NCBI GenBank assembly: GCA_963733455.1
Contig: CAVTDE010000006.1
Span: forward strand, 218,373 to 282,372
From: an uncultured Bacteroidales bacterium
Lineage (GTDB): Bacteria > Bacteroidota > Bacteroidia > Bacteroidales > VadinHA17
Direction of reading: 5' to 3'
DNA: 64,000 nucleotides
Part shown: positions 1-64,000 of the stretch, piece after piece
Position numbering within the stretch: the first letter of the stretch is position 1
Layout of the letters: each line of letters opens with the position of its first letter
Translations under genes and position numbers: made by a program
The notes under the pieces: model-generated
Database searches by the model: none
What the model was told of the DNA's origin: nothing
Seen by the model: the letters and a program-made list of their open reading frames with translations, nothing else

Positions 1-1056
1 TCCTGTTCAGGACGTCCGGGTAAAAATAACATTCAGGCAAAAAAACCTTCCGCTTCTGCAGTTGAAAATATTTCGTCAGGAATAATTAAAATGATATCTC
101 CTGATGAAAACGCAGAATTCAAAATTAAGGATATCATAAAAGTTTCGGTAGCTCCCGACATGACGGACAATCTATTTGACTCTGTGAGGGTTTATTTTGA
201 TGGCAACCAGGTAATAACCATGAAATCAGCGCCATGGGAGTATTCTATCCCTCCCGGTATGACAGGTACGACAGGAAGGAAATCCGTAAAAGCCGTGGCT
301 TACACCAAAGGTAAAGTTCAGACAATAACCCGCTTCGTGATAATATATTCTGATTCAAAACCAAAGAAGTACACTTATAAGCTGATCCATACGTACCCGC
401 ATGATAGTGAAGCCTTTACCCAGGGTCTGTTTTATGATAAAGGCGTTTTATTCGAGGGAACCGGACAGGAAGCAGGCTCGAGCCTTAGAGAAGTCGAGCT
501 TGAAACCGGCAAGGTGCTTCGTCAGCATAATCTTGAGCCGTCCCTGTTTGGGGAAGGGATAACACTTTACAAAGACCGGATATATGAGGTAACCTGGAGA
601 AACAAGGTAGGCTTTGTATATGACAAGGCTACTTTTAATGTAATTAACAAGATCTTTTATTCCACCGAGGGATGGGGTTTGACAACGATCGGCGACAGGA
701 TTGCAATGAGCGACGGCACCAACATAATTTATTTTTTTGAACCCGAGTTGTTTACGGTTGTTTCGAGAATAGAGGTTTATGATAATGAGAAAAAGGTCGA
801 TCAGCTTAATGAACTTGAGTATATTGACGGTGAGATCTGGGCAAATATCTGGCAGACTGACCAGATAGCCAGAATTGATCCCGCAAGCGGTAAGGTAAAC
901 TCATATATCGACCTGTCTGCAATATTCCCTGAAGCCAGGAGGAGAGAGGTAAATGCCGATGTACTTAACGGAATTGCGTATGATCCTCAGGATAAAAGGA
1001 TCTTTGTAACCGGGAAAAGGTGGCCTAAGCTTTACGAAATCAGAGTCACTGAATAA
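1..1056 (+). CDS. Glutaminyl-peptide cyclotransferase (plant/bacterial QC, beta-propeller), probable lipoprotein; 5'-truncated by the window edge
   Basis: Motifs YPHD..AFTQGL, FGEGIT, EGWGLT, LNELEY, NIWQTD, VLNGIAYD..TGKRWP. The frame is open from base 1 (SCSGRPGK...), so the real start lies upstream of the ATG at 91. Confidence 0.9.
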   Translation, partial: SCSGRPGKNNIQAKKPSASAVENISSGIIKMISPDENAEFKIKDIIKVSVAPDMTDNLFDSVRVYFDGNQVITMKSAPWEYSIPPGMTGTTGRKSVKAVAYTKGKVQTITRFVIIYSDSKPKKYTYKLIHTYPHDSEAFTQGLFYDKGVLFEGTGQEAGSSLREVELETGKVLRQHNLEPSLFGEGITLYKDRIYEVTWRNKVGFVYDKATFNVINKIFYSTEGWGLTTIGDRIAMSDGTNIIYFFEPELFTVVSRIEVYDNEKKVDQLNELEYIDGEIWANIWQTDQIARIDPASGKVNSYIDLSAIFPEARRREVNADVLNGIAYDPQDKRIFVTGKRWPKLYEIRVTE

Positions 1057-2002
1057 GCTTTGTCCCATAAATAATGTTGATGGCTGAAGGAATTATGCTG
1101 AACTCGACCGGTGTGTGGCCAAGCGATTCGCCATCAGCTTCAAGGTATACCAGGGAATCTGAAGTTACTTTTAAATTGGTGCTGCGGTATCCGTCTACCC
1201 TGGGATGGCTCAGGATTGTTCCGTCATAGAGAAGCTTCAGGCTCCTGATAACTTCAATTCTTCCCATCTCCTTAATCACTGTTATGTCAAGAAGACCGTC
1301 ATCCGGAAGGGCATCTGGTGTCTGCCTCATTCCTCCCCCGCAGAATCTTCCGTTCCCGACATTGATCGAAAATATCCTGGAAGAATTCATTTTACCGTCA
1401 ATAGTTATATCCACAGGTTTGATCCTGTACGAAATAAGGCTTGACAAAAGGTTATATAAATAGATTGCCCTGCTGCTTTTTCCTTTATCCTTTTGCTTAT
1501 TTGTTTTCTTTACAACCAATGATTCAAATCCCAGCCCGGCAATATTTATAAAGTAACGTTTTTCCTGTTGTTCACCATTGAAAAACGTTACTACCCCTAT
1601 GTCGTGAAGCATCTTTTTCCCCTGCCTGATAACCTGTACAGCGCCTTCATAAACAAGTGGTATTCCGAACATTCTGCCCCAGTCATTGCCAGTTCCTACC
1701 GGAATCATGCTTACCGTGACCTCACCGGGAGAACATACTCTCTGGATGAAGACGCCGTTGATAACCTCATTTAATGTCCCGTCACCTCCGACAGAAATAA
1801 TATTCCTGTAACCAAGTGTAACAGCTTTTCTCGCGAATTCTATTCCCTGGCCTTTTTTCTCCGTGAACTTTATGCTTAAATCAATATTATTCCTGACGAA
1901 CAGGTCAGAGATCCTGTTCCAGTCTTTCTTACCTTTCCCGTTGCCGGCATTTGGGTTGACAATGGCAAACCATTCCTGGTTTTTGGCGTTATTTTCCATC
2001 AA
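1046..2002 (-). CDS. Diacylglycerol kinase-family lipid kinase (YegS/BmrU-like)
   Basis: IVNPNAG, GGDGTLNEVING, PVGTGNDW, NGRFCGGG and EADGE motifs. Confidence 0.9.
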   Translation of the reverse strand: MMENNAKNQEWFAIVNPNAGNGKGKKDWNRISDLFVRNNIDLSIKFTEKKGQGIEFARKAVTLGYRNIISVGGDGTLNEVINGVFIQRVCSPGEVTVSMIPVGTGNDWGRMFGIPLVYEGAVQVIRQGKKMLHDIGVVTFFNGEQQEKRYFINIAGLGFESLVVKKTNKQKDKGKSSRAIYLYNLLSSLISYRIKPVDITIDGKMNSSRIFSINVGNGRFCGGGMRQTPDALPDDGLLDITVIKEMGRIEVIRSLKLLYDGTILSHPRVDGYRSTNLKVTSDSLVYLEADGESLGHTPVEFSIIPSAINIIYGTKLIQ

Positions 2003-2108
2003 ACTGCTTATATGTCAGGCAAAGATGAAAATAAATGTATAGAATACATATTATACTGATTTATATTTTGATCCATAGTCCTGATTCGGATTAGAACTTA
2101 CACAATTG

Positions 2109-2223
2109 GAGGCTGTCTCAAAAGTACCTCGTTCGTTTTTCGCTTCTAAACCCCCTGCCTACCGGCATGCAGGCCTAAAGGCGACTTATTGATTAACAAA
2201 AACTTATGGAACCCCCTTTAGGG
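2109..2223. repeat. CCCCT-AAA-GGGG-type REP-like element (reverse-orientation copy of the 9731 and 17265 elements)
   Basis: The reverse complement matches 17265-17367, including ggctgt(c/a)tcaaaagtacctc and gttccataag...gttaatcaataagtc. Confidence 0.75.
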
Positions 2224-2460
2224 CATAGCCGTCAACTTAAGGAATAGGATACCTTATGAATCAAACTGTATGCAACTGAGTTGCAATAATTTACATTTGG
2301 GATTGTTGAAAAAGTCTTTCTTAACCGCAAAGCACGCAAAGAAGTAAACCTTCGCGATCTTTGCGGTTAATGGATTTAGACTTTTTAAACACCTCAAACT
2401 TATTTATTTGTGCTAAATATAATTCTCAGTTTAAAACTGATTCTTACGTTGACGGCTATT
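2224..2460. mobile_element. MITE-like element, copy 1 (TIR CATAGCCGTCAACTTAAG / CTTACGTTGACGGCTATT) with IR-bounded REP cargo at 2299-2395
   Basis: Terminal inverted repeats are visible, and the arms closely match the copies at 31964-32262 and 11860-14281. No TSD is retained here. Confidence 0.75.
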
Positions 2461-2676
2461 TTGATTCAATCTCGAGATCCGTTGATCTTCCTACCGGCAG
2501 GCGGGGAAGACACAGAGTTCGTGAGCTTAAAAGCAGGTGCGGAGGCGCTAAGGGTCACAATGTCAAAAATATAGGCATTAATTAAGCTTAAAGGCATGTT
2601 AATAACGTGTTGAAAACCGCAAATGAAATGTTTACAATTACATAATTTTGCCACTGAGGCTAAAGTTCCTAAATCG

Positions 2677-2684
2677 TAAATTTG
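2677..2684 (+). promoter_or_regulatory. Bacteroidota sigma-70 -7 box (TAAATTTG) upstream of parA
   Basis: Matches the TAnnTTTG consensus 41 bp upstream of the parA ATG. Confidence 0.55.
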
Positions 2685-2724
2685 AAGCTCGAATTATAAA
2701 CCTGATAAATCAAAAGGAAAGCAA

Positions 2725-3507
2725 ATGGGAAGGATAATAGCGATTGCAAATCAGAAGGGTGGTGTAGGGAAGACAACTACGGCGATAAACCTTGCGGCCA
2801 GTCTGGCTGCACTTGAAAAAAAGGTGCTGATCGTGGATGCAGATCCGCAGGCCAATGCCACATCGGGTATCGGAGTTGACTCACGGCAGATAAAATGTAC
2901 AGTGTACGATTGTCTGATTGACGGTAAGGATCCTGCTGAGGCATTACACACCTGCGGCGTTGAGAATCTTACATTAATGCCGTCGAATATCGACCTGGTA
3001 GGCGCTGAGATTGAAATGCTCGACAGACCTGAGAGAGAAAAGATAATGAAGAAGCTTCTTGTAAAAATTGCAGACCGCTTCGACTACATCCTCATTGATT
3101 GTTCTCCCTCGCTGGGGCTGCTGACTGTTAATGCATTAACAGCTGCAAATTCGGTCATTATTCCTGTCCAGTGCGAATACTTTGCCCTGGAAGGACTTGG
3201 GAAACTCCTCAACACAATTAAAATAATCCAGAATAACCTTAATCCCGACCTTGAAATTGAAGGATTCCTTCTCACCATGTACGATTCAAGGCTCCGCTTG
3301 TCGAATCAGGTTGCAGAGGAAGTAAACAAGCACTTTCAGCAAATGGTTTTTAAAACCATTATCCAGAGGAATGTCAAGCTTTCTGAAGCGCCAAGCTTCG
3401 GACAGCCTGCAATACTTTATGATGTCGATTCAAGAGGCACCGTGAACTACCTTAATCTGGCAAAAGAGCTTATTGAAAAGCAGGAAATAAAGGTGGAAAA
3501 TTTTTAA
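2725..3507 (+). CDS. parA: Chromosome partitioning ATPase ParA/Soj
   Basis: [11 protein letters not shown] deviant Walker [30 protein letters not shown]. Confidence 0.96.
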
Positions 3508-3542
3508 AGAGATCTGCTCTTTTACTGTAATCAGGATTTAAT

Positions 3543-4424
3543 ATGATAAAGAAAAATGCTTTAGGAAGGGGACTCGGCGCTTTAATTGACGGAGTCGAAA
3601 AAGAGGTTCTTGAAAAAATAGTGGAAGCAAATCTTAATATTTCAGTTGATTCCATCGACCAAAATCCATTTCAACCCAGAACTCATTTCGATGAGCAGGC
3701 GCTTGAAGAACTTGCAGCCTCAATAAGAAAACTGGGTATAGTACAGCCGCTCACTGTCAGGGAAACAGCTGACGGAAGGTTCCAGCTTATAGCCGGTGAA
3801 AGACGCCTCAGGGCGGCACGTCTGGCAGGGCTTACGCATGTCCCTGCCTACATCAGAACGGCTGACGACCAGGCCATGCTGGAATTAGCCCTTGTCGAAA
3901 ATATTCAGCGTGAGGATCTTGATGCAGTCGAAGTCGCGATAAGTTTTCAGAGACTGATCGAGGAATGCAGGCTTACCCAGGAACAATTAAGCGACAGGGT
4001 TGGAAAACAACGTTCCACAATTTCGAATTACCTTCGTCTATTGCGGCTGCCGGCTGAAATTCAACTCGGCATTAAAAATAAACACCTGATGATGGGGCAC
4101 GCCCGTACCCTTGTCAATATTGAAAATCCTAAAGCCCAGATGGAGGTCTACTACAAGATCGTTGAAAATGAGCTTTCGGTACGGCAGGCTGAGGATCTGG
4201 TCAGGTTAATGCAATCGGGAAAGATAAAAGACCCTTCAAAAAACGAGAGAAAGAAAAAGCTTAATGAAGACTTCAAACAGCTTTCTGAACACCTTGACAG
4301 GATTTTCGCAACTAAAGTCAATTTCAGGATTAATGAAACGGGAAAGGGGAAAATTGTTATACCCTTTGATAATCCTGAAGAGATGGAGCGCATTTTAGGG
4401 GTCTTCGACCGCCTCAACTCCTGA
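3543..4424 (+). CDS. parB: Chromosome partitioning protein ParB/Spo0J
   Basis: ALGRGLGALI N-terminus, NPFQPR, IAGERRLRA arginine patch, ENIQREDL, HTH. Confidence 0.96.
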   Translation: MIKKNALGRGLGALIDGVEKEVLEKIVEANLNISVDSIDQNPFQPRTHFDEQALEELAASIRKLGIVQPLTVRETADGRFQLIAGERRLRAARLAGLTHVPAYIRTADDQAMLELALVENIQREDLDAVEVAISFQRLIEECRLTQEQLSDRVGKQRSTISNYLRLLRLPAEIQLGIKNKHLMMGHARTLVNIENPKAQMEVYYKIVENELSVRQAEDLVRLMQSGKIKDPSKNERKKKLNEDFKQLSEHLDRIFATKVNFRINETGKGKIVIPFDNPEEMERILGVFDRLNS

Positions 4425-4486
4425 AAATAATTATATTTGTCGAACCGGATTACTTTATTGTAAGTTAAACTCCGGTACCATTTGGC

Positions 4487-5122
4487 TTGAGAACAGTTGG
4501 CAAAATCATACTCATTCTCATTCTTGTGATGTTTTGTCTGCCGTATGACATAACAGCACAGGACACTATTGCCGTTATAAGACCAAAAAAAGTTAGTTTT
4601 AAAGCCGAACCCCTTAAAGCAACCATGCTTGCAGTTGCATTCCCGGGCCTCGGTCAGATCTATAACAGGAAGATATGGAAGATCCCACTGGTATATGCCG
4701 GATTTGGAGCTCTTGTTTACTCGATAGGCTTCAATAGTTCAAACTATAACACCATGATGAAAGCTTACCAGGATTTTACAGATAAGATACCCGCGACCCA
4801 GAGCTATATTGCACTGATCAAATGGGCTGACCCTAAAGAATATGATCCTGTGCTCTATCCCGGGTCGTATGTTCCGTCAAATGAATCGTGGGTAAAGACC
4901 AATTTACTTAAGTCTGTTGATTATTACAAAAATTACCGCGATCTTTCCTACATCGGTATTGCTGCCTGGTATCTTCTGTCAGTGCTCGACGCTAATGTTG
5001 ATGCGAGCCTTTTTAACTATGATATCAGCAATGATCTTGACCTTCAGGTTTCACCTGCGAATTTGCCTGTCCCCGGCGGAATTGGAGTGGGACTAAATAT
5101 TTGTCTGACTTTTACGTTCTAA
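4487..5122 (+). CDS. DUF5683-type membrane/exported protein
   Basis: PGLGQIYNRKIWKIPLVY and DANVDASL motifs; usual position downstream of parB in Bacteroidota. A TATATTTG box lies at 4432-4439. Confidence 0.75.
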   Translation: MRTVGKIILILILVMFCLPYDITAQDTIAVIRPKKVSFKAEPLKATMLAVAFPGLGQIYNRKIWKIPLVYAGFGALVYSIGFNSSNYNTMMKAYQDFTDKIPATQSYIALIKWADPKEYDPVLYPGSYVPSNESWVKTNLLKSVDYYKNYRDLSYIGIAAWYLLSVLDANVDASLFNYDISNDLDLQVSPANLPVPGGIGVGLNICLTFTF

Positions 5123-5137
5123 ATGAAATTTGTATAA

Positions 5138-6682
5138 ATGAAATTAAAGATAACCCTGATCGCCTCTCTTTTTACAGCGATAGCTTTAAACGCCTCGGCA
5201 GTTAATGATACTATAATCCTTAAATCGGAAACATATTCCGAAAAGATAACAAGGGATCTTGACAGCCTTGTGAACAGTTGGTACGTAAAAATGGCGTTAA
5301 AGGACCTGCCGTATAAATTTGAGAATGATTCGATGGGACAGGAATATCCCGATTCACTCTATCTGGAAAGGCTAAGCAAAGTAAATTCCATTATCAAGCT
5401 GCCGTATAACAGCATTATCAGGAATCATATTCATGTTTATACAATAAAACAAAGAGACAAGTTCAGCGCGGTGCTCGGATTGATGACTTACTATTTTCCA
5501 ATGATCGAAGATATTTTCGATTCATATGGTTTACCTGTTGAACTGAAATACATGTCGGTAATTGAATCAGCGCTCAATGCTAATGCAGTATCACGCGTTG
5601 GAGCAACGGGATTATGGCAATTTATGTACAGCACGGGCCGGTTATACGGGCTAACTATTAATTCACTGGTCGATGAAAGGAGGGATCCGGTCAAAGCAAC
5701 ACATGCCGCTGCTAAATATATCAAAGATCTCTATAACATTTATAATGACTGGATACTCGTCATTGCAGCATATAATTGCGGACCCGGCAATGTCAATAAA
5801 GCTATCAGGAGGTCTGGTAACAAAAAGGACTACTGGGATATTTATTACAGGCTTCCAAGGGAAACAAGGGGATATATACCGCAGTATGTTGCAGCAACTT
5901 ATGCAGTTAATTATTTTGCAGAACATAAAATTAAACCACTGCCCCTCAACATACCGGTTTCTACCGATACCATTGTGGTAAACAAGGATATCCATCTTAA
6001 TCAGATTTCCGAGGTAATGGGAATTCCCCTTGGCGAACTCAGGGCTCTTAATCCGCAGTACAGAACGGGACTCATTCCCGGTTCGTCAAAACCAATGTCC
6101 CTTACACTTCCTCTGAGTCATCTGGGTGATTTTATCGACCTTAACGATACTATAAGAAATTATAAACCTGATGTTTATCTTTCAAGGATAAACCGCACAG
6201 CCGATCCTTCGCGATCTACTAATCTTCCGGTCGATGTGAAAGGAAAGACGAAACTAATTTATACTGTAAAGCAAGGGGATAATCTTGGATTTATATCCGA
6301 ATGGTTCAGGGTAGGGCTTTCTGACCTCAGGTACTGGAACAATATTTACCGTAATTCAATACGTGCCGGACAAAAACTTGCCATATACGTCGACCCGTCA
6401 AGGTCGGATTACTTTTCTAAAATCAATGAGATGTCCTTTGCAGAAAAGCAGCAGATGAGCGGGAAGGCTGTGCCTTCAAATCCCGTTGCAACAACAACAA
6501 CCATTCAATCGGGACCCGAGGGTGATTTTGTAACTTATACAGTGCGTTACGGCGACACAATATGGGATATCGTTAAAATGTTCGGAAATGTCAGCACTAC
6601 TGATGTCCTCTCATTGAATAATATTTCCGATCCCGGTAAGATTCAGGTCGGACAAAAACTAAAAATAAAGAAGAAGAGCTGA
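5138..6682 (+). CDS. mltD: Lytic murein transglycosylase MltD-like (SLT domain plus LysM repeats)
   Basis: IESALN..A.SRVGATGLWQFM, AAYNCG, ETRGYIP; C-terminal LysM motifs YTVKQGDNL and YTVRYGDTIWDI. Confidence 0.9.
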   Translation: MKLKITLIASLFTAIALNASAVNDTIILKSETYSEKITRDLDSLVNSWYVKMALKDLPYKFENDSMGQEYPDSLYLERLSKVNSIIKLPYNSIIRNHIHVYTIKQRDKFSAVLGLMTYYFPMIEDIFDSYGLPVELKYMSVIESALNANAVSRVGATGLWQFMYSTGRLYGLTINSLVDERRDPVKATHAAAKYIKDLYNIYNDWILVIAAYNCGPGNVNKAIRRSGNKKDYWDIYYRLPRETRGYIPQYVAATYAVNYFAEHKIKPLPLNIPVSTDTIVVNKDIHLNQISEVMGIPLGELRALNPQYRTGLIPGSSKPMSLTLPLSHLGDFIDLNDTIRNYKPDVYLSRINRTADPSRSTNLPVDVKGKTKLIYTVKQGDNLGFISEWFRVGLSDLRYWNNIYRNSIRAGQKLAIYVDPSRSDYFSKINEMSFAEKQQMSGKAVPSNPVATTTTIQSGPEGDFVTYTVRYGDTIWDIVKMFGNVSTTDVLSLNNISDPGKIQVGQKLKIKKKS

Positions 6683-6694
6683 TCCCTGCTAAGA

Positions 6695-9600
6695 ATGCGT
6701 CCTTTCAGATCATTTTTATTATTGCTTCTCTTTCTGATCTGTTTTGCAGGCTTCTCTTATTTATTACCCTGGGAGATCAATTTACCTAAGGCAGAATCAC
6801 TTATTCCGGCTGAACTCATTAACATCCTGTTCAGGGATGAACCGCATGGTAATGAACCTCCTTTACCGGCTTCTCCTTCTACACTCCGGACTACCGCAGG
6901 GAATACCGTTCATAAACCCCCGGGTGATACGTTATTGTCATCCTTAACTGACAGCATTGGTATACCTGGCCAGGAGGGGATTCGTGGCGCTGACAAACCT
7001 GATGATACTCTTCGCGGATTTCTTGATTCCCTTAGGTATTCAAAAGGACAGGTACGGATCATGTATTACGGTGATTCGCAAATTGAGGGGGACAGGCTTA
7101 CTTCATTTCTGCGTTCGAGCCTCAGAGAAGGTCATGGAGGAACGGGACCCGGACTGTTTCTTCCGGTAATGCCTGTAACATATACCCGATCAGTGTATGT
7201 CAGGGCATCCTCAAACTGGAAAAGGTTCAATTATTTGTCATTCAGGAATGGGGAGATAACTCACAATGACCTTGGTCCATTTATGGCATTTTGCAGGTAT
7301 ATGCCTGAAAATGAGATATCACAGACGACTGAAAAAGCATGGATCAGAATAGTGCCATCCAAACTGGCCGATAGCACAACATCGAGGTATGATCTTTTAA
7401 GGATCCTTTACAGGAATAATCTGGACTTCGTCAGGATTACGATAAAAGCCGGAAATTTCCCATTGTTAACCGATACACTTAAGATAAGCAATGACCTTAA
7501 AGAGTTTGTGTGTCCTTTGTACGATGCGGAAAACATACTCATAGATTTCTCCGGCAAGGTCAGTCCTGATATTTTTGGTGTAAGTATTGAAAGCAGTACC
7601 GGAGTTGTCGTCGATAACATTCCGCAGCGGGGCAGCGCCGGACTCGAATTTACTATGGTTGACCCTGAAAACCTGAGGAAAGCCTACAGGCTTTTTCATC
7701 CCGATCTTGTTGTATTGCATTATGGTTTGAACATAGTCAGGAATGTAAGGGATAACTATTCATATTATGAGAAGGGGCTTTACAGGCAACTGTCATTTTT
7801 GAAGGAGATCTCACCCGGTACACGTTTCCTTGTTGTTGGCCTTACAGATATGGCATTTGCCGATGGGGACGTCATAAAATCCTATCCTAATATTCAGGCA
7901 ATAATTGATGCTCAAAAGAAAGCTTCGACAGAGGCGGGAGCTCTGTTTTGGGATGCCCGTGAGGCGATGGGAGGGCAGTCATCAATAATAAAATGGTTTG
8001 GAATGGATCCGCCGCTTGCCAAAAAAGACTATGTTCATTTCACGGATCAGGGTGCTGATACCCTTGCAAAGATGATGGTATCACGACTCTTTTTACAAAC
8101 GGGAAAGATGCCTTCGGCCGGAGCTGAAGTTATTCCCCATCAGGACACCATTTCCGCCGTTTCAAATGATAATCCGGTTGGCCGGCTGAATGCCGCAGAG
8201 AGCAATACCTTCTTCAGGACATTGGTATCAATGGTTTTCAGGTACGATCCGGACAGACCCTTTATATTCTCCACGCCTGCTTTCTGGATATTCTTTCTCT
8301 TTGTTCTGGCAGGATTCAGTTTGCTTTATAAACGATTGTTTTTAAGGAATTTATATCTTTTCCTGGTAAGCCTTTTCTTTTATTTCAAAACCGGAGGGTT
8401 ATTCCTTATTTTACTGATAATTGTAACTCTCATTGATTTTACATGTGGTCTTTTGATCCATAATTCAAAAACGAGGTTTCTGCGTAAGACGTTCATTCTT
8501 TTAAGCATTGTATCTAATATAGGCATACTTGCATATTTCAAGTACACAGGATTTTTTATTGAGACGTTGAATCATGTTTTAGGCACTGAATATGTTGCCT
8601 CGGACTTTCTTATGTCCTTTTCAAACAATTTTCTGGGCTCGCACTTCAATGTCAGTAGTATAATCCTGCCTGTCGGGATATCATTTTTTACATTTCAGTC
8701 GCTTAGCTACACGATCGATGTTTACCGCAGAAAGCTTGAGCCTGTCCGGAATATTATTGATTTTGGATTTTATGTCTCATTTTTTCCGCAGCTGGTTGCA
8801 GGTCCTATTGTAAGGGCATCTGAATTTATCCCCCAGCTTTACACCAGGTTCAGTCTTAACAGGAGGGAATTCAGTCATTCTCTTTTCCTCATATCCAAGG
8901 GACTGATAAAGAAGATCATAATTTCCGATTTTATTGCCGTCAATTTTATTGACAGGGTGTTTGACCTCCCGACTTCCTTTTCGGGATTTGAAAACCTGAT
9001 GGCTGTATATGGCTATGGACTTCAAATCTATTGTGATTTTTCAGGATATACCGATATTGCGATCGGACTGGCACTGATACTTGGCTTCAGGCTGCCGTTG
9101 AATTTCAATTCGCCTTATAAGGCATCGGGTGTCGCTGATTTCTGGAAAAGATGGCACATTTCGCTTTCACGATGGCTTAAGGATTACCTGTATATTCCAC
9201 TTGGAGGTAACAGGAAGGGGAAATTCCGTACTATCATAAATCTCATGATCACCATGTTACTGGGTGGATTATGGCATGGAGCGAATCTCAGGTTTATAAT
9301 ATGGGGAGGTCTGCATGGTGCGGGCCTTGTTATTAATAAAATATGGAATTATATCTTTGGTGATCATACACGTAAAAGTTCTGTTATTCGGGCATTATCA
9401 GTATTTGTGACTTTCCAGTTCGTCAGTTTTTGCTGGATTTTTTTCAGGGCGCCCGATATGGACAATGTTATTATGATGCTCAGGCAGATATTTAAGAACT
9501 TTTTACCGGCAGCAAATAGTAATGTATTTACTGCCTATGGAAGTGTATTTCTGCTTATGGCGGTGGGTTATCTTATTCATTTCCTGCCCGAAAAATTCAA

Positions 9601-9730
9601 GGAATCATACCGGGGTGTTTTCATTAAGATCCCCTTGCCTGCACAGTTTGCGATAATTATGGTGATTGCGGTTATGCTTTTCCAGATGAGGGCAGATGAA
9701 GTAATGCCATTTATTTATTTCCGGTTTTAG
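6695..9730 (+). CDS. Fused SGNH/GDSL esterase-transferase plus MBOAT O-acyltransferase (PatB-like plus PatA/AlgI-like)
   Basis: N-terminal half has GDSQIEGD (block I) and DYVHF (DxxH). C-terminal half has LPVGISFFTFQ, FFPQLVAGPI, DFSGYTD, FWKRWHISLS.WL.DYLYIPLGG, GLWHGA. One continuous 1011-aa ORF. Confidence 0.85.
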   Translation: MRPFRSFLLLLLFLICFAGFSYLLPWEINLPKAESLIPAELINILFRDEPHGNEPPLPASPSTLRTTAGNTVHKPPGDTLLSSLTDSIGIPGQEGIRGADKPDDTLRGFLDSLRYSKGQVRIMYYGDSQIEGDRLTSFLRSSLREGHGGTGPGLFLPVMPVTYTRSVYVRASSNWKRFNYLSFRNGEITHNDLGPFMAFCRYMPENEISQTTEKAWIRIVPSKLADSTTSRYDLLRILYRNNLDFVRITIKAGNFPLLTDTLKISNDLKEFVCPLYDAENILIDFSGKVSPDIFGVSIESSTGVVVDNIPQRGSAGLEFTMVDPENLRKAYRLFHPDLVVLHYGLNIVRNVRDNYSYYEKGLYRQLSFLKEISPGTRFLVVGLTDMAFADGDVIKSYPNIQAIIDAQKKASTEAGALFWDAREAMGGQSSIIKWFGMDPPLAKKDYVHFTDQGADTLAKMMVSRLFLQTGKMPSAGAEVIPHQDTISAVSNDNPVGRLNAAESNTFFRTLVSMVFRYDPDRPFIFSTPAFWIFFLFVLAGFSLLYKRLFLRNLYLFLVSLFFYFKTGGLFLILLIIVTLIDFTCGLLIHNSKTRFLRKTFILLSIVSNIGILAYFKYTGFFIETLNHVLGTEYVASDFLMSFSNNFLGSHFNVSSIILPVGISFFTFQSLSYTIDVYRRKLEPVRNIIDFGFYVSFFPQLVAGPIVRASEFIPQLYTRFSLNRREFSHSLFLISKGLIKKIIISDFIAVNFIDRVFDLPTSFSGFENLMAVYGYGLQIYCDFSGYTDIAIGLALILGFRLPLNFNSPYKASGVADFWKRWHISLSRWLKDYLYIPLGGNRKGKFRTIINLMITMLLGGLWHGANLRFIIWGGLHGAGLVINKIWNYIFGDHTRKSSVIRALSVFVTFQFVSFCWIFFRAPDMDNVIMMLRQIFKNFLPAANSNVFTAYGSVFLLMAVGYLIHFLPEKFKESYRGVFIKIPLPAQFAIIMVIAVMLFQMRADEVMPFIYFRF

Positions 9731-9826
9731 CCCCTAAATCCCCTAAAGGGGGTTCCATAAGTTTTTGTTAATCAACAAGTCCCCTTTAGGGGTCCCGATA
9801 GCTATCGGGATAGGGGTGAAAAAACG
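9731..9826. repeat. CCCCT-AAA-GGGG REP-like element carrying a perfect 18-bp palindrome TCCCGATAGCTATCGGGA (9793-9810); lies between convergent genes and may act as a terminator
   Basis: Near-identical to 17265-17340 apart from the palindromic insert. Confidence 0.75.
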
Positions 9827-9828
9827 TT

Positions 9829-11058
9829 CTAGAGATAAGCTTCAGCATTTTCTGATTCACGTACGAAAGGTGCTATGGCCCTTTTATAAATTCCCTGAAC
9901 ATATGCAATTGCCATTCCATAGTTGGTTACGGGGATGCCGGCCTTAATTGCAGGGAGCAGTCTGTTATGAAGCTGTCTTCTGGTTATCATGCATCCGCCG
10001 CATTGGATAACAAGAGCATAATCCGTGACAGGGCGTGGAAGGAGATCAAGGCCGGCGACCATGTCGTATTCAATTTTCCTGCCTGTAAAGTTGCTGATCC
10101 ATCGCGGGATCTTTGTTCGGCCGATATCGTCGCAAGCTACATGGTGCGAGCATGACTCAAGGAGCAGTACTCTGTCACCGTCACGAAGCTGCGATATTTT
10201 TGGTGTGCCTTTAAGATAGTTGTCAAAATCTCCCTTAAACCTTGCAAGCATTATGCTGAAACTCGTGAGCGGGATATCGGGTGGTATTGAAGCATCGGCT
10301 TTGACGAATACCTGTGAGTCGGTAATAGCCAGGGCTGGCCTGATTTTTGTCTTTTTAAGGAAAGCATCAACTTCGCGCTCCTTCAAAACGATGGCAACAG
10401 CATCGTTATCGAGAATGTCCCGTATTGCCTGTACCTGGGGCAGGATAAGGCGGCCTGCAGGAGCTTCGACATCAATAGGCGTTATCAGAATGACAATGTC
10501 TCCGTGTGTTATAAGATCTCCAAGAAGAGCAGGCACATTATAAGAGCTCCCGGGGATGGTTTCCCTGATCAGGTTAATAAGGTTTTCGTAATTGCGTTTA
10601 TCAAGGGCTGAAAACTCAATAAGGTCATTTCCGGAATCGCTTCTTACCTTATCTCTGAACTCTGCTGTGGGTTCGACGAGGTCCGATTTACTGTGAATTA
10701 TGATGAAGGGAACGTCATGCGATTTAAAATTCTTAACAAGATCATCTTCAAATTTTCCCCATGAATTTTCAGTAATTACCAGCAGGGCAAGATCGATTAT
10801 CTCAAGCGTCCGGAGCGTCCGTTCGACTCTTTTATGTCCGAGCTCCCCGGAATCGTCAATACCGGCGGTGTCGACAAGAATTACAGGCCCGAAACCGGTT
10901 ATCTCGAATGACTTTTTCACCGGGTCAGTTGTTGTGCCGGCCTGTTCCGATACGATGGCAATATCCTGTCCGGCAAGGGAGTTGATAAGACTGCTTTTGC
11001 CGTTATTCCTCCGGCCGTAGATGCCGATATGAGGTTTAGAATCCCTGCCTTTGGTCAT
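9829..11058 (-). CDS. hydF: [FeFe]-hydrogenase H-cluster maturation GTPase HydF
   Basis: GRRNNGKSS P-loop, GTTTDPV, DTAGIDD, GRLILPQVQ, CSHH...D.IGR and QCGGCM FeS ligands, P.TNYG. The start is re-assigned to the ATG at 11058 because the longer ORF runs into a REP. Confidence 0.93.
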   Translation of the reverse strand: MTKGRDSKPHIGIYGRRNNGKSSLINSLAGQDIAIVSEQAGTTTDPVKKSFEITGFGPVILVDTAGIDDSGELGHKRVERTLRTLEIIDLALLVITENSWGKFEDDLVKNFKSHDVPFIIIHSKSDLVEPTAEFRDKVRSDSGNDLIEFSALDKRNYENLINLIRETIPGSSYNVPALLGDLITHGDIVILITPIDVEAPAGRLILPQVQAIRDILDNDAVAIVLKEREVDAFLKKTKIRPALAITDSQVFVKADASIPPDIPLTSFSIMLARFKGDFDNYLKGTPKISQLRDGDRVLLLESCSHHVACDDIGRTKIPRWISNFTGRKIEYDMVAGLDLLPRPVTDYALVIQCGGCMITRRQLHNRLLPAIKAGIPVTNYGMAIAYVQGIYKRAIAPFVRESENAEAYL

Positions 11059-11124
11059 CAGATAAAAATTATGTGCAAAATTAGTAATAATTCCAACAAA
11101 AAATTTCCGTCCAAAAAGAGCTTT

Positions 11125-11346
11125 GGGGTGTTGAAAAATTCCAAATCCATTAACCGCAAAGGTCGCAAAGATTTTACGCAAAGGTCGCAAAGAGTTGAAT
11201 TTATGTGTTTTAGCTTTGCGTTCTTTGCGCCTTCTTAGCGTGCTTTGCGGTTAAAAAGGCTTTTTCAACAACCCCAAGCTTATTTAATTGTATTTTTGCT
11301 AAATATAATTCTCAGTCTAAAACTGATTCTTAAGTTGACGGCCTAG
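11125..11346. mobile_element. Partial MITE: IR-bounded AACCGCAAAG...CTTTGCGGTT REP cargo (11125-11275) plus the MITE right arm
   Basis: GGGGTGTTGAAAAA / TTTTTCAACAACCCC ends, followed by the arm ending TTCTTAAGTTGACGGCCTAG. Confidence 0.7.
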
Positions 11347-11404
11347 GGGCTTCACTCTCTCTCCTGGGAGAGGGGGATTGATGGGGAGAGGTCGAAAGGT
11401 CTTC

Positions 11405-11495
11405 AAAAGAAATACTGCTTTTAATACTGCTTTTATTTAAAAGAAATACTGCTTTTAATACTGCTTTTATTTTAATTAAATACTGCTTTTAATAC
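11405..11495. repeat. AT-rich direct repeats: a 34-bp unit twice plus a partial copy, giving five AATACTGCTTTT motifs
   Basis: AAAAGAAATACTGCTTTTAATACTGCTTTTATTT at 11405-11438 and 11439-11472. Confidence 0.85.
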
Positions 11496-11999
11496 GTATT
11501 TCTTTTTTGAATACTTCTGTGATCAATTGATATACAGGCACATTAATTAAATATGTAATTACAGACCCGGATAGCTTGTCATTTCGGTACTATGTTCAAT
11601 TACACTTTAGTCTGATCAGGATCCTAATTCCCCGGATGGTAGATCCTCGGATATTACTGTTGTCCCTTCAGCATCACTTTTAGTGGAAAAAACATTAGGT
11701 GCCACCCTGAAATAATTCCCCACCTGCCCCAGTTGAAAATAAAATTATATAAAGTCCTGAAGGGACTTAAAAAAAATGCCACTAAAGTGGCATAATTTGA
11801 ATAACCTCCGGCGCAAGCCGGAGGTTTGTGCCACACATTGATCCTAAAACCCTGAAGGGCATACGCGTCAACTTAAGGAGTAGAATAGGATATGAATTAA
11901 GTTGTATACAGCTGATATGCAATTATTTACATTTCTCCTCCACCACTTTCCTCCCCCTGCAAGCTGGCCCCTTCGCTAAAATTGCTAAAGGGAGATTAT

Positions 12000-12359
12000 A
12001 TGAGAATTCATCAATACTTTGTATATATTTTGACCAACAGGGCCAATAAGGTTCTTTATACAGGTGTCACCAACGATCTTGAGGGACGATGCAATGAGCA
12101 TAAGAGCAAGCTTATAAAAGGCTTTACTATGAGATACAATGTTAACAGACTGGTTTATTTTGAAATATTCGATCAGGTTGAATCAGCAATTGCACGAGAA
12201 AAGCAAATAAAAGGAATGCTCAGGATAAAGAAGGTAAGTCTTATCGAAGAGTTTAACAGGGAATGGGAAGATCTTTGTAGGGATGGGAAGGTGGGGTATC
12301 CTTCAATAATGAAGAAGAATTCCTGCTCGCATGAAGGGGATCCTTCGCTTCGCTACTAA
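12000..12359 (+). CDS. Small stand-alone GIY-YIG nuclease (UPF0213-like)
   Basis: YFVYIL...LYTGVTNDL..R..EH...GFT.RYNV.RLVYFE...AIAREKQIK. The ATG at 12000 is preferred to the TTG at 11982. Confidence 0.88.
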   Translation: MRIHQYFVYILTNRANKVLYTGVTNDLEGRCNEHKSKLIKGFTMRYNVNRLVYFEIFDQVESAIAREKQIKGMLRIKKVSLIEEFNREWEDLCRDGKVGYPSIMKKNSCSHEGDPSLRY

Positions 12360-12375
12360 TGACAACATTTGTAAC

Positions 12376-13674
12376 TCATACATTATAAACAACTTGTACA
12401 TTTAGTTCTTTTGCTAGTCTGTTAAGGGATCGCTGTTTTTGTATCAGGAGTTGTTCCTCATACTTTTTAGTTCCTTCTTCTACGAAGGCCATCCCTTTTA
12501 CCATTACTCTCCAGTAAAGTACTGCAAGTTTGCGAGCAATTGATTTTATCGCAACTGGTGACCCTTTTCTAACGCTGAGTCTGCGTCCAAATGCTCCAAG
12601 TGCTATACGTTTGCTTGTTAACAGACTTTGAGCTATCTGTCTGAAGATTTGGCCTGCCTTGGGGCGTCCTGATTTTCTTCTGTTTCTATTAGTTCTGCCC
12701 GAGTTATGCTGACCCGGTGCAAGACCCAACCAGCTGGTATAATGTTTTTCTGTTGGCCATCTGGATAAATCACCACCTGTTTCTGAGAGTAGTTGCATCC
12801 AGCTGTAATCTGTTATACCCGAGACTGTGGTGGCATCCCTTCCGTTAAAGATTTTCAGCATCATTGAGCCAAGATTATCAATATCAGGTTTATTATGACG
12901 TATTGGTTTTCTGCGAACATCTGTTTTTTGATCTGGTTTACCTCTACTGATCTTTTGAAGAACCTCATCGATCATCTGGTCACACTGCTCGATCTGATTC
13001 TGATAAAAGCAATATGATTCAAAGGCTTGCCTTAGTGCAAATAATCCTTGTTTTGTATACCTGCCATTTAGAGCTTTTAATACCTCATCTTTCTTGTTTT
13101 TAATAATTTTTGTGTGGCAGAGTTTTAATAGTTTTTCCTTATCTCTTTCGCCTTTCAGGATAGCTTCTATCATAGCCAGCCCACTCACTCCATGGATCTG
13201 ATCCAATACTTCCGTAAGCCTGATATTCATTTCAGTGAGGGCTTTTTGCATATGGTTAATATGCATTGATGCCGACCGGATATGGTCTTCTCTCAGCCGC
13301 TGATATGACCTGAGTTCCTTTATATCGCTTTCTGCAACAAAACACCTGTTTAATAGTCCATAGCTATGTAACTGCTGTATCCATTGACAGTCTTTAACAT
13401 CAGTTTTTCGGCCAGGTACTTGTTTTGTTTGACGACCATCAACAAGCCAAACGTCTATTCCGGCCTCTTCCAGCATTTCATACAAAATACCCCAATAGAC
13501 TCCAGTGGCTTCCATTGCTGCAGTCTTAATATCGTTCTCAAAAAGATAATCACGTAGTTTTTCAAAGTCTTCAGTAAAGGTGTAAAAACTTTTTACCTCC
13601 TGTCCTTCGATTGCAACAAATACCTTCTTGGATCCAATGTCTATTCCAGCACAATCTTTTCTAATTTTTTCCAT
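12376..13674 (-). CDS. IS110-family DEDD recombinase/transposase
   Basis: GIDIG, MEATGVYW and RKTDVKD (RuvC-like DEDD); WLGLAP..HNSG (Tnp domain with catalytic Ser); AIKSIARKLAV. Confidence 0.95.
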   Translation of the reverse strand: MEKIRKDCAGIDIGSKKVFVAIEGQEVKSFYTFTEDFEKLRDYLFENDIKTAAMEATGVYWGILYEMLEEAGIDVWLVDGRQTKQVPGRKTDVKDCQWIQQLHSYGLLNRCFVAESDIKELRSYQRLREDHIRSASMHINHMQKALTEMNIRLTEVLDQIHGVSGLAMIEAILKGERDKEKLLKLCHTKIIKNKKDEVLKALNGRYTKQGLFALRQAFESYCFYQNQIEQCDQMIDEVLQKISRGKPDQKTDVRRKPIRHNKPDIDNLGSMMLKIFNGRDATTVSGITDYSWMQLLSETGGDLSRWPTEKHYTSWLGLAPGQHNSGRTNRNRRKSGRPKAGQIFRQIAQSLLTSKRIALGAFGRRLSVRKGSPVAIKSIARKLAVLYWRVMVKGMAFVEEGTKKYEEQLLIQKQRSLNRLAKELNVQVVYNV

Positions 13675-13699
13675 ACTTGTAATACATTAAATTATACAA

Positions 13700-13895
13700 A
13701 AGATTACACCCGGAAGGTCTTTGGAAATTGCAATGCTACTAATCGGACATTCCTTTTAGGAAGTACCATACCTGAAGACTTTATCTTCCGGAACCATACT
13801 CAGGAGCAGGCAAAATGCACTATTCAAGCGAAGGTCATGCTTGTGTAACCCGTACAAAATTAATTGATTCTGGTTGTCATAATACCAGAAGTACA
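13700..13895 (-). ncRNA. Putative IS110 bridge RNA (5' hairpin, target-binding loop, donor-binding loop)
   Basis: Guide-like segments match the target (AGCGAAG at 13827-13833, CTCAGGA at 13799-13805) and the donor (CTACTAAT at 13736-13743). Stems: TTCTGGT/ACCAGAA, TTACAC/GTGTAA, CCGGAAG/CTTCCGG, GTCTT/AAGAC, TTCCT/AGGAA. Boundaries are approximate. Confidence 0.8.
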
Positions 13896-14051
13896 AAACT
13901 TTGGATAAAAACTCAGGATGACAAGCGGAGTTGAGTCTGGTTTAGGGGGGAAAAGCAGCGAGCCGCCATCCGGCATTCTTCATAGTTTATTGATTAGCTA
14001 AATGGCGGCTCACTGCTTCTCCCCCCTCTTCCAATATATTCGCTAATGACC

Positions 14052-14079
14052 TGTCATCCTGAGCGAAGCGAAGGATCCC
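14052..14079. repeat. Intact REP TGTCATCCTGAGCGAAGCGAAGGATCCC, inverted partner of the IS110-interrupted copy
   Basis: 28/28 match to the reconstructed empty site (12337-12354 plus 13914-13923). A GC-rich hairpin at about 13946-14027 lies between the pair. Confidence 0.88.
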
Positions 14080-14561
14080 TTTATCAATTAAACAAGATGT
14101 TATGAAAGATTAGCTTCAAAAGGGGACCGAGCGTAAAAAAATTGCCCGGTGGGCAATTTTAGCGAAGGGGCCAGCCTGCAGGGGAAGGGGAAGCATGTGG
14201 TGGAGGGGAAACTTATTTAATTGAATTTCTGCTAATTAGATAATTATAAGTATAAATCTGATCCTTAAGTTGACGCGTATGCCTGAAGGGGCTTAATAAA
14301 GTTGATTATTTGTTAATCAGCTTTTGCAACTTAGGTTTGTTTCACAGCCGGAACATCATAAGAAATCGACTTTTAAAGAGGGGGTACAGGAGTTTGAAAA
14401 TGATGTAGGGATTAAAACTAACGATAAGTACTTTCCTTAGATTTCAGATTCAGCTCCTTCAGAGCTGATGTGTGTAATATACGTATACCTCCGGTTGCAC
14501 CGGAGGTTATTCAAATATAGCTCTTTCAGAGCCGGGTTTCTAAGCAAATTTTGGAGAAACC

Positions 14562-16001
14562 TTATTTAAGATCTTCGAGGGAGAAACCTAATTTCAGAAG
14601 GTTACCGGGCTGGAGGATTTCTTTTAACCGGGCTTCACCGATGATATTAAGTATCCGGTTTGCTTCAAAGATATCATAATTTTTCTCCTTCATGAGTTTT
14701 GCCAGTTCAGCTGCCTTATGATAGCCTGTGTGCGGAGTAAGGGCAGTTGTAACCGAAGGACTGTGCATCAGTGAGTAATACCCTGAACTTTCATTTATCG
14801 TCATCCCGTCGATAAGGTTTTCTTCAGTTGTTTTGCATGAAGAAATCAGGAGTTTGATACTTTCAAGAACTGAATACCCGATAACAGGAAGGTAAGGATT
14901 GAGTTCCAGGCAACCCTGTCCGCAAAGAGAAGCTACAAGAGTATCGTTGGAATATACTTTGTGAGAAGCAGAGATCACAAATTCGGGTATGACGGGATTT
15001 ATTTTTCCTGGCATTATTGAGCTTCCCACCTGTTTTTCAGGAATTGTAATGCTTTTGTCACCAACTAAATCAGAGGCAAGAAGCCGCAGATCCGAAACCA
15101 TTTTCTCGAGGTTTACTGCAAGAGCTTTAAGGGTAGCATGAACTTCCACCCATTTATCGAGATTGGAAGTGGCATCTGAAAGATTTTCACTATGAGAAAC
15201 GGGAAGCCGTGTAAGATCGCGAAGTTCCGGAACAACCTGCATGATAAAGAACCGTGGTATTGCAAGGCCTGTTCCGATTGCTCCTCCGCCAAGATTTATT
15301 GGCTTGAGCCTTTCGATACATTTTGATACCCTCCACCAGTCGCGCGATAGCGCATCATTATAAGTGCTGAAAAGAAGACTGAAGGAAGAAGGCACAGCTT
15401 CCTGCATCTGCGTGAATCCGGGACGCAGTTTATCATCTGATTCCCTCTCAAGCCTTTCAATCTTTAAACGCAGGCTGTTGATGCAGCTTTCGAGAGCCTG
15501 CAGCATCCACATTGCTGCAACCGTAAGGGCGGTTGGAATTACATCATTAGTCGACTGATAGACATTTGCATGTTCAGTAGGATCAATATAATCGTAGCTT
15601 CCGTATTTTCTCCCTGTTTTATGCAGAGCGGCATTTGCAATGATCTCATTTATATTCATATTAATGCTTGTGCCGGCCCCGCCCTGAATTGCAGGTACAA
15701 TGAAGTGCTCGAAATATCTTCCTTCCGATACTTCTCCGGCAGCTTCAATCATGGCTTCAAGGATATCATCACCTATCATCCTGAAAGAAAGAGTCTCTCC
15801 GTATTTTTCCGTGGCTGCGTTCCGGAATTTACGATAAGTGTTATAACATGCCAGTTTTGTGATGCCGACAGCTTTGTACCATTCGAGAGGGAAAGGTGTG
15901 TTATCAGGGAAATTCTCTTTTGCCCTCAGGGCATGAATTCCGTACAGAGCATCCGAGGGGATCTCTTTCTGGCCGAGGGTGTCTTTTTCAATACGCAGCA
16001 T
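14562..16001 (-). CDS. aspA: Aspartate ammonia-lyase family protein (fumarase/aspartase superfamily)
   Basis: R.EKDTLG...YGIHALRA.ENF, QGGAGTSINMNINE, QSTNDVIPTA, GSSIMPGKINPVIPE signature. Start re-assigned to the ATG at 16001. Confidence 0.8.
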   Translation of the reverse strand: MLRIEKDTLGQKEIPSDALYGIHALRAKENFPDNTPFPLEWYKAVGITKLACYNTYRKFRNAATEKYGETLSFRMIGDDILEAMIEAAGEVSEGRYFEHFIVPAIQGGAGTSINMNINEIIANAALHKTGRKYGSYDYIDPTEHANVYQSTNDVIPTALTVAAMWMLQALESCINSLRLKIERLERESDDKLRPGFTQMQEAVPSSFSLLFSTYNDALSRDWWRVSKCIERLKPINLGGGAIGTGLAIPRFFIMQVVPELRDLTRLPVSHSENLSDATSNLDKWVEVHATLKALAVNLEKMVSDLRLLASDLVGDKSITIPEKQVGSSIMPGKINPVIPEFVISASHKVYSNDTLVASLCGQGCLELNPYLPVIGYSVLESIKLLISSCKTTEENLIDGMTINESSGYYSLMHSPSVTTALTPHTGYHKAAELAKLMKEKNYDIFEANRILNIIGEARLKEILQPGNLLKLGFSLEDLK

Positions 16002-16057
16002 GACAGATCTACTTTTCAAACCCCCCTTCAGGGGGGATGGGGCTAAAACCACTAAGG

Positions 16058-17233
16058 TTAGATATTCGAACCGGAGACGGGACGAGCATATGCAAGAACA
16101 TCGGCGCCGGTTATTTCATCCCTGCAAAGGATAATAAGTCTTTCAAGAACATTTCTGAATTCACGGATATTGCCTGTCCATTTTATATTCTGGAGCTCAT
16201 CAATGGCATCCCTGGTTATTTTTTTCTTGCACATCCCGTATTCACTGCAAATCAATGAATTAAAATATTCTGCAAGAATAGGTATATCTTCAATGCGTTC
16301 ATTCAGTGTCGGAACATTTATCAGTATTACACTAAGCCTGTGATAAAGGTCTTCCCTGAAGTTTCTGTTCTCGATCTCTTCCTTGATATTTTTGTTTGTT
16401 GCCGTGATGACCCTGACATTTACATGTATATCTTTATCGGAACCAACCCTCGAGATTTTATTTTCCTGCAGAGCCCTGAGCACTTTTGCCTGTGCAGAGA
16501 GGCTCATATCTCCAATTTCATCGAGGAAAAGAGTACCTCCGTTTGCCTGTTCAAACTTTCCGATACGCTGCTTAATTGCTGATGTAAAGGAACCCTTTTC
16601 ATGGCCAAAAAGCTCACTTTCAATAAGTTCTGAAGGAATAGCAGCGCAATTCACCTCAACAAAGGGAGCTTTTGCCCTGTTGCTTTTCTCGTGGATCTGA
16701 TGGGCAACGAGTTCCTTCCCTGTACCGTTTGCTCCTGTAATAAGAACACGTGCTTCAGTTGCAGCAACTCTGTCGATCATCTCCTTCACCTTTTTAATGG
16801 CTGGCGATTCACCAACCATCTCATACATCTTGCTCACCTTGTTTTTCAGAACCTGGGTCTGGGTAATAAGGGTCGATCTGTCGGTCGCATTGCGGATCGT
16901 TATAAGCAATCTGTTCAGGTCAAGAGGTTTTTCCAAAAAATCATAAGCTCCTTTTTTTATTGCCTCAACAGCTGTGTCGATATTGCCGTGGCCGGAGATC
17001 ATGACTACCGGGATATCGGGTGAGGTTTCGTAGATTTTCTGCAGCACTTCGATTCCATCCATTTTTGCCATTTTAATATCGCAAAGGACAATGTCGTAAG
17101 AATTTGCATTGAATAATTCCAGACCCGAAGGTCCATCCTCTGCAGTATCTACTTCATGCTTTTCATATTCAAGGACCTCTTTCAGGGTATTTCGGATCGC
17201 CCTTTCATCGTCAATAACTAAAATTTTGGACAT
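16058..17233 (-). CDS. Sigma-54-type (NtrC/NtrX-like) response regulator: REC plus AAA+
   Basis: VIDDE, DIKM..MDG, GANGTGKE, ESELFGHEKGSFTSA, FLDEIGD, WTGNIREFRN. No clear C-terminal Fis HTH. Confidence 0.9.
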   Translation of the reverse strand: MSKILVIDDERAIRNTLKEVLEYEKHEVDTAEDGPSGLELFNANSYDIVLCDIKMAKMDGIEVLQKIYETSPDIPVVMISGHGNIDTAVEAIKKGAYDFLEKPLDLNRLLITIRNATDRSTLITQTQVLKNKVSKMYEMVGESPAIKKVKEMIDRVAATEARVLITGANGTGKELVAHQIHEKSNRAKAPFVEVNCAAIPSELIESELFGHEKGSFTSAIKQRIGKFEQANGGTLFLDEIGDMSLSAQAKVLRALQENKISRVGSDKDIHVNVRVITATNKNIKEEIENRNFREDLYHRLSVILINVPTLNERIEDIPILAEYFNSLICSEYGMCKKKITRDAIDELQNIKWTGNIREFRNVLERLIILCRDEITGADVLAYARPVSGSNI

Positions 17234-17264
17234 TGCTTTATATTCTTTTACCAGTTTTTTTTAC

Positions 17265-17367
17265 CCCCTGCCCCCTAAAGGGGGTTCCATAAGTATTTGT
17301 TAATCAATAAGTCCCCTTTAGGGGATTTAGGGGTGAAAAACGGAGGAGGTACTTTTGATACAGCCTT
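17265..17367. repeat. CCCCT-AAA-GGGG REP-like element
   Basis: Matches 9731-9826 directly and 2109-2223 in inverted orientation. Confidence 0.75.
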
Positions 17368-17375
17368 AATTCCTG

Positions 17376-18734
17376 TTAACCTGTGTACCTGAGCCACTTC
17401 CACATCTCTTTCCAGGAGGTCTTCTTGCCATACATCAGGATACCGGTCCGGTAGATTTTTGCTGCCATCCAGACAAATGCAGCGAATGTGACCAACATAA
17501 GTAGCATTGAAACGGCAATTTGCCAGTAGGGGACGTTAAAAGGCAGACGGGCAACCATCACAATGGGTGCAGTAAAAGGTATCAGGGAACACCAGAACGA
17601 CAGAGAGCTCTCAGGGTTCTGCATCGTACCCATTGCCACCATCAGCGCCAGGATAATCGGTATTGTGACCGGCAGCATAAATTGCTGTGTCTCTGTTTCA
17701 TTATCAACCGCCGATCCGATAGCTGCGAACACTGAGGCATAAAGAAGATAGCCTGTAACAAAATAGAATATAAAACAAATTATAATCAAACCCCAGGGTT
17801 GATTCATTGCACTATCGAAGTATTTTGAAAACTCGGCCATTTGCGGAGTCATTCCTGTTGATTGAGCTGTTACTGCCGCCTGCTGGTCTTGAGTCATTAT
17901 ATTTTTTGTAATATTCTGAGTGGTCTCAGTCACATTGGCTTTTTGCAGAACTGTTGATTTGATCACACCTGCAATTGCTATTGTCAGGAACACCCAGATA
18001 AGGAACTGGGTCAGCCCGACAAGGGCAATACCAATTATCTTTCCCATCATAAGCTGGACCGGTTTTACAGATGAAACTATCACCTCTACCACCCGGCTTG
18101 TCTTTTCCTCAATCACTCCTCTCATAACCTGGGCACCAAACATGAACACAAGCATATACATAAGGAAACCGCTTATGTACGCGAGGGCCATTGAAATTCC
18201 TGTACTCGTTTCCTTAACCTGACCCGTATCATCAATTTTAACAGTCTGAATTGAGATTTTTGTTTCGACATTTTTCATTATCTCATCGAGATTATCGATG
18301 TTATATGTCATAAGCTTCTGTCTCTCAATCTCCTTCTCAAGTGAATTCCGGATATGATCCAGAAGGCCTATCGGAGGTTGCTGTTTCGAGATCAATTGTA
18401 TTGCGTTGGGTGTGGTTATAATCTCGGGCGAAATGTAAAGTATTCCATAATAACCAGCCTTTTCAAAACTGTTTTTAAGGTCGCTGACCTTTGCATTCTC
18501 AAGGTAATCGAACTCCAGATTCTCAGTGTTTTTAATGACACCCTTAAAAAGATCAGATCCCTCCTCGATAACCGCAATCTTTTTAAAGTCCTGATCCTGG
18601 TTCATCATTACCAGTGTTGGCACAAATATCAGGGCTGCCATAAGGACCGGAGCCAGAATTGTCATAATAATGAATGACTTTTTCCTGACCCTTGTCATGT
18701 ATTCTCTTTTTACTATTATAGATATCTTATTCAT
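17376..18734 (-). CDS. ABC-2 type transporter permease (NatB/YhaP-like)
   Basis: REY.TRVRKKSF, GVIEEKTSRVVEVIVSSVKP.QLMMGKIIG, IPFTAPIVMVAR. Confidence 0.9.
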   Translation of the reverse strand: MNKISIIVKREYMTRVRKKSFIIMTILAPVLMAALIFVPTLVMMNQDQDFKKIAVIEEGSDLFKGVIKNTENLEFDYLENAKVSDLKNSFEKAGYYGILYISPEIITTPNAIQLISKQQPPIGLLDHIRNSLEKEIERQKLMTYNIDNLDEIMKNVETKISIQTVKIDDTGQVKETSTGISMALAYISGFLMYMLVFMFGAQVMRGVIEEKTSRVVEVIVSSVKPVQLMMGKIIGIALVGLTQFLIWVFLTIAIAGVIKSTVLQKANVTETTQNITKNIMTQDQQAAVTAQSTGMTPQMAEFSKYFDSAMNQPWGLIIICFIFYFVTGYLLYASVFAAIGSAVDNETETQQFMLPVTIPIILALMVAMGTMQNPESSLSFWCSLIPFTAPIVMVARLPFNVPYWQIAVSMLLMLVTFAAFVWMAAKIYRTGILMYGKKTSWKEMWKWLRYTG

Positions 18735-18766
18735 ATTCAGAAATTTATATTGTCTGTCCTTATCAT

Positions 18767-19675
18767 TTAATTTTTAGCTTCAACCACTCTGATAAATATC
18801 TCATTCATTGAGGGAAGAGACGGATTGAATGAAACAACACTACCTGAATTTACTGCAGTTCTGAGGATCTCATTTGTTGTGATATCGCTTGTAGTTTTCA
18901 GTCTGATTATACTTTTATTGTTTTCTGATTTCTTATTCAGGATTTTATACTGGCCATTTCCCTCGATTGTCACATCTCCTGCAAAAACGAGGTCGTACTC
19001 GTTGGCAGCCCATTTCCTGCGGATCTCATTGACACTACCTTCGAGAATAGTCTTTGCTTTATCGATAAGAGTAATATTATCGCAGAGTTCCTCAACGGAA
19101 GCCATATTATGGGTTGAGAAAATAATTGTTGCACCTCTTTCCCTTAAAAAAAGGATTTCGTTTTTTATGGTATTTGTATTAACAGGATCAAATCCTGTAA
19201 AAGGCTCATCAAAGATCAGGAGTTTCGGTTCGTGGAGTATGGTTGTAACGAACTGAACTTTTTGCTGCATGCCTTTTGAAAGCTCTTCAACTTTCTTACC
19301 CCACCAGTCGATAATATCAAGTTTTTTGAACCAGTACTTCAGTCTTTTCATTGCTTCAGCTTTTGAGAGTCCTTTAAGCTGAGCAAAATACAAAGCCTGT
19401 TCTCCAACCTTCATCTTTTTATAAAGGCCGCGTTCCTCTGGCAGGTAACCGATTGCGAGTACATCATCGGGTTTCAGCTTTTTGCCATTCAGGAAAAGTT
19501 CTCCGGTATCAGGACCTGTGATCTGGTTTATAATTCTGATAAGAGTTGTCTTACCGGCACCGTTTGGTCCGAGAAGTCCAAAAATGCACTGCTCAGGTAC
19601 GGAGATGCTTACATTATCGAGGGCCTTAAAGGTTCCAAACTGTTTTGTTATGTTTTTTGCTTCAAAAAGTGCCAT
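18767..19675 (-). CDS. ABC transporter ATP-binding protein (NatA/YhaQ-like)
   Basis: GPNGAGKTT, GYLPEERGLY, LSKGMQQK, DEPFTGFDP. Confidence 0.92.
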   Translation of the reverse strand: MALFEAKNITKQFGTFKALDNVSISVPEQCIFGLLGPNGAGKTTLIRIINQITGPDTGELFLNGKKLKPDDVLAIGYLPEERGLYKKMKVGEQALYFAQLKGLSKAEAMKRLKYWFKKLDIIDWWGKKVEELSKGMQQKVQFVTTILHEPKLLIFDEPFTGFDPVNTNTIKNEILFLRERGATIIFSTHNMASVEELCDNITLIDKAKTILEGSVNEIRRKWAANEYDLVFAGDVTIEGNGQYKILNKKSENNKSIIRLKTTSDITTNEILRTAVNSGSVVSFNPSLPSMNEIFIRVVEAKN

Positions 19676-19769
19676 AAAGAATTATTAGTTAATTAAAATG
19701 AGATGTAAATATATAAAACATTGTGAATCCCTGTATAATTCCCGGCCGGGGTGGTGAGAATTGAATCAA

Positions 19770-19988
19770 CTTTAGAAAGTCTAAATCCATTAACCGCAAA
19801 GATCGCGAAGGAGTACGCAAAGATCGCAAAGAGTTAATTATTAACGTTTTAGCTTGGCGCACTTTGCGCCTTCTTAGCGTGCTTTGCGGTTAAAAAAGAC
19901 ATTTTCAACGACCCCAAACTTATTTAATTGTATCTCGGCTATTTTAATAATTCTCAGTCTAAAACTGATTCTTAGGTTGACGGCTTTG
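19770..19988. mobile_element. Partial MITE: AACCGCAAAG REP cargo plus the MITE right arm
   Basis: Same organisation and orientation as 11125-11346; ends TTCTTAGGTTGACGGCTTTG. Confidence 0.7.
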
Positions 19989-20018
19989 GGGCGGGGAGAG
20001 TCGTTATCCCGGTTATCC

Positions 20019-21170
20019 TTACTGGAAGTATCCCCGCATCCTTTCAAAGAATCCTTTATCGTCTTTGTCGGGCTTGGGGGTAAAAGAATCAGAATCCCTG
20101 AATTTCTCAATGATCTTTATCTCTTCCCTGGTAATATTCTTTGGTATCCAGACATTTACATTGACAAGGAGGTCACCGCGGCCATAGCCGTTTACTTCCG
20201 GAAGACCTTTCCCCCTGAGGCGGAGTATTTTACCAGGCTGGGTACCGGGTTCTATCTTTATTTTAACGTTGTTGTCGACAGTTGGTATTTCGACATGAGT
20301 TCCCAGTGTAGCATCAGGGATACTTATAAAAAGATTATAGATAAGGTCGTTACCCTCTCTTATAAGATCAGGATGTTCCTCCTCGTCGATGACGACCAGA
20401 AGGTCACCGTTAACGCCACCGCGCCGCGGTGCATTTCCTTTGCCGCTGACTGTCATCTGCATTCCTTTTCCAACTCCTGCAGGAATATTTATCTTGATGA
20501 TTTCTTCTTTCTGGATGATACCTTCACCGTAGCATACCGCACATTTTTTTGTGATGGTTTTGCCTTCGCCGCCGCAGGCAGGGCAGACGGAGGTTGTCTG
20601 CATCTGGCCGAGCATGGTGTTTGTGATACGGGTTACATGCCCCGAACCATGGCATGTTGAACAAGTTGACATGCTGTTCTGATCTGCAGCACCGGTCCCG
20701 CCGCAATTGTCACACGTAACATATTTATTTACCTTGATCTTCTTTTCTGTTCCGGATGCAATCTCCATGAGATTGAGTTTGACCTTAACCCTGAGGTTGC
20801 TTCCTTTATTCACTCTTCTGCCGCTTCCCCGCCTTGAACTTCCAAACCCCCCGAAACCACCAAAAGCATCTCCGAAAATATCACCAAAAGATGAAAATAT
20901 ATCCTCAACAGTCATTCCGGCACCACCGAAGCCATTGGCAGCACTTCCGACGCCTTCATGACCATAGCGGTCGTAGCGGGCTCGCTTCTCATCATTGCTT
21001 AAGACCTCGTACGCAGATGCGGCTTCCTTAAAATTCTCTTCTGCTTTTTTATCACCCGGATTTTTGTCGGGATGATATTTTAAAGCCTGCTTTCTGTAAG
21101 CCTTTTTGATCTCTTCCTTCGTAGCCCCCCGTGAAACACCCAGAACCTCATAATAATCCCTTTTCTCCAT
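20019..21170 (-). CDS. dnaJ: Molecular chaperone DnaJ
   Basis: J-domain with HPD, G/F-rich region, four CxxCxGxG repeats. Confidence 0.97.
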
Positions 21171-21219
21171 CCTGCCTTATTTGATCTTTTTTGCCAAAAG
21201 AATTATGACCTTATACTTA

Positions 21220-21864
21220 CTACTCACCTATAACAACTTTTGAATGCCTGATAACCTTGTCTTTAAGATAATATCCCTTCAAAAGAACATCTACTATTTT
21301 ACCCTTCATGTCCTCGTCAGTTACCGGCGTTTTAGCAACTGCCTCATGCAGGTCAACACTGAAATCGGTGCCCAGAGCCTTAATTTCGGTTAATCCCTGC
21401 TGTTTCAGAAAATCAGATAATTTCATGTAGATGAGATCAATACCCTCTTTTACTGCATCGCAGTCAGGCGAAGACACGATATGTTTCAGAGCCCTCTCGA
21501 AATCATCCATGAAGGGAAGTATCTTTTTAAGGAGATCTTCACCTGCATATTTTGAGATATCCATTTTTTCCTTAAGGGTTCTCTTTCTGTAATTATCAAA
21601 TTCCGCTGAAAGGCGAAGGTATTTATCCTGCATCTCTGCCAGTTTTGCTTCAAATACCTTCTCTTCAGGTACAACTTTGTCAGCCTCAGAATCCTGTCCG
21701 GCTTCCGCATTTAAAATAGTCTCAGCCTCTTCTTCTTCCGAGGGTAATCCTGGTATGGTTACATTTTCTCCGGTTTCCTGATGCTTAATATCTTTATTGT
21801 CAATTGCTTCATTGCCGTTTTTCTCTTTACTGTCTTCGTTCTCATTAGCTCTTTTCTTTACCAT
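21220..21864 (-). CDS. grpE: Nucleotide exchange factor GrpE
   Basis: YLRLSAEFDNYRKR, DDFERAL, HEAV, KGY.L.DKVIR; adjacent to dnaJ. Confidence 0.96.
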   Translation of the reverse strand: MVKKRANENEDSKEKNGNEAIDNKDIKHQETGENVTIPGLPSEEEEAETILNAEAGQDSEADKVVPEEKVFEAKLAEMQDKYLRLSAEFDNYRKRTLKEKMDISKYAGEDLLKKILPFMDDFERALKHIVSSPDCDAVKEGIDLIYMKLSDFLKQQGLTEIKALGTDFSVDLHEAVAKTPVTDEDMKGKIVDVLLKGYYLKDKVIRHSKVVIGE

Positions 21865-21947
21865 TACTCACAATATTACAGTTTGAAGATTATTATTTAC
21901 AAAATTTCTGCCATAAACAGGAACTTGACAATTTGGCAGGTGGAAGA

Positions 21948-22075
21948 TAACGGCGTAACGGCTCAACGGCTAACGGCTTAACGGCGTAACGGCTCAACGG
22001 CGCAACGGCGCAACGGTGAGGGTTAAACACAGAATGAAAGCCTTTACGCCGTAACACCGTAACGCCTTAACGCCT
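21948..22075. repeat. Degenerate 8-bp tandem repeat arrays (YAACGGCK about x9, then TWACRCCK x4)
   Basis: taacggcg taacggct caacggct ... caacggtg, then ttacgccg taacaccg taacgcct taacgcct. Confidence 0.8.
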
Positions 22076-23380
22076 TCATACCCTCATTATTTCCGCTCCC
22101 AAAGCATTAAGCCTCTTATCAATATTCTGATAGCCCCTGTCGATCTGTTCAATATTATGGATCACACTTTGCCCATCAGCCGATAGTGCGGCGATCAATA
22201 GCGCTACCCCTGCCCTTATGTCGGGGGACGACATTGTGGTTCCACGAAGCCGGATCATCTTATCCAGTCCAATTACAGTGGCCCTGTGCGGGTCGCAAAG
22301 AATGATCTGAGCCCCCATGTCAATGAGCTTGTCGACGAAAAACAAGCGGCTCTCGAACATCTTCTGATGGATAAGTACAGCTCCTTTTGCCTGTGTTGCA
22401 ATGACAAGGAAAACACTCAGTAAATCGGGCGTCAGTCCGGGCCAGATTGCATCCGCAATTGTCATTATCGAGCCGTCAATGAATGTCTCGATCTCGTAAT
22501 GATCCTGGCCGGGAATAAAAATATCATCATTGATGTGCTCAAAGTTAATTCCCAGCCTGTGGAATGAATCAGGTATAATGCCCAGATTTTCATAAGACAC
22601 ATTCTTAATCGTTATTTCAGAACCCGTCATTGCCGCGAGGCCCATAAATGATCCAATCTCAATCATATCAGGGAGGATCCTGTGAATACATCCCCCGAGT
22701 TCCTTTACTCCGTCAATGTAAAGAAGGTTTGAGCCAATGCCGTTAATTCTTGCACCCATGGAAACGAGCATTTTGCAGAGCTGCTGGATATAAGGCTCGC
22801 ATGCTGCGTTGTAGATTGTGGTACGTCCGGTTGCAAGAACGGCCGCCATTATTATGTTAGCCGTCCCGGTTACTGAAGCCTCATCCAGATGTATATAAGC
22901 ACCTGACAGTTCTGTTGCATTAACCTTAAAGAAGGGATCTGAAGTGTCGAATTCGAACTCGGCGCCAAGCTTCTGAAAACCTGTAAAATGGGTGTCAACA
23001 CGGCGCCGGCCTATTTTATCGCCTCCGGGTTTCGGTATAAATGCTTTTCCGAACCGGGCAAGCAGCGGACCGACGATCATTATTGAGCCCCTGAGGCTGG
23101 CGCTCTGTTTGCGGAATTCGGCACTCTGAAGGTAAGCAAGACTTACGTTCACAGCCTCAAAACTGATTGAGGATTCTGATTCCCTTGAGATTTTTACACC
23201 CAGACAACCAATTAATTCAATAAGGTTATTGACATCATTAATATCCGGAATGTTTTGGATTGTAACTTTTTCGGGAGTAAGCAGGGTTGCGCAAATCACC
23301 TGCAAGGCTTCATTTTTTGCTCCCTGAGGTATTATTTCCCCTTTGAGCGGTTTACCTCCCTGAACAATAAAGCTGCCCAT
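22076..23380 (-). CDS. murA: UDP-N-acetylglucosamine 1-carboxyvinyltransferase
   Basis: GAKNEAL, LRGSI, PGGDKIGRR.VDTH, SVTGTANI, PDMIE, DIRAG, IDRGY. Confidence 0.96.
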   Translation of the reverse strand: MGSFIVQGGKPLKGEIIPQGAKNEALQVICATLLTPEKVTIQNIPDINDVNNLIELIGCLGVKISRESESSISFEAVNVSLAYLQSAEFRKQSASLRGSIMIVGPLLARFGKAFIPKPGGDKIGRRRVDTHFTGFQKLGAEFEFDTSDPFFKVNATELSGAYIHLDEASVTGTANIIMAAVLATGRTTIYNAACEPYIQQLCKMLVSMGARINGIGSNLLYIDGVKELGGCIHRILPDMIEIGSFMGLAAMTGSEITIKNVSYENLGIIPDSFHRLGINFEHINDDIFIPGQDHYEIETFIDGSIMTIADAIWPGLTPDLLSVFLVIATQAKGAVLIHQKMFESRLFFVDKLIDMGAQIILCDPHRATVIGLDKMIRLRGTTMSSPDIRAGVALLIAALSADGQSVIHNIEQIDRGYQNIDKRLNALGAEIMRV

Positions 23381-24033
23381 TAATGACGGTATTGTCCTTT
23401 TTTCTTGATGAATTGTTTGTTTTGCTGTTTCCCGTGTTGTGGTTTACCCTGTTGTTGTGGTTTCTTTCTGACAGGCGGAACAAGTTCCCTGACTTCCAGG
23501 ATCTTAACACCGTCGGTAATTTTAAGTTTTCCGCGCGACAACAATTTCATGTCACCTATGATAACTTCATCGCTTACCTGACTCCGGTTCCAGGTGATAT
23601 ACGACTTTTTCATCTGGTTCACAATCAGCGTTGTAAGATATTCTTTTTCATCTCCATCCTCCATCTCCGAAGCTGCATCTATCATAAGCTCGATGATTCG
23701 GCCATAATGCAGATATCTTATGTCACCTTGTTTATATGGTATCTGATTTGGTTTTTCAACAAATTTTGAAGGCTCGGGCATAGGAAAAGGTGAATCTATA
23801 TCGAGGTCGAAATTTGCAATAAGTGCAAGGTGATCCCACAGTTTATGCCTGAAATCTCCGATGTCGCGGATCTGGGGATTCAGATTCCCCATGATCTGGA
23901 TTATCGTCTTGGCCGCCCGGTTCCTCTCATCGCGGTCTTTAATGGTTTTGATATGATCAACCATCTTCTGGACATTCCTTCCGTATTCGGGTAAAGCCAT
24001 TCTTTTACGTTGTGTATTATAATCGTAATTCAT
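23380..24033 (-). CDS. DUF4290-family protein
   Basis: YNTQR..L.LPEYGRNVQKMV, HKLWDHL, YGRII, QMKKSY..WN; usual neighbour of murA in Bacteroidota. Confidence 0.85.
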   Translation of the reverse strand: MNYDYNTQRKRMALPEYGRNVQKMVDHIKTIKDRDERNRAAKTIIQIMGNLNPQIRDIGDFRHKLWDHLALIANFDLDIDSPFPMPEPSKFVEKPNQIPYKQGDIRYLHYGRIIELMIDAASEMEDGDEKEYLTTLIVNQMKKSYITWNRSQVSDEVIIGDMKLLSRGKLKITDGVKILEVRELVPPVRKKPQQQGKPQHGKQQNKQFIKKKGQYRH

Positions 24034-24186
24034 CAGTCATTCTCTGTTTTTGCAAAGCTAATAATTAAAAGCAAATTAATAAAAGATTTGTTTCAGGTCC
24101 GTTCAGTTGGGTTTTTAAATTAATTAATGAAATAACCTGATCTTCAGAATCATTTTTAACTTTGAAATATTAATACAACCTGATTT

Positions 24187-25779
24187 ATGAGACCACTTCT
24201 GACTCTGGTCCTGGTAATGATTCCGGCATTTTCTGTGAGGGGTTATGACGGATACCGCCGACAGCCGGGAATTGACATATTAAATTATAGTTTTTCGGTC
24301 TCAGTAAGTGATACCAGTGATATAATTTACGGAGAGACAACTATTTCCATCAGATTTAACGGCACCGTCGATACCATCAGGTTTGACCTGAAAAATATCA
24401 GGCCCGACGGGAAAGGAATGGTAACCGATTCCGTCAGATTCAGCGTGGGAAATATAACCTGGTCCCATAAGGGCAATAAGATCATTGTAATTCCGCATGA
24501 ACCTGTAATCAAAAATACAAGCGGAACTGTGAGGATTGTTTACCATGGTATTCCTTCTGACGGACTTATAATTTCAAACAACAAATATGGAAGCAGGACA
24601 TTTTTTTCGGATCACTGGCCAGCCAGGGCAAGCAACTATCTCCCTTGCATAGATCATCCTTACGATAAAGCATCAGTTGATTTCATAATCATCGCCCCGT
24701 CTCATTATGAAATAGTTGCAAGTGGTTATCTCCTGGAGGAGAGTCACTTTAAGGAAGGAATGAAGCTTATGCATTGGAGGGAGGATGTTCCGCTTCCTGT
24801 AAAAGTAATGGCTTTCGGAGCTGCCCCGTTCGACATTCAGCTGGCAGGGAAACCGGAAAATATTCCTGTCTGGTCATATGTTTTCACCGAAAACAGGAAG
24901 GAAGGATTTTACGATTATTCGGTTGCCGTGAAGCCTCTGACTTTTTTTACTCAGCTGATCGGTCCCTATCCCTATGAAAAGCTGGCCAATGTCCAGTCGA
25001 AAACTATTTTTGGAGGTCTTGAAAATGCAGGCTGTATCTTTTATTCCGAAAACTCAGTTACGGGCAGGGGTAAGGCGGAAGGACTCCTTGCCCACGAGAT
25101 CGCCCACCAATGGTTTGGCAACTCAGTCACTGAAGGGGATTGGCATCATATCTGGCTGAGCGAAGGGTTTGCAACCTATCTCGCAGCTGTTTACCAGGAA
25201 AAGAACTATGGAAGGGAGAAGCTTGCCGAAAGCATGAAGAGAGCCAGGGAAACTGTGATCAAATTTTACCTCCGGACACCCGGTTCCGTGATTGATACTA
25301 CAATTACTGACCTTATGAAACTTCTAAGCGCAAACTCATACCAGAAGGGTGCATGGGTTCTTCATATGCTCCGTCATGATATCGGAGATGAATCATTCTG
25401 GAAAGGCATAAGACTTTTTTATGAGAAGTACAGAAATAAAAATGCGATGACGGATGATTTTATTAACGTCATGGAAGAGGTAAGCAGGAGAGACCTCGAT
25501 GCTTTTTTTAAACAGTGGTTGTATTCTACGGGTCTGCCCGAACTTAAGATCACGAGCCAGCCTTCAGCAAGAAATGGAAGAACCGATATCTTTATTGAAC
25601 AGAAGCAGCAGACGCTGTTCGGTTTTCCTCTTCAGTTGTTAATTAATTCACAGGACGGATCTTTTTCAAAGAACCTTAATATTTCCGAAAGGATTACGAA
25701 ACTAACTGTCAGAACGGGAAAGATCAATGAGATAATACCTGATCCGGAGGTAAATCTTCTGTTCAGGGTTATAAATTAG
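24187..25779 (+). CDS. Secreted M1-family zinc aminopeptidase
   Basis: GGLEN exopeptidase motif, HEIAH...WLSEGFATY, YQKGAWVLHMLR; signal peptide; TAACTTTG box at 24157-24164. Confidence 0.92.
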   Translation: MRPLLTLVLVMIPAFSVRGYDGYRRQPGIDILNYSFSVSVSDTSDIIYGETTISIRFNGTVDTIRFDLKNIRPDGKGMVTDSVRFSVGNITWSHKGNKIIVIPHEPVIKNTSGTVRIVYHGIPSDGLIISNNKYGSRTFFSDHWPARASNYLPCIDHPYDKASVDFIIIAPSHYEIVASGYLLEESHFKEGMKLMHWREDVPLPVKVMAFGAAPFDIQLAGKPENIPVWSYVFTENRKEGFYDYSVAVKPLTFFTQLIGPYPYEKLANVQSKTIFGGLENAGCIFYSENSVTGRGKAEGLLAHEIAHQWFGNSVTEGDWHHIWLSEGFATYLAAVYQEKNYGREKLAESMKRARETVIKFYLRTPGSVIDTTITDLMKLLSANSYQKGAWVLHMLRHDIGDESFWKGIRLFYEKYRNKNAMTDDFINVMEEVSRRDLDAFFKQWLYSTGLPELKITSQPSARNGRTDIFIEQKQQTLFGFPLQLLINSQDGSFSKNLNISERITKLTVRTGKINEIIPDPEVNLLFRVIN

Positions 25780-25782
25780 AAT

Positions 25783-26098
25783 CGGGCTGTTTAAAAAGTC
25801 TAAATCCATTAACCGCAAAGATCGCGAAGGATTTACGCTAAGATCGCAAAGAACATATTATTAACGTTTTAACTTTGCATACTTTGCGCTTTCTTAGCGT
25901 GCTACTATATAACTAATTTAAGAAATTACACAGAGCTCCACTGAGTCCCGCACAGAGGTTCACAGAGAACTGATTTCTTATAACTCGGTGGCCCTCTGTG
26001 CCTTCTCTGTGTAACTAAAAGTTATTTTTATTGATGTTCTCATATTTTATTGATGGGTGTATGACTTTGCGGTTAAAAAAGGCTTTTTCAACAATGCC
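25783..26098. repeat. IR-bounded AACCGCAAAG...CTTTGCGGTT REP element, interrupted by a 163-bp insert
   Basis: GGGCTGTTTAAAAAG / CTTTTTCAACAATGCC ends; body matches 11125-11275 and 19770-19915. Confidence 0.78.
25904..26066. mobile_element. 163-bp non-autonomous insert flanked by duplicated CT (IS110-like mini-element) containing a CACAGAG/CTCTGTG palindrome
   Basis: Junctions GCGTG-CT-ACTATAT...GTATGA-CT-TTGCGG. The empty site TTAGCGTGCTTTGCGGTTAA is seen intact in two other REP copies. Confidence 0.7.
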
Positions 26099-26147
26099 GA
26101 TCCCTTGATGCAGAGACGAAAAAATTTTATTCTTTCAATACTTATCT

Positions 26148-27284
26148 CTATTCATAAATCCAGTCATTACCTGAAAAGATGAATTCGCTTATATTGACAT
26201 TCTGATCGTAAAGGAACTTTCTGGAGCTGCGTATAAATGATTTCATCTTCAGGTAATCCGCAGGTTTTTCGAAAAAGTCAGAGCTGTTTTCAAACTGCGA
26301 GCACGGAAGTATGAAGAACTTTTTTCTGTATTCACGGATCGGAGTATATACCCATGTAAGATAGTATCCGGCATTTGTTACATATGTTGTATCGTCTTTG
26401 TTTTCAAGTTCAATTCTTACCATGGCCCCTCCGTCGGTTTTAGGTCTCCGCTGGTTTGAAACAAAATTGCCAAGCGAATAGACTACTATCCTGTCTTTTG
26501 TATCGGTACTTTTCTTTGACCAGATCATCTTCTGCATAACATGCGGATGCGACCCTATAATAAGATCGACACCCTTACTGAAAAAATATTCTGCAAGTTC
26601 TGTCTGACTTATTGATGGAATGGTATCATACTCAGTACCCCAGTGAAGGAACAGGATCACAGCATCCGGATTTTTGCTTTTAGCCTTTTCAATATCGCTG
26701 GTAATCAGAGTTTTGTCAAGGTAATTTACAATAGCCGGAGGAGAGACTTTAATGCCATTTGTACCATAAGTATAATTCAGGAGGGCAAGAGAGAATCCAT
26801 TCTTTTCAATTATAGCAGGATAAAGGCTGTCTCTCTGGTGGAGATCCGGGAAAGTTCCGGTATGAGGTATACCAAGGCTGTCGAGCCTATTTATTGTGCT
26901 TATGATTCCCTTTTTACCCCGGTCGGCAGCATGATTATTGGCAGTTACGAAAAAATCTATTCCAGCGCCGGCACATGCAACAGCGAGTCCGACCGGGGAA
27001 CTGAACTGGGGATATCCGGTATAAGGTTGTCCGCCAAGCGTGACCTCAAAGTTTGCGATTGCAACATCTGCCTCAGAAATAGCATCTTTTACATAAGCAA
27101 AAACATCGTCATAGTTATATGTATGGTCTTCCCTGTTTTCGGCCGACCAGATCTGTTCATCATGTCCCATTATATCTCCGATAAAGAGAAGCGATATCTT
27201 TTTTGAACCTTGCCCGGTGGTTTGTGCAGAAACCTGGAAGCAGCAATAAATTAAGAATATCAGAATGTTTACCTTTCTAATCAT
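26148..27284 (-). CDS. CapA/PGA_cap-family metallophosphatase-like protein
   Basis: GDIMGH, ANFE, TANNHAADRG, LHWGTEY, IGSHPHV, YSLGNFVS. Confidence 0.9.
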   Translation of the reverse strand: MIRKVNILIFLIYCCFQVSAQTTGQGSKKISLLFIGDIMGHDEQIWSAENREDHTYNYDDVFAYVKDAISEADVAIANFEVTLGGQPYTGYPQFSSPVGLAVACAGAGIDFFVTANNHAADRGKKGIISTINRLDSLGIPHTGTFPDLHQRDSLYPAIIEKNGFSLALLNYTYGTNGIKVSPPAIVNYLDKTLITSDIEKAKSKNPDAVILFLHWGTEYDTIPSISQTELAEYFFSKGVDLIIGSHPHVMQKMIWSKKSTDTKDRIVVYSLGNFVSNQRRPKTDGGAMVRIELENKDDTTYVTNAGYYLTWVYTPIREYRKKFFILPCSQFENSSDFFEKPADYLKMKSFIRSSRKFLYDQNVNISEFIFSGNDWIYE

Positions 27285-27375
27285 AAAATAATTTTGTTTA
27301 AGGAATCCTTAAAGTTAATAATTATTAAATTTGCGCGCTTAAATCGGAGAGCCTTGTTACTTTTTCGATATTAAT

Positions 27376-29346
27376 ATGAAGAGACCGGGAAATCAGTCAG
27401 ATATAAAGCAACTTTCTCTGGCAGGTGTGATAATTACCATGGGAATAGTTTTCGGCGATCTGGGAACCAGCCCTCTTTATACCATGCGTGCAATCCTGGT
27501 CGGCAGCGGAGGTAATATAAATGATCTGTTGATATACGGTTCACTTTCGTGTATTTTCTGGACACTCACCCTTTCGACAACAATTAAATATGTAGTTATC
27601 ACCCTCAGAGCTGACAATAATGGGGAGGGAGGCATTTTCGCCCTGTTTGCCCTAATTAAAAGAAAATCCGTATGGGCAGCAGTCCTGACTATGATCGGAG
27701 GTGGCGCCCTGCTGGCAGACGGGGTTATAACCCCGTCAATAACAGTTACCTCTGCCATTGAAGGCTTAACGCTTCTAAACCCTGGAATATCAGTTGTACC
27801 GGTAGTGCTGCTGATAATCAGTGCACTCTTTTTTATTCAGCAGTTTGGAACCAAAATCGTCGGGAGTTCTTATGGCCCGATTATGGTAGTATGGTTTTCA
27901 ATGCTTGGGATATTGGGTCTTTCACAACTGATCATCCATCCCTTTATTCTTAAGGCAGTCAATCCGGCTTATGCTTTCAGGTTCCTGACAGAATATCCAG
28001 GAGGATTTATTCTTTTAGGAGCGGTCTTTCTCTGTACAACGGGTGCAGAAGCTCTTTATGCCGATCTGGGGCATTGCGGCAGAAAGAACATAAGAGTCTC
28101 CTGGATCTTTGTCAAAACATGCCTTCTGCTGAATTATTTTGGTCAGGGTGCATGGATCCTTATTAACCATCCTACAGGTTCCAACATAAATCCATTCTTC
28201 GCCTTATTGCCGAAAATGTTGTTGCTTCCGGGGGTCATAATCGCAACAGCGGCGGCAATTATAGCAAGCCAGGCAATTATAAGCGGGTCATTTACTCTTA
28301 TCAGCGAAGCTATCTCACTGAACTTCTGGCCAAGGATCAGAATACTACACCCCACTCCTGTCAGGGGTCAGGTTTATCTGCCATTTGTCAACTGGTTTCT
28401 GTGGATAGCATGTTCCCTTGTCGTATTTTCATTCCAGAAGTCCGACAACATGAATGCGGCATACGGGCTTGCGATTACAATAACTGAGATAATGACAACA
28501 TTCCTTCTGTCATACTATCTTTATCAGAAAGGTGTTAACCACAGGCTTGTCCTGCTGCTGCTGATGGTCTATCTGACAGTTGAAGGAAGCTTTCTTATTG
28601 CAAACCTTCACAAGTTCAGCAGCGGAGGATGGTTCACACTTCTTCTGGCTTCATTTTATTTCCTCTTTATGTTTGGGTGGTATTTCGGCAGGAAGATTAA
28701 AAACAGGTATATTACATTTGCAAATCTGCATAACTACATTGAGCTTTTCAAGGCGCTTTCAAAAGATGGGTCAGTGCCGAAAATAGCGACAAATCTGGTA
28801 TATATAATAAGAGCCAACAGGAAGGACCAGGTCGAATCGAAAGTGATCTACTCCATTTTCAACAAGCAGCCGAAGAGGGCTGATACATACTGGCTTATCC
28901 ATGTTGACAGGGTTAATGATCCAAACCAGTTTGAATACCTTGTCACTCAGGTCATTCCCGGAGTTTTAATAAGGGTCGATTTCCATATTGGATTTAAAGT
29001 CGAGCCAAAAATAAATCTTTATTTCAGGGAAGTGCTTGAAGACCTGGTGTCATCGAATGAAATAAATCTGGAAAGCGGTTATGAATCATTAAGAAAATTT
29101 GATGTGCCGAGTGACTTTAAATTCGTTCTTATTGAGAGGATAATGCCCAGGGATTTCAAACTCTCAAACTGGGAGAACTTCATACTTGCAATATACAGTC
29201 TTGCAGGGAAGATGAGCATCACCGATATTAAATCCTTCCAGCTCGATTCGACAAATACAACAATTGAACAGGTACCAATCCTCATAGATCAGCCCGAGCA
29301 TGTCAGAATAAGAAGGATCCTTCCGCGATCCAGGAGTACGGCTTAA
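27376..29346 (+). CDS. kup: KUP/HAK/KT potassium transporter
   Basis: GIVFGDLGTSPLY, ADNNGEGGIFAL, DGVITPSITV.SAIEG, TGAEALYADLGH, GQVYLP; TAAATTTG box at 27326-27333. Confidence 0.95.
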   Translation: MKRPGNQSDIKQLSLAGVIITMGIVFGDLGTSPLYTMRAILVGSGGNINDLLIYGSLSCIFWTLTLSTTIKYVVITLRADNNGEGGIFALFALIKRKSVWAAVLTMIGGGALLADGVITPSITVTSAIEGLTLLNPGISVVPVVLLIISALFFIQQFGTKIVGSSYGPIMVVWFSMLGILGLSQLIIHPFILKAVNPAYAFRFLTEYPGGFILLGAVFLCTTGAEALYADLGHCGRKNIRVSWIFVKTCLLLNYFGQGAWILINHPTGSNINPFFALLPKMLLLPGVIIATAAAIIASQAIISGSFTLISEAISLNFWPRIRILHPTPVRGQVYLPFVNWFLWIACSLVVFSFQKSDNMNAAYGLAITITEIMTTFLLSYYLYQKGVNHRLVLLLLMVYLTVEGSFLIANLHKFSSGGWFTLLLASFYFLFMFGWYFGRKIKNRYITFANLHNYIELFKALSKDGSVPKIATNLVYIIRANRKDQVESKVIYSIFNKQPKRADTYWLIHVDRVNDPNQFEYLVTQVIPGVLIRVDFHIGFKVEPKINLYFREVLEDLVSSNEINLESGYESLRKFDVPSDFKFVLIERIMPRDFKLSNWENFILAIYSLAGKMSITDIKSFQLDSTNTTIEQVPILIDQPEHVRIRRILPRSRSTA

Positions 29347-29422
29347 ACTTATTTGACGTTTTTGTCGGGAAAATTGGAAATGATTATCTTGAGGCAGTTT
29401 TTTTAAAAGGACTTTCCTACAA

Positions 29423-31243
29423 ATGAATGCCATGCCCGTTGTGATCGGTACCATTGCATTATTTGCAATTACGTACCGGTTATATTTCAGCTTCGTTGCG
29501 GCCAAAGTAGCTGTCAGGAACGACCTTGGTCAGACCCCGGCGCACAGACTTTATGACGGTCAGAATTATTACCCGATGAATAAATGGGTGTTATTCGGCC
29601 ATCATTTTGCTGCTATTGCCGGTGCCGGACCTCTTGTGGGACCTGTTCTTGCAGCACAGTTCGGATTTATGCCGGGATTTCTCTGGATGCTGATCGGTGC
29701 AGTAATGGCCGGATCAGTACATGATTTTGTGATACTGACAGCTTCGGTACAGCACGATGGAAAATCACTTGCTGCGATCGCAAAGGCTGAGATCAATAAG
29801 ATCAGCGGCGCTACAACATCGTTCGCAATAATCCTGATAATTGTTGTTGCACTTGCCGGATTGGGACTTGTTGTTATAAATGCACTTGCTGAGAGTTCAT
29901 GGGGAACATTCACCATTGCCTCAACGATCCCGATTGCAATAATAATGGGTGTCTGGATGTTTAAGATCAGAAAGGGGAAGACTGCTGAGGCGACGATCTT
30001 TGGTGTAATTATGCTGATCGTGGTAGTCGTTGCCGGCCGTTATGTTCCGGGCTCCCGGTTTGAAAGCTGGTTCTCTTTTGATCACAAAACCCTGACAATA
30101 CTTATTGCCGTTTATGGATTCCTTGCATCGGTATTGCCCGTATGGCTGCTACTTTCGCCACGGGATTACCTGAGCTCAATCATGAAGATATCGGTTATAG
30201 GGTTGCTTGCTATCGGATTAGTAATTGTTGCTCCGGAGATTAAAATGCCGGCATTTACCCTATTCACCGGAGGAGGAGGACCGATCATTCCCGGTAAACT
30301 ATACCCTTATTTATTTATAACTATTGCCTGCGGGGCAATTTCAGGATTTCATGCTCTTGTAAGTTCCGGCACAACCCCCAAGATGATCATGAGGGAATCG
30401 GACATAAAGACCATTGCCGTTGGATCGATGCTGACAGAGGGAGCAGTAAGCATTATGGCGCTAATTGCAGCAACAAGTCTTCTGCCGCTTGATTATTTTC
30501 AGATTAATGTGCCTGTGGATAAATTACAGGCTATCCTTCCAAAACTGCATGAGATGGGATTCACAGAATCGAATCTCGGACAGCTTTCGGCAAGCGTGGG
30601 TGAAAAAATTGCCGGTCGTACGGGCGGAGCGGTTTCACTGGGGGTCGGAATGGCATACATCTTTTCGTCAATTCCGGGAATGCGGCATCTGATGTCGTAC
30701 TGGTACCACTTTGCAATAATGTTCGAAGCGTTGTTCATTCTGACGACAATTGATGCCGGAACAAGAATTGGAAGGTTCGTATTGCAGGAAACTCTTGGTA
30801 AGGTTTATAAACCATTTCTAAAAACCAACTGGTTACCAGGCAATCTGATTGCCAGTGGATTAATAGTTTTCGCCTGGGCTTATTTTATATATACGGGAAC
30901 CGTTGCGACCATTTGGCCAATGTTCGGAACGGCCAACCAGCTACTGGCAACAATTGCTCTGGCAATCGGAACGTCATTCATTATTAACCGCGGTAGAATA
31001 AGATATGCGTGGGTTACACTTTTACCTATGACTTTTGTAGGCGTGACAACGCTTACGGCAGCTTATCTGAATATTAAGAATATTTATATTCCGCAGGTCG
31101 GGGTGCCGGCGACACTGGTTCCGGGAGTCATTAACCTGGTGCTTACATGTGCGATCATACTTTCTGTAATTATTATTTTGTCAAATGCAATACCTCAATG
31201 GGTGAGGGCTATTTCAGCCAGACAGGTTCCGGTTAAGGTTTAA
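29423..31243 (+). CDS. cstA: Carbon starvation CstA-family transporter
   Basis: [39 protein letters not shown]...[27 protein letters not shown]. Confidence 0.94.
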
Positions 31244-31308
31244 AATGGGAAGTATTCGGGTGGAATGTGATTTAATGAATGTTTGGATTGATTATTAATA
31301 TCTGATAT

Positions 31309-31926
31309 ATGGATTTGTTCTATGATCTTTTTGATTGGTACATGGCCAATCTTAATTATTTTACAATAGCGTTGCTCATGATGATTGAAAGCACCTTTCT
31401 TCCTCTGCCTTCTGAAGTTGTTGTACCGTTTGCTGCATATAAGGCTGCCCAGGGAGAACTGAGCGTTATCGGGGTCGTCATATTCGGAACTTTGGGTGCT
31501 TTAACAGGTTCACTCATTAATTATACTCTGGCTTATTACCTGGGGCGTCCTATAGTCTATAAATTTGCTGATTCAAAGGTCGGGAGGTTATTTCTTCTCT
31601 CAAAGGAAAAGGTCGAACATGCAGAGAATTATTTTATAAGGAACGGCAAAACCTCAACTTTCGTTGGTCGTTTAGTCCCCGGGATCAGGCACCTTATTTC
31701 AATTCCTGCAGGACTCGCGAAAATGGATCTGCGTGATTTCATGCTGTTTACGTTTGCGGGGGCAGGCATATGGAACATCATTCTTGCAATAATAGGATTC
31801 TACCTGTATGAGGTCAGGGAACAGATTTTTCCTTACCTGGGTCATATTCTGGTCGGGTTGGGGGTTTTGTTCGTATTATACCTGATCGTTAAAGCCAGGG
31901 TGGAGAAGAAGAAAGATAAAAGATAA
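31309..31926 (+). CDS. DedA-family membrane protein
   Basis: IEST..PLPSEVV.P.A, GRLVPGIRHLISIPAG. Confidence 0.92.
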   Translation: MDLFYDLFDWYMANLNYFTIALLMMIESTFLPLPSEVVVPFAAYKAAQGELSVIGVVIFGTLGALTGSLINYTLAYYLGRPIVYKFADSKVGRLFLLSKEKVEHAENYFIRNGKTSTFVGRLVPGIRHLISIPAGLAKMDLRDFMLFTFAGAGIWNIILAIIGFYLYEVREQIFPYLGHILVGLGVLFVLYLIVKARVEKKKDKR

Positions 31927-31963
31927 AAGGAAAAAGATAAAAGGAAAAAAGCCCCCTACGGGG

Positions 31964-32262
31964 TATGGCAGTCAACTTAAGGAATAGGATACCTTATGAA
32001 TTAAACTGTATGCAACTGATTTGCAATAATTTACATTTGGGATTGTGAAAAAGTCTTTCTTAACCGCAAAGCACGCAAAGAAGGCGCAGAGGACACAAAG
32101 TTAAAAAGTTAATAATTAGCTCTTTGCGATCTTTCCGTAAATCCTTCGCGATCTTTGCGGTTAATGGATTTAGACTTTTTAAACACCTCAAACTTATTTA
32201 ATTGTATTTCTGCTAATTAGATAATTATAAGTATAAATCTGATTCTTAGGTTGACGGCTATG
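31964..32262. mobile_element. Complete MITE-like element with 10-bp TSD CCCTACGGGG and REP cargo at 32039-32189
   Basis: CCCTACGGGG at 31954-31963 and 32263-32272; degenerate TIRs TATGGCAGTCAACTTAAG / CTTAGGTTGACGGCTATG. Confidence 0.85.
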
Positions 32263-32324
32263 CCCTACGGGGTTGGGAGTTTGATTATCACGTCGGTAGG
32301 CAATGCAGGCCGAGGACCCCGGGT

Positions 32325-34157
32325 TTATCTCAGCCATTTATCAAGTAAAGCTTTCTGTTTAGACGTAGGATCCGCCATAGGCTTGATCTCAAAGCTTCTG
32401 ACCAGTTTCTTACCGAGGACCACATCGAAGGTATTGGTAATATCGCGGTGTGCGACGGTCAATGTCAGTTTATCACCAGGGTTTTTTGTTCCCAACAATT
32501 CGTTAAGAAGAGCGGCAGTTGCTTTTTCCCCGTTGATTTCTTTTATGATATCCTGCTGACTTAAGCCTGCGATATAACCCGGAGAGTTCCATTCTGACTT
32601 TGTAATAATCAGATTGTCACCCTCTTCACGGGAAGTGATGCCAAGCCATGCGCCAGGAGCTTCGGCCGGGTTCGTATCAATGGTTAATCCTGCATAACCC
32701 AGGTATTTTGCATAGTCAATATCGTCGACAGTAGGAATATAGACGTCAAATAGTTCAGAAAGCGACGATCCGGCAAATTTTTCACAGACTTCCCTGAATT
32801 CCTTGTCAGTGAACCCTCTCTTTTTATCCCTGTAATAAACCTGGTAGAGATTCATCATGACATCATCGAGCGACTTCTTATTCCCTGATTCGTACCGGAT
32901 CTTAAGGTCGAGGAGCATACCCATTGCACAACCTTTATCATAATATGAAATTGTTGTATTTGAGGCATTTTCCGACCTGTTGAAAAAGAGCATCCACGAG
33001 TCAAAGCTGGACTGGGCAACTGATTGAAAAAGATGTCCGGGGATGTTTTCATAATTTGAAATCGAGGTTTTCATCTCCTTCAAAACGTCCTCACGGTTGA
33101 AAAAGCCGGCACGGTTGAGGATAAGATTTTCATAGTAAGAGGTCACACCTTCCGAGAACCATAACATATCGGTGTAGTTTTCCTTATCATAATCAAATGG
33201 GCCAAGAGCAATTGGCCTGATAGTCTTTACATTATAGAGATGGAAGAACTCGTGTGCTATAAACGACAGCCACCCGTTGATTGCCTGAGGAGTGTTGAAA
33301 TCCAGGCGATTTGAAAATACTGCCATTGAATTGGTATGCTCAAGTCCCCCGCCTCCTCTATTCATTATAATGAATGTGTAGTGTTTATAAGGAATTTCTC
33401 CAATCAGTGAGGTACTTGTCTCAACTATTTTTTTAAAATCTTCAACCATGACAGATCTGTCGATATTGCCCAGATTTTCACCGGCAATGGTATATGGAAT
33501 TCCTCCGGTTTCAAACTTCAGGATTTCCTGATTGCCGATAAGGATGGGACAGTCATAAAGAACATCAAAACCCGGAGCAGAAAATGTATTTTCCTTTCCT
33601 GCAACCGGGTCGAGCCCGGTGGATATATTCTTAAACTTCTCATAAGGTTTTATTGAGACCGTAACCGGCTGATCCTTCTGACCGGCCGGGTACATAAAGA
33701 TCCCTGTCGGAGAGATAAATCCCTTTCCGTCATCGAGGAAAGAGTCAGCAACCGAGGTTCTGAAAGCGAAAACATCGTAGCTTACCGATAAGATATGCGT
33801 AAATTCAGTATTTACTTTCCAGCGGTTTTTTGAGGTCTTTTCCCACGCCAGACCTTTTCCTGATCCGTCAGCAGCCTTGAATTCAATGAGATATTTGGCA
33901 TAATCCATTATCATATAATACCCGGGAGTCCACACAGGAAGTTTCAGCTCAACAGATTTTTCATTTATTCCGGTATACAACAGCGTTACATGGAAATAAT
34001 GATTGTTGGGATTTTCCATTGAAACAGTATATATAATGTTATTCCCGGCTTTTTGATCCTGAAAGTTACCATTGGCAACAAGCGTCATAACTGATGCAAA
34101 TACCATGCATAAGATGCGGTTCTTAACTAAGACTGCAGAGGCTTTTTTTGTTGGCAT
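32325..34157 (-). CDS. M61-family glycyl aminopeptidase with C-terminal PDZ domain
   Basis: P.WTPGYY, GGGLEH.NS, HEFFHLYNVK.IRP, LWFSEG.TSYY, SYYDKG, PDZ-like tail. Confidence 0.9.
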   Translation of the reverse strand: MPTKKASAVLVKNRILCMVFASVMTLVANGNFQDQKAGNNIIYTVSMENPNNHYFHVTLLYTGINEKSVELKLPVWTPGYYMIMDYAKYLIEFKAADGSGKGLAWEKTSKNRWKVNTEFTHILSVSYDVFAFRTSVADSFLDDGKGFISPTGIFMYPAGQKDQPVTVSIKPYEKFKNISTGLDPVAGKENTFSAPGFDVLYDCPILIGNQEILKFETGGIPYTIAGENLGNIDRSVMVEDFKKIVETSTSLIGEIPYKHYTFIIMNRGGGGLEHTNSMAVFSNRLDFNTPQAINGWLSFIAHEFFHLYNVKTIRPIALGPFDYDKENYTDMLWFSEGVTSYYENLILNRAGFFNREDVLKEMKTSISNYENIPGHLFQSVAQSSFDSWMLFFNRSENASNTTISYYDKGCAMGMLLDLKIRYESGNKKSLDDVMMNLYQVYYRDKKRGFTDKEFREVCEKFAGSSLSELFDVYIPTVDDIDYAKYLGYAGLTIDTNPAEAPGAWLGITSREEGDNLIITKSEWNSPGYIAGLSQQDIIKEINGEKATAALLNELLGTKNPGDKLTLTVAHRDITNTFDVVLGKKLVRSFEIKPMADPTSKQKALLDKWLR

Positions 34158-34192
34158 ATTGATGTTAAAATAGTTAACAATTAATAAAATGA

Positions 34193-34705
34193 TTAAGCTT
34201 CAGCTACAAGCTTACTTTTCCGTTTTCTCTGGTGTGTGCTGCTCTTTTTGAATTCCTTTGACAATACACTGATATTGCCATCTGATTCAAGAATTACAAG
34301 GTTAACATCTTTTATGGACCTGGCACCATGTTCATGAATAGTTTCTATCAATTCATTAACTGATATCCTTGCCTTTCTGAGATTCTCCTCCTTGATCACT
34401 CCATTGTAGACAAGCATAATTGCTTCGCCTGATACAAATTTTTGAAATCCGGGGAATTTATATAACAGAAGCTTTAAAAGATAGTTAACAATGAACAATG
34501 TGCCAGCTGCAACAAGACCACCTGCAAGGGATGTGTCGTTACCTACCATAGCATTCTGAACCGCGTTGCTTATAAGTAAAACGAACACCAGATCGGTGAC
34601 CGAAAGCTGTGCAAATTCCTTTTTACCGAATAACCTTACAGCTATTATGATAAATAGATATACTACAGCCGAACTCAGCATTATTGCTAAATAGCCTTTT
34701 AACAT
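34193..34705 (-). CDS. DUF421/YetF-family membrane protein
   Basis: RLFGKKEFAQLSVTDLV..LLISNAV, ILESDGNISV. Confidence 0.88.
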   Translation of the reverse strand: MLKGYLAIMLSSAVVYLFIIIAVRLFGKKEFAQLSVTDLVFVLLISNAVQNAMVGNDTSLAGGLVAAGTLFIVNYLLKLLLYKFPGFQKFVSGEAIMLVYNGVIKEENLRKARISVNELIETIHEHGARSIKDVNLVILESDGNISVLSKEFKKSSTHQRKRKSKLVAEA

Positions 34706-34782
34706 AATATTATAAATTTACTCCATGAGATTGCTTCTGGAAACATTCCGTACTTCAATGACAATGCAAACTTCAGGATTAC

Positions 34783-35274
34783 CTAAACTTCAGCAAAGGC
34801 GACAATATAGTTATGTCCGTATTTTTTAGCGCATTTGGGACAGTAAGTGTAGTAGAAATAATACTTTTTGGCCTTTTTATTGGTCTCAGCAAGGTGTTGT
34901 TCGAAATCCTTAAGATATTTCGGGACATGGTTATAGGGTCCATCATAGACTTTGCTTGCAAAATTTCCGGAGAGTTTTACGTTTTCAGCTCCGGGAACTT
35001 CCTTTGTGACATTCATATAAAGCTCACTTTTCCATGGTGAAGGATCGTAAGCCAAGAGAAGGAAATCCTTCTTTTCTGATGCAGCACCTGCATCCTGTGC
35101 TTTTTTCCACATCCTTCCGATGACTTTACCCATCATTGAAGGAAGGGGCATATGTAAAAACTGCGGAAGATAATCCCTGATAAAGGGTTTATCGACCCAA
35201 ACATTTGTTTTGGCATCCCAGGGTTCCGGATTAAATTCCGGGCAACATTCCTGTTCGTTAACTGTGTCGTTCAT
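34783..35274 (-). CDS. Conserved hypothetical protein (GyrI-like small-molecule-binding fold suspected)
   Basis: CCP.F.P..WD N-terminus, KVYDGPY, YYTYCPKCAKKYGHNY.V. Confidence 0.6.
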   Translation of the reverse strand: MNDTVNEQECCPEFNPEPWDAKTNVWVDKPFIRDYLPQFLHMPLPSMMGKVIGRMWKKAQDAGAASEKKDFLLLAYDPSPWKSELYMNVTKEVPGAENVKLSGNFASKVYDGPYNHVPKYLKDFEQHLAETNKKAKKYYFYYTYCPKCAKKYGHNYIVAFAEV

Positions 35275-35374
35275 TTCAGAAAGGTTATGAATGAGGCTGT
35301 AAATTAGACATAATCTTTAAAATATGACTATTAAGGAGTCAGAATTTAGTAAGAAAATCAGGTATAAGCGATGG

Positions 35375-35806
35375 TCAAAGGAAAATAGGAACAGAGAAAA
35401 GAAGCAGCACAACACCTATTGAAGTAATAATAGTAGCGGGCCTTATTTTAAAGTTTTCGACCTTCCAGATGTTCACCATCGGGCAGGAGAGGGTGTGATT
35501 CTCAACTCTGATTGCGGACGGGGGTCCCGCATAGATGTTTATTTTCCGGAGTTTGTTATTCACTACACTTGCAGGATCTACAATTATTCCCGAAAACATA
35601 CCATTTTCGGCAGGGACGGGAAGGACTACCCAAACACTGTCGCCTGAATGAAAGGAATAGATTTTCTTTCCTTTCGGCATATTTGTAACTTGCGACGGAG
35701 TATCAATCAGGGTTGCACAGCCTGTAACAGTAATAAGTGAAAGTATGAAAACTATAAAGAAGGCATATCGCCGAAATAGTTTAAACGTCATACTGAACAG
35801 CTTCAT
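35375..35806 (-). CDS. Hypothetical lipoprotein/membrane protein
   Basis: VTGC lipobox and hydrophobic C-terminus; GTGA/ATGA-type overlap with the upstream gene. Confidence 0.6.
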   Translation of the reverse strand: MKLFSMTFKLFRRYAFFIVFILSLITVTGCATLIDTPSQVTNMPKGKKIYSFHSGDSVWVVLPVPAENGMFSGIIVDPASVVNNKLRKINIYAGPPSAIRVENHTLSCPMVNIWKVENFKIRPATIITSIGVVLLLFSVPIFL

Positions 35807-36159
35807 TCAACAATTTCGGCCTCATCAATCCTGCCGGGCCGGATATTGACACGCCGGCGTTGAACTCTGTTAACACCCTTGCTCCCAAAGAATCCCCAGC
35901 CTCCGCTTCCCAGAAGGAATCCCAGTGCATACAGGCCTCCATTATTGTTTTGGGCGTACATTGTGATCTCGTTGTTAAACAGCATCCCTATAAAATCAAA
36001 AGGAGCAATAAAGCCATGCCACAATCCGCCGAAAAAACCGTATTTATGTCCGCTGAGGCATTGTTCAACTATTTCATTATTAGCACATCCTGTTATAATT
36101 ATAAGCAAGAATAAAGAAATCAGGATCAGAGAATTTTGCGGTGATTTTAGTAGTTTCAT
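35803..36159 (-). CDS. Small conserved hypothetical membrane lipoprotein
   Basis: ITGC lipobox; GFFGGLWHG.IAPF...MYA..NNGG.Y..GFLLG. Start re-assigned to the ATG at 36159. Confidence 0.65.
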   Translation of the reverse strand: MKLLKSPQNSLILISLFLLIIITGCANNEIVEQCLSGHKYGFFGGLWHGFIAPFDFIGMLFNNEITMYAQNNNGGLYALGFLLGSGGWGFFGSKGVNRVQRRRVNIRPGRIDEAEIVE

Positions 36160-36187
36160 TTTGTTTATATTAAGAATTGTATAATTT

Positions 36188-36706
36188 TCAAAACAAGGTT
36201 CCTTCAACAGGTTTTCCGGAATATTTCTTTTCATGATCAATAAGCCATCTTTTCCTTTCGAGGCCTCCTCCATAGCCGGTAAGACTTCCATCGGATCCGA
36301 TCACCCTGTGACAGGGAATCACAATAGCGATTCTGTTGGTACCGTTTGCATTTGCAACTGCCCTGACCAAACCAGGATTATTCAACGATCGCGCCTGTTC
36401 GAGGTAGGAACGCGTTATTCCATAAGGGATATTTCGTAATTCTTTCCAGACAGCCTGTTGAAATTCTGAACCTTTGATCACCAGAGGAACGCTAAACTTC
36501 TTCCGCTTCCCGATAAAATATTCTTTTAACTGTTTCCTTAATCTTCTCAGATGTCTGTTCTCACCGGGTTCCACGGATGTGTTAAATAAAGCAGCAAGTT
36601 TCTCAGATTCAGAATTTGTGCTGAATTCAAGGAGGCAAACCCCGTCCCTGGTAGCTCCAGCTGTCATTTCACCGAGTGGTGTTTCGATTTTCATTAATTT
36701 TATCAT
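36188..36706 (-). CDS. ogt: Methylated-DNA--protein-cysteine S-methyltransferase
   Basis: FQQAVW..L..IPYG, RAVANAN, IPCHRVIG active site, GYGGG..RK.WL. Confidence 0.95.
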   Translation of the reverse strand: MIKLMKIETPLGEMTAGATRDGVCLLEFSTNSESEKLAALFNTSVEPGENRHLRRLRKQLKEYFIGKRKKFSVPLVIKGSEFQQAVWKELRNIPYGITRSYLEQARSLNNPGLVRAVANANGTNRIAIVIPCHRVIGSDGSLTGYGGGLERKRWLIDHEKKYSGKPVEGTLF

Positions 36707-36714
36707 ACCCGATA

Positions 36715-36769
36715 AGCTGTTTCGCTGTTTTGCCGTTACGCCTTTGCGCCTTTGTGCCTTTGTGCCGTT
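36715..36769. repeat. Degenerate 8-bp tandem repeat (GCYKTTNN x7) in the ogt upstream spacer
   Basis: gctgtttc gctgtttt gccgttac gcctttgc gcctttgt gcctttgt gccgttat; reverse complement resembles the 21948 array. Confidence 0.7.
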
Positions 36770-37190
36770 ATTTTCCCAATCTCTCAGAAGTCGATTTGAT
36801 ATACTTTTTATTCCTGAACCTCATTGCTGACCAGTCAGCATCCAAAGAAACCAGACGGATACCATAAAAATCAGACTTATTTAAAGCTTTCCATCCGTGA
36901 TCCCTGTCAATTTCGGAAGTATAGTTCTTTGATGATTTTTTGGGATAACAAAACCACAGGGCACCGTCCGCCACAAGATTATGAAGCGCAATCGGAGCAT
37001 AATGTTCCACCTCGGAAACTTTTCTGACAAAGACTACCATAAAATCGTAAGGGAATCGCTGATCTATGTCATTATCTATTATTACATCCTCGGGATCAAC
37101 AAGAGGGGTGATAGTGAAGTTTGCTTCAACGTTAATCACTGCAATCCTTTTCTGACCTTTGTAACTAAGTTTTTCAAGAAGTGTCTTCAT
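36768..37190 (-). CDS. Conserved hypothetical protein (DUF3052-like)
   Basis: LWFCYPKKSSK...IDRDHGW and VSLD.DWSAMRFR motifs. Confidence 0.7.
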   Translation of the reverse strand: MKTLLEKLSYKGQKRIAVINVEANFTITPLVDPEDVIIDNDIDQRFPYDFMVVFVRKVSEVEHYAPIALHNLVADGALWFCYPKKSSKNYTSEIDRDHGWKALNKSDFYGIRLVSLDADWSAMRFRNKKYIKSTSERLGK

Positions 37191-37289
37191 ACCTGTCCGG
37201 TTATTTGAGAACTAAAGGTAGTAAAAATATATATTGGTAAAGGAGAGGGCATTCCTTATGAAAAAAGATCGTATCTTTGTTTTATCAAT

Positions 37290-37365
37290 AATGGGGTGCC
37301 TTAATACTACGGGCTGAGATCACACCCTTAAACCTGATCCGGGTAATGCCGGCGGAGGGAAGAGA
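37290..37365 (+). promoter_or_regulatory. TPP riboswitch
   Basis: GGGGTGCC...GGGCTGAGATCACACCCTT.AACCTGATCCGGGTAATGCCGGCGGAGGGAA. A TATCTTTG -7 box lies at 37272-37279, and the element precedes a TonB receptor and pnuC. Confidence 0.95.
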
Positions 37366-37430
37366 GAGTTCCATATAAATCAGCTTAGTATAACAACCTC
37401 ATTTTAAAGACTTAAAATTGAGCTTGTGAA

Positions 37431-39866
37431 ATGATTAAACTGAAATTTCTTTTTCTTATTCTTTTGGGAGCTGCAATTGGTTCCCCTGCTTTTTGCCAGC
37501 AACCTGATGGAGCTGTGCTGACCGGAAAGGTCACAGATACTAACGGTGCTCCGCTTGCAGGAGCAAGTGTAACAGTTACAGGAACCTACAAGGGAGTTCA
37601 AACGGCCGCCGATGGGACTTACTCAATTCCAAACTTACCCAGGAAAACCTTATCGGTTCGTTTTTCATTCATAGGTTATTCCACTGATATACAGAATGTA
37701 AACCTTGCAACTGACTTTGTTTTGAATGTAGTTCTCGAAGAGAGAGCTTTAATTACCGATGATGTTGTGGTTAAAGCAATAAGGGCCGGAAACCGGGCTC
37801 CCATGACTTATACCAATATTTCAAATGAACTAATAAGTCAGCAGAACACCGGTCAGGATATACCATTTCTTTTAAGCCTTACACCATCACTGGTTGAAAC
37901 ATCGGAAGCAGGTAACGGAGTCGGCTATACAAGCCTCAGGATCCGCGGAACCGATGGCAGCAGGATCAATGTGACGATCGACGGTATTCCGCTTAATGAT
38001 TCCGAATCACAGCAGGTCTTCTGGGTCGATCTGCCTGATCTGGCTTCCTCAGTCGATAATATTCAGGTTCAGCGCGGTGTGGGCACTTCATCGAATGGTG
38101 CAGGGGCATTCGGGGCATCAATCAACATTCAGACAAAAGGAATTGAAACCAAACCGTTTGCCGAGATTAATTCTTCGGCAGGTTCTTTTAATACCTTTAA
38201 AAATAATCTTACCGTTGGAACAGGACTCGTAAATGACAGGTTCGCATTTCAGATGCGCCTTTCCGATCTGGTAAGTGATGGCTATATTGAGAGAACCGGT
38301 TCCCGGCACCGGTCTGCATTCTTAAGCGGAACATACAGAACCGGTAAATCAATGTTAAAAGCTAATGTCATCCTTGGAGAAGAACATACCGGAATAGGAT
38401 GGTGGGGAGTTCCACGCGAAATGCTTTCAATCAACAGAAGATTTAATCCTGCAGGGCAATATACCGATGAGTACGGCGTAACTCAATACTATGGTAATGA
38501 AAGCGATAATTATGTTCAAAACCATTTCCAGGTCATTTACAGCAGACAATTAAATAATAATTATTCTTTCCATACTGCGCTTCACTATACAAAAGGAGAG
38601 GGATATTATGAAGAATATCAGGAGAATATATCGCTGTCAGATTATGGATTATCTGAAATTGTCAGAGGCGATACCACCATTCGTGAAACGAATCTCATAC
38701 AAAGAAAGTGGTTGTCGAATGATTTTTATGGTATGGTCTATTCCCTCAATTATAATAACAAGAAGCTTGAAGCTAGTGTGGGAGGCGGAGTGAATCTCTA
38801 TTCCGGCGATCATTTCGGAAGGATAATCTGGATGAAGGATCCGGGCAGGATCCAAAAAGATTATCAATGGTACCTGAATAATGGTGAAAAATCGGAAGTG
38901 AACTTTTTTGGCAAGGCAACCTATTCAATATCAGGCAAGGTAGCCGCATTTGGCGACCTTCAGTACCGGTTTATCAACTATGATCTGAAAGGAATTGATG
39001 ATGATCTGAAAGATTTGACGCAAAGCCACAGGTTCAGTTTCCTGAACCCTAAAGCAGGCTTATTCTTTTCAATCAGTCAGAACAGGGAAGCCTATCTTTC
39101 ATTTTCTGTTGCTCACAGGGAACCGACGCGAGCCGATTTTAAGGAGGCTTCAGGTGATCCGGCGGCGATGCCGAGAGCAGAAAGATTGTATGATCTGGAA
39201 GCAGGTTATAAGCTCAGATCAGGAAACACATCGTTTGCAGTGAATCTGTACGGCATGTACTATAAAGATCAGCTTGTACCTACCGGTGAACTCTCAAATG
39301 TCGGGTATCCGATAACAACAAATGTAAAAAGGAGTTACAGGACGGGAGCCGAGTTTATTGCGGGAATCAAACCTTCCGGAAGGATTAGCTGGGATCTAAG
39401 CCTGACTCTCAGCAGAAATAAGATACCTGATTTTACGGAGCACTACCTGGACTATAATACCTCCGACGGATCATCAGAATATAAGAGCAGGAATCTTGGC
39501 AACGTGGATATAGCTTACTCGCCATCCGTTATCGGGAGCAGCGATATCTCGGTGAGCATGCTTCCTTCACTGAAAGCTCATTTTATTAGCAAATATGTAG
39601 GGAGACAATACTTTGATAACACAATGAGCAACGACAGGATGGTTAACCCTTATTTTGTGAACAATGTCAGAGTTGATTTTGATCCGGTAATCAGGAAAAT
39701 CAATGGAATCCGGATCCAACTTCTTGTAAACAATGTCTTTAATTCATTATACGAGAGTAATGCTTACGGCGGGAACTGGTACGAGGACGGAATTGAAAAG
39801 ACCTGGTCATATTATTTTCCGCAGGCAGGAATTAATTTCATGATGAGGCTGGGGCTAAAATTCTGA
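37431..39866 (+). CDS. TonB-dependent receptor, probable thiamine transporter
   Basis: N-terminal CarboxypepD_reg-like domain, plug (RIRG.DG.RINVTIDGIPLND.ES..VFW), C-terminal F; under a TPP riboswitch. Confidence 0.88.
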   Translation: MIKLKFLFLILLGAAIGSPAFCQQPDGAVLTGKVTDTNGAPLAGASVTVTGTYKGVQTAADGTYSIPNLPRKTLSVRFSFIGYSTDIQNVNLATDFVLNVVLEERALITDDVVVKAIRAGNRAPMTYTNISNELISQQNTGQDIPFLLSLTPSLVETSEAGNGVGYTSLRIRGTDGSRINVTIDGIPLNDSESQQVFWVDLPDLASSVDNIQVQRGVGTSSNGAGAFGASINIQTKGIETKPFAEINSSAGSFNTFKNNLTVGTGLVNDRFAFQMRLSDLVSDGYIERTGSRHRSAFLSGTYRTGKSMLKANVILGEEHTGIGWWGVPREMLSINRRFNPAGQYTDEYGVTQYYGNESDNYVQNHFQVIYSRQLNNNYSFHTALHYTKGEGYYEEYQENISLSDYGLSEIVRGDTTIRETNLIQRKWLSNDFYGMVYSLNYNNKKLEASVGGGVNLYSGDHFGRIIWMKDPGRIQKDYQWYLNNGEKSEVNFFGKATYSISGKVAAFGDLQYRFINYDLKGIDDDLKDLTQSHRFSFLNPKAGLFFSISQNREAYLSFSVAHREPTRADFKEASGDPAAMPRAERLYDLEAGYKLRSGNTSFAVNLYGMYYKDQLVPTGELSNVGYPITTNVKRSYRTGAEFIAGIKPSGRISWDLSLTLSRNKIPDFTEHYLDYNTSDGSSEYKSRNLGNVDIAYSPSVIGSSDISVSMLPSLKAHFISKYVGRQYFDNTMSNDRMVNPYFVNNVRVDFDPVIRKINGIRIQLLVNNVFNSLYESNAYGGNWYEDGIEKTWSYYFPQAGINFMMRLGLKF

Positions 39867-39883
39867 ATGAAATTCAGGGAATC

Positions 39884-40696
39884 ATGATATATGATTGGTT
39901 ATCAAATAACTGGATCGAAATTTTCGGCGCAGTTACAGGTATAATATATGTATTTCTGGAGATCAGGCAGAAACTCTGGCTCTGGCCTGTCGGTATCGTC
40001 ACATCCGCGGTCTATATCTGGGTTTTCTTCACCGGGAAGCTATATGCCGATATGAGTCTGCAGGGGTATTATCTGGCTATCAGCTGCGTGGGATGGTACT
40101 GGTGGATAAAAGGCACAGGGCGAAGGGCGCAGGGCGCAGGGCGCACAGGGCACAGGGCACAGGGCGCAGGGCACAGGGCGCAGGGCGCAGGGCACAGGGC
40201 GCAGGGCGCAGGGCGCAGGGCACAGGGCGCAGGGCACAGGGCGCAGGGCGCAGGGCACAGGGCGCAGGGCGCAGGGCACAGGGCGCAGGGCGAAGAGCGA
40301 AGGGGAGAGTGGGAGAGGGGGGGCCGACGGGACGAAGAGACGAAGGGAGTGAGAGACGAAGGGACTCAGGGACTGAAAGTGACCAGATTGAAATTCAGGA
40401 CTGGCATAACGCTTGCAGGTATTTTTGTCGTGATTTATGCATTTATCTGGCTTTTCCTTACACGGTTGACCGATTCGCCTGTACCAGTCTGGGATTCATT
40501 TATAACCTCGCTCTCAATTATTGCCACATGGATGCTTGCCCGGAAGATATTTGAGCACTGGTACCTCTGGGTAATTGTCAACGGTGTTTCAATAGCTCTT
40601 TTTATTATAAAAGGTCTTTATCCGACAGTTATCCTGTACATTATCTATTTTATAATGTCTTTTGAAGGGTTGAGGCAATGGAAGCGTTCATTGTAA
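39884..40696 (+). CDS. pnuC: PnuC-family vitamin transporter (PnuT-like, thiamine) with a large in-frame repeat insertion
   Basis: WIEIFGA..G, WLWPVGIV, LYAD..LQ.YY....GWYWW, P.WDSF.T.LS..ATWMLARK..EHW..W. Confidence 0.88.
   Translation: MIYDWLSNNWIEIFGAVTGIIYVFLEIRQKLWLWPVGIVTSAVYIWVFFTGKLYADMSLQGYYLAISCVGWYWWIKGTGRRAQGAGRTGHRAQGAGHRAQGAGHRAQGAGRRAQGAGHRAQGAGHRAQGAGHRAQGEERRGEWERGGRRDEETKGVRDEGTQGLKVTRLKFRTGITLAGIFVVIYAFIWLFLTRLTDSPVPVWDSFITSLSIIATWMLARKIFEHWYLWVIVNGVSIALFIIKGLYPTVILYIIYFIMSFEGLRQWKRSL
40117..40293. repeat. Intragenic 7-bp tandem repeat AGGGC(G/A)(C/A) x25, followed by degenerate GGGAGA/GGGAC octamers to about 40377
   Basis: Counted directly: 4 units, an AC spacer, then 21 units. 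Confidence 0.92.
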
Positions 40697-41641
40697 CGAA
40701 TCACACGAGCATTTTATTTTTTTTTGACTTCTCTGACTAAGGTTTATTTCAATCAGCCTGTTTATGCGCTCATCAAAGCATTTATTGCATTTTGAGAAGA
40801 GTTTCAGATCCCATACATCGGCGAAAACTCTTCCTGCCTTAAGTGCAATTCCATATTCAAGAACCTTTTCAAGCGAGCCAATATCGGGCGGAGTGAAGTA
40901 TCCTTTTTCAAGTAAATGATCCATAGCGCCGTTACCTGCCCTTACAGGGATTATGGTACAGCATCCGACGCCGGCATCGAATGCAAAGTCGACCGACCGC
41001 TCAGCCTGATATACTCCTTCTTCTTCCGATATAAAGGGAGGTTTGAGCAAAATAAATGCCCTGGTCGGGATCCTGTTAATTGTCAGGAAGCTGACTGAGC
41101 TTTTGAAATCATTCAGCGTCATCTTCTTATTAAGCCTCATGAGTACTTCAGGGTTGGCAGTTTCAAGTCCAAGTGCAATTTGCAGGTCCGGCTTAAGCAT
41201 ATCCCTGAACTGCAGGCATCTTTTATTAATAAAATGAGGATGACTTTCGACGATAACTGTTTTGAAGCTGCTTACAAGCGACGCAATTCTTTCATAATCT
41301 CCTCGGGGAATTGCCCTGACATCAAAAAAGCTGCCGCTATTGTAAAGCTTAAGGTGTTTAACATCCGGAAGCTGATCCAGTACCCATTCAATCTGATCCG
41401 GAATAGCACCTTCCGGGACCGTTTTATCAGTTGTATTCCTCCACAGATCACACATCAGGCAATGAAACGGACACTCGCGGTTCGTGAGGAAAATGATAGC
41501 ATAATCTTCAATTTCTCCTGTAATGGTGCGTTCCTTTTCAACTAGCCAGGCATAAGGTCTTTTGGGATTGACACTATTTTTCTTTCCCCGTTTTGAGACA
41601 ATCCATTTGCCGGTGATCTTCAATTCAGGATCTTCACTCAT
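40688..41641 (-). CDS. Radical SAM enzyme, RaSEA/TIGR01210-like
   Basis: CPFHCLMC (CxxxCxxC), KLYNSGSFFD, VESHP, GLETAN, LNKKMT, FILLKPPF: the pattern of the archaeosine RaSEA family. Confidence 0.8.
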   Translation of the reverse strand: MSEDPELKITGKWIVSKRGKKNSVNPKRPYAWLVEKERTITGEIEDYAIIFLTNRECPFHCLMCDLWRNTTDKTVPEGAIPDQIEWVLDQLPDVKHLKLYNSGSFFDVRAIPRGDYERIASLVSSFKTVIVESHPHFINKRCLQFRDMLKPDLQIALGLETANPEVLMRLNKKMTLNDFKSSVSFLTINRIPTRAFILLKPPFISEEEGVYQAERSVDFAFDAGVGCCTIIPVRAGNGAMDHLLEKGYFTPPDIGSLEKVLEYGIALKAGRVFADVWDLKLFSKCNKCFDERINRLIEINLSQRSQKKIKCSCDSLQ

Positions 41642-42962
41642 AAATTGAAAAAAATTCTTTTCGGTAAGCTATCTCTTTTTCGGGGAAAAGTTTATTGAAG
41701 TTACTTTTGGAAACTGCCCCATGCTGAAAGCGATTCTTAGGGAATACGGGCATATCAATTCCCGTAATCGCTTTAACTCCCAGCGATACGATCTGACCTT
41801 TGAGGTCATAAAGCTTTTTAGGATCCCAGCCTGTTATTTCGATAAAGGGAATACCTTCTGATATTTCTATAACATGGGGTGAAGTGTATGGACTGAATAC
41901 TTCAAATCCGAGTGAATCGCCTGGGGCATAGGTTCGCATGTACCCCCTGCTAAGTCCGCCGGTATAAGTCAGCGAGTGCTTTATCGATTCCACACCCCAG
42001 CCTTCATGGTACAGCATAAGATTATTGAGAACGCTTCGTATTGTAAGTTCAGGATTTTCCTCAATCGGATAGTCTTTAAGGTTTTCATCGCCCCCGTCGC
42101 CGTCAAAAATGTATTTCCAGTCAGGATAACGTGACCTGATTGCTTTCAGGAGCGACAGGTTCATTGTTGCTGTTTGTATATCAAGAGGCTTGTAGTCTTC
42201 AATAACTTTTATTGCCTCCTTCCAGTCGAGATCGGAGTATTTTATTTCAACAGGCTCAAGAAATAATTCCATCCCCAGGGCTTCCATAAATTTTCTTGCC
42301 TGGATCAGATCGCTGCCGTCCCCATCAACTGAAAGAGTGAATGCTTTAAGTCTCGAAAGGCTTACACCCAGCTCCCGCAGGGCATGATACGAAAGAAGAA
42401 AGACAGAACCACTGTCGATGCCGGCGGAAAATGTAATACCAACAGGCCCTGTTTTTGCCCGTAATAAAAGCCGTTTTTTGATCTCATTATACACAGCACC
42501 AATATAATTATTAGCTATTTTCTGCAAGTCAGTTTCAGAATACCTGTTACGTTCGGGTTCGAAGAACCGTGTATAGACCGGATTAGGGTCGGGACAGCCA
42601 AGGAGTTCAATTTTTGTAATATAATGGGCAGGTGCCATCCGGGTATAGGATGGGTGAAACTGGTTTTCCATTCCTTCTTTTTTAAGATAATCATAAATCT
42701 TGTCGATACGCTCTGCAATTACCAGTTGGGGCCCTGAAGCCCTTTTTGCAATAAAATAGCGCATCGGACGGCCAATTGATCTTGCCATCCTTATCGTCTT
42801 GCCGTCGACGGAGACTAGTGCAAATTGTCCGTCAATGTTGCGGACTTTTTCTAAATCTCCTGATCTTAAATTGTTTTCCGCCTCCTCCAGGGTCATATTA
42901 TAAATAATATTTTTACCCGGATCCATGAGATTTATTATCTTTTCCAAATACTTATTGTCCAT
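41634..42962 (-). CDS. Asparagine-synthetase-like ATP-dependent amide ligase (N-type ATP pyrophosphatase) without a glutaminase nucleophile
   Basis: FSAGIDSG PP-loop, DGDGGDE, IDGQFA...AR.IGRP remnant of the Ntn domain, K.RFQHG; no N-terminal Cys. Confidence 0.8.
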   Translation of the reverse strand: MDNKYLEKIINLMDPGKNIIYNMTLEEAENNLRSGDLEKVRNIDGQFALVSVDGKTIRMARSIGRPMRYFIAKRASGPQLVIAERIDKIYDYLKKEGMENQFHPSYTRMAPAHYITKIELLGCPDPNPVYTRFFEPERNRYSETDLQKIANNYIGAVYNEIKKRLLLRAKTGPVGITFSAGIDSGSVFLLSYHALRELGVSLSRLKAFTLSVDGDGSDLIQARKFMEALGMELFLEPVEIKYSDLDWKEAIKVIEDYKPLDIQTATMNLSLLKAIRSRYPDWKYIFDGDGGDENLKDYPIEENPELTIRSVLNNLMLYHEGWGVESIKHSLTYTGGLSRGYMRTYAPGDSLGFEVFSPYTSPHVIEISEGIPFIEITGWDPKKLYDLKGQIVSLGVKAITGIDMPVFPKNRFQHGAVSKSNFNKLFPEKEIAYRKEFFSIYE

Positions 42963-42971
42963 CTTTTTAAT

Positions 42972-44828
42972 TTATTTATTTATAATACCTGTTCCCTGTA
43001 AGATTGTGATATACCGGTTACAGGGGATATCCCTGTAAACTTCCTTTTTCCCGTCCGACCAGGACACCTCCAGTGTATCTACCTGTTTCTTTGTTCCGAG
43101 TCCGATGTGAAGTCGGGGATCGTTATTTGAGAGGTAGCTTGTAGCCCATTGATTTACGAAGACCTGCTTCTTTCCTGCTGAAGTTGCTGTTACCTTCGCT
43201 CCTATAGCAGCAGCCGGACCATTTTTACCCTCAAGAGTCAGACCGAGCCAATTATTTTTATTGCCTCCGTCGTTCCTTAGTAATGAAGCAGTAGCTTCCA
43301 TATCTACATGAGAAACTACAATATCCAAATCGCCGTCGTTGTCAAAATCCCAAACCGCCAGACCCCTGCCCGAACGTTTTGTCGAGAAATAGGCCCCGTA
43401 ATCCCTTCCGGCATCCCTGAAATGACCTGTACCATCATTTTCAAGCAGAAGGGGATATTGCAGTATGAGCTCTTCAGCAGTACCATTTGCAGATACTATA
43501 TCAAGGTCGCCGTCATTATCAAAATCAAATAATGCAGCACCCCAGGCACCCTTTCCTGCCATAGGTCCTGCCACACCGCCGGACTCTGTAATATCTTCAA
43601 ACATGCCATTTCCGGTATTACGGTATAATGCCCCGAAATCAAGATCGACAACGAGGAGGTCAATTAATCCGTCACCATCAATATCCCCGATTGTTCCGTG
43701 CATTGAACCTGTCCCTCTGCCCTCACTGTTTGCTGCCACACCAATCTCAACAGCTACTTCTTTAAATTTACCGTTATCATTTCTGAACATGAAATTGAGC
43801 TGATGGTCGTTAGCCTGAAAGATATCAAGGTCGCCATCGTCATCATAATCAAACACTGTTAGCCCCATGCATTTTGAGTCGGGATAATAAAGACCCGTTT
43901 TCCTTGTGACGTCAATGAATTTCCCGTCAGGCTGCTGTTCATACAACATCGATGCCTGGCCTTTATACTCCGAAGGGTGGGGCATTCGGCCAGGTGTGAC
44001 CGGAGAATCATACGAGGGATCAAAAGCCAGGAAGTTACCGGTCATAGCATCAAGCCTACCGTCGAGGTTATAATCAATATATGCCACTCCGATGCTCCAT
44101 TTTGTAAAACCGTTCAATTTCACAGGTCCTTCCAGCCCAAGTGATTTTGTAATATCAGTAAATGTCCCGTTACCATTGTTGCGATAAAATACATCCGGAC
44201 CATAATTTAAAAGATAGAGATCCTGGTCGCCGTCGTTATCATAATCTATGGCGCCTGCGGCCATACTCCAGCTTGTATTATTCAGTCCGGAAGCAGATGA
44301 GACATCAGTAAAAGTCCCATTCCCGTTGTTCCGGTAGAGATTATTCGACGTATTTCTGAATACTTTACCTTCAGGATCTGAAATGCCTTCCAGATATGTT
44401 CCGTTCATCATATACAGATCCATAAGGTGATCGTTATTGTAGTCAAAGACGGTTATTCCCGATCCGCTGCTTTCAAGGATATTCTTATAGGAATAATCGC
44501 CGAAGGTATATTTGAAGTCAATTCCGGCTTGCTTTGTAATATCCTTAAATACAATGTTCTTCTTTTGGGCAGATGCGATCGAGGGGATTAAAATGAAGAG
44601 GAGGCAAAGAAGAGTTATCAATTTGAGTTTGTTACCCCCTTTCCTGTTTCCCCCTGGGGGGAAATGATTGTTCGGAACTGTCGAAAGAGTCACTTTTAAC
44701 CGCAAAGAACACAAAGTTGTCGCAAAGTTCGCAAAGCTAAAATCTTTATTTAAACTGCTTTGCGATCTTAGGTTTAAAATCTTAGCGGCCTTTGCGGTTA
44801 ATGGAGTTTGACTTATATAATTTATCAT
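42972..44828 (-). CDS. CRTAC1-family FG-GAP/VCBS repeat protein with C-terminal ASPIC/UnbV domain
   Basis: Multiple DYDNDGDxD Ca-binding repeats; AIGAKV...SYLSNNDPRLHIGLG...V.W.DG. The N-terminal ~65 codons are REP-derived. Confidence 0.88.
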   Translation of the reverse strand: MINYISQTPLTAKAAKILNLRSQSSLNKDFSFANFATTLCSLRLKVTLSTVPNNHFPPGGNRKGGNKLKLITLLCLLFILIPSIASAQKKNIVFKDITKQAGIDFKYTFGDYSYKNILESSGSGITVFDYNNDHLMDLYMMNGTYLEGISDPEGKVFRNTSNNLYRNNGNGTFTDVSSASGLNNTSWSMAAGAIDYDNDGDQDLYLLNYGPDVFYRNNGNGTFTDITKSLGLEGPVKLNGFTKWSIGVAYIDYNLDGRLDAMTGNFLAFDPSYDSPVTPGRMPHPSEYKGQASMLYEQQPDGKFIDVTRKTGLYYPDSKCMGLTVFDYDDDGDLDIFQANDHQLNFMFRNDNGKFKEVAVEIGVAANSEGRGTGSMHGTIGDIDGDGLIDLLVVDLDFGALYRNTGNGMFEDITESGGVAGPMAGKGAWGAALFDFDNDGDLDIVSANGTAEELILQYPLLLENDGTGHFRDAGRDYGAYFSTKRSGRGLAVWDFDNDGDLDIVVSHVDMEATASLLRNDGGNKNNWLGLTLEGKNGPAAAIGAKVTATSAGKKQVFVNQWATSYLSNNDPRLHIGLGTKKQVDTLEVSWSDGKKEVYRDIPCNRYITILQGTGIINK

Positions 44829-47800
44829 TTAGCGGATCTGTCAATATTACTTTTCAATGCATTTAAATATCCATCCGAATTTACTACCCTGGTATTATAT
44901 TCCTGGATGTACTTTTGAAGTTCAGGATCATCGGGATAGATATCCGTACGGGAAGGCGGGTAACTTTTCATACCATGGAAGGGGAGAGGCATTACACTAT
45001 TGCCGAAGGCAGTGTTTAAGTCGCCATCCTTCACCCAGCCTGTAAAATTGATAAGGAAATCCCTTTTCCAGCCTTTCTTTAATTCAGGAAGCTGACCTGC
45101 ATTAAATTTAACAGTGGTTTCATCTCCCGCATTCGAGATAATATATTTATTATCCGATTCGGTCAGAAGCGGCAGTACGTCGCCAAAGCGGGTATAGTTG
45201 CCCGCCAGATCGCGCCATTTCGGATCTTTGGAGACCTTTGAATAATCAAACCAGTGCGGTCCGAAACGGCCGCCTTTTCTATAGCTTTCAGAGAACCCCC
45301 GATAATGGAGGTCAGCTGCCTGAGGGCTCAGACCTGTATAAACCAAAGGATCACTTGAAAGTGCGCCGGAGAAGAAAACATAATCCCAGGAGATATCCAT
45401 ATTTGTCCTTATCCTTATACGGTGATCGTTTGTTAGAAATTTCCCTGAAAGATCAGCAATAACCGTTTTATCCTTGCCCATAGGGAATCCCAGGTTACTA
45501 ATGACTGTCTCCCAATCGCCTTTTTTATTGATGACCTGGATAAGCGGAGGCACGACTTTTATTGAATCAGATTGTGAAATAGCAACATTAATGCTTGCAT
45601 CTGTCGGGAATATCCAGCCATTCATTAAAAGATAAAGCCTGCCTGACTGATCGGGTTTGCCGGGATCAAGTATAAGGTCTTTCATTTCAGTTATGCCCTG
45701 GTATTTGCCCGGGTAGAGACCATGAAAATATCTGTCATCCTTTTGACTGATTAAGGGGAGCACATTGTTTCCCTCTGCATCGACAGCTGAAACCGGGAGT
45801 TGCTTCGATTTAACGCTGTAAACCTCAAACCCGGGAAACGGCGGCGGAGTAAATTGTTCGGCAACAAAGATGTCTGTTGCAGCCGGGTGGTCAACAGCTA
45901 CCAGTTTTATCTTATCCAGATATATAGTCTCCCATAGTTCGGATGTAACCTGTAGGGAATAGTAGCCTTTATCAGACTTAAGCAATTCTCCCGGGATTTT
46001 AATATAATCATCCGAAGCATCCGGAAAAGCATAAGCTGTGGTCCCACCCATGATACCCAGAGGCATGCCGAGACCGCTTCGCCAAAGTACGTCTTTAACA
46101 AACACAAATTCTTCTCCGTTCCAGGTATATAAGAATGGGCAGGAGCCCTTTAGTGTCTGTGCCTCAATTAACGACTGATCTGTTTCCGGGAAGAATATGT
46201 TCTGTGGCACACCGTTGGTCCATGTGATCCGGATTACCTCAGCCATCGGGCGGCTTCCGATACCAAAATGGACATTGGGGTCAGTTACCACCATTGCCTG
46301 GTAGAGATCGCCGGCTCTTATTTCAACCTTTGCACCAATCCCAAAATGGTTGTTTTTGGCACTTCCGGCTCTTAAACCAACGAGCTTGATCCTGACAAAA
46401 TGATTGGCGTTGCCGCCATCGTTACGGAGCAGTGACACACCTCCGTTAATTCCGGCAATCACTGCATCAATATCCCCGTCGTCATTATAGTCAAACAGAG
46501 CTATCTGTCTTCCGGATTTCGGTTCATCAGGCAATATCCGGGTAGCGTCGTTGAACTGTCCTTTACCCTCATTATGATAAAGAAATATTCCCCTGCGCCC
46601 TTTTTCAGCTGCTTCGCCGGTTATTAAAAGATCAAGAAGACCATCGTTGTCAAAATCAAAGAACGCAGCATCATATACCCTGACATTCTGAATTAAGCTG
46701 AACATCTTTTCCGAATCACCTGCGGTTTCAAAACTGCCGTCCTTCCTGTTATGGTATAATTTATGGCCGGTTCCGCTATCGGAGGGGATAAACAGATCGA
46801 GAAATCCGTCATTGTCGTAATCCCCAACCGTTACTGCGCCTGAACCTCCCGTACTTTTGAGTCCTCTTTCGTCTGTAAGATCCTTATAAATCCCCTGCCG
46901 TTGATTTGAATATAAGATGTTGCCCGCGTTCTCATTAACAACGATAAAATCAAGGTCACCATCCTCATCAAAATCACCAAATGCTGCATCACGACTTATT
47001 GCATCACCATCGGCTACTCCCATTTTTTCAGCCTGTTCCTGAAATGTACCGTCCGAATTATTACGTAACAGAAGATTTTTACCTGTCCTTGCCTCAAAAA
47101 AATCAAGGTCTCCGTCGTGATCAGCATCAAAAGGCAAGACCATATTCCCTGCCGTCCTGCCACCGGTTCCGGCACGTTCCGTTACATCTTCAAAAGTCCC
47201 GGTGCCCGAATTCCGGTATAAGAGGTCACCGCTTTCCCTGACAATATAAAGATCCAGAAAACCATCATTGTCATAGTCGGCAAAAGCAGCTGAGGATTCT
47301 TTTCCTGAATGTTTTAAACCGGCCTTGTCCGACACATCAGTGAATCTTCCCATCTCGTTGTTGAACAGGTAGTGTCGGTAGGATGAAGTTCCCTGGTCAT
47401 AGCTTCCTGCGTAAAGATCTATATCTCCGTCACCATCATAGTCGGCTGCTTCAATGTGTGTTAAGTAACCGGACCCAGCCTTTTCATTTTCGCCGGAAGA
47501 TGCTATTATATTCAGTCCGGCTGAGACAGAAGCGTCCGTAAAATTAATAACCTCAAGCAGGGACTTGCCTTCATTGTTTTGTGAAACTGACTGCTGGTCG
47601 AAAGTGATTACCGGAAATCCTATAAGCGAACCGCCCGGTCCCTTTAAATCCATCATTCCGGCCTGGAAAGGAGGAGTTACTTTAAGATAATTGTGGAAGA
47701 TAGTGAATTGAAGAAGAGCTTTTGCCTTGTCCTGGGTTTTAAGGGACAAAATTGCCTGGTTAAAATAGTCTGTTGCTTCTTTTGGAAATTCCGGAAATTG

Positions 47801-48403
47801 CTTTCGGATGATCTCCATTTGTTCCATTGCCTTATCCAGCTCGTTATCGCGAATATATATCCCGGTAAGGCTTAGTCGTGGTACAATGTTTCCCGGAGCA
47901 TTTTCAACCAGCATAAGAAGGTAATTTTTATACTCCTTTTGTGACTCAGGATCTGAACCTGCAGAGTACAACTCGGAAAGATCATAAAGTATTTTAATAT
48001 GGCCGGGAGCTGACTTAAGTGCTTCCCTGAGCTCAGAGACTGCACGGTCCCGCTGGTCATTCATCTGGTATACTGTGGCCAGGATCAGCCTGATGTCAGG
48101 GTCGGCCGGATCGATCTTTATAGCTTTCAGCAGACGTTTTTCGGCTTCAGGATACCTTCCCATCCTTAAATAAGTAAGACCAAGGTTTGCATACCCAAGT
48201 TTTTCCTTAGGAGCCAGGTTAATGAATTTAAGAAACTCCTTCTCAGCTTCCTCAAGTTTAAATTCTTCAAGATAGGCGAGCCCCAGAGTTCTGGTGGTAA
48301 CCAGTTCAGTTGATTTTTGCGTTTGCTTTTCCGTCGAATTTTTACAGCTGAAAATGAAGAGAAAGCAAAATAAAACTAACAGGAGGATATAGGTTCTTTT
48401 CAT
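44825..48403 (-). CDS. Lipoprotein: TPR repeats, FG-GAP repeats, ASPIC/UnbV domain and a C-terminal domain (SCPFLY.WNG)
   Basis: IFSC lipobox, TPR helices, DYDNDG repeats, GIGAKVEI...HFGIG...W.NG, KRDFL...GWVKDGD.NT. Confidence 0.85.
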   Translation of the reverse strand: MKRTYILLLVLFCFLFIFSCKNSTEKQTQKSTELVTTRTLGLAYLEEFKLEEAEKEFLKFINLAPKEKLGYANLGLTYLRMGRYPEAEKRLLKAIKIDPADPDIRLILATVYQMNDQRDRAVSELREALKSAPGHIKILYDLSELYSAGSDPESQKEYKNYLLMLVENAPGNIVPRLSLTGIYIRDNELDKAMEQMEIIRKQFPEFPKEATDYFNQAILSLKTQDKAKALLQFTIFHNYLKVTPPFQAGMMDLKGPGGSLIGFPVITFDQQSVSQNNEGKSLLEVINFTDASVSAGLNIIASSGENEKAGSGYLTHIEAADYDGDGDIDLYAGSYDQGTSSYRHYLFNNEMGRFTDVSDKAGLKHSGKESSAAFADYDNDGFLDLYIVRESGDLLYRNSGTGTFEDVTERAGTGGRTAGNMVLPFDADHDGDLDFFEARTGKNLLLRNNSDGTFQEQAEKMGVADGDAISRDAAFGDFDEDGDLDFIVVNENAGNILYSNQRQGIYKDLTDERGLKSTGGSGAVTVGDYDNDGFLDLFIPSDSGTGHKLYHNRKDGSFETAGDSEKMFSLIQNVRVYDAAFFDFDNDGLLDLLITGEAAEKGRRGIFLYHNEGKGQFNDATRILPDEPKSGRQIALFDYNDDGDIDAVIAGINGGVSLLRNDGGNANHFVRIKLVGLRAGSAKNNHFGIGAKVEIRAGDLYQAMVVTDPNVHFGIGSRPMAEVIRITWTNGVPQNIFFPETDQSLIEAQTLKGSCPFLYTWNGEEFVFVKDVLWRSGLGMPLGIMGGTTAYAFPDASDDYIKIPGELLKSDKGYYSLQVTSELWETIYLDKIKLVAVDHPAATDIFVAEQFTPPPFPGFEVYSVKSKQLPVSAVDAEGNNVLPLISQKDDRYFHGLYPGKYQGITEMKDLILDPGKPDQSGRLYLLMNGWIFPTDASINVAISQSDSIKVVPPLIQVINKKGDWETVISNLGFPMGKDKTVIADLSGKFLTNDHRIRIRTNMDISWDYVFFSGALSSDPLVYTGLSPQAADLHYRGFSESYRKGGRFGPHWFDYSKVSKDPKWRDLAGNYTRFGDVLPLLTESDNKYIISNAGDETTVKFNAGQLPELKKGWKRDFLINFTGWVKDGDLNTAFGNSVMPLPFHGMKSYPPSRTDIYPDDPELQKYIQEYNTRVVNSDGYLNALKSNIDRSAK

Positions 48404-48428
48404 GAGTATAAAGTTAAGAAATAAACGG

Positions 48429-49577
48429 TTACTTCCCTGTCAGGGCCGGTATCCCATTTTTAATTCTCATCACGCTGAAGTTGTCTGAACGGTTTCCTTT
48501 ACTGTCAAACTTAATATGCCCGGTAATTCCCTCGTAATCAATTTCCGATAAAGCCTTTTGAATTTTTTCGCGATCATTGATCCCCGCGATTCTGATAGCT
48601 TCCGTTAACAGATTCATTCCATCGTAAGCATATGCTGCAACAGCTCCCGGAGTTTCACCAAAAGCTTCGGTGTACTCCTTAATAAAAGATACGGCTTTTG
48701 GAGCTGTCCATTTCCCAGAAGGGATAAGAAGAAGGTCATTGTAAGACTGAATTCCCTGGATTGATAATTCGTCTTCATTGAGTATAAACAACGATCCGAA
48801 AACCGGGATATCCTTATCCTTTTCCCTGATTTGCCTGAATGTTTCAGATGAGGAAACAGGCTTGCAAAACAGAATTATACAGTCGGCGTTTGACCTGAGT
48901 ATCTGAACGGCAATATTATTTGGACCCTGATTATCGTCTTCAATGGTGAATGCGGCAGGGGGTGGCTTTCCTTCATCTCTTACCTTATTAAGAAAACTGT
49001 TAAAGGCAAGCTTTGAGTCATAGTTCTCATTGTATACTATTGCAACAGCAGATAGTTTTCGCTTATTATAAACCTCATCGAACAAAGCCGCAGCCTGTTC
49101 GATAGTATTTGGGACACAGCTGAAATACCACGGGATAAATGCCTGGGAAAGGGTGGGATCGGCGGCCCATGCAGAGAGGAAAACAACATGTGCTTTGGCG
49201 GAAACCTGTTCGACGAGGTGAGCATTGCGGCCATCGTGAGATCCGAGTATCGCCCAGACCTTTTCCTCAAAGACGAGGTTCACAGCCTGTTTCGAACCTG
49301 TTCCCCATGGGCCCTCCATCGATCGGACCACAAGCTGGAATTTATTTCCGTTCATTCCACCGGTTTCATTGGCATTCCGGATCGCAAGTTCTGCTCCATG
49401 CCGGGCTGCGGCTGATTTGGCGTCAGTTATCAGTAATCCGATCTTTATGGGTTGGCCTGAAAGATTTACTGAAATACAGGAATTGATGATAATGATATTG
49501 ATAATGCAAACCTTATGCAGAGCTTTAAATAGTTTATTAAAGAGATACCATTTAACATTCATAAGACCGAAGCACAT
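48429..49577 (-). CDS. LivK/Peripla_BP_6-type periplasmic binding protein
   Basis: IKIGLL...GAELAI..AN..GG.NG, AAYAYDG..LL.EAI, YEGITG.I.FD.KGNR. Start codon uncertain. Confidence 0.82.
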
Positions 49578-50440
49578 GGCAATAAGATCTCCCTTCCGAT
49601 AGCAGAGGCTATTTTCCTGAGATCGTCCATCATAAGATCAAATTCATCAAGGCTAAGCGATTGGGAGCCATCACACAAAGCCTGCTCAGGATTAAAATGG
49701 ACCTCGACAATCAGGCCATCTGCTCCGGCAGCTATTGCCGCTTTAGCCATTGAAGGAACCATCCATCTGAGACCGGTCCCATGACTTGGATCAACTATTA
49801 CGGGAAGATGGGTGAGACTTTTTAGCATGGGAACAGCGCTCAGGTCGAGCGTATTTCTTGTGGAAGTTTCGAAAGTGCGTATGCCCCGTTCACAAAGAAT
49901 AACCTGGTCATTACCCTGATTCAGAATATATTCGGCAGCAAGAAGAAACTCTTCAACAGTTGCCATCATACCCCGTTTGAGTAAGACGGGTTTCCTGCAT
50001 AATCCTGCTTCTTTCAGGAGAGGGTAGTTTTGCATATTTCTTGAACCGATCTGTATCATATCGGCGTACCCGGCCACCAGTTCCACCTTTCTTGTGTCCA
50101 TAACTTCCGTTACAACTGGCATTCCGATCTCTTTTTTAACAATACCGAGTAGTTTTAATCCTTCTTCACCCAAACCCTGAAAGTTATATGGTGATGACCG
50201 GGGTTTAAAAGCTCCTCCCCTGAGTATGCTGGCACCGCTTTTTCTTACACCACGGGCAGTTTCAAAAAGTTGTTCCCTGCTTTCAACTGCACATGGACCA
50301 GCAATTATAACCACCCCGCTACCACCGGCCTCAACTCCGCCAATATTCACAATAGTCGAGTCGGGTCTTGATACGCGGTTCACTCTTTTGGGAATTGGAA
50401 AATCAACATATGCCGGATTACTGCATGAATTTGTATCCAT
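49559..50440 (-). CDS. aroF: 3-deoxy-7-phosphoheptulonate (DAHP) synthase, type I-beta, lacking a regulatory domain
   Basis: [63 protein letters not shown]. Confidence 0.92.
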
Positions 50441-50461
50441 TTTATCCTTTTCTTTATATTA

Positions 50462-51772
50462 TTAGTATTTTGATTTACTGCCCGATTTAAAACTCTGGTC
50501 CAAAGGAGGCGCCGGAGAAAACACAAACTTTCCCTGGCGGACCTCGGCGAGCCAGATATCACCGATATCATTCCAGCTTTTGTCAAAGACGATCCTGCCC
50601 GTAATTCCCTGGTAATTCTGAAAGGTTTTAAGGTCGGAGAGGAGATCCCGAATCAGGACCCGGTTAAGCCCGGCCTTCTTGATTGCCTCTATTATGATAT
50701 TCATACCGTCATATGCGTGGGCCGCGAAAACGTCGGGTTCCTGACCAAATCTCCTTATGTAATCTGCCTGAAATGTTTTAAGTTTAGGATTGTCATCATT
50801 GGGATTATACTGGCATGTAGTAACAATGCCTTCCGCCAGAGGACCCACTATTTTCAGGAATTCAGGCGAGACTATCCTGTCGGAAGCATAGACTGGTTGT
50901 TTAAGTCCCAGGGCACGGATCTGCTGTAAGATCAATCCTGATTCCCTTGCGTTTCCCCAGATAAGGATAGCATCGGGGGAAACTTTTTTTATTCTCTCCA
51001 GCTGATCTCTGAAATCCGATTCGCCATCGTTAAACCTTTCCTCAATTACATAGGGATAACCCATTCGCGTGGCCGCATCGGCATATTCCATGACTCCAAC
51101 CCTCCCGTAGCGGTTGTTTGCCCTGATCATTGCTACTCGTGTATGTCCCTTTTTTTTATGCATGTATTCTCCCAGAACATAACCGCTCTGACGGTCGTCA
51201 CTTATGACCCGGATAGTCCACGGAATGTTGGTCTCAGTAAAGGTGGGATCAGGATCTCCTGTGCAGACCATAAAAATCTCCAGTTTTAGGGCTGCACGTA
51301 ATGCAATATGTGAAACATTATCATCGATAGATCCAAGGAATACCCATACCTTTTCATCGTCCATTTTAACAACTTCATTTGCTGCGGCACCCCATAATCC
51401 GGCATCATTGTGAGGCATTATTTTGAACGGAAGTCCCTTGTAGCCCCCCTTCCTATTTGCTTCTTCCACTGCAAGAGTAGCTCCCTGAAACATTTGTTTG
51501 CCCTGTGGTACCAGCACCGAGTTTGTCAATGGCCCGAGAAACCCTATTCTGACTTCCGTAAGATCTTTTGGCGGCTTTTTCTCTCGTCCCGCTCCATAAA
51601 ACAGAATAGGTTCAAGAAAATGATATCTGTATGCTTTCTGATATTTCTCATACGGGAAGAGCTCATCAGGTGCTTTGCCATAATTCACTTTCTTTTCCTG
51701 TCCTTTAAGAATGGCAAGAGACAGAAAAATTGTGCATGCTGTAACTGTTAAGGATCTGAAATTAAGTTTCAT
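50462..51772 (-). CDS. LivK/Peripla_BP_6-type periplasmic binding protein
   Basis: RIGFLGPL...GATLAVEEAN.KGG, AAHAYDGM, YQGITGRIVFD; signal peptide. Confidence 0.85.
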   Translation of the reverse strand: MKLNFRSLTVTACTIFLSLAILKGQEKKVNYGKAPDELFPYEKYQKAYRYHFLEPILFYGAGREKKPPKDLTEVRIGFLGPLTNSVLVPQGKQMFQGATLAVEEANRKGGYKGLPFKIMPHNDAGLWGAAANEVVKMDDEKVWVFLGSIDDNVSHIALRAALKLEIFMVCTGDPDPTFTETNIPWTIRVISDDRQSGYVLGEYMHKKKGHTRVAMIRANNRYGRVGVMEYADAATRMGYPYVIEERFNDGESDFRDQLERIKKVSPDAILIWGNARESGLILQQIRALGLKQPVYASDRIVSPEFLKIVGPLAEGIVTTCQYNPNDDNPKLKTFQADYIRRFGQEPDVFAAHAYDGMNIIIEAIKKAGLNRVLIRDLLSDLKTFQNYQGITGRIVFDKSWNDIGDIWLAEVRQGKFVFSPAPPLDQSFKSGSKSKY

Positions 51773-51776
51773 GGCT

Positions 51777-52985
51777 TTACAAGTTTGATTTCAGCAATTC
51801 ACCGCGGCTTACACCCCTGGAAGTAGCCACCCACAGCACATCATCTTTGGCATCAACACCAATTGTAAAATTATGTGAGATCGAAGGAGATAAAGTTATC
51901 TCTTTTACATCCGTTCCTCTGGTGATTATCGCTTTACCATTTTCATCATTATCATTTTTCTTATATGTGACCCATGTCTCGCCATCGGTGCTGCTTAATC
52001 CGTTGTCGCTGCAGACAAATACCACCGGGCCTTCGGCTCTTATAAAATTTATGAAATTGCTCGCAAGGCCACTGTCCTCCTTGAAGTAGCCTCTCCAGTT
52101 CTTGCCATCGTACCGGCTCATGCCAAAATAAGTAGAAACCCACAGAATGCTGTCGGCCCATGATGTTGCTGTAGTTATATCGTGAACAAGGCCGTCATCG
52201 CGCAGCAGGTCTATCTCCATTTCACCATCGGGGTCAGTATAATCCCTGAATTTTTTAGTTTCTGTGGTATACTCAATTACTCCGCCGCCCCAGGCAGCGA
52301 TGAAAATCTTTCCACCTCCCGCCGATACACCGTATGTCCATGGTTCATGCATCGGAGCGTTTTTTTCGGTGAAAATTTCCCATTCATTAGTGAAAGTGTC
52401 CAGATGACCGGCACCTCCGGCTGTAGCAACCCAGACATCTTTCCCGTCGCAGATAACGCAATATACCAGGTCGTTGGGAAGTCCGCTGTTGAATTGATTA
52501 TACGTTGTGAATTTCCCGGAAGACCACTTTGTCAGACCCCCAAACGTTCCGAGCCACACATCACCTGTCAGTTCACTTACATCGATAGAGACTATTCCGT
52601 TATGAGCAAGGCCATCATTGGTAGTGTAGGTTCGCCATTTCCCATTTTCGTAAACAGCCAGGCCGTCGTGGGTTCCTGCCAGAACACGATCACCGTCTAT
52701 CCTTACAGCATAAGCTTTATCGGAAGGGAGACCGTCTTTTGTTGTAAAGTTGCGCCAGTGCCCATAAACAGGTACTCCTTTGGACTTAATTCCAGAATTC
52801 TTACTGATGGGGGCATTCTGGTCGTTTTCATTTGAAGAAGTCAGGGAGGATCTTTCATTTATCCTTCTCTTACCGGCAGCTGAAGAATAGACTTTGCTTA
52901 CCAGTATCCCGACAACACAAATTACAAGCAGCAAAACCAGTATTATTGTACTTCGAACAGTTCTTCTATAAAAAAATTTATTCAT
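51777..52985 (-). CDS. Exported beta-propeller protein (two-component-regulator propeller repeats), stand-alone
   Basis: Repeated W..FTT.DGL.SD/HN...vW.gT.gGl blades; N-terminal TM/signal; no kinase domain. Confidence 0.78.
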   Translation of the reverse strand: MNKFFYRRTVRSTIILVLLLVICVVGILVSKVYSSAAGKRRINERSSLTSSNENDQNAPISKNSGIKSKGVPVYGHWRNFTTKDGLPSDKAYAVRIDGDRVLAGTHDGLAVYENGKWRTYTTNDGLAHNGIVSIDVSELTGDVWLGTFGGLTKWSSGKFTTYNQFNSGLPNDLVYCVICDGKDVWVATAGGAGHLDTFTNEWEIFTEKNAPMHEPWTYGVSAGGGKIFIAAWGGGVIEYTTETKKFRDYTDPDGEMEIDLLRDDGLVHDITTATSWADSILWVSTYFGMSRYDGKNWRGYFKEDSGLASNFINFIRAEGPVVFVCSDNGLSSTDGETWVTYKKNDNDENGKAIITRGTDVKEITLSPSISHNFTIGVDAKDDVLWVATSRGVSRGELLKSNL

Positions 52986-52996
52986 GGTCGTCCTGG

Positions 52997-55033
52997 TTAG
53001 TGTGAGGCGAATTTTGCCTGATATTTTTCTTTAGGGTCCTTATAATATTCCGGTCCGCTTAATGTTTTAAGGTACTCTACCAGCTGGTTAAGTTCAATCT
53101 TGGTAAGATCATTTGCCACACCATGCTTATCTTCAGGACTGTACTTTGTCCAGATTTCTTCCAGCGACTCAGCACGCCCGTCATGAAGGTAGGGTGAAGA
53201 GGCATAGATATTGTTCAGATGCGGTGTATCTAACAGCATTGAATCGTCGGATGCTGCAAGCGTTCCCACATCCGCCATTTTCAAATTGGTATAGTATGGT
53301 GGAGGATGACAGGTAATACAACGGTTTGAAGGAGGAATGATGTTGCCTCTGGTATCAGTTGTGCGTTCAAATATTGCTTTGCCTTTAAGCTGCATTTCTG
53401 TTAATTCACCGGTTGGGTTATACTGAAGATTAGGAGGATAATAAACATCCCTCATGATATAAGCCACAATTGCATCCAGATCCTTATAATTAAAGGCTTC
53501 GGTCCTGGTCAGAACTGTTGAAAAACGGATCCCGTCCTGCCTGTACACAGTCTGGTTTTTACCACTCCATTTGTATGGAGGAGTATCGCCAATTTCCCTT
53601 AACGATTGGGTATTCGTAATATTACGGCCCATATCCTTTGAAGCCATATTATAAACCAGGCCATCTTCATGAGTGTCGGGATGACATGTACTACATGAAT
53701 ACTGGGTCTGGAAAGTATGACCGGCATTGTTAAAGAGTCTGCGTCCCTGCCTGAAAACTGTTATCCTGCGCGGTCCGCCCAGATCAATGGTGTTTACTGT
53801 TTTAAGGCTTTGTGTGTTTATAACTGCTATCCTGTCCTCTAGATGTTCAGCAACGTATAACAATTTTCCGTCAGGTGATAGTGCAAGTCCTTTGGGATTC
53901 GCTCCCGTTGGAATTCTGGCAATAACGTACATGCTGCTTATCCCCAGATGATTAGGGTAAGTCTTGAGTGTGCCGGGGGTAGAATTGCTTATTAATTTTC
54001 TGACTGAATCGATATCAACTACGGAGATAACGTTTACGCCAGAATTTGATATAAAAGCCTTCTTCCCGTCAGGTGTGATCACAACATCGTAGGGATCGGA
54101 GTAATATGCATTTGGCTCATCAAGTAACAACTGAATTAATCTTCCATTTTCCTTTTGTTCAGCTATACAAATACCGTGAGTCATCATCCACCCACGTTCC
54201 ACCTGAATTGTCGGGATCAGGTTCTTCGGACGGATCATGGTCACAAATGCCAGGTCACCCTCCGGAGTGAAACTGACGTTTTCCATCATATATACGGATT
54301 CCACATCCCTGCGTTCAGTTACTCTCTGGTTCGTGTCACTGATAAATGTAAGTTCGCTTTTCAGTGGTTCACCATAAGGAGCAAAATTTGCGCGTCTGCT
54401 TGTTACTATCAGAGCTTTTCCGTCGGGAGACAACCGGATACCTGTGGGGTTATTGCCAAGGGTGATCCTTTTACTTTCTTCTCCGGTTTGAAGGTTAATA
54501 ACGGAAAGGTTTGAAGAGTAGGAATTTACCGTGTAAAGCGATTTTCCGTCTGTGCTTAATGCCAGACCTGCCGGGCCTCCGGCAGTTTTCAGGGAATCAG
54601 TTACTTTCAGCTGTTCCAGATCAATGACTGACACATTATCAGACCATTGGTTGCTGACATAAGCAAACTTCTCATCCTTACTCAGGATAACCCTGTAAGG
54701 ATGCTTCCCGACCTGAATTTTATGGATAACCTTATTTGCCCTTGTATCCGCAATCAGCAGAACATCACCCTCTTCGGCAACTATATACAGTTTAGATCCG
54801 TCTTTTGATACCGCTAAATTAAACGGAGAATAATAACCGGCTTCTGTAAACTTCCGGATTAACCTGTTTTTGCTTATATAAAGATGACATGAAAGGCAAT
54901 TTAACGGGTGATCCGTAACACCTGTCTTTGAATAAATATGTTCACCTGCCAGCTTACGTCCGGGGAAATGAATAAACAGCCCCACTGCAAAAAGTAAAGC
55001 AACACCCAATAATATTATATAAGGCCTCTTCAT
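52997..55033 (-). CDS. YVTN beta-propeller fused to a dihaem cytochrome c peroxidase/MauG-like domain (HzsB-HzsC-like architecture), three CxxCH motifs
   Basis: CLSCH near the N-terminus; YVTN blades (P.glalspDGk.lYv); CSTCHPD, NTQSL..I.DTPPYKWSG, CITCH, TPHL.NI....PYLHDG.A.SLEE. Confidence 0.82.
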   Translation of the reverse strand: MKRPYIILLGVALLFAVGLFIHFPGRKLAGEHIYSKTGVTDHPLNCLSCHLYISKNRLIRKFTEAGYYSPFNLAVSKDGSKLYIVAEEGDVLLIADTRANKVIHKIQVGKHPYRVILSKDEKFAYVSNQWSDNVSVIDLEQLKVTDSLKTAGGPAGLALSTDGKSLYTVNSYSSNLSVINLQTGEESKRITLGNNPTGIRLSPDGKALIVTSRRANFAPYGEPLKSELTFISDTNQRVTERRDVESVYMMENVSFTPEGDLAFVTMIRPKNLIPTIQVERGWMMTHGICIAEQKENGRLIQLLLDEPNAYYSDPYDVVITPDGKKAFISNSGVNVISVVDIDSVRKLISNSTPGTLKTYPNHLGISSMYVIARIPTGANPKGLALSPDGKLLYVAEHLEDRIAVINTQSLKTVNTIDLGGPRRITVFRQGRRLFNNAGHTFQTQYSCSTCHPDTHEDGLVYNMASKDMGRNITNTQSLREIGDTPPYKWSGKNQTVYRQDGIRFSTVLTRTEAFNYKDLDAIVAYIMRDVYYPPNLQYNPTGELTEMQLKGKAIFERTTDTRGNIIPPSNRCITCHPPPYYTNLKMADVGTLAASDDSMLLDTPHLNNIYASSPYLHDGRAESLEEIWTKYSPEDKHGVANDLTKIELNQLVEYLKTLSGPEYYKDPKEKYQAKFASH

Positions 55034-55036
55034 TTC

Positions 55037-56473
55037 TTATTCCAGTTCTATCTCCTTTTCATTCAGTTTTGATTTGTGCACAGGTATCACATGAGGAGGT
55101 TTACTTACTGAAAGGCAGTACCTGTTATCAGGAGCCAGCTCCTGATCTTCATGACAACCTGCACAGCCCCTTCGCTCATTTGGCCGTAAATAAATCCAGT
55201 CACAGGGTCCGTTAAGGACATTCCCCTTATCATCAATAGTTTGTATCCTGAACGGAATATCTGCCAGTACTTTTAAATAGAACGAACCATCAGTTTCAAC
55301 GTGGACGGTGCCAAGTAATGAATCAATTCCGATAACCTCAATCCGTGAAGCTTTTGGGACTGAAGTTCCCTCTGTAGCTGATCCGTTTGAACGGGAATTC
55401 ATGTCCTGGCATAGCAATAAGCCTGTTTTAACTCCCATATCAACTTCACTGGGTAGTTTCCTGGGCCGTTCATAAGTTTGAACCACGACAGCTTCAACCA
55501 CATCATAATCCGGATTATCATAAATCATCCCGGAAGTGACCTGTTTACCTCTGTCAAATTCATAAAGTGAATAATGATCTGAATCAGCGGGTTTGTAAGA
55601 GACCAGTAACCTCGTCGTATCAACAGGAAAAACATCCAGAAAGGTGCCTTTAAGTGCGTTGGTAAGATTGACCCTTGAATGCAACGGCCTTTTATAATTT
55701 ATAGATATTACATTTCCTTTGTCCTGGTTTATGGGATCTGATTCTATAAAAACCACTTTGCCATCGGGTGTTTCCCGGACACGGTTTAGCAGAACATTTC
55801 TTTCATGGCTTTTATAGAACATCTCCGCCTTTGTTCCATCGGGTCGCATCACTGTCAGAATGGCGTCTCCCTTCTCAGGGATCACTGGTCTGTCGATACA
55901 AACGATACGTCCGTCCTTTAAAATATCCGAGGCAAAATATACATCCGGAGTGAAAGAGATCTGATTAAGTCCTGACCCGTCAAGATTAATTGTACAAAGA
56001 GAATGCGTGGTTTTTAAAGTATCATTGTCTGTAAATTTACTGAATACAATCTTACCGCCGGGCAGGTAAGCAGGATCGATGCAGTTTTCAGTTGTTGTGG
56101 TTACCTGCCGTATAGAAGCATCCTTTAAATTCATTTCCCATATCTGCCATGGATCATTTTCAGTCTTTTGCCCGGCAAACAATAACCTCTTGGCATCCCA
56201 TGAGACTTCAGGCGACCGGGCGGAAAAGAAATCTCCGGAAATCACCTTGATTGATTTCACGGGGTTTTTAGGATCAAATGCAATTATTTGTGACTCAGGA
56301 ATATACCTCCATAAATCGCCTGTTATAAAGTTTTTAATCCCCATTTTCCCTCTGACCTGTGTCAAAATGATCTCCCCCTGGGTAATCCCTCTGGTGCATG
56401 ATGGAAGGAAGTATCCTGAAGCGACAAGACTTAATATGATAGAAAATAGGTTAAACTGTTTCCTGAATCTCAT
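55037..56473 (-). CDS. Hydrazine synthase alpha-subunit-like lipoprotein (TolB-like propeller plus HZS_alpha middle domain, one CxxCH)
   Basis: LPSC lipobox; PEVSWDAK.LLF, WQIWEM, DPAYLP.G.IVF, PDGTK blades; DGSFYLKV.ADIPFRIQTID..G...W.YLRPNERRGCAGCHE. Confidence 0.8.
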   Translation of the reverse strand: MRFRKQFNLFSIILSLVASGYFLPSCTRGITQGEIILTQVRGKMGIKNFITGDLWRYIPESQIIAFDPKNPVKSIKVISGDFFSARSPEVSWDAKRLLFAGQKTENDPWQIWEMNLKDASIRQVTTTTENCIDPAYLPGGKIVFSKFTDNDTLKTTHSLCTINLDGSGLNQISFTPDVYFASDILKDGRIVCIDRPVIPEKGDAILTVMRPDGTKAEMFYKSHERNVLLNRVRETPDGKVVFIESDPINQDKGNVISINYKRPLHSRVNLTNALKGTFLDVFPVDTTRLLVSYKPADSDHYSLYEFDRGKQVTSGMIYDNPDYDVVEAVVVQTYERPRKLPSEVDMGVKTGLLLCQDMNSRSNGSATEGTSVPKASRIEVIGIDSLLGTVHVETDGSFYLKVLADIPFRIQTIDDKGNVLNGPCDWIYLRPNERRGCAGCHEDQELAPDNRYCLSVSKPPHVIPVHKSKLNEKEIELE

Positions 56474-56485
56474 AAAAGGTTCATT

Positions 56486-58183
56486 TTAAGGTTCCCTGAC
56501 AGTAAGAATCTGGTTAGCACTGACATTTTCCAATACCTGAGTTTTGCCTGAAGGCCATTTTATTTCGATCTTATCTGCCATTACGTTTTTAGCGAGGCCG
56601 AAGTGTATCCTTGGATCATTCTGGGAGAGGTAGCCTGTCGTACTTCTTTTCTGGGTGGTCTGGGTTTTGCCTCCGGCGGTAAGTTTCACCCTTGCGCCGA
56701 TGCCGTCACGGTTACTTGTTTGTCCGACAAGATTAAGGATCAGCCAGTTATTTTGATTGCCCTTATTGTTTCTCAGGAACACAGCCTGGTCATTAAGATT
56801 CACAATAAAAGCATCAATATCGCCATCGTTGTCATAATCACCAAAACATGCCCCGCGTCCTACAAATTCTTTATCAAAATACCTTCCTCTTTCCCCTGAA
56901 ACATCCTTGAATTGTCCGTCCCCCATATTCTCGAATATCTGATCTTCCTGACCGTACAGGTGCTTCAGCGCTCCATTGGTTTTAAAGATATCAGGATCAC
57001 CGTCATTATCGTAGTCAATAAATGAGGAGGACCAGCCAACAAACTGTCCGGCAGCCATTGCGATGCCGGAAGGGTATGATTTATCACTGAAAACGCCATT
57101 CCCCAGATTCTCATACAGCGAACAGTATGAATCATCGGAAACGAAAAGATCCAGTAACCCGTCTGCATTGAAATCAGCAAAATCTACTGACATACTGATT
57201 GTAGCTTCCCCTGCCTGGCTGAATGCTGTTCCCGACATTGTTCCCCTGTCGGAGAATCCCTTACCCCCGTCGTTGTGCCAGAGGTAATTCAGTGAATGAT
57301 CATTTGCAACAAAAACATCTGTAAAACCATCGTTGTCATAATCAGCTGCTCCGACACCCATTGCCCTTCCGTCAATATCGGTGATCCCCATGGTTGAGGT
57401 GACATCTTCAAACAAACCATTCCCTTTGTTGTGATATAAAACATCCTTCTGGCTGTCATATGCCATCGGGCCCGGGAAACCGTCGGGGGCATAATAATAT
57501 TTGTATTGCGGATCAAAATAAAGGTAATTGCCAACGTACAGGTCGAGCAGTCCGTCATTATCATAATCAAACCAGGCAGCACCAACACTGCATTCATTTC
57601 CTCCGCTGACACCTGCGCGTTTTGTTACGTCCGAAAAGGTTCCGTTTCCGTTATTCTTTAACAAAATATTAGGGCCATAATTACTTATGTACAGATCGGG
57701 GAAACCATCATTGTTAAAATCACCTGCTGTCACGCCCATACCATATCCATGTCCGGCTGCACCTGCTTTCACTGTAACATCTTCAAAGGTTCCATCCTGA
57801 CGGTTATGATAAAGATGGTTATGAGGCAATTCTTCGGGCTTCTCGCCTTTACTGAATCCATCCAGCCATGTACCACTGCATGCATAGATGTCAATGTACC
57901 CGTCCTGGTCATAATCAAAAAAAGCCGCACCACCACCAACTGATTCTACGATGTTATTAAGATCCTTGTCCCCGATAGAGTGAACAAAATCCAGGCCGAT
58001 TGCCTGGCTGATTTCCTGAAAAAAATCATTATTTGCCACCGGGGCAGAGGCTGATTGTGGTTTTTTTACATTAGATGAATCATTTCCGGACTTGCATCCC
58101 GGAAGTATCAGAATAAGAACGAGAAGGAACTGTATGTGCCTGTACCCATTCCTTCTAAAGTAATTATTAAATTGTATACTCAT
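56486..58183 (-). CDS. CRTAC1-family FG-GAP repeat lipoprotein with ASPIC/UnbV domain
   Basis: LPGC lipobox, DYDNDG repeats, NRDGIGARV...GYLSQNDPRIHFGL...I.WPSG. Start moved to the ATG at 58183 because a -7 box overlaps the ORF-track start. Confidence 0.88.
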   Translation of the reverse strand: MSIQFNNYFRRNGYRHIQFLLVLILILPGCKSGNDSSNVKKPQSASAPVANNDFFQEISQAIGLDFVHSIGDKDLNNIVESVGGGAAFFDYDQDGYIDIYACSGTWLDGFSKGEKPEELPHNHLYHNRQDGTFEDVTVKAGAAGHGYGMGVTAGDFNNDGFPDLYISNYGPNILLKNNGNGTFSDVTKRAGVSGGNECSVGAAWFDYDNDGLLDLYVGNYLYFDPQYKYYYAPDGFPGPMAYDSQKDVLYHNKGNGLFEDVTSTMGITDIDGRAMGVGAADYDNDGFTDVFVANDHSLNYLWHNDGGKGFSDRGTMSGTAFSQAGEATISMSVDFADFNADGLLDLFVSDDSYCSLYENLGNGVFSDKSYPSGIAMAAGQFVGWSSSFIDYDNDGDPDIFKTNGALKHLYGQEDQIFENMGDGQFKDVSGERGRYFDKEFVGRGACFGDYDNDGDIDAFIVNLNDQAVFLRNNKGNQNNWLILNLVGQTSNRDGIGARVKLTAGGKTQTTQKRSTTGYLSQNDPRIHFGLAKNVMADKIEIKWPSGKTQVLENVSANQILTVREP

Positions 58184-58207
58184 AGCAATTGGGTTCAGCA
58201 AAGGATG

Positions 58208-58246
58208 CAAATATAAAGATAATCTGACTTCAATGTAACAAAGTTA
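58208..58246 (-). promoter_or_regulatory. Candidate promoter of the minus-strand cluster: two TAnnTTTG boxes in the divergent spacer
   Basis: The reverse strand reads TAACTTTG (58246-58239) and TATATTTG (58215-58208). Confidence 0.5.
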
Positions 58247-58307
58247 AAGTTGATTTGTTACTACATTAATCTAATCTGATTATTCCAGTATATCCGGATT
58301 AGCAGCT

Positions 58308-61300
58308 GTGAAGTATTTTTTGAAAACCAAACCTAAATTTATTAAAAGTATGACTAAAAATTTCGCGCTGGTTGTTTCTTTGTTACCTCAGTTTAAAAAA
58401 CTGACCTTAACATTGAAAGTTATAACTATGCTTTTAGCGTTTTGTACAATCCAGATCAGTGCTTCAACAAACAGTGGCGGGATTGTATCTTCAGATGACC
58501 TACAGAAGAAGACTGTAAGCGGTCATGTGACCGATGCAGCCGGAACTGCTCTTGTTGGCGTCAATGTTATTGAAAAAGGTACTGTAAACGGAACAGTGAC
58601 GGATGTTAGTGGAAAGTATAGCCTTAATGTTACTTCTGAAAAATCTGTTCTGACTTTTTCTTTCATAGGTTACACCACGCAGGATGTAATTGCTGGTGCC
58701 GGAGCTACTCTTGATATTGTCCTTGCCGAGAGTCTTTCAGCACTGGAAGAAATTGTGGTTGTCGGGTATTCAACTCAGGTAAGGAAATCTCTTACAGGCG
58801 CTGTTACGACAATAAGTGCCGAAGCTATGGCAAAAGAGACGACAGCCAATGCCATTACCCGTTTGCAGGGTAAGGCATCAGGTGTAAACATCCTGAATGC
58901 AAAGGCACCCGGAGGCGGAGCTAACATCACTATCCGTGGTTTGGGAACAATTAACAACAATTCACCGTTGTTTGTTATCGACGGGGTACCCACCAAATCG
59001 TCGATGTCAGAGCTCAACCCCGATGAGATTGAATCACTTACTGTTCTTAAGGATGCATCCTCGGCAGCTATCTATGGAGCACGGGGTGCAAACGGGGTTA
59101 TACTTATTACAACCAAGCGTGGTGCAGCGGGTAAACCAAAAGTTTCATTCAGTGCACGTTATGGTTCCAGTAAGTTTTCAAAATATTACAACCTTTTAAA
59201 TACTCAGGAGTATGGTGAGTTATTGTGGCTTGAAGCTAAAAACCAGGGAATAGCTCCTTCAAATATTCTGTATGGTACAGGAAGTACTCCGGTAATTCCT
59301 GATTATATTGTTCCTGCAGGTAAGATGGAAGGAGATCCGCTGGTTAATGCTGCCTTATACAATCATACACCAGGTTCTGGTTTTTACAATATCACCAAAG
59401 CCAATAAACAGGGAACAGACTGGTATGCCACAATCCTTCAGCCAGGAATCATGAATGAATATAATCTATCCCTCAGCGGCGGTTCTGAAAAAGGGACCTA
59501 TGCTTTTACAGCCGGTTACTACACTGAAAAAGGAATTGTAAAATACACAGGATTTGACCGTTATTCACTACGCGCAAACTCTGATACCAGATTAACCGAT
59601 TGGCTTTCTATTGGACAATCTCTTGGTCTGACCTATTCTGTCGGCCATGGCAACCGCGATGAAAATGGAGAAGGAATTCCCATCTCACAGGCATATCGTA
59701 TGCAACCTATTGTCCCGGTTTATGATATAGCTGGAAATTTTGCCGGTACAAAAGCTACCGGAACAGGAAACGGAGAAAACCCTTTGGCTATGCTCTTTCG
59801 TGACAGGGATGACATATCTCATAACCTGAGGGGCATTGGTAACGCCTTTGCTGAAATACAAATCCTTAAAGGCCTTCGTTTCAAGTCGCTTTTCGGATTT
59901 GACTACAGGCCGTATGACAGCAAGGATATTTTCCGTCAGAACCCCGAATTTCAGGAGTCGAAACCAACTGATATACTGAATATGTACAGTGGTTCCACAA
60001 CTCAGTGGAACTGGGCTAATACACTGAACTTTACAAGAGTGATTGGAGCCAATCATACAGTGAACCTTCTACTCGGTTCTGAAGCAGTATCAGTAAGAAG
60101 CTTCGATATGAGTGCCAGCCGTTCCACCTACTTTTCAGACGACGTTAACTATATGTATCTGAACTCCGGAGAGAAAGACCAGACAAACGGAGGAGGAGGA
60201 AGCGCAGTCAAATGGATGTCATATTTCGGGAGACTGAACTATAATTATAAGGACAAATATCTTGCCGAAGCTACTTTCCGTCGGGACGGTTCTTCGAGGT
60301 TTGGTGTAAACAATCGCTGGGGTAATTTCCCTGCAGTTTCAGCCGGATGGAGAATATCTGAAGAAAGCTTTATGGCAAATGCCAAGAATTTTATTAATAA
60401 CCTCAAAATACGTGCAGGCTGGGGAAAATCGGGTAATGATGAGATCGGAAATTACAATGGTTTCAGCACATACGGTTCAAATAGCGAATCCTCTTTTTAC
60501 AGTATTAATGGTAGTGTAAGTTCCGCCACAGCCGGGTTCTATGCCTCAGCACTTGGAAACCCCAATGCCAGATGGGAAACTACATCGACTACAAACGTTG
60601 GTCTCGATGTTGCTGTATTGAATAACAATCTTTCTGCAACAATAGATGTGTGGCAGAGGAAAACAATTGATATGCTTTTCCAGCTTGCCATTCCTAACGT
60701 TTCCGGTGCTGCTTCAGCGCCTTCAGTTAACATAGGTGATATGAATAATAAGGGATTTGACCTGAATATCACATACCAGAATAAATCTATGGGAGGTGAA
60801 CTGACTTACAGTGCCGGATTAACACTTTCGCATTATAAGAATAAAATAGTGAAGTTATCCAACAAGGAAACTGAGTTCATTAATGGAAGTGACTTCCGAC
60901 AGATGACTTATACACGTGCTACCAAAGGCACTTCATTCCCTGAATTCTATGGACTTATCGTTGACGGATATTTCGCCACACAGGAAGAAGCAGATGCTTA
61001 TGCACCGGAATATGGTGGTACATATAACCTGGCCGGTCATTTCAAATTCCGGGATGTTAATAATGATGGTGTAGTTAATAATGATGACCGTACCTATATC
61101 GGTAGCCCGCATCCAAAGTTTACTGCAGGTCTGAATGCCGATGTAGCATATAAGGGTTTTTCATTAAGCGCTTTTTTCTATACTGTCTATGGCAACAAAA
61201 TAGCCAACTATGTTAGCCGCTGGATTGATTACACACAGTTTACAGGTAACCGGACTAAGGATCGTCTCTACAATTCATGGGGCAGCCCTTACCTGACTAA

Positions 61301-61613
61301 TAATGCAAATGCTAAGCTCCCTTTGGCTGACGTTAATACTGTAAGTCAATATCCGTCCACAGCATTCCTGGAAAATGGTTCATTCCTTCGGTTAAAAACC
61401 CTGCAGTTAGGTTATAGTTTGCCGAAGAATATCAGCCAGCAACTGAACATAACAGGAGTTGAGATCTTTGTTGAGGGAACTAACCTGTTCACTATCACCA
61501 GGTATAAAGGACTCGATCCTGAACTTGCAATCGGAGGGGTTGACCTTGGGGTTGATGATGGTCAGTGGCCAACTGCACGGCAGTTTGTTGTCGGAATCAG
61601 GCTTGATATTTAG
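58308..61613 (+). CDS. susC: SusC/RagA-family TonB-dependent transporter
   Basis: PLFVIDG, IESLTVLKDASSAAIYGARGANGVILITTK, R.DGSSRFG..NRWG.FP, ENGSFLRLK. The start may be the ATG at 58350. Confidence 0.95.
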   Translation: MKYFLKTKPKFIKSMTKNFALVVSLLPQFKKLTLTLKVITMLLAFCTIQISASTNSGGIVSSDDLQKKTVSGHVTDAAGTALVGVNVIEKGTVNGTVTDVSGKYSLNVTSEKSVLTFSFIGYTTQDVIAGAGATLDIVLAESLSALEEIVVVGYSTQVRKSLTGAVTTISAEAMAKETTANAITRLQGKASGVNILNAKAPGGGANITIRGLGTINNNSPLFVIDGVPTKSSMSELNPDEIESLTVLKDASSAAIYGARGANGVILITTKRGAAGKPKVSFSARYGSSKFSKYYNLLNTQEYGELLWLEAKNQGIAPSNILYGTGSTPVIPDYIVPAGKMEGDPLVNAALYNHTPGSGFYNITKANKQGTDWYATILQPGIMNEYNLSLSGGSEKGTYAFTAGYYTEKGIVKYTGFDRYSLRANSDTRLTDWLSIGQSLGLTYSVGHGNRDENGEGIPISQAYRMQPIVPVYDIAGNFAGTKATGTGNGENPLAMLFRDRDDISHNLRGIGNAFAEIQILKGLRFKSLFGFDYRPYDSKDIFRQNPEFQESKPTDILNMYSGSTTQWNWANTLNFTRVIGANHTVNLLLGSEAVSVRSFDMSASRSTYFSDDVNYMYLNSGEKDQTNGGGGSAVKWMSYFGRLNYNYKDKYLAEATFRRDGSSRFGVNNRWGNFPAVSAGWRISEESFMANAKNFINNLKIRAGWGKSGNDEIGNYNGFSTYGSNSESSFYSINGSVSSATAGFYASALGNPNARWETTSTTNVGLDVAVLNNNLSATIDVWQRKTIDMLFQLAIPNVSGAASAPSVNIGDMNNKGFDLNITYQNKSMGGELTYSAGLTLSHYKNKIVKLSNKETEFINGSDFRQMTYTRATKGTSFPEFYGLIVDGYFATQEEADAYAPEYGGTYNLAGHFKFRDVNNDGVVNNDDRTYIGSPHPKFTAGLNADVAYKGFSLSAFFYTVYGNKIANYVSRWIDYTQFTGNRTKDRLYNSWGSPYLTNNANAKLPLADVNTVSQYPSTAFLENGSFLRLKTLQLGYSLPKNISQQLNITGVEIFVEGTNLFTITRYKGLDPELAIGGVDLGVDDGQWPTARQFVVGIRLDI

Positions 61614-61649
61614 GCAAATTGATGTGATGAAATGTTAAAAAATTAAAAT

Positions 61650-63407
61650 ATGAAAAAGAATATTATATTTTCAACACTCGGCGTGGGACTATTGTTATCT
61701 CTGTTGTTTGCCTGTTCTAAAGATTATCTTAGCACTGTACCTACAGCTTCGGCAAACAATGTTGTCCTTGCCAATGAAAAAGGAGTTAATGCACTTCTGG
61801 TTGGAGCTTATGCAGCAATTGACGGACAAATTAATGGCCAGGACGGTGCTTCGTGGGCCGGTTCTGTATCCAACTGGGTATGGGGTGGTGTCGCATCAGA
61901 TGATGCCACAAAAGGATCAGATATTGGTGACCAGTCAACTATTGTCCCGATTGAAAACTATTCTGTAGATGCTACTAACGGTTATGTAGCCGATAAGTGG
62001 CGTTTTAACTATGCAGGGATATCACGTGCCAACGATGTTCTTAAAATTATGGCACAGTGTGATCCTGCTCTTCCTGAAGCAACACAGACATCGATTAAAG
62101 CTCAGGTATTATTCATCAGAGGCTTTATCCACTTTGAACTGAAAAGAGTATTTAACAATATTCCATACATTACGGAAGAGGGTGATCCTTCAAAAGTCGT
62201 AAACACTGTCGATGCATGGCCTCTGATCGAAAACGATCTGAAATTTGCTGTTGACAATCTTCCAGTGTCTCAGACAGATGTAGGCCGCCCTACAAAATAT
62301 GCTGCTGAAGCTGTCCTCGCAAGAGTATATCTTTTCGAGAAAAAATGGGCTGAAGCCAAAACTCTCCTGGATGATATCATTGCAAGTGGGAAGTATAGCC
62401 TTATGCCTAATTTTAGTGACAACTTTGTTGCTGCGAAAAGAAATAATATGGAGTCTATCTTTGAGATTCAGTATAGTGTAAATGATGGTGCAAGTGGTTC
62501 ACCAAATGCAGGCTGGGGTGATGCTCTCAATTTCCCGGTAGATATCGATGGTACAGGTACCTGCTGCGGCTTCTACCAGCCGACACAAAATCTTGTCAAT
62601 GCTTTCAGAGTTGATCCCGTAACCGGCCTTCCTGTTGATCTGGCCACTAATTTTACCAATGACATGGGCAAAACCTCTAATGAGTTATTTGTCCAGGATA
62701 CAGTGACTCCTGTCGACCCAAGGTTAGATTTAACGGTTGGTCGCCGTGGAGTTCCTTATCTCGACTGGGGAATTATGCGTGGCTCAACATGGATTCGTGA
62801 CCAGGGTAATGCTGGTCCTTACCTGAACAAGAAAAATATGTTCCTGAAGAAAGATAAGGGTACACTTTCAACTACCACGGGTTGGGCAACCGGTGTTAAC
62901 TCCAACAGCTACAGGGCCATCAGGTACTCTCATGTACTTTTATGGAGGGCTGAGGTTGCAGCAGAATTGGGTGATCTGGCTTATGCCACAGAGCTGGTTA
63001 ATATGATCAGAACAAGAGCAAATGCAGAAAGGGTGATGGGAAGATGCCGTACGTTCATTCTTTCAAGTCAGACAGGTCTGAACATTGCCGCAAACGTTCC
63101 TGCAGCAACCTATCTTGTTAATCCTTACCCCGCTACCTTTGCCTCTGCCGATGCAGCACGAACCGCGATCAGAACAGAGATGAGACTTGAATTTGCGATG
63201 GAAGGTCTGCGTCACTTTGACCTGGTTCGCTGGGGTATTGCCGCTACAACAATCAATAACTATATTACCCAGGATAAAGCTTTCAGATCCTTATTGGGAG
63301 GGGCTAAACCTGCAGTCTTTACCTCCAATAAAAATGAATACTGGCCACTTCCGCAAACTCAGATTGAACTGGAACCAGGTATCCTTACTCAAAACCCGGG
63401 CTATTAG
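61650..63407 (+). CDS. susD: SusD/RagB-family lipoprotein
   Basis: LFAC lipobox, ESIFEIQY, IRYSHVLLWRAE, E.RLEFAMEG.R.FDLVRWG, QNPGY end. Confidence 0.95.
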   Translation: MKKNIIFSTLGVGLLLSLLFACSKDYLSTVPTASANNVVLANEKGVNALLVGAYAAIDGQINGQDGASWAGSVSNWVWGGVASDDATKGSDIGDQSTIVPIENYSVDATNGYVADKWRFNYAGISRANDVLKIMAQCDPALPEATQTSIKAQVLFIRGFIHFELKRVFNNIPYITEEGDPSKVVNTVDAWPLIENDLKFAVDNLPVSQTDVGRPTKYAAEAVLARVYLFEKKWAEAKTLLDDIIASGKYSLMPNFSDNFVAAKRNNMESIFEIQYSVNDGASGSPNAGWGDALNFPVDIDGTGTCCGFYQPTQNLVNAFRVDPVTGLPVDLATNFTNDMGKTSNELFVQDTVTPVDPRLDLTVGRRGVPYLDWGIMRGSTWIRDQGNAGPYLNKKNMFLKKDKGTLSTTTGWATGVNSNSYRAIRYSHVLLWRAEVAAELGDLAYATELVNMIRTRANAERVMGRCRTFILSSQTGLNIAANVPAATYLVNPYPATFASADAARTAIRTEMRLEFAMEGLRHFDLVRWGIAATTINNYITQDKAFRSLLGGAKPAVFTSNKNEYWPLPQTQIELEPGILTQNPGY

Positions 63408-63450
63408 CTTCATGGACAATACGGCTACTTTTCAAACTATATAGAATTGT

Positions 63451-64000
63451 TCAGTTTGTAAAGAAAACTACCATCAATGCTGCAGCTGCTGAAATAAAGA
63501 CGCTGCCTGGTACACAGATCTGCAGAATCTGACCGGAAGAGAATTTGGATTCACTCCAGCTGGATTTCAAATTTTGTAAACTTAAATACAATCCTGTCAG
63601 AACAAGCAGAGCCTGTAACCAGGGGATATATTGCGGCAGAAACTGATGCCATGGAATATTTGCAGTACCAAAAAAATCCCAACCCCAGCCGAAAGGATCC
63701 GAAGCTGATTGTATAATAAAAGTAATATTGACAAAAAGCATGGGTACTACAAATGCAATCCATAGCATCAGACCAAGAGGCAATAAAGCACCGGAATAGA
63801 CGAGAAAGATCTCCCTTGTGCTTATGTCTGTTTTTGAAATTCTTTTTCCGGAAAATGAGAGTAACCACAGGATCCCGGGAATGATAATAAGTACGGATAA
63901 CCATAAAACAATGGAATAAACGCCAAATAACCCCCAGTTATGCTTATCAATTATATTTACATAATCACGGACTGCAGGCCATGGTCCGAGGTACACAATA
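63451..64000 (-). CDS. C-terminal part of a polytopic membrane protein, probably of the 4Fe-4S-binding (NapH/MauN-like) class; 5'-truncated by the window edge
   Basis: Several TM helices with LLPLGL..WIAF and SDPFGWGWDFFGTA, a tail I associate with membrane polyferredoxins. The Cys motifs would lie outside the window. Confidence 0.5.
   Translation of the reverse strand, partial: IVYLGPWPAVRDYVNIIDKHNWGLFGVYSIVLWLSVLIIIPGILWLLSFSGKRISKTDISTREIFLVYSGALLPLGLMLWIAFVVPMLFVNITFIIQSASDPFGWGWDFFGTANIPWHQFLPQYIPWLQALLVLTGLYLSLQNLKSSWSESKFSSGQILQICVPGSVFISAAAALMVVFFTN

Follow-up and report, generated by a model that had tools for sequence, protein, structure and literature searches.

A probable bridge RNA of mixed IS110 and IS1111 layout in the left end of an insertion sequence from an uncultured Bacteroidales bacterium

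Guide ("bridge") RNAs were first described in 2024. To our knowledge, no natural guides besides bridge and seek RNAs determine both partners in a DNA recombination reaction. They are under development for large-scale genome rewriting.

The comparisons made here are with two described systems, IS621 of the IS110 group from E. coli (Durrant et al. 2024, PMC11208160; Hiraizumi et al. 2024, PMC11208158) and the IS1111-type elements with seekRNAs, such as ISEc11, ISPa11, ISKpn4 and ISPst6 (Siddiquee et al. 2024, PMC11187229). In the core of IS621 the second T is nearly invariant and the first C is looser (PMC11208158), and the donor pairing of this element is itself discontinuous (PMC11208160). The rule given for IS1111 seekRNAs is that the complement of the top strand lies 5′ of the match to the bottom strand, and their usual layout, with the RNA downstream of the gene, has rare exceptions such as ISMtsp17 (PMC11187229). 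Elements of both the IS110 and IS1111 types home into repeated sequences (PMC11208160). Beyond these, numerous bridge-RNA covariance models that are unlike the IS621 fold and yet covary with target and donor appear in Durrant et al. 2024 (PMC11208160) and in the Evo-PIN/COMPASS preprint (10.64898/2026.10.21.760802). The consulted text of these two surveys holds no description of the Bacteroidota family or layout presented below, which may already sit among their clusters.

The window, that is, the whole stretch of 64,000 nucleotides that was analysed, comes from an uncultured Bacteroidales bacterium (VadinHA17; assembly GCA_963733455.1, contig CAVTDE010000006.1, positions 218,373 to 282,372 of the forward strand). 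It holds a complete IS110-family insertion sequence of 1,559 bp (12353-13911, minus strand, as are all features below unless stated), of which the genome carries eight copies at 99-100% identity. The left non-coding end (LE; 13675-13911) has 237 nt and is numbered such that LE position p is window position 13912-p. The right end (RE; 12353-12375, GTTACAAATGTTGTCATTAGTAG) has 23 nt, with a repeat arm GTTGTCAT at 12359-12366 and the donor half-site ...TAGTAG. At the left junction the flank GTCATCCTGAG meets TTTTTATCC, and at the right junction GTCATTAGTAG meets CGAAGCG. One intact empty site in the genome fixes these junctions together with the RE-LE joint exposed by head-to-tail tandem copies in two relatives (L017 and L019), and the ends assumed in an earlier, sequence-only reading of this DNA are thereby confirmed. 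A crossover within a 7-bp TTGTCAT common to the flank and RE had been considered from two empty sites that read GTCATTAGTAG followed by CGAAG; it was ruled out by the same tandem joints and by the family-wide alignment, which place the ends at ...TAG and at TTTTTATCC.

The target half-site adjoining LE (13912-13922, GTCATCCTGAG) has the family flank consensus GTCA-N4-(G/C/T)AG, and AG ends this flank in 60 of 61 rows. The half adjoining RE (12342-12352, CGAAGCGAAGG) is, on the plus strand, the 3′ end of a GIY-YIG gene. Among 50 rows, the last two nucleotides at the right junction are AG (33 rows), AA (12) or AC (5); on the opposite strand the junction dinucleotides are (C/T/G)T, which fits the IS621 core rule of PMC11208158. 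The full target in this genome reads CGCTTCG-CT-CAGGATGAC and lies at the 3′ end of a GIY-YIG gene unit that occurs repeatedly. One element found at six sites in a single MAG (L058-L061, L063, L073) has a constant LE-side flank and four unrelated RE-side flanks, and recognition of the right-flank half of the target looks loose.

The recombinase gene (12376-13674) encodes 432 aa with a DEDD RuvC-like domain and a Tnp domain. Pfam models PF01548 (E 5.9e-21, residues 9-149) and PF02371 (E 4.1e-11) are found, and the NCBIfam model NF033542, "IS110 family RNA-guided transposase", is matched at 220 bits against a cut-off of 140, in agreement with the family first assigned from the sequence. This DEDD plus Tnp(Ser) recombinase resembles that of IS621 (PMC11208160, PMC11208158) at a distance: a single-sequence search of PDB gave no match at E <=0.01, a family profile being needed to reach IS621 (8wt6, E 3e-6) and ISCro4 (E 7.8e-5), and the protein has 432 residues here against 328 in the solved IS621 chain. 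A search of plasmid proteins returned generic "IS110 family transposase" names at <=45% identity, and no placement in the IS110 or the IS1111 branch. Residues D12, E55, D92, D95 and S325, the last within GQHNSG, are invariant in 18 relatives, an alignment from which one relative with an internal stop in the gene was left out. The four acidic residues align with the GID, EATG and KTDxxD stretches of IS621 that hold D11, E60 and D102/D105, and S325 aligns with the serine of its ESG motif, S241 in the numbering of PMC11208158, the source for the catalytic roles of these IS621 residues.

In the left end, comparison of relatives outlines a bridge RNA core (13704-13848; transcript ends provisional) in the form of a three-way junction, bounded by an outer stem UUACAC/GUGUAA (13843-13848 with 13704-13709; both sides change in 5 of 6 pairs and 83% of cells are paired). 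Within this stem lie two arms, and both consist of an internal loop that ends in a conserved hairpin containing a bulged U. The target-binding arm (13792-13836) has a closing stem GACC/GGUU (13833-13836 with 13792-13795; 99.5% paired, both sides changing in 3 of 4 pairs) and a hairpin UAG(U)GC...GCCUG at 13807-13822 (99.6% paired). The donor-binding arm (13710-13791) is closed by CCGGAAG/CUUCCGG (13785-13791 with 13710-13716), continues in a helix GUCUU/AAGAC and ends in a hairpin UGG(U)ACUUCC...GGAAUGUCCG at 13744-13768 (99.1% paired, 6 of 9 pairs changing on both sides).

Covariation was counted over 36 pairs in 48 left ends from Bacteroidota relatives. Paired cells amount to 91.3% versus 79.7% after shuffling, and double-change cells to 241 versus 74; on all five measures none of 500 shuffles was as high, and compensatory change is seen in 26 pairs. 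Moving the 3′ partner by 1 to 3 columns lowers pairing to 31-50%. RNAalifold independently recovered five of the helices, the outer stem not being among them. Folded as a single sequence, the left end is unremarkable (MFE -50.2 kcal/mol, z = -1.06; 29 of 200 shuffles fold as well). Support for the RNA therefore comes from the relatives, in which the helices are kept through compensatory changes, and this points to a structured RNA. An Rfam scan of 12000-14400 with E up to 1 gave nothing in the left end; outside it, a long flanking hairpin at 13939-14045 has sub-threshold matches to microRNA families.

Every string named in the sequence-only reading lies on the minus strand where that reading placed it. 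It had proposed folding and covariation as checks, and the first gives an unexceptional energy, the second support for the helices. Its general plan of a target loop followed by a donor loop inside an outer stem, as a multi-way junction, survives as the three-way junction given by the 48 sequences; so do its second stem CCGGAAG/CUUCCGG, where both sides change in all 7 pairs, and its internal donor-arm hairpin, present as TTCC/GGAA inside 13744-13768. The GUCUU/AAGAC pairing is there as the weaker helix of the donor arm (72% paired). The closure of the target loop by CAUG/UAUG has to be given up: no pair changes on both sides, pairing is 80.7% versus 80.3% in shuffles, and the conserved closure is GACC/GGUU. 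A 5′ hairpin at 13868-13890 is present as TTCTGG/CCAGAA, with 6 pairs rather than the 7 proposed. As it lies upstream of a conserved TAnnTTTG box and bears the subterminal inverted repeat (see below), it is probably a feature of the DNA, outside the RNA.

The 3′-side guide of the target arm is CUCCUGAG (DNA CTCCTGAG, 13799-13806), which is identical to the LE-adjoining flank (GTCATCCTGAG). Across 42 pairs this segment agrees with its own flank at an identity of 0.783 versus 0.553 for permuted flanks (z = 12.5, 0 of 1,000 permutations), mutual information forms a diagonal between LE 108-111 and flank positions -6 to -3, and in 53 of 61 rows at least 6 of 7 positions match. Flank and guide have changed together in nature, as in CCTGAG, TTCTGAG, TTCCGAG, TTGCGAG and CTCAGAG. 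The UCCUGAG (TCCTGAG, 13799-13805) first picked out as a guide thus tracks the LE-side flank across relatives, the conserved guide being CTCCTGAG with one nucleotide more.

The 5′-side strand of the same loop, CCUUCGCUU (13826-13834), is a candidate guide complementary to the right flank. In the window copy it matches that flank exactly, as a 9-mer 2 nt off the core or as a 7-mer that includes it, and the CUUCGCU (CTTCGCT, 13827-13833) first picked out as a guide is part of this match. In the relatives it has no fixed register: fixed-register and per-position tests gave scattered z of 3-4 at most. Flexible alignment gave a weak signal, with 8.67 for the own flank against 7.73 for others (19 of 5,000 permutations as high). 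Among 20,000 dinucleotide shuffles of the left end, junction-anchored strings occurred by chance in 227 (TCCTGAG), 106 (ATTAGTAG) and 79 (CTTCGCT), and any two together in 3; under a laxer test, any match of at least 7 nt on either strand with all three 14-nt sites, 18 of 5,000 shuffles pass. Positions of the handshake type (the nucleotides that follow each 3′ guide) showed no more than weak signals, with 126 and 261 of 5,000 permutations as high.

In the donor loop the 3′-side segment AUUAGUAG (DNA ATTAGTAG, 13736-13743) is identical to the last 8 nt of the right end. It tracks the right terminus in 25 pairs (identity 0.845 versus 0.674, z = 8.5, 0 of 1,000 permutations), as its earlier designation as donor guide would predict, and the agreement persists in 26 pairs for which the inverted repeat served as an independent means of choosing the right end (4.85 versus 3.84 of 6, 0 of 5,000). 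A guide to the left terminus was sought on either strand in 43 pairs and no signal appeared (own 8.09, others 8.28; 3,845 of 5,000 permutations as high), so the doubt already voiced about a left donor guide was justified. The string GAUAAA does match the left terminus in the window copy, with a score of 12.

Upstream of the RNA, the left arm of a subterminal inverted repeat, ATGACAAC (13873-13880, LE 32-39), pairs with GTTGTCAT in RE. The repeat has 6-9 bp; its TGAC is invariant in 48 LEs and starts at LE 22-39 (median 34), the corresponding GTCA lies 7 nt from the right end, and the bases beyond TGAC covary with RE (2.89 versus 2.01 of 6, 0 of 5,000 permutations, 37 pairs). Adjoining it, CUUCUGGUA (13883-13891) is a co-varying direct repeat of the donor-arm 5′ strand CUUCAGGUA (13769-13777): LE 21-29 and LE 135-143 share 5.49 versus 3.85 matches of 11 (0 of 2,000 permutations, 41 pairs). 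Six nucleotides upstream of the outer stem, TAATTTTG (13855-13862) has the consensus TAnnTTTG, conserved in the family alignment (A1), the whole stretch being deleted in three relatives (L022, L025, L089). It is a candidate -7 promoter box, TAnnTTTG being what we take to be the -7 consensus of Bacteroidota-type promoters, and by analogy an internal promoter would drive the bridge RNA. A scan of 13640-13960, of a type that does not cover Bacteroidota promoters, found no sigma-70-type promoter and no terminator. Two metatranscriptome runs (0.08 and 0.05 of sampled words) contain short contigs of relatives that cover 13764-13923 and parts of the gene; their strand and ends are not readable and they could derive from DNA.

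Set against IS621 (PMC11208160, PMC11208158), the element is alike in the location of its RNA, which precedes the gene within the left non-coding end, in having the target loop before the donor loop, in guides that include the core dinucleotide, in a core of (C/T/G)T on one strand and in insertion into a repeated host sequence. It differs in the outer stem around both arms, which makes a three-way junction, and in the guides: the one identical to the LE flank is on the 3′ side of its loop and not the 5′ side, the donor guide likewise, and the detectable guides are the 3′-side ones only. With its guides on the 3′ sides, the element lies "antisense" to its CT core. A further difference is the subterminal inverted repeat of 6-9 bp, which lies some 31-36 nt in from the left end, and another is that, in place of a sigma-70 promoter spanning the junction, which was not found in 13640-13960 (non-joined form), the conserved internal TAnnTTTG is present.

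The layout is therefore not IS621-like, the guide order being reversed, as in the IS1111-type seekRNAs (PMC11187229). In the order of the seekRNA rule, CCUUCGCUU, the complement of the sense right flank, precedes CUCCUGAG, which equals the sense left flank. Covarying subterminal inverted repeats and orientation-specific insertion into a conserved repeat are further likenesses to ISEc11, ISPa11, ISKpn4 and ISPst6 as described in that paper. In contrast to them, the non-coding region and RNA are upstream of the gene here (LE 237 nt, RE 23 nt) and downstream there, the inverted repeat has 6-9 bp and there usually 11-13 bp, and the terminal extensions measure about 31-36 nt (left) and 7 nt (right) against 7 and 3 bp there (PMC11187229).

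Our reading is that a bridge (seek) RNA some 150 nt long is encoded in the left end of an intact IS110-family element, and that its 8-nt segments immediately 3′ of each hairpin act as guides; on sequence comparison, we give this a probability of roughly 0.87. We read this RNA as a new layout variant of a known system. Its fold, the two 3′-side guides, the element ends and the conservation of the catalytic residues emerge from the comparison of relatives; binding of the RNA by the protein and strand exchange are expected by analogy with IS621 and the IS1111-type elements, and for the 5′-side strands we infer a role. CUCCUGAG in the first arm would pair with the complementary strand of GTCATCCTGAG, the target half found beside the left end after insertion; AUUAGUAG in the second would pair likewise with the right terminus of the element itself, ...GTCATTAGTAG. 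Loaded with the RNA, the DEDD/Ser recombinase would bring the joined ends (RE-LE) together with the target, and strands would be exchanged at the common AG (CT on the other strand).

GIY-YIG genes can be mobile. The flanking ORF encodes a GIY-YIG nuclease domain protein (E 1.2e-17) within a unit of roughly 0.7 kb present 11 times in the genome, and with the RNA and recombinase both real, a single insertion into this unit may have been followed by multiplication of the unit to give most of the eight copies. This course of events is compatible with the main reading and is a serious possibility, though we consider it the less probable one. It would account for flanks that are identical in all eight copies over about 205 nt to one side and 350-500 nt to the other, and for the occupation of site A in 8 of 11 units when an inverted second copy of the 28-bp target (site B), equally well matched, is occupied in none of the 11. 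Either guide matching alone is no predictor of insertion, or the larger unit carried the copies along as passengers when it spread. However, given the homing of IS110/IS1111 elements into repeats (PMC11208160), identical flanks are expected either way; relatives in other genomes occupy the same half-site in unrelated contexts; and filling site B with site A already occupied would produce a large inverted repeat, against which selection may act. A more radical view is that the left end is only the 5′ leader and promoter region of the recombinase mRNA, the "guides" being protein-bound DNA repeats of the termini that are never read as RNA. Both validated segments are identical to DNA of the same strand and can be described as direct DNA repeats, LE 21-29 and LE 135-143 form a further co-varying one, and the metatranscriptome contigs may have come from DNA. 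We regard this view as very improbable, for the helices around the segments keep their pairing (double-change cells number 241, with 74 expected), one segment follows host sequence beyond the element, as a terminal protein-binding repeat would not, the protein belongs to a family that NCBI names RNA-guided, and the layout of a hairpin followed by a guide recurs in both arms.

How many guides the RNA has bears on two further readings. Were this a standard IS621-type system with four guides, those on the 5′ side would be real and would have been missed through bulges, variable register or misjudged flanks. The exact 7-9-nt match to the right flank in the window copy, the preference of the flexible alignment for the own flank, the GAUAAA match to the left terminus and the discontinuous donor pairing of IS621 itself (PMC11208160) are all in keeping with this. 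Against it stand the guide order, reversed relative to IS621, the lack of any donor 5′-guide signal in 43 pairs and a donor-arm 5′ strand that appears largely base-paired (72% helix) and co-varies with an internal LE segment, not the terminus; on balance we find four guides improbable. Equally doubtful, in our judgement, is the bolder idea that the Bacteroidota clade stands as a lineage of its own between the IS110 and IS1111 types and recognizes DNA differently. Each loop would then have one true guide, its 3′ strand, reading a GTCA-N4-AG half-site common to target and donor, and the left donor side would be read some 20-30 nt inside the terminus, beside the subterminal repeat, where a DNA segment co-evolves with the donor-arm stem. 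Such a scheme would be consistent with donor DNA that is presented folded or single-stranded, with the inverted repeat holding it, and variants in which the target guide equals the donor guide would rebuild their own target on insertion and so produce tandem arrays.

Under the main reading, that of a bridge RNA with 3′-side guides, the mechanism is one already known, and the family extends existing knowledge without overturning any expectation. The apparent one-sided recognition and the unoccupied perfect sites are relevant to the "half-match" off-target question raised in a preprint (Xie et al. 2026). Drawn from Bacteroidota, the family would provide a compact natural example: in about 60 relatives guide and target have visibly changed together, and the programmable positions (target, 13799-13806; donor, 13736-13743) should therefore be directly readable. 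With its RNA upstream as in IS110, but with guides ordered as in IS1111 and a subterminal repeat like that type, the family has a mixed layout that is relevant to the relationship between the IS110 and IS1111 branches.

Eight copies of the IS110-family insertion sequence (window 12353-13911, minus strand) are found in the window's genome at 99-100% identity, and their sequences give, on the minus strand, the left junction as GTCATCCTGAG^TTTTTATCC and the right junction as GTCATTAGTAG^CGAAGCG (^ marks the joint). Because head-to-tail tandem copies in two relatives, L017 and L019, are joined as ...ATTAGCAG^TTTTTATCC, and because the aligned left flank of nearly all relatives ends in GTCA-N4-NAG^, the element is 1,559 bp long, with non-coding left (LE) and right (RE) ends of 237 and 23 nt. 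A crossover inside the shared TTGTCAT, suggested by two unoccupied sites, was rejected on the same tandem joints and flank alignment.

The 432-aa recombinase ORF (12376-13674, minus strand) has the two Pfam domains that define the IS110 family, PF01548 (E 5.9e-21) and PF02371 (E 4.1e-11), and scores 220 bits against NCBI model NF033542, 'IS110 family RNA-guided transposase' (cut-off 140). Since a single-sequence search of PDB gave no match at E up to 0.01, and a profile of 18 family members was needed to reach IS621 (8wt6, E 3e-6) and ISCro4 (9t56, E 7.8e-5), the recombinase, judged by its sequence, is distant from the solved enzymes. D12, E55, D92, D95 and S325 are invariant in all 18 sequences, and the profile alignment places them with the IS621 stretches holding D11, E60, D102/D105 and S241, named as catalytic in the text of PMC11208158.

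Relatives were collected by scanning one genome per species, which yielded 322 pattern matches, 101 of them encoding a relative. The best 80 of the 101 were kept, with protein identities of 54-93%, and gave 78 loci, nearly all from Bacteroidota isolates or MAGs. Loci with 270 nt or more upstream and a match from residue 1 were parsed, leaving out exact upstream duplicates and L067 (alignment failure), into 61 rows (the window and 60 loci); alignment A1 holds 48 distinct left ends.

RNAalifold on A1 predicted two pairs of closing stem and hairpin: GACC/GGUU with UAG(U)GC...GCCUG, and CCGGAAG/CUUCCGG with UGG(U)ACUUCC...GGAAUGUCCG. The outer stem UUACAC/GUGUAA, which encloses a target arm and a donor arm (core, 13704-13848, minus strand), and the GUCUU/AAGAC helix of the sequence-only reading were added before pairs were counted. 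Across A1 the full structure has standard pairs in 91.3% of cells (79.7% shuffled), 26 of 36 pairs changing on both sides (19.9 shuffled) and 241 double-change cells (74 shuffled), with 0 of 500 shuffles as high in each case, and shifting the 3′ partners by 1-3 columns leaves a pairing of only 31-50%. The weakest helix is GUCUU/AAGAC, at 72% paired. The multi-way junction proposed from the sequence alone is thus real, with one closure corrected: CAUG/UAUG shows no compensatory change (80.7 versus 80.3% paired, 210 of 500 shuffles as high). The check proposed with it, folding plus covariation, came out positive for covariation only, the single-sequence minimum free energy of the left end being unremarkable (z = -1.06).

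The coding strand has AG as the core, the opposite strand CT. At the right junction the final two nucleotides are AG in 33 of 50 rows, AA in 12 and AC in 5, and the resulting (C/T/G)T on the other strand fits the core of IS621, for which the text of PMC11208158 gives a nearly invariant T and a looser C. Farther in, TGAC is invariant at LE 22-39 (median 34; LE position p is window 13912-p) as the inverted repeat of GTCA in RE. The bases past TGAC/GTCA covary, as in ATGACAAC/GTTGTCAT, ATGACAG/CTGTCAT and TGACGTA/TACGTCA, and over 37 LE-RE pairs these bases of the subterminal repeat agree at 2.89 of 6 positions versus 2.01 permuted (0 of 5,000 permutations).

In both arms the 8 nt straight after the capping hairpin vary among relatives while the hairpins are constant. 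In the window copy the target-arm guide, CUCCUGAG, is identical to the flank abutting LE. Among relatives this segment, where UCCUGAG had been read as the right target guide, does track the LE-side flank: guide and own flank agree at 0.783 versus 0.553 permuted (z = 12.5, 0 of 1,000, 42 distinct pairs), and mutual information pairs LE 108-111 with flank positions -6 to -3 along a diagonal. All seven positions match in 34 of 61 rows and at least six in 53; the eight rows below six are L024 (a 1-nt parsing shift), L027, L029, L036, L038, L047, L071 and L079. The donor guide of the sequence-only reading holds up as well. Its segment, AUUAGUAG, is identical in the window copy to the final 8 nt of RE, and in 25 pairs agrees with its own RE at 0.845 versus 0.674 (z = 8.5, 0 of 1,000 permutations). 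Because this test took the RE end that best matched the guide, it was repeated with the end chosen by the subterminal repeat alone, giving 4.85 versus 3.84 of 6 (0 of 5,000; 26 pairs, with three mis-parsed rows, L024, L047 and L090, kept). In L017 and L019 (tandem copies at L017:1261-4293 and L019:1266-4296) the two guides, for target and donor, are nearly the same (CUUAGCAG/AUUAGCAG), and the right-junction target is recreated upon insertion.

The 5′ strands of the loops behave differently. In the window that of the target loop includes two stretches complementary to the right flank: the 9-mer CCUUCGCUU, which stops 2 nt short of the core, and CUUCGCU, which takes in the core and had been read as the left target guide; both matches are possible because the right flank repeats CTTCG CTTCG CT. 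CUUCGCU does match the window's right flank, but the relatives show no outstanding register (best fixed-register z = 3.0, 46 pairs) and no diagonal in the position matrix (largest cell z = 4.0, 42 pairs). Gapped local alignment gives a modest excess for the own flank (8.67 versus 7.73 for others, 19 of 5,000 permutations as high). One element at six sites of a single Cyclobacteriaceae MAG (L058-L061, L063, L073) has a constant LE-side flank, (C/T)GTCA(C/T)TCAGAG, and four unrelated RE-side flanks; these look like natural 'half-match' insertions, a concept put forward in the text of preprint 10.64898/2026.08.31.748434. For the donor-loop 5′ strand, permutation of family pairs found no relation to the left terminus on either strand, and the gapped test gave 8.09 for the own terminus and 8.28 for others (3,845 of 5,000 permutations as high), in keeping with the doubt already voiced about a left donor guide. 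Positions equivalent to the IS621 handshake guides gave weak signals (126 and 261 of 5,000 as high). The LE segment immediately 5′ of the subterminal repeat, CUUCUGGUA (13883-13891, minus strand), directly repeats the donor-arm 5′ strand CUUCAGGUA (13769-13777, minus strand) and co-varies with it, at 5.49 versus 3.85 of 11 (0 of 2,000 permutations, 41 pairs); it may be a site reading the donor's left side, or else reflect a competing RNA pairing.

A sigma-70-type scan, which does not cover Bacteroidota promoters, found no such promoter or terminator in LE. A TAnnTTTG conserved in A1 precedes the outer stem by 6 nt (the stretch is absent in L022, L025 and L089); it resembles the Bacteroidota -7 box consensus and is a candidate promoter element. 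Together with a U-run 3′ of the outer stem, it points to an RNA of about 150 nt, roughly 13700-13850, which would leave the 5′ hairpin of the earlier reading outside. Among public runs, two metatranscriptomes gave short contigs of relatives and no more, and such contigs cannot show transcription. In run X2 one metatranscriptome contig of a relative passes the LE start (window 13911) into RE-like sequence and so represents an RE^LE joint, whether of a circle or of a tandem copy; it is a single contig from an RNA library and may derive from DNA.

The element is inserted in the final codons of a GIY-YIG domain ORF (11982-12359, plus strand, E 1.2e-17), within a roughly 0.7-kb repeat unit (about 11850-12352 and 13912-14116 in the window) that occurs at ten other places in the genome. 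Each of the 11 units combines the GIY-YIG ORF and, at its stop codon, a target (site A) with a long hairpin and a second, inverted copy of the target (site B; 14048-14077, plus strand, in the window). A genome scan for GTCA-N7 then CGAAGCGAAGG found 25 sites. Eight of these are the element's right junctions, one is empty but intact and has that same context, two are empty and carry TAGTAG in place of CCTGAG, and 11 are the inverted copies, all unoccupied; of the other three, one has GTCATCCTGAG in a different context and two have CCAGAG. The element occupies site A in 8 of the 11 units but site B in none, although 28 bases (TGTCATCCTGAGCGAAGCGAAGGATCCC) are identical in both; either insertion is decided by more than guide matches, or the larger unit carried the copies along as it spread. 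Two of the three unoccupied units (G000:C5:109140-109241, L009/L013, and G000:C6:342886-342987, L010/L014; G000 is the window's genome) read GTCATTAGTAG^CGAAG, the element's final six bases replacing CCTGAG. This could be a deletion footprint between the 7-bp TTGTCAT repeats or a natural variant, the latter on the ground that the closest relatives, L015-L019, target exactly this type of site. Rfam matches of the unit's near-perfect 82-nt hairpin (13945-14026) to microRNA families of plants and animals are below threshold (best 37.6 bits, gathering score 117) and were rejected as structural look-alikes. Outside the unit (window about 14120-14300, and flanks of L002-L008) lie mosaics of other short GC-rich repeats, including CCCCTGCAGGCTGGCCCCTTCGC... 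and hairpins with T-runs, which several loci share in differing combinations.

The mechanism class is already known from the IS621 bridge RNA and the IS1111 seekRNAs (PMC11208160 and PMC11187229), and many divergent bridge-RNA folds are reported in the survey texts (PMC11208160; preprint 10.64898/2026.10.21.760802). In the literature text searched on IS110 bridge RNAs, including those of Bacteroidota, this family is undescribed; it may sit in the surveys' clusters, in figures and supplements outside that search. The loop segments that equal the LE-side flank and the RE end lie here on the 3′ sides, not on the 5′ sides as described for IS621. This guide order is that of IS1111-type seekRNA elements as set out in the text of PMC11187229, whose hallmark the subterminal inverted repeat also resembles, but here the repeat is shorter and much farther from the left end, and the RNA lies upstream rather than downstream of the recombinase gene. 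Because the family, on the layout of its sequences, departs from the IS621 type in guide order and from the IS1111 type in both RNA position and repeat geometry, all defining features, it would represent a layout variant of a known RNA-guided system.

Follow-up and report, generated by a model that had tools for sequence, protein, structure and literature searches.

What would an AsnB-like ligase and a radical SAM enzyme do together when the stop codon of one gene and the start codon of the other lie within the same 8 nt? This arrangement is found in the 64,000-nucleotide stretch of DNA from an uncultured Bacteroidales bacterium analyzed here (the window), where the ligase (P0001, 442 aa; 41634..42962, minus strand) was recognized from the ORF list, motifs, Pfam and TIGR profiles, and a fold match, and the radical SAM enzyme (P0002, 317 aa; 40688..41641, minus strand) from the ORF list, motifs, the TIGR01210 profile, and a fold match. 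Both superfamilies are well studied; their combination is apparently unpublished, and a literature search found no publication describing the pair or a pathway that explains both enzymes.

A strictly conserved gene pair

The overlap, read directly from the sequence (ATGAGTGA on the minus strand, tcactcat on the plus strand, positions 41634..41641), consists of the radical SAM start codon (ATG, 41641-41639, minus strand) and the ligase stop codon (TGA, 41636-41634, minus strand), in agreement with the initial annotation of this DNA. Among 80 genome loci, 67 have alignments covering both gene ends, and the geometry is kept with the identical 8 nt in 66 of these 67 related loci, so the overlap is non-random. 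A complex prediction for the two proteins gave a score of 0.00, which carries no verdict for or against an interaction. Also, a scan for sigma-70 promoters and terminators, uninformative for an organism of this kind, showed no clear excess over shuffled sequences.

The two genes are adjacent, in the same order and on the same strand, in all 80 close loci, in 20/20 distant genome loci, and in 46/46 metagenome loci having at least 1400 nt upstream. A comparison of 401 genomes of the phylum reveals a patchy distribution, with the ligase in 24 and a radical SAM match in 25, all 24 being within those 25. The initial annotation had named co-occurrence of the genes elsewhere as its own test, and the pair is retained in each of these sets of loci as well as in 24/24 ligase-bearing genomes. 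The carriers include a cultured bacterium, Lutibacter citreus (locus L058), and Atlas labels among distant relatives, taken as leads only, name Acidobacteriota, Myxococcota, and Pseudomonadota. Small ORFs between or beside the pair genes are not conserved in the 20 distant loci. The inserts that occur are a PIN-domain-type pair in L114 (read from ORF sequences alone), an SMR-like gene in L108, and a Wzi-like gene on the opposite strand in L112, L113, and L116.

The ligase retains the synthetase site and lacks the glutaminase

The ligase starts with MDNKY, its first Cys is C123, and it carries the PP-loop SAGIDS at residues 179-184 and a DGDGGDENL motif at residues 286-294. The AsnB synthetase domain with its SxGxDS PP-loop is thus present by profile, motif, and fold, and the N-terminal domain is shortened, without the Cys nucleophile of the Ntn glutaminase domain. 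Pfam Asn_synthase (PF00733) matches at 40.2 bits (cut-off 21) over residues 171-304 only, and TIGR01536 at 44.1 bits, below its equivalog cut-off of 267.1, this match spanning only model positions 171-372 and leaving the glutaminase half unmatched. Within the family, S179, G181, I182, D183, and S184 as well as G288, G290, G291, D292, E293, and N294 are invariant, and there is no conserved N-terminal Cys in the 22 aligned members, so the earlier description of a glutaminase-less ligase with an intact PP-loop holds on each count. The most conserved segment, residues 294-333, is without a confident counterpart in the comparison of models.

A search of the PDB by sequence gave no match at E<=1. 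The predicted model matches the folds of human ASNS, beta-lactam synthetase, TsnB9, E. coli AsnB, and carbapenam synthetase, the fold of the glutaminase-less AsnB enzymes being shared over both domains (Foldseek 2e-12 to 5e-10). Beta-lactam synthetase, carbapenam synthetase, TsnB9, lasso cyclases, RiPP C-terminal amidases, and PesC likewise have a PP-loop and no Cys nucleophile; however, the window ligase has a much shorter N-domain and is constantly paired with a radical SAM enzyme. For the nitrile synthetase PesC, PMC13060819 indicates that such enzymes can use peptide carboxylates. A further difference from lasso-peptide and RiPP systems is that neither a lasso-peptide-type precursor peptide nor a leader protease was found by the module in the 20 distant loci.

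Plain asparagine synthesis was rejected as the role of this ligase, because two other genes of the window genome exceed the TIGR01536 cut-off (506.9 and 478.2 bits) and are canonical AsnB, and asparagine is therefore not needed from this gene. With its intact ATP/PP-loop site and no glutaminase, the enzyme would most likely adenylate a carboxylate and couple it with an amine to form an amide or a lactam.

The radical SAM enzyme resembles RaSEA but falls short of its cut-off

Membership of the radical SAM superfamily is indicated by the CxxxCxxC motif (C57/C61/C64, in CPFHCLMC), invariant in 57 family sequences, and by a partial TIM-barrel fold in the predicted model (pLDDT 95.7); Pfam PF04055 matches at 19.7 bits, under its cut-off of 29.5. 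The extra C-terminal CxxC...CxC recorded in the initial annotation is also present, as C285-x2-C288 and C311-x-C313. Of 57 family representatives in the alignment, most have this Cys4 set and about 6-7 are without it, so that it is probably there to bind a structural metal rather than an obligatory second Fe-S cluster.

The only curated family matching the enzyme along its length is TIGR01210 (RaSEA; 111.3 bits, E 5e-32, model positions 6-295 of 313), although the score lies far under the cut-off of 212.15, as do those of two distant family members (97.9 and 81.5 bits). Also, the one match of the ArcTGT profile TIGR00432 in the genome reaches 114.7 of the required 350 bits, as would be expected of an ordinary bacterial Tgt. 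The label RaSEA-like stands as far as the closest curated family is concerned; the score and the lack of an ArcTGT above cut-off go against it, and, judged by profile (111 bits versus a 212-bit cut-off), orthology with RaSEA is rejected. Among solved sequences, queuine lyase (PDB code: 6p78; 7.4e-5), also a radical C-N lyase, is the nearest, and by fold the model is closest to the Elp3 radical SAM domain (4.4e-9) and queuine lyase, with MiaB and HydE also matched. The enzyme belongs to the RaSEA/Elp3/queuine-lyase branch. Thousands of sequences at 68-80% identity carry only the annotation "asparagine synthase" or "archaeosine synthase beta-subunit", either of which is incorrect.

The initial annotation proposed a ligate-then-cleave scheme, in which the ligase would attach an amine donor, for instance an amino acid, to the adenylated carboxylate and the radical SAM enzyme would cleave the C-N bond of the donor, leaving its nitrogen on the product. 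The match to RaSEA as sole full-length curated family and the proximity to queuine lyase are consistent with such chemistry, and, since the glutaminase is missing, the nitrogen used by the ligase must come from another source. The known glutaminase-less AsnB relatives need no cleavage step, though, because their nitrogen comes from free ammonia or from an amine that the substrate itself carries. PMC13060819 describes one such case. For the archaeosine system of Euryarchaeota, PMC11298593 describes a similar two-enzyme unit of a group-transfer enzyme and a radical SAM enzyme, where ArcS is active only in complex with RaSEA, a dependence that the overlapping genes of the window would recall. However, an ATP-dependent ligase with the AsnB fold here takes the place of the TGT/PUA-type ArcS, which is unrelated to AsnB-type enzymes; the TIGR01210 score is half the cut-off; and the bacterial host is without ArcTGT above cut-off. 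Moreover, the pair has a link to an exported protein and usually has a halogenase-family companion, an enzyme for which ligate-then-cleave chemistry does not call. We consider this scheme quite unlikely; it concerns the chemistry and is compatible with the link to the exported protein.

The same similarities could suggest a system for tRNA or rRNA modification, RNA having been among the targets considered initially, because the closest curated family is a tRNA enzyme and the best folds include the tRNA-modifying Elp3 and MiaB besides queuine lyase. Nonetheless, the Foldseek scores barely exceed those obtained with radical SAM enzymes of a generic kind, HydE and PFL activase among them, both the ligase and the radical SAM families are acidic (median pI 5.8), and the module occurs in only 24/401 genomes of the phylum, following an exported protein family and having a halogenase-family partner. 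An RNA target is accordingly disfavored, and we give it very little weight.

A third enzyme and the lineage-specific neighbors

Outside the clade of the window, a gene of the flavin-dependent halogenase family follows the pair in 19/20 distant loci, and it is found downstream in 36/40 metagenome loci having at least 1600 nt on that side. These relatives score 44.6-62.2 bits against PF04820 (cut-off 21), and their nearest solved relatives are PltM (2.9e-36) and the tetracycline 7-halogenase (1.4e-32). No homologue was detected in the window, in the 80 close loci, or in the whole window genome. The third enzyme is ancestral to the module, and the clade of the window is without it. In most lineages it follows the pair, and its presence points to an electron-rich aromatic substrate, a reading taken from the relatives only because the window genome is without the gene.

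Farther upstream in the window, the same tight array continues on the minus strand (48429..58210) with genes that, by profiles and gene order, are lineage-specific neighbors outside the conserved module: a solute-binding protein, a DAHP synthase, a second solute-binding protein, a Reg_prop protein, a hydrazine synthase (HZS) beta-gamma-like propeller/cytochrome c, an HZS alpha-like protein, and an FG-GAP/ASPIC protein. None of these neighbors was found in the 20 distant loci. Their order follows that given for clade III HZS homologues (FG-GAP protein, alpha, beta-gamma, two solute-binding proteins; Hagglund et al. 2025, PMC12758564), and the terms radical SAM and asparagine synthase are both absent from the main text of that source (0 occurrences each). 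HZS-like genes were rejected as general partners, and the pair is not part of the HZS-homologue system, because HZS_alpha is present in only 3/24 module-bearing genomes.

An aromatic substrate would also suit a self-contained small-molecule pathway leading to an aromatic amide that carriers of the third enzyme would also halogenate or hydroxylate, with the link to propeller proteins being ecological or ancestral only. PltM and the tetracycline 7-halogenase use free aromatics, no precursor peptide was found beside the module, and the DAHP synthase of the window array is a true member of its family (445.8 bits versus a cut-off of 335), with two further tblastn matches in the genome (34% and 27% identity). 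On the other hand, DAHP synthase was not detected in the 20 distant or the 80 metagenome loci (0/20 and 0/80), no conserved transporter, regulator, or tailoring gene surrounds the module in the 20 distant loci, and the identity of the ligase across classes (55-61%) is unusually high for secondary metabolism. Furthermore, the co-occurrence with the exported protein described below (10/10 versus 0/171) holds for loci that are far apart, and we regard such a pathway as improbable.

An exported protein family follows the pair

Immediately upstream of the ligase lies P0003 (42972..44828, minus strand), identified from the ORF list and Pfam as an FG-GAP and UnbV_ASPIC protein with an ORF of 618 aa, in which translation probably begins near residue 67, ahead of a signal peptide. 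Its gene ends 9 nt short of the ligase gene and overlaps by 4 nt that of P0004, and a homologue (at least 67% identity) is directly upstream of the pair in 72/80 close loci.

The gene two positions upstream of the pair encodes P0004 (1192 aa; 44825..48403, minus strand), recognized by Pfam, its signal, and co-occurrence as an exported TPR, FG-GAP, and UnbV_ASPIC protein. Its signal is of the lipoprotein type (…FIFSC), and it ends in a unique, conserved, unannotated C-terminal domain of ~440 aa, for which searches of PDB sequences and of the Atlas gave nothing informative. Paralogues in the same genome match only residues ~296-744, the repeat region, and relatives encoded next to the pair at remote loci align from residue 19/34 to 1175/1185 with 40-59% identity.

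When 181 genomes were sampled, 10 of them had both the C-terminal domain and the ligase and the other 171 had neither, an association inflated by shared ancestry, the 10 genomes representing 7 genera. Four more pair-bearing genomes, from other genera, also have the domain. In several genomes a distance of more than 700 kb separates the pair locus from the P0004-type locus, or the two lie on different contigs, and therefore the link is not mere physical hitch-hiking. A P0004-type gene is also near the pair in 13/45 informative metagenome loci, mostly ~100 nt past the third gene, and at the locus of the distant representative P0354 (35% identical) the radical SAM gene runs straight into a protein with a signal peptide and FG-GAP/ASPIC domains. 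The P0004-type domain also occurs without the pair, in the ASPIC-rich genomes G284 and G304, so the protein is not strictly dependent on the module. A link to ASPIC genes in general was considered and set aside as weaker than that to the P0004 type: at least five PF07593 matches are present in 24/24 module genomes, and 33/377 other genomes reach the same number.

The explanation we favor, with confidence a little short of even, is that the cytoplasmic pair, as core module, serves the exported P0004-type family, either by synthesis of a ligand or cofactor or by modification of the chain before export. Its near-perfect co-occurrence makes this family a concrete candidate partner for the orphan enzymes. 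Gene structure, folds, intact motifs, strict adjacency, and co-occurrence are observed; what we infer is which reaction takes place, on which substrate, and in which direction the link runs. The radical SAM enzyme, produced in step with the ligase, would act by radical chemistry on the same substrate. Then, the module could make a small amino acid-derived ligand or cofactor for the P0004-type protein, or it could modify the P0004-type chain itself before export. Against the latter, P0004 has a Sec/lipoprotein-type signal, and modification in the cytoplasm would need an unfolded chain. Also, the nearest solved relatives of the halogenase-family enzyme use free small molecules, which speaks for a metabolite more than for a protein as substrate.

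Relation to known maturation systems and significance

In quinoprotein maturation, represented by QhpD/QhpG for CTQ in QHNDH, LodB/GoxB, and PqqE for PQQ, a cytoplasmic radical SAM enzyme and a flavoprotein serve an exported protein. The third enzyme of the module matches QhpG, LodB, and GoxB weakly, far below their cut-offs, and it is far nearer to true halogenases; the radical SAM enzyme is without a SPASM domain. To our knowledge, none of these systems includes an AsnB-type ligase, and we know of no modified residue or cofactor in CRTAC1-like proteins.

Finally, the pair provides a first functional lead for the bacterial CRTAC1-like proteins. A bolder proposal, which we consider unlikely at present, is that the pair, along with the halogenase-family enzyme where present, constitutes the biosynthetic or maturation machinery by which a widespread family of exported CRTAC1-like propeller proteins receives a new cofactor or is covalently modified in a new way. 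If this were true, the PQQ and CTQ systems would gain a new counterpart, and there would be a first biochemical handle on the ASPIC domain and on the CRTAC1-like proteins that are without a function.

Sequence features and predicted folds of the paired enzymes

The AsnB-like ligase P0001 (442-residue ORF, 41634..42962, minus strand) and the radical SAM enzyme P0002 (317-residue ORF, 40688..41641, minus strand) are encoded next to each other, and the plus strand at 41634-41641 reads tcactcat, that is, ATGAGTGA on the minus strand, which gives an 8-nt overlap between the ligase stop and the radical SAM start. This overlap and the other sequence features listed in the initial annotation are all present, namely a SAGIDS PP-loop without an N-terminal Cys in the ligase and a CxxxCxxC and a C-terminal Cys motif in its partner.

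The ligase begins with MDNKY, its earliest Cys being C123, and carries the PP-loop at residues 179-184. It matches Pfam Asn_synthase at 40.2 bits (cut-off 21), limited to residues 171-304, and NCBIfam TIGR01536 at 44.1 bits (cut-off 267.1), in the synthetase part only (model positions 171-372), whereas a sequence search of the PDB gives no match at E≤1. In a fold search, its structure model (22-sequence alignment, pLDDT of 84.4) matches human asparagine synthetase (7.8e-13) and beta-lactam synthetase (2e-12), followed by TsnB9, E. coli AsnB, and carbapenam synthetase; these alignments span ~410 to 480 columns, so both domains are covered. As judged from its sequence, the ligase is glutaminase-less and its adenylation site is intact. 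Conservation in the family peaks at residues 294-333 (YPIEENPELT...YHEGWGV...KHSLTY, window ~41964-42083), the sole segment with a pLDDT below 50 in the AlphaFold model; this is a family-specific element that may form a lid or an interface without counterpart in solved relatives. Canonical AsnB is encoded elsewhere in the genome by two genes (506.9 and 478.2 bits).

The radical SAM protein contains CPFHCLMC (C57/C61/C64) and a C-terminal C285-x2-C288 ... C311-x-C313 arrangement, this Cys4 motif being absent from approximately 6 to 7 of the 57 aligned representatives. Its match to Pfam Radical_SAM is under threshold. The closest folds to its model (57 sequences, pLDDT of 95.7) are the Elp3 radical SAM domain (4.4e-9), queuine lyase (PDB code: 6p78; 8.4e-8), and MiaB, with the generic members HydE and PFL activase slightly behind, and queuine lyase is also the best solved relative by sequence (7.4e-5). 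The proposed likeness to RaSEA stands in part: the match to NCBIfam TIGR01210 runs nearly end to end, yet at 111.3 bits it stays below the cut-off of 212.15. This bears on the ligate-then-cleave nitrogen transfer initially put forward by analogy with ArcS and RaSEA, which may be the chemistry of the pair but is not specifically supported: the RaSEA match is subthreshold, ArcS and AsnB are unrelated, and a search of the genome for ArcTGT returned nothing above the cut-off.

Conservation and distribution of the gene pair

Both enzymes have close relatives by the thousand: among the scored candidates, 7963 of 8000 pass as relatives of the radical SAM enzyme and 8000 of 8000 as relatives of the ligase. 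The 120 best relatives (68-80% identity) come chiefly from Bacteroidales and Bacteroidota MAGs, where the records name them "asparagine synthase" or "archaeosine synthase beta-subunit", and at E≤1e-30 a library clustered at 50% identity contains 323 representatives of the radical SAM enzyme. No published description of the pair was found in the limited collection of literature searched.

The predicted co-occurrence of the two genes is borne out in every set of loci. In the close loci, the best 80 of 246 relative-encoding stretches in a scan of genome contigs, the ligase gene lies immediately upstream of the radical SAM gene on the same strand in 80/80 cases, and the 8-nt overlap is kept in 66 of the 67 loci whose alignments span both gene ends. 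In a phylum sample of 401 genomes, the radical SAM enzyme (E≤1e-10) is matched in 25 and the ligase (E≤1e-20) in 24, all of them within the 25, the remaining genome (G129) having a weak radical SAM match of 31% identity. Twenty distant loci were retrieved from this sample, and in all of them the radical SAM gene (39-54% identity) is preceded by a ligase gene (55-61%). Moreover, when metagenomes were scanned with distant representatives as seeds (alignment A3), 571 relatives were obtained among 598 matched stretches, and among the best 80 kept, the ligase gene is upstream in 46/46 loci with at least 1400 nt of upstream sequence. Both genes are single-copy in the window's genome.

The radical SAM gene and a convergent PnuC-type nicotinamide riboside transporter gene (39884-40696, plus strand) overlap by 9 nt at their 3′ ends (40688-40696), leaving no space for a terminator between them. 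Among the small minus-strand genes at 34783-37190, downstream of a TonB receptor and PnuC pair, one encodes an O6-methylguanine-DNA methyltransferase (36188-36706) and another a Bact_hydrolase family protein (34783-35274); three ORFs match no Pfam family.

A halogenase-family enzyme as usual third member

A gene of ~500 codons lies 3′ of the pair in 19/20 distant loci (in L110 recovered by tblastn; none in L121 of genome G208) and in 36/40 metagenome loci whose downstream flank reaches at least 1600 nt. The radical SAM enzyme always neighbors the ligase, and this third enzyme usually joins them in a three-gene module. It matches Pfam Trp_halogenase above threshold (44.6-62.2 bits), and among solved structures it is closest to the phenol halogenase PltM (2.9e-36), tetracycline 7-halogenase (1.4e-32), and CmlS, with weak matches only to QhpG, LodB, and GoxB. 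Read against the canonical halogenase motif, W-x-W followed by L-R/H/Q/G-F is found in 18/18 clustered members and GxGxxG in 17/18. The third enzyme is a halogenase-family protein and a candidate for halogenation or hydroxylation; members of this family consume O2.

Searches of the window, its whole genome, and the 80 close loci did not reveal the third gene. Three of the four metagenome loci lacking it (L200, L207, and L211) are the closest to the window (radical SAM 55-62% identical), and therefore its loss is a trait of the window's clade, where one may speculate that the corresponding step is replaced or omitted.

Foreign genes enter the module in some relatives without breaking it. Two small ORFs resembling a PIN-domain toxin-antitoxin pair are inserted between the ligase and radical SAM genes in L114 (10438-10842, minus strand), and an SMR-type transporter-like ORF lies between the radical SAM and halogenase-family genes in L108 (9081-9461, minus strand).

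Association with an exported FG-GAP/ASPIC protein

In the window, the pair closes a tight gene array. P0003, an FG-GAP/ASPIC protein (42972-44828, minus strand), stops 9 nt short of the ligase gene and overlaps by 4 nt the gene of P0004 (44825-48403, minus strand), which combines a lipoprotein-type signal, TPR repeats, FG-GAP repeats, and a UnbV_ASPIC domain with ~440 C-terminal residues matching no family in family scan, PDB sequence, and Atlas searches. The longest P0003 ORF carries ~66 extra residues before a typical signal peptide (MKLKLITLLCLLFILIPSIASA), and homologs align only from residue ~85, so the true start is probably an internal Met. A P0003 homolog (at least 67% identity) is directly upstream of the pair in 72/80 close loci, with P0004 homologs beyond it; six of the others have no flank, and two have weak matches elsewhere only.

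In G007, a class-level relative, the three-gene module is directly flanked by a gene for a P0004 homolog (residues 19-1185 aligned, 41% identity). Also, 45 metagenome loci extend at least 1500 nt past the module; an FG-GAP/ASPIC gene is present in 24 of them, and a P0004-type gene including the C-terminal domain (40-59% identity) in 13, mostly ~100 nt past the third gene and convergent with it. P0004 paralogs in its own genome share the repeat region only (residues ~296-744), and therefore the relatives beside the enzyme genes are true counterparts rather than any CRTAC1-like gene. An alignment of nine of these relatives shows numerous invariant positions in the C-terminal domain.

With this domain as query (residues 752-1192), one match each is obtained in 10 module-bearing genomes of 10 genera (36-53% identity). 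In a sample of 181 genomes, domain and ligase occur in the identical 10 genomes (7 genera) and neither occurs in the other 171, counts that overstate the statistics because related genomes are not independent. In four genomes (G036, G003, G344, and G116), the domain and pair loci are far apart or on separate contigs. Of five ASPIC-rich genomes without the pair, two (G284 and G304) have the domain, which speaks against a strict dependence of the P0004-type protein on the pair. The distribution of the pair tracks this one exported protein family. An RNA target is disfavored by this link, by the patchy spread of the pair, and by the acidic pI of both enzyme families (median of 5.8).

In the 50%-identity library, P0354 (896 residues), a distant radical SAM homolog (35% identity), continues with no intervening stop into a lipoprotein-type signal followed by an FG-GAP/UnbV_ASPIC protein; this fusion could reflect read-through, loss of a stop codon, or two genes merged during gene calling.

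The upstream array and the proposed role of the module

Upstream, a seven-gene array (48429-58210, minus strand) encodes FG-GAP/ASPIC, HZS-alpha-like, HZS-beta-gamma-like (propeller and cytochrome c), Reg_prop, solute-binding, DAHP synthase, and solute-binding proteins. The HZS-like proteins are distant relatives of hydrazine synthase beta-gamma and alpha, scoring far under the cut-offs (245.5 bits versus 1250 and 128.1 versus 800, respectively). The array follows the gene order given for clade III hydrazine-synthase homologs by Hagglund et al. 2025 (PMC12758564), whose main text mentions neither a radical SAM protein nor an asparagine synthase. HZS_alpha is found in 26/401 genomes, yet only three of the 24 pair-bearing genomes have it (G000, G200, and, weakly, G076), and the array genes were not found in the 20 distant or 80 metagenome loci; therefore, the joining of the pair to the HZS-like cluster is a trait of the window's clade. 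Divergent from the start of the whole eleven-gene array, across a gap of 97 nt, lie two genes (58308-63407, plus strand), one for a SusC-like TonB-dependent receptor (1101 aa) and one for a SusD-family protein (585 aa).

The stand-alone DAHP synthase (49559-50440, minus strand; NF006421, 445.8 bits versus 335), a true family member by score, lies between two orphan solute-binding proteins. By tblastn, the genome holds two further family members, on C5 (34% identity) and C9 (27%, which looks KdsA-like), and the array copy may therefore be a dedicated paralog. This local DAHP synthase, like the halogenase relatives of the third enzyme, would fit a free-standing natural-product pathway, but other conserved pathway genes are lacking, and both the high conservation and the co-occurrence with the P0004-type protein argue against it.

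Finally, from the ligase, the radical SAM enzyme, their usual third partner, and their joint distribution, we infer a cytoplasmic module serving an exported protein. This module would make a ligand or cofactor for the P0004-type protein, or would modify that protein itself.

Follow-up and report, generated by a model that had tools for sequence, protein, structure and literature searches.

Described relatives of the locus analysed here are clusters of hydrazine synthase (HZS) homologues, of which those of clade III carry an FG-GAP gene upstream of the alpha gene and two binding-protein genes downstream (PMC12758564, Hagglund et al. 2025). The clade III alpha protein lacks haem alpha-II and approximately the last hundred residues, and the beta-gamma protein has one extra haem motif and a Trp at the position of gamma-His144 (PMC12758564). 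Clade III was described without a function; across phyla, the HZS-like genes of clades I-III come with CRTAC1-like genes, and such clusters also occur in phyla without SusCD (PMC12758564 section 7). The DNA that we analysed, hereafter the window, is a stretch of 64,000 nucleotides from an uncultured Bacteroidales bacterium, and its locus is an extended form of the clade III cluster. Because its core is that of clade III (CRTAC1-like protein, alpha-like protein, two binding proteins, and a fused beta-gamma-like protein with an extra haem), the initial annotation of the system as undescribed is only partly right and applies to the extension, which is new here.

The 11-gene block in this host was confirmed and consists of minus-strand open reading frames in the same orientation at 40688-58210, separated by at most 25 nt or overlapping (ORF listing). 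The one departure from this spacing concerns g8 and g9: the true start of g9 is most likely TTG 44621 (549 aa), since a predicted cleavable signal peptide follows directly and orthologue alignments begin at residues 50-94, so that the two genes would be separated by ~203 nt rather than overlap. The genes are as follows.

g1, 56486-58210, minus strand: FG-GAP/UnbV_ASPIC (CRTAC1-like) lipoprotein; likely start ATG 58183
g2, 55037-56473, minus strand: short HZS-alpha-like mono-haem lipoprotein; Pfam HZS_alpha, one CXXCH
g3, 52997-55033, minus strand: fused HZS-beta-gamma-like tri-haem protein; propeller and CCP_MauG, three CXXCH
g4, 51777-52985, minus strand: membrane-anchored Reg_prop beta-propeller; Pfam Reg_prop, PDB 4a2l
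g5, 50462-51772, minus strand: exported type-I periplasmic binding protein (LivJ/K-like); Peripla_BP_6
g6, 49559-50440, minus strand: class I-beta DAHP synthase, cytoplasmic; NF006421, TIGR01361
g7, 48429-49577, minus strand: second type-I binding protein, probable lipoprotein; Peripla_BP_6
g8, 44825-48403, minus strand: 1192-aa TPR, FG-GAP and UnbV_ASPIC lipoprotein; Pfam
g9, 42972-44828, minus strand: exported FG-GAP/UnbV_ASPIC protein; Pfam; probable start TTG 44621
g10, 41634-42962, minus strand: AsnB-superfamily PP-loop enzyme, cytoplasmic; Asn_synthase, SxGxDS motif
g11, 40688-41641, minus strand: RaSEA-like (TIGR01210-like) radical SAM enzyme; TIGR01210, CX3CX2C
58308-63407, plus strand: SusC-like gene (58308-61613) and SusD-like gene (61650-63407), divergent from g1; Pfam

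Pfam and NCBIfam confirmed all of the gene families originally named, and the division into eight exported and three cytoplasmic products fits the N-termini as judged by eye. The pathways that give these families their names (anammox, archaeosine, Asn synthesis, branched-chain amino acid uptake) are not present, in line with the initial annotation, which called none of them complete here.

A scan of species-representative genomes (185,579 species per the tool description) gave 262 confirmed relatives of g3, and the loci analysed are the best-scoring 80 of these, with the 182 more distant ones outside the sample. Gene order was scored on g1, g2, g3, g4, g5, g7, g8 and g9. Of the 80 named loci, 60 have all eight, and 59 of these 60, including two cultured Maribacter species, keep the window order; the remaining 20 miss at least one scored gene, 19 being 3.8-15 kb of DNA and one (L066) having g9 beyond the fetched flank. 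The 59 same-order loci are labelled Bacteroidales, Flavobacteriaceae and Chitinophagaceae, with identities of 42-59% for g2 and 63-74% for g3. Ten relatives were fetched: g1-g5 and g7-g10 are in window order in all ten, g11 is in nine, and g6 is intact in seven, truncated or split in two and not found in one. Such agreement in order lies far outside what chance would give. The block is a genuine gene cluster conserved in Bacteroidota, and the co-occurrence check across genomes upheld the original claim of one locus. The window holds a reduced form: in most relatives g4 and g5 are separated by a Rid-like gene, and g1 and SusC by a response regulator and histidine kinase (RR and HK); this two-component pair is absent from the window locus.

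At the sequence level, g2 and g3 are true homologues of all three HZS subunits. g2 comprises a propeller and the HZS_alpha middle domain (Pfam HZS_alpha 2e-17; PDB 5c2v_A 7.7e-32), with a lipobox (FLPSC) and a single CXXCH (CAGCH) at 437-441, whose C437, C440 and H441 are kept in at least 90% of 28 orthologues. g3 has an N-terminal hydrophobic anchor or signal, an extra CXXCH at 46, a seven-bladed propeller of YncE type and a C-terminal di-haem domain of the CCP_MauG families (Pfam/NCBIfam), and its CXXCH motifs at 46, 447 and 572 are all invariant in nine orthologues. It matches PDB 5c2v_B at 4.2e-53 and 5c2v_C at 1.8e-16; the C-terminal domain alone matches 5c2v_C at 5.3e-18, the next match being at 1.5e-4. 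We conclude that the locus encodes an envelope haem complex in which an alpha-like lipoprotein carries one haem and a membrane-anchored beta-gamma-like protein carries three. Two features would favour inorganic nitrogen chemistry as in hydrazine synthase, either reduction of NO to hydroxylamine or handling of hydroxylamine, hydrazine or N-oxides for detoxification or respiration: the homology to the three HZS subunits is specific, no other solved protein being as close, and the g3 propeller aligns over the full HZS-beta chain, its stretch QVERGWMMTHG corresponding to the beta-subunit loop. By sequence, however, g2 and g3 fall outside hydrazine synthase as defined, since the alpha-like protein is short with one haem, W489 of g3 stands at gamma-His144, gamma-Cys165 lies in an alignment gap, and the NCBIfam scores are far under the cut-offs (hydrazine_alpha 128.1 bits versus 800 for g2, hydrazine_BC 245.5 versus 1250 for g3). 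Haem alpha-II and the Tyr591/Ser590 positions of the anammox enzyme are also missing from g2, whose haem site is of canonical form (PMC12758564 section 8 and the sequence), and the locus families give no sign of nitrogen-oxide metabolism (Pfam/NCBIfam). Such nitrogen chemistry is the least probable of the readings considered here; the missing residues and low scores make N-N chemistry unlikely, and the N-N or N-O chemistry first suggested as a possibility is not supported. The complex shares common ancestry with hydrazine synthase, its hydrazine-making residues having been lost or never present.

The Trp in the gamma-like domain is of CCP/MauG type. We tentatively favour, at somewhat less than even confidence, a peroxidase/MauG-like redox system in the envelope that is supplied with a chorismate-derived compound; we infer every functional step of this system. 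The di-haem domain would act as MauG and bacterial cytochrome c peroxidase do: its conserved Trp would relay electrons or holes from one c haem to the other, and redox equivalents would be exchanged with the alpha-like haem and the extra N-terminal haem. A peroxide-driven reaction sits badly with the host, which encodes HydF and is probably an anaerobe, yet the same locus occurs in Maribacter, which is aerobic.

The substrate in this redox system would be an organic small molecule, most likely an aromatic or amino-acid-like one, that g5 and g7, orphan binding proteins of LivJ type, retain in the periplasm. The nearest solved relatives of g5 (Peripla_BP_6 8.5e-48) are the amino-acid binders 3hut, 3td9 and 4gnr, further relatives standing lower in the list, and g7 (Peripla_BP_6 2.2e-33; N-terminus ...IIINSC) matches the amino-acid binder 4gnr at 2.4e-13; these relatives count against the favoured reading. 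If g7 began instead at Met6 (49562), it would directly adjoin the g6 stop. As to a cognate ABC permease for g5, the sole PF02653 match genome-wide lies on another contig, and the window's block encodes no inner-membrane exporter or importer.

Several observations bear on the proposed chorismate supply. g6 (NF006421 445.8 bits, cut-off 335; TIGR01361 393.9 bits, cut-off 267.75) is an extra, locus-dedicated, unregulated DAHP synthase: it has no regulatory domain and is the third DAHP_synth_1-family gene of the genome, besides KdsA and a housekeeping DAHPS-chorismate mutase that adjoins prephenate dehydrogenase. It is present in 63 of the 66 loci holding g5 and g7. The Rid/half-chorismatase-like gene, found in 61 of 76 loci, is among the best-conserved of the locus (identity 71-92% across the 80 named loci and 69% in G240, whose locus is divergent); its product matches chorismatase models weakly (PF21168 0.0062, TIGR04444 1.6e-5). 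Genome G071 has a gene for a full-length chorismatase-like protein next to a different HzsBC-like gene, and the Rid-like product aligns with the N-domain of that protein. The extra g6, the frequent Rid-like gene and the G071 arrangement lend some support to the shikimate link of the initial annotation. With the operon on, g6 would lift the cytoplasmic chorismate supply and, in most relatives, the Rid-like enzyme would help to provide a chorismate-derived compound as substrate or redox mediator. Against this, a fold search with the Rid-like model (pLDDT 74.9) places RidA/YjgF proteins and not chorismatases at the top, g6 is missing from three of the 66 loci, including both cultured Maribacter, and no Rid-like gene is found in the window or the whole host genome (98.8% complete); with the two-component pair also missing from the window, the proposed branch is incomplete here.

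Among the CRTAC1-like proteins, candidate binding or scaffold partners of the haem complex, g1 (FG-GAP_3 8.6e-54, UnbV_ASPIC 5.5e-24) matches PDB 9etn (cartilage acidic protein 1) at 2.4e-22, has an N-terminus ...ILILPGC with lipobox Cys39 (long-ORF numbering), and is the first gene of the locus in relatives (66-79% identity). g8 (FG-GAP_3 6.8e-47, several TPR families, UnbV_ASPIC 3.9e-06; N-terminus ...IFSC; orthologues 58-72% identical) has no family match over its C-terminal ~450 aa, and g9 matches FG-GAP_3 at 1.2e-45 and UnbV_ASPIC at 8.8e-19. g4 (Reg_prop 8.1e-05; N-terminal hydrophobic helix) is a propeller as first described and, beyond that description, is similar to the propeller that forms the periplasmic sensor of a Bacteroides hybrid two-component system (HTCS; PDB 4a2l, E 1.2e-19, four stretches) but has no kinase domains; its orthologues are 58-81% identical and always follow g3. 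The divergent pair has Plug, CarbopepD_reg_2 and TonB_dep_Rec_b-barrel (SusC-like) and SusD_RagB and SusD-like_3 (SusD-like) matches in Pfam. Across the 51 loci that extend 6.5 kb or more upstream, an opposite-strand SusC match lies upstream of g1 in 26 and is not seen in 25, the RR and HK pair is present in 29, and 19 have neither; SusCD is thus a frequent but inconstant neighbour. In Maribacter the upstream flank holds a MacAB-TolC-like pump.

This flank and the sensor-like propeller raise the possibility, unlikely though it is, of a catabolic system resembling a polysaccharide utilization locus (PUL), in which a recalcitrant polymer or oligomer other than a glycan (polyphenolic, humic or peptide-like) is captured at the surface by the CRTAC1-like lipoproteins and its fragments enter through SusCD. 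Periplasmic cleavage or oxidation of the fragments would fall to the haem complex and handling of the products to g4 and the binding proteins, with the cytoplasmic enzymes completing catabolism. The absence of any CAZyme family from the 11 products (Pfam/NCBIfam) fits a non-glycan substrate, fen, lake, soil and sediment MAGs are among the relatives (record titles), 131 of 300 other Bacteroidota genomes are UnbV-positive, and in a second locus type FG-GAP/UnbV genes adjoin SusCD (L162, L165, L167, L171). DAHP synthase is biosynthetic, however, with no place in catabolism, and the loci without upstream SusC, the SusCD-less phyla and the lack of an inner-membrane importer also argue against it. 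In the favoured redox reading, SusCD and the two-component pair, in about half of loci, would form a PUL-like uptake-and-sensing frame, and the missing SusC and transporter count against that reading as well.

g10 is predicted to be an ATP-dependent amide-forming enzyme: it matches Asn_synthase (4.4e-10; TIGR01536 44.1 bits versus a cut-off of 267.1), its SxGxDS motif (S179, G181, D183, S184) is invariant in 17 sequences, it lacks the N-terminal glutaminase cysteine, and its AF2 model (pLDDT 73.9) has full-length matches to ASNS, beta-lactam synthetase, AsnB, carbapenam synthetase and TsnB9. g11 (TIGR01210 111.3 bits versus a cut-off of 212.15; CX3CX2C as CPFHCLMC at 57; PDB queuine lyase 6p78, 7.4e-05) has a start overlapping the g10 stop by 8 nt. 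Of the 54 metagenome loci that extend 1 kb or more downstream, 50 have the two genes side by side, and one relative has them fused. This pair had been taken as a specific part of the system, a view that is not supported: g10-g11 is a separate module, much more widespread than the haem genes (16 of the 300 genomes, versus one strong and one weak match for the haem protein), and usually with a flavoprotein, which lies beside it in all seven cases examined and was not found in the window's genome.

Could the cytoplasmic module (plus, in other genomes, the flavoprotein) and the periplasmic MauG-like haem complex instead install a cross-link or protein-derived cofactor in CRTAC1-like targets, resembling TTQ/CTQ quinoprotein biogenesis? 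The Trp, the missing flavoprotein and the CRTAC1-HZS association of clades I-III would suit this, and all 16 g10-positive genomes are UnbV-positive, g10 is immediately preceded by an FG-GAP/UnbV gene in 25 of the 44 metagenome loci that extend far enough (the distant L186, L196 and L197 among them), and G010 keeps g10-g11 beside such a gene where g2 was not found. Yet 115 of the 131 UnbV-positive genomes lack g10, so such proteins do not generally need the module. Among the 14 metagenome loci that reach 9 kb or more upstream, nine have no FG-GAP gene as the immediate upstream neighbour of g10: the context is housekeeping-like in seven, and in the other two, L165 and L171, FG-GAP-like genes stand beyond SusD and SusC. 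G240 has both haem locus and flavoprotein, we know of no modified residue, and g11 is RaSEA-like, whereas known cross-linking maturases are of the SPASM type. We consider this maturation distinctly unlikely.

That g10-g11 is demonstrably independent, that the upstream flank varies (SusCD, RR/HK or the Maribacter pump), and that Rid-like and DAHPS genes come and go would also be expected if the block were two or three unrelated units (the haem/CRTAC1 core, DAHPS, g10-g11) that chance or selfish behaviour had placed side by side and that descent alone keeps together. We judge this very unlikely, as order is kept in 59 of 60 complete loci despite the divergence of g2 and g3, and g10-g11, rearranged to the other locus end in L065 and L066, are still adjacent and beside the locus. 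Within the genus, moreover, g2 (15 of 24 genomes), g10 (16) and g11 (15; strong matches) occur in nearly the same genomes, g10/g11 only with the locus or, once, its remnant; outside the genus, the g2/g10/g11 set is in G031 only. In the favoured peroxidase/MauG-like system, g10 and g11 may carry out ATP-dependent amide or amidine formation and then radical C-N chemistry.

The first interpretation is, overall, partly supported. What is new for this family is a conserved extension that adds to the clade III core two further CRTAC1-like proteins, an additional DAHP synthase and a propeller resembling an HTCS sensor; a surrounding, in most relatives, of a Rid/half-chorismatase-like gene, a two-component pair and SusCD; and an AsnB-like/radical-SAM pair that is an independent, widespread module recruited to the locus.

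The eleven co-oriented genes, numbered g1 to g11 in the direction of transcription, lie in a single minus-strand block. The features of the window referred to below are as follows.

40688-58210, minus strand: the eleven ORFs, comprising g1 (CRTAC1-like), g2 (hydrazine synthase alpha-like), g3 (fused hydrazine synthase beta-gamma-like), g4 (Reg_prop propeller), g5 (binding protein), g6 (DAHP synthase), g7 (binding protein), g8 and g9 (CRTAC1-like), g10 (AsnB-like) and g11 (RaSEA-like radical SAM)
58308-63407, divergent from the g1-g11 block: SusC/SusD pair (Pfam)
37431-40696, plus strand, convergent with g11: TonB-dependent receptor (811 aa) followed by a PnuC-family transporter
12376-13674, minus strand: IS110-family transposase (Pfam domains DEDD_Tnp_IS110 and Transposase_20)
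9829-11190, minus strand: HydF, the [FeFe]-hydrogenase maturation GTPase
6695-9730, plus strand: 1011-aa protein with GDSL-like lipase/acylhydrolase and MBOAT O-acyltransferase parts
5138-6682: SLT/LysM lytic transglycosylase, preceding the GDSL-MBOAT protein

The family names proposed in the initial annotation were all reproduced by Pfam and NCBIfam, and its division into eight exported and three cytoplasmic products fits the N-termini read by eye: those of g1, g2, g7 and g8 are lipoprotein-like, which would make these products putative lipoproteins, those of g3, g4, g5 and g9 carry a signal or anchor sequence, and those of g6, g10 and g11 are of cytoplasmic type. The tight spacing it described stands for the ORFs as listed, which are separated by 25 nt or less or overlap slightly, with the exception of the g8-g9 spacer; this is probably ~203 nt, because the g9 signal peptide starts about 68 residues into the longest ORF, straight after a TTG at 44621, and alignments of g9 orthologues begin at residues 50–94. 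A scan of 40300-58400 for sigma-70 promoters and terminators was uninformative; every minus-strand terminator-like site was intragenic. A recent horizontal arrival of the block in the host genome was rejected, since its GC content (0.43–0.47) resembles that of the window (0.39–0.46). The TonB receptor-PnuC pair also stands beside g11 in several relatives and metagenome loci (G003, G005, G014, L127, L142, L158 and L182), and is probably a vitamin-uptake pair retained as mere lineage synteny.

To our knowledge, hydrazine synthase (HZS) was long thought to be without relatives. The best solved relative of g2 is chain A of hydrazine synthase (5c2v, 7.7e-32), and those of g3 are chain B of the same structure over nearly its full length (4.2e-53) and chain C (1.8e-16). 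Judged by sequence, both proteins are specific HZS homologues and not members of the HZS family. They have in common with the enzyme of 'Ca. Kuenenia stuttgartiensis' (5c2v/5c2w) an architecture of propellers and c-type haems, and the beta-gamma fusion also occurs in the Scalindua enzyme (PMC12758564). At 478 aa, g2 carries one CXXCH (residue 437), compared with two haems in the 782-residue solved alpha chain, and because it ends 37 residues past this sole motif, haem alpha-II is missing. It scores 128.1 bits against the 804-position NCBIfam model hydrazine_alpha, for which the cut-off is 800; g3 reaches 245.5, 215.2 and 81.1 bits against hydrazine_BC, beta and gamma, with cut-offs of 1250, 560 and 625, respectively. 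In g3 there are three CXXCH motifs (residues 46, 447 and 572), one N-terminal haem more than in HZS.

Defining residues of the gamma haem site are also absent, and those of haem alpha-I probably are. In HZS, gamma haem I has a third covalent bond to Cys165, with His144 nearby, and haem alpha-I has Tyr591 as a ligand and a zinc-bound His587. When g3 is aligned to 5c2v_C, W489 pairs with the residue that, by our own residue count, we take to be gamma-His144, and gamma-Cys165 falls in a five-residue gap of g3, which has one Cys outside its three CXXCH motifs. The HMMER alignment of g2 with the alpha chain stops at the CXXCH (CAGCH-E vs CSGCH-Y), and g2 probably has no Tyr/Zn haem site; the published comparison places Tyr591/Ser590 in a two-residue gap in all homologues of clades I–III (PMC12758564, in the part that describes the clades). 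Unlike anammox bacteria, the host belongs to the Bacteroidales, and we found no hydrazine dehydrogenase context. PF13447 (HAO-type multihaem) has zero matches in the host genome, but zero as well in each of the 14 control genomes. The missed cut-offs, the single alpha haem and the missing gamma-Cys165 rule out a true anammox hydrazine synthase. Together with the Trp at gamma-His144 they make any inorganic nitrogen chemistry very improbable, and the N-N or N-O chemistry that the initial annotation had considered thus loses its footing.

By sequence, the C-terminal domain of g3 matches the di-haem CCP/MauG family. It exceeds the Pfam CCP_MauG cut-off (34.4 vs 25.6 bits), and like the di-haem CCP, MauG and MbnH-BthA proteins it has two CXXCH motifs (447 and 572) with a Trp between the haems, W489, which is invariant in nine g3 orthologues. 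An inter-haem Trp is described as typical of the family (PMC12758564, in part). Unlike those proteins, g3 is fused to a seven-bladed propeller and an extra haem and is paired with an alpha-like haem protein, and its sequence is far nearer to HZS: the di-haem domain alone matches HZS-gamma at 5.3e-18, the di-haem enzyme BthA (6e1c; 1.5e-4) comes next, and cytochrome c peroxidases match no better than 2e-3. A predicted complex of g2 (residues 27–478) with g1 (residues 60–574) scored 0.10 against a mark of 0.32, a value that has no bearing on binding.

The initial annotation called the system undescribed, which is true of part of it. In their text on the clades of HZS homologues, Hagglund et al. 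(2025, Genome Biol Evol; PMC12758564) describe a clade III with an FG-GAP/CRTAC1 gene upstream of an alpha-like gene, an alpha-like protein that lacks haem alpha-II and about a hundred C-terminal residues, a beta-gamma-like fusion protein that carries one additional haem motif and has Trp at gamma-His144, and two substrate-binding-protein genes downstream. All five features recur here, in the gene order g1, g2, g3, (g4), g5, (g6), g7, in the three CXXCH motifs of g3, in the one of g2 with a short C-terminus after it, and in W489. On the sequence features described there, the core of the locus is the clade III cluster, already in print; the same text gives the HZS homologues no function and concludes that they are unable to make hydrazine. 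The passages on clade III in that paper name no taxa and are silent on the sensor-like propeller, the DAHP synthase, a Rid-like gene (an extra gene in relatives of the window), the two further CRTAC1-like genes, the AsnB-like/radical-SAM pair, a two-component pair or SusCD, so that within what we could find the extended context is not described. Elsewhere, hzs-like genes in Phycisphaerae MAGs were taken to suggest a wider enzyme family (PMC10732223, in part). Literature searches for 'hydrazine synthase-like' returned that paper only, and 'hydrazine synthase' with 'FG-GAP' returned PMC12758564 only. Among mostly top-ranked results, HZS homologues were not found joined to SusCD, DAHP synthase, Rid/chorismatase-like or AsnB-like/radical-SAM genes, and the 15 top-ranked results for HZS with SusC, SusD, TonB or PUL held nothing relevant.

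Conservation of the block supports its treatment as a unit. Of 24 further genomes in the genus, 15 match g2 strongly; 16 genomes from other families of the order gave one strong match (G031) and one weak one. Gene order was compared over ~28 kb fetched from each of ten relatives. All ten hold g1–g5 and g7–g10 in the order of the window, nine hold g11, and g6 is intact in seven, truncated or split in two (G018 and G003) and not found in one (G001). Alignment of g3 against one genome per species confirmed 262 relatives, of which the best 80 (63–74% identity) were kept and the 182 more distant ones left out. By their record titles, these best 80 are mostly Bacteroidales MAGs, with Flavobacteriaceae and Chitinophagaceae MAGs, a Mariniphaga MAG and two cultured strains, Maribacter arenosus CAU 1321 and M. 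polysiphoniae DSM 23514. Sixty of the 80 loci hold all of g1, g2, g3, g4, g5, g7, g8 and g9, in the same order in 59; the remaining 20 miss at least one of the eight, 19 of them being 3.8–15 kb pieces of DNA and one (L066) having g9 beyond the fetched flank. Co-occurrence in other genomes, on which the initial annotation had made its proposal depend, is thus borne out, and that the genes have no common function is in our estimate quite improbable. Relative to this conserved locus of 11–14 genes, the window carries a reduced version.

Because an even draw of 300 other Bacteroidota genomes gave one strong and one weak match to g3, the locus is rare in the phylum, and it is concentrated in a few lineages. 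The short alpha-like family as such is larger: among 1.84 billion representatives we counted 3601 at E≤0.001, 1420 at ≤1e-10 and 366 at ≤1e-30, the last figure being clusters at E up to 1e-30. The Bacteroides thetaiotaomicron genome used as a control also gives a Pfam HZS_alpha match that exceeds the cut-off, so that this domain exists in a model organism. Within the genus of the window, G006 (contigs C23 and C24) and G020 (C64 and C130) apparently carry the locus, or its distal half, twice. The most divergent haem locus seen, in the genome G240 (L120:59-2775), has a g3 that is 50% identical and a different order (g8-like, g7-like, a 2-kb gap, g1, g2, g3, g4, Rid-like, g5, SusC), with an MFS transporter and a small RnfD/NqrB-like membrane protein upstream.

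The upstream flank is variable, and g1–g9(–g11) is the constant part. This follows from the 51 loci with at least 6.5 kb upstream of g1, of which 26 have SusC, 29 have an OmpR-type response regulator and a HAMP histidine kinase between g1 and SusC, and 19 have neither SusC nor the regulator pair, and from M. polysiphoniae, where a MacAB-TolC-like pump takes the place of SusCD and the regulator pair:

L104:666-6241, minus strand, divergent from g1: TolC-like OEP, HlyD-type fusion protein, ABC ATPase, MacB/FtsX permease and His_kinase-domain protein

Several envelope products resemble those of polysaccharide-utilization loci (PULs). The SusC/SusD pair of the window is divergent from the block, the products include lipoprotein-like ones, and g4, a single, N-terminally anchored Reg_prop propeller, has as its sole clear solved relative 4a2l (1.2e-19), whose entry title reads 'two-component system sensor histidine kinase/response'; we take 4a2l to be the hybrid two-component sensor BT4663. 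In relatives a two-component regulator adjoins the locus. These likenesses, with SusC upstream in about half of the relatives, are what a catabolic PUL-like system would predict. We consider such a system unlikely. From polysaccharide PULs the locus differs in several ways: SusCD is absent from the other half, Pfam showed none of the eleven products to belong to a glycoside hydrolase, lyase or esterase family at E≤0.01, a weak NCBIfam 'glycosylhydrolase' match of g4 reached 26.8 bits against a cut-off of 175, and haem enzymes and a biosynthetic DAHP synthase are no parts of a PUL.

The binding proteins g5 and g7 match Peripla_BP_6 at 164.2 and 116.8 bits (cut-off 31.7). Their nearest solved relatives bind amino acids; further relatives lower in the list (e.g. 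4ey3, 3sg0 and 3tx6) are presumably binding proteins for lignin-derived aromatic acids. No LivHMGF-type permease or ATPase genes were found by Pfam among the scanned ORFs of 36000-64000, and the only PF02653 match of the host genome lies on another contig (C5), so that branched-chain amino-acid ABC uptake was discarded for want of cognate permease and ATPase genes in the locus. The initial annotation was correct that none of the pathways for which these families are named is complete here; asparagine and archaeosine synthesis are dealt with below. In g1, g8 and g9 an FG-GAP propeller is followed by a UnbV_ASPIC domain (Pfam), the arrangement that defines CRTAC1/ASPIC-UnbV proteins, and g1 matches human CRTAC1 (9etn) at 2.4e-22. 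For bacterial CRTAC1/UnbV proteins, no function came up in our literature searches, nor did anything relevant on UnbV/ASPIC with SusD, on the CRTAC1 family or on CRTAC1 structure.

The initial annotation counted the radical SAM/amide-ligase pair as a part of the system, and a specific tie of this kind is not supported. Within the genus, g10 occurs in 16 of 24 genomes and g11 strongly in 15, all with g2 except G010, which keeps a g9 fragment, g10 and g11 beside another FG-GAP/UnbV gene. In the 300-genome draw, g10 was found in 16 genomes from eight genera, kin that are not independent, and 15 of the 16 have no g3 match, which rules out that g10-g11 is specific to the haem locus. All seven fetched g10-positive genomes that lack the haem locus carry g10 and g11 with an FAD-dependent tryptophan-halogenase-like protein, a three-gene module seen at L205-L211 and L123; the flavoprotein is fused to g11 in a 772-aa ORF in G043, another gene separates g10 from g11 in G212, and in G240, the sole distant haem-locus carrier, all three genes sit on a contig other than that of the haem locus. 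The host genome has no match to the flavoprotein. In G005 (L026:3630-5900), g10 and g11 form one 756-aa ORF with Asn_synthase and Radical_SAM domains, either a natural fusion or an assembly frameshift. Thus g10-g11 is an independent module, far more widespread than the haem genes.

Metagenomes give the same picture. Alignment of g10 confirmed at least 595 relatives, of which the best 80 loci were examined. Among these, 50 of the 54 loci that extend at least 1 kb downstream have g11 no more than 700 nt from g10, and 25 of the 44 that extend at least 1.8 kb in the other direction have an FG-GAP/UnbV gene directly upstream of g10. Genes of the haem locus occur in five of the 14 with at least 9 kb upstream, all five with g10 identity of at least 73%; the other nine have none, seven of them lying in housekeeping-like surroundings (e.g. 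DNA ligase, EngA, RibBA). L165 and L171 represent a second Bacteroidota locus type, in which two FG-GAP genes, SusD and SusC are divergent from g10-g11. Parts of this arrangement are seen in the shorter loci L162 and L166-L168, and in L171 g11 is followed by peptidase S58, URO-D-like and creatininase-like genes and a 773-aa protein with weak family matches (Pfam). The recurrent neighbourhood of UnbV genes raises the possibility that the pair serves the maturation of CRTAC1-like proteins. All 16 g10-positive genomes of the draw are UnbV-positive, but 115 of the 131 UnbV-positive genomes among the 300 have no g10, which excludes a general need of UnbV proteins for the pair and leaves such a maturation role improbable.

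In Foldseek the g10 model (pLDDT 73.9) has full-length matches to ASNS, AsnB, beta-lactam synthetase, carbapenam synthetase and TsnB9 (6gq3, 1ct9 and 1m1z among the entries), consistent with a predicted two-domain AsnB fold; at the sequence level there is no PDB match at E≤1. The PP-loop motif SxGxDS is invariant. The protein starts MDNKYLEK, its single Cys is not N-terminal, and it scores 44.1 bits against TIGR01536 (cut-off 267.1), findings that exclude a glutamine-hydrolysing asparagine synthase B. In fold, PP-loop motif and absence of an N-terminal catalytic Cys it resembles beta-lactam synthetase, carbapenam synthetase and TsnB9, members of the AsnB superfamily that dispense with the canonical glutamine hydrolysis, from which it differs in gene context and in having 12–18% identity in structural alignments. 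Its nearest ESM Atlas clusters are mostly from Acidobacteriota. For g11, which has a CX3CX2C motif, the best solved relative is queuine lyase (6p78), and the match to TIGR01210 (RaSEA; 5.3e-32, 111.3 bits) is under the cut-off of 212.15. RaSEA is the radical SAM partner of ArcS and acts on 7-deazaguanine C-N bonds. As RaSEA stands with ArcS, which transfers lysine (PMC11298593, in part), g11 stands with an enzyme that may make a C-N adduct; unlike in that system, a PP-loop enzyme of AsnB type takes the place of ArcS, the host is a bacterium and most genomes with the module add a flavoprotein. Archaeosine synthesis was rejected on the RaSEA cut-off and the AsnB-like partner. By analogy with ArcS-RaSEA, g10-g11 reads as ATP-dependent amide or amidine formation followed by radical C-N chemistry.

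A link to aromatic biosynthesis is suggested by g6, which exceeds both DAHP synthase cut-offs (NF006421, 445.8 vs 335 bits; TIGR01361, 393.9 vs 267.75). It is a 293-aa protein with no ACT, chorismate-mutase or other regulatory domain (Pfam) and is an extra copy, as the host genome also has a DAHPS-chorismate mutase beside prephenate dehydrogenase, and KdsA. It is present in 63 of 66 loci and absent from both Maribacter loci. In 61 of 76 loci a Rid-like gene lies between g4 and g5, encoding a cytoplasmic, Rid-fold protein of 190 aa that is among the best conserved of the locus (71–92% identity in 80 named loci, 69% in G240); the host genome, 98.8% complete, has no orthologue. Its model (pLDDT 74.9) best matches RidA/YjgF structures. 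Canonical RidA has the motif PARS with a catalytic Arg; the conserved motif here reads PAST, and a canonical RidA deaminase was ruled out on this ground. Matches to chorismatase models are weak (PF21168, 0.0062; TIGR04444, 1.6e-5). The weak g3 match of the 300-genome draw, in the Bacteroidales genome G071, proved to be a different HZS-like locus:

L122 (G071:C2:152000-171999), ~1079-14012, minus strand: IclR regulator; HzsBC-like protein (598 aa); full-length chorismatase-like protein (FkbO_Hyg5-like_N + L-PSP); 230-aa no-family protein
L122, ~1079-14012, minus strand, continuing: Dak1; Dak2; DeoC/LacD aldolase; Mal s 1-like propeller; 1204-aa HZS_alpha + FGE-sulfatase fusion; class II aldolase

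Here the chorismatase-like gene directly follows the HzsBC-like gene, and the best alignment of the Rid-like protein (190 aa) is to the N-domain of its product (8e-7, PASTGI vs PAATGI). No g10 was found in the G071 genome, and a literature search on chorismatase with Bacteroid* and cytochrome c gave nothing relevant. Two unlike HZS-type loci thus each hold a Rid/chorismatase-fold gene together with enzymes able to feed early aromatic or sugar-phosphate metabolism, and it is mainly on these fold assignments that we propose that the substrate or a mediator may be chorismate-derived.

Taken together, we tentatively favour, at somewhat less than even confidence, an envelope redox system. The haem complex would work as a di-haem peroxidase or MauG and not as a hydrazine synthase, on an organic small molecule, probably aromatic or amino-acid-like, held by g5 and g7, with the CRTAC1-like proteins as its partners. 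The extra DAHP synthase would boost chorismate supply, aided in most relatives by the Rid/half-chorismatase-like protein, and in roughly half of the loci SusCD, the two-component pair and the sensor-like propeller would supply a PUL-like frame. Against this redox and chorismate reading stand the lack of the Rid-like gene in the window and of DAHP synthase in Maribacter. HydF suggests a fermentative host, probably an anaerobe, to which a peroxide-driven reaction is poorly suited. A bolder form, which we consider distinctly unlikely, is a new envelope enzyme of the same stock as hydrazine synthase that couples or oxidizes an aromatic compound that the operon helps to make (DAHP synthase and half-chorismatase-like protein) and that the two orphan binding proteins hand over in the periplasm. 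The system would then produce, in that compartment, a redox mediator or secondary metabolite derived from chorismate, with the CRTAC1-like proteins and SusCD on the docking and re-uptake side and g10-g11 tailoring either the molecule or the CRTAC1-like partner.

The fixed 11–14-gene context in Bacteroidota, which includes cultured Maribacter, is a tractable route to the role of the ancestral enzyme type and to the origin of the anammox enzyme. It also exposes a widespread cytoplasmic three-gene module of AsnB-like, RaSEA-like and flavoprotein genes, and may open a first way to the function of CRTAC1/UnbV proteins in bacteria. Should the chorismate link hold, the locus would tie primary aromatic biosynthesis to a haem enzyme of the envelope, a connection of which we found no description.
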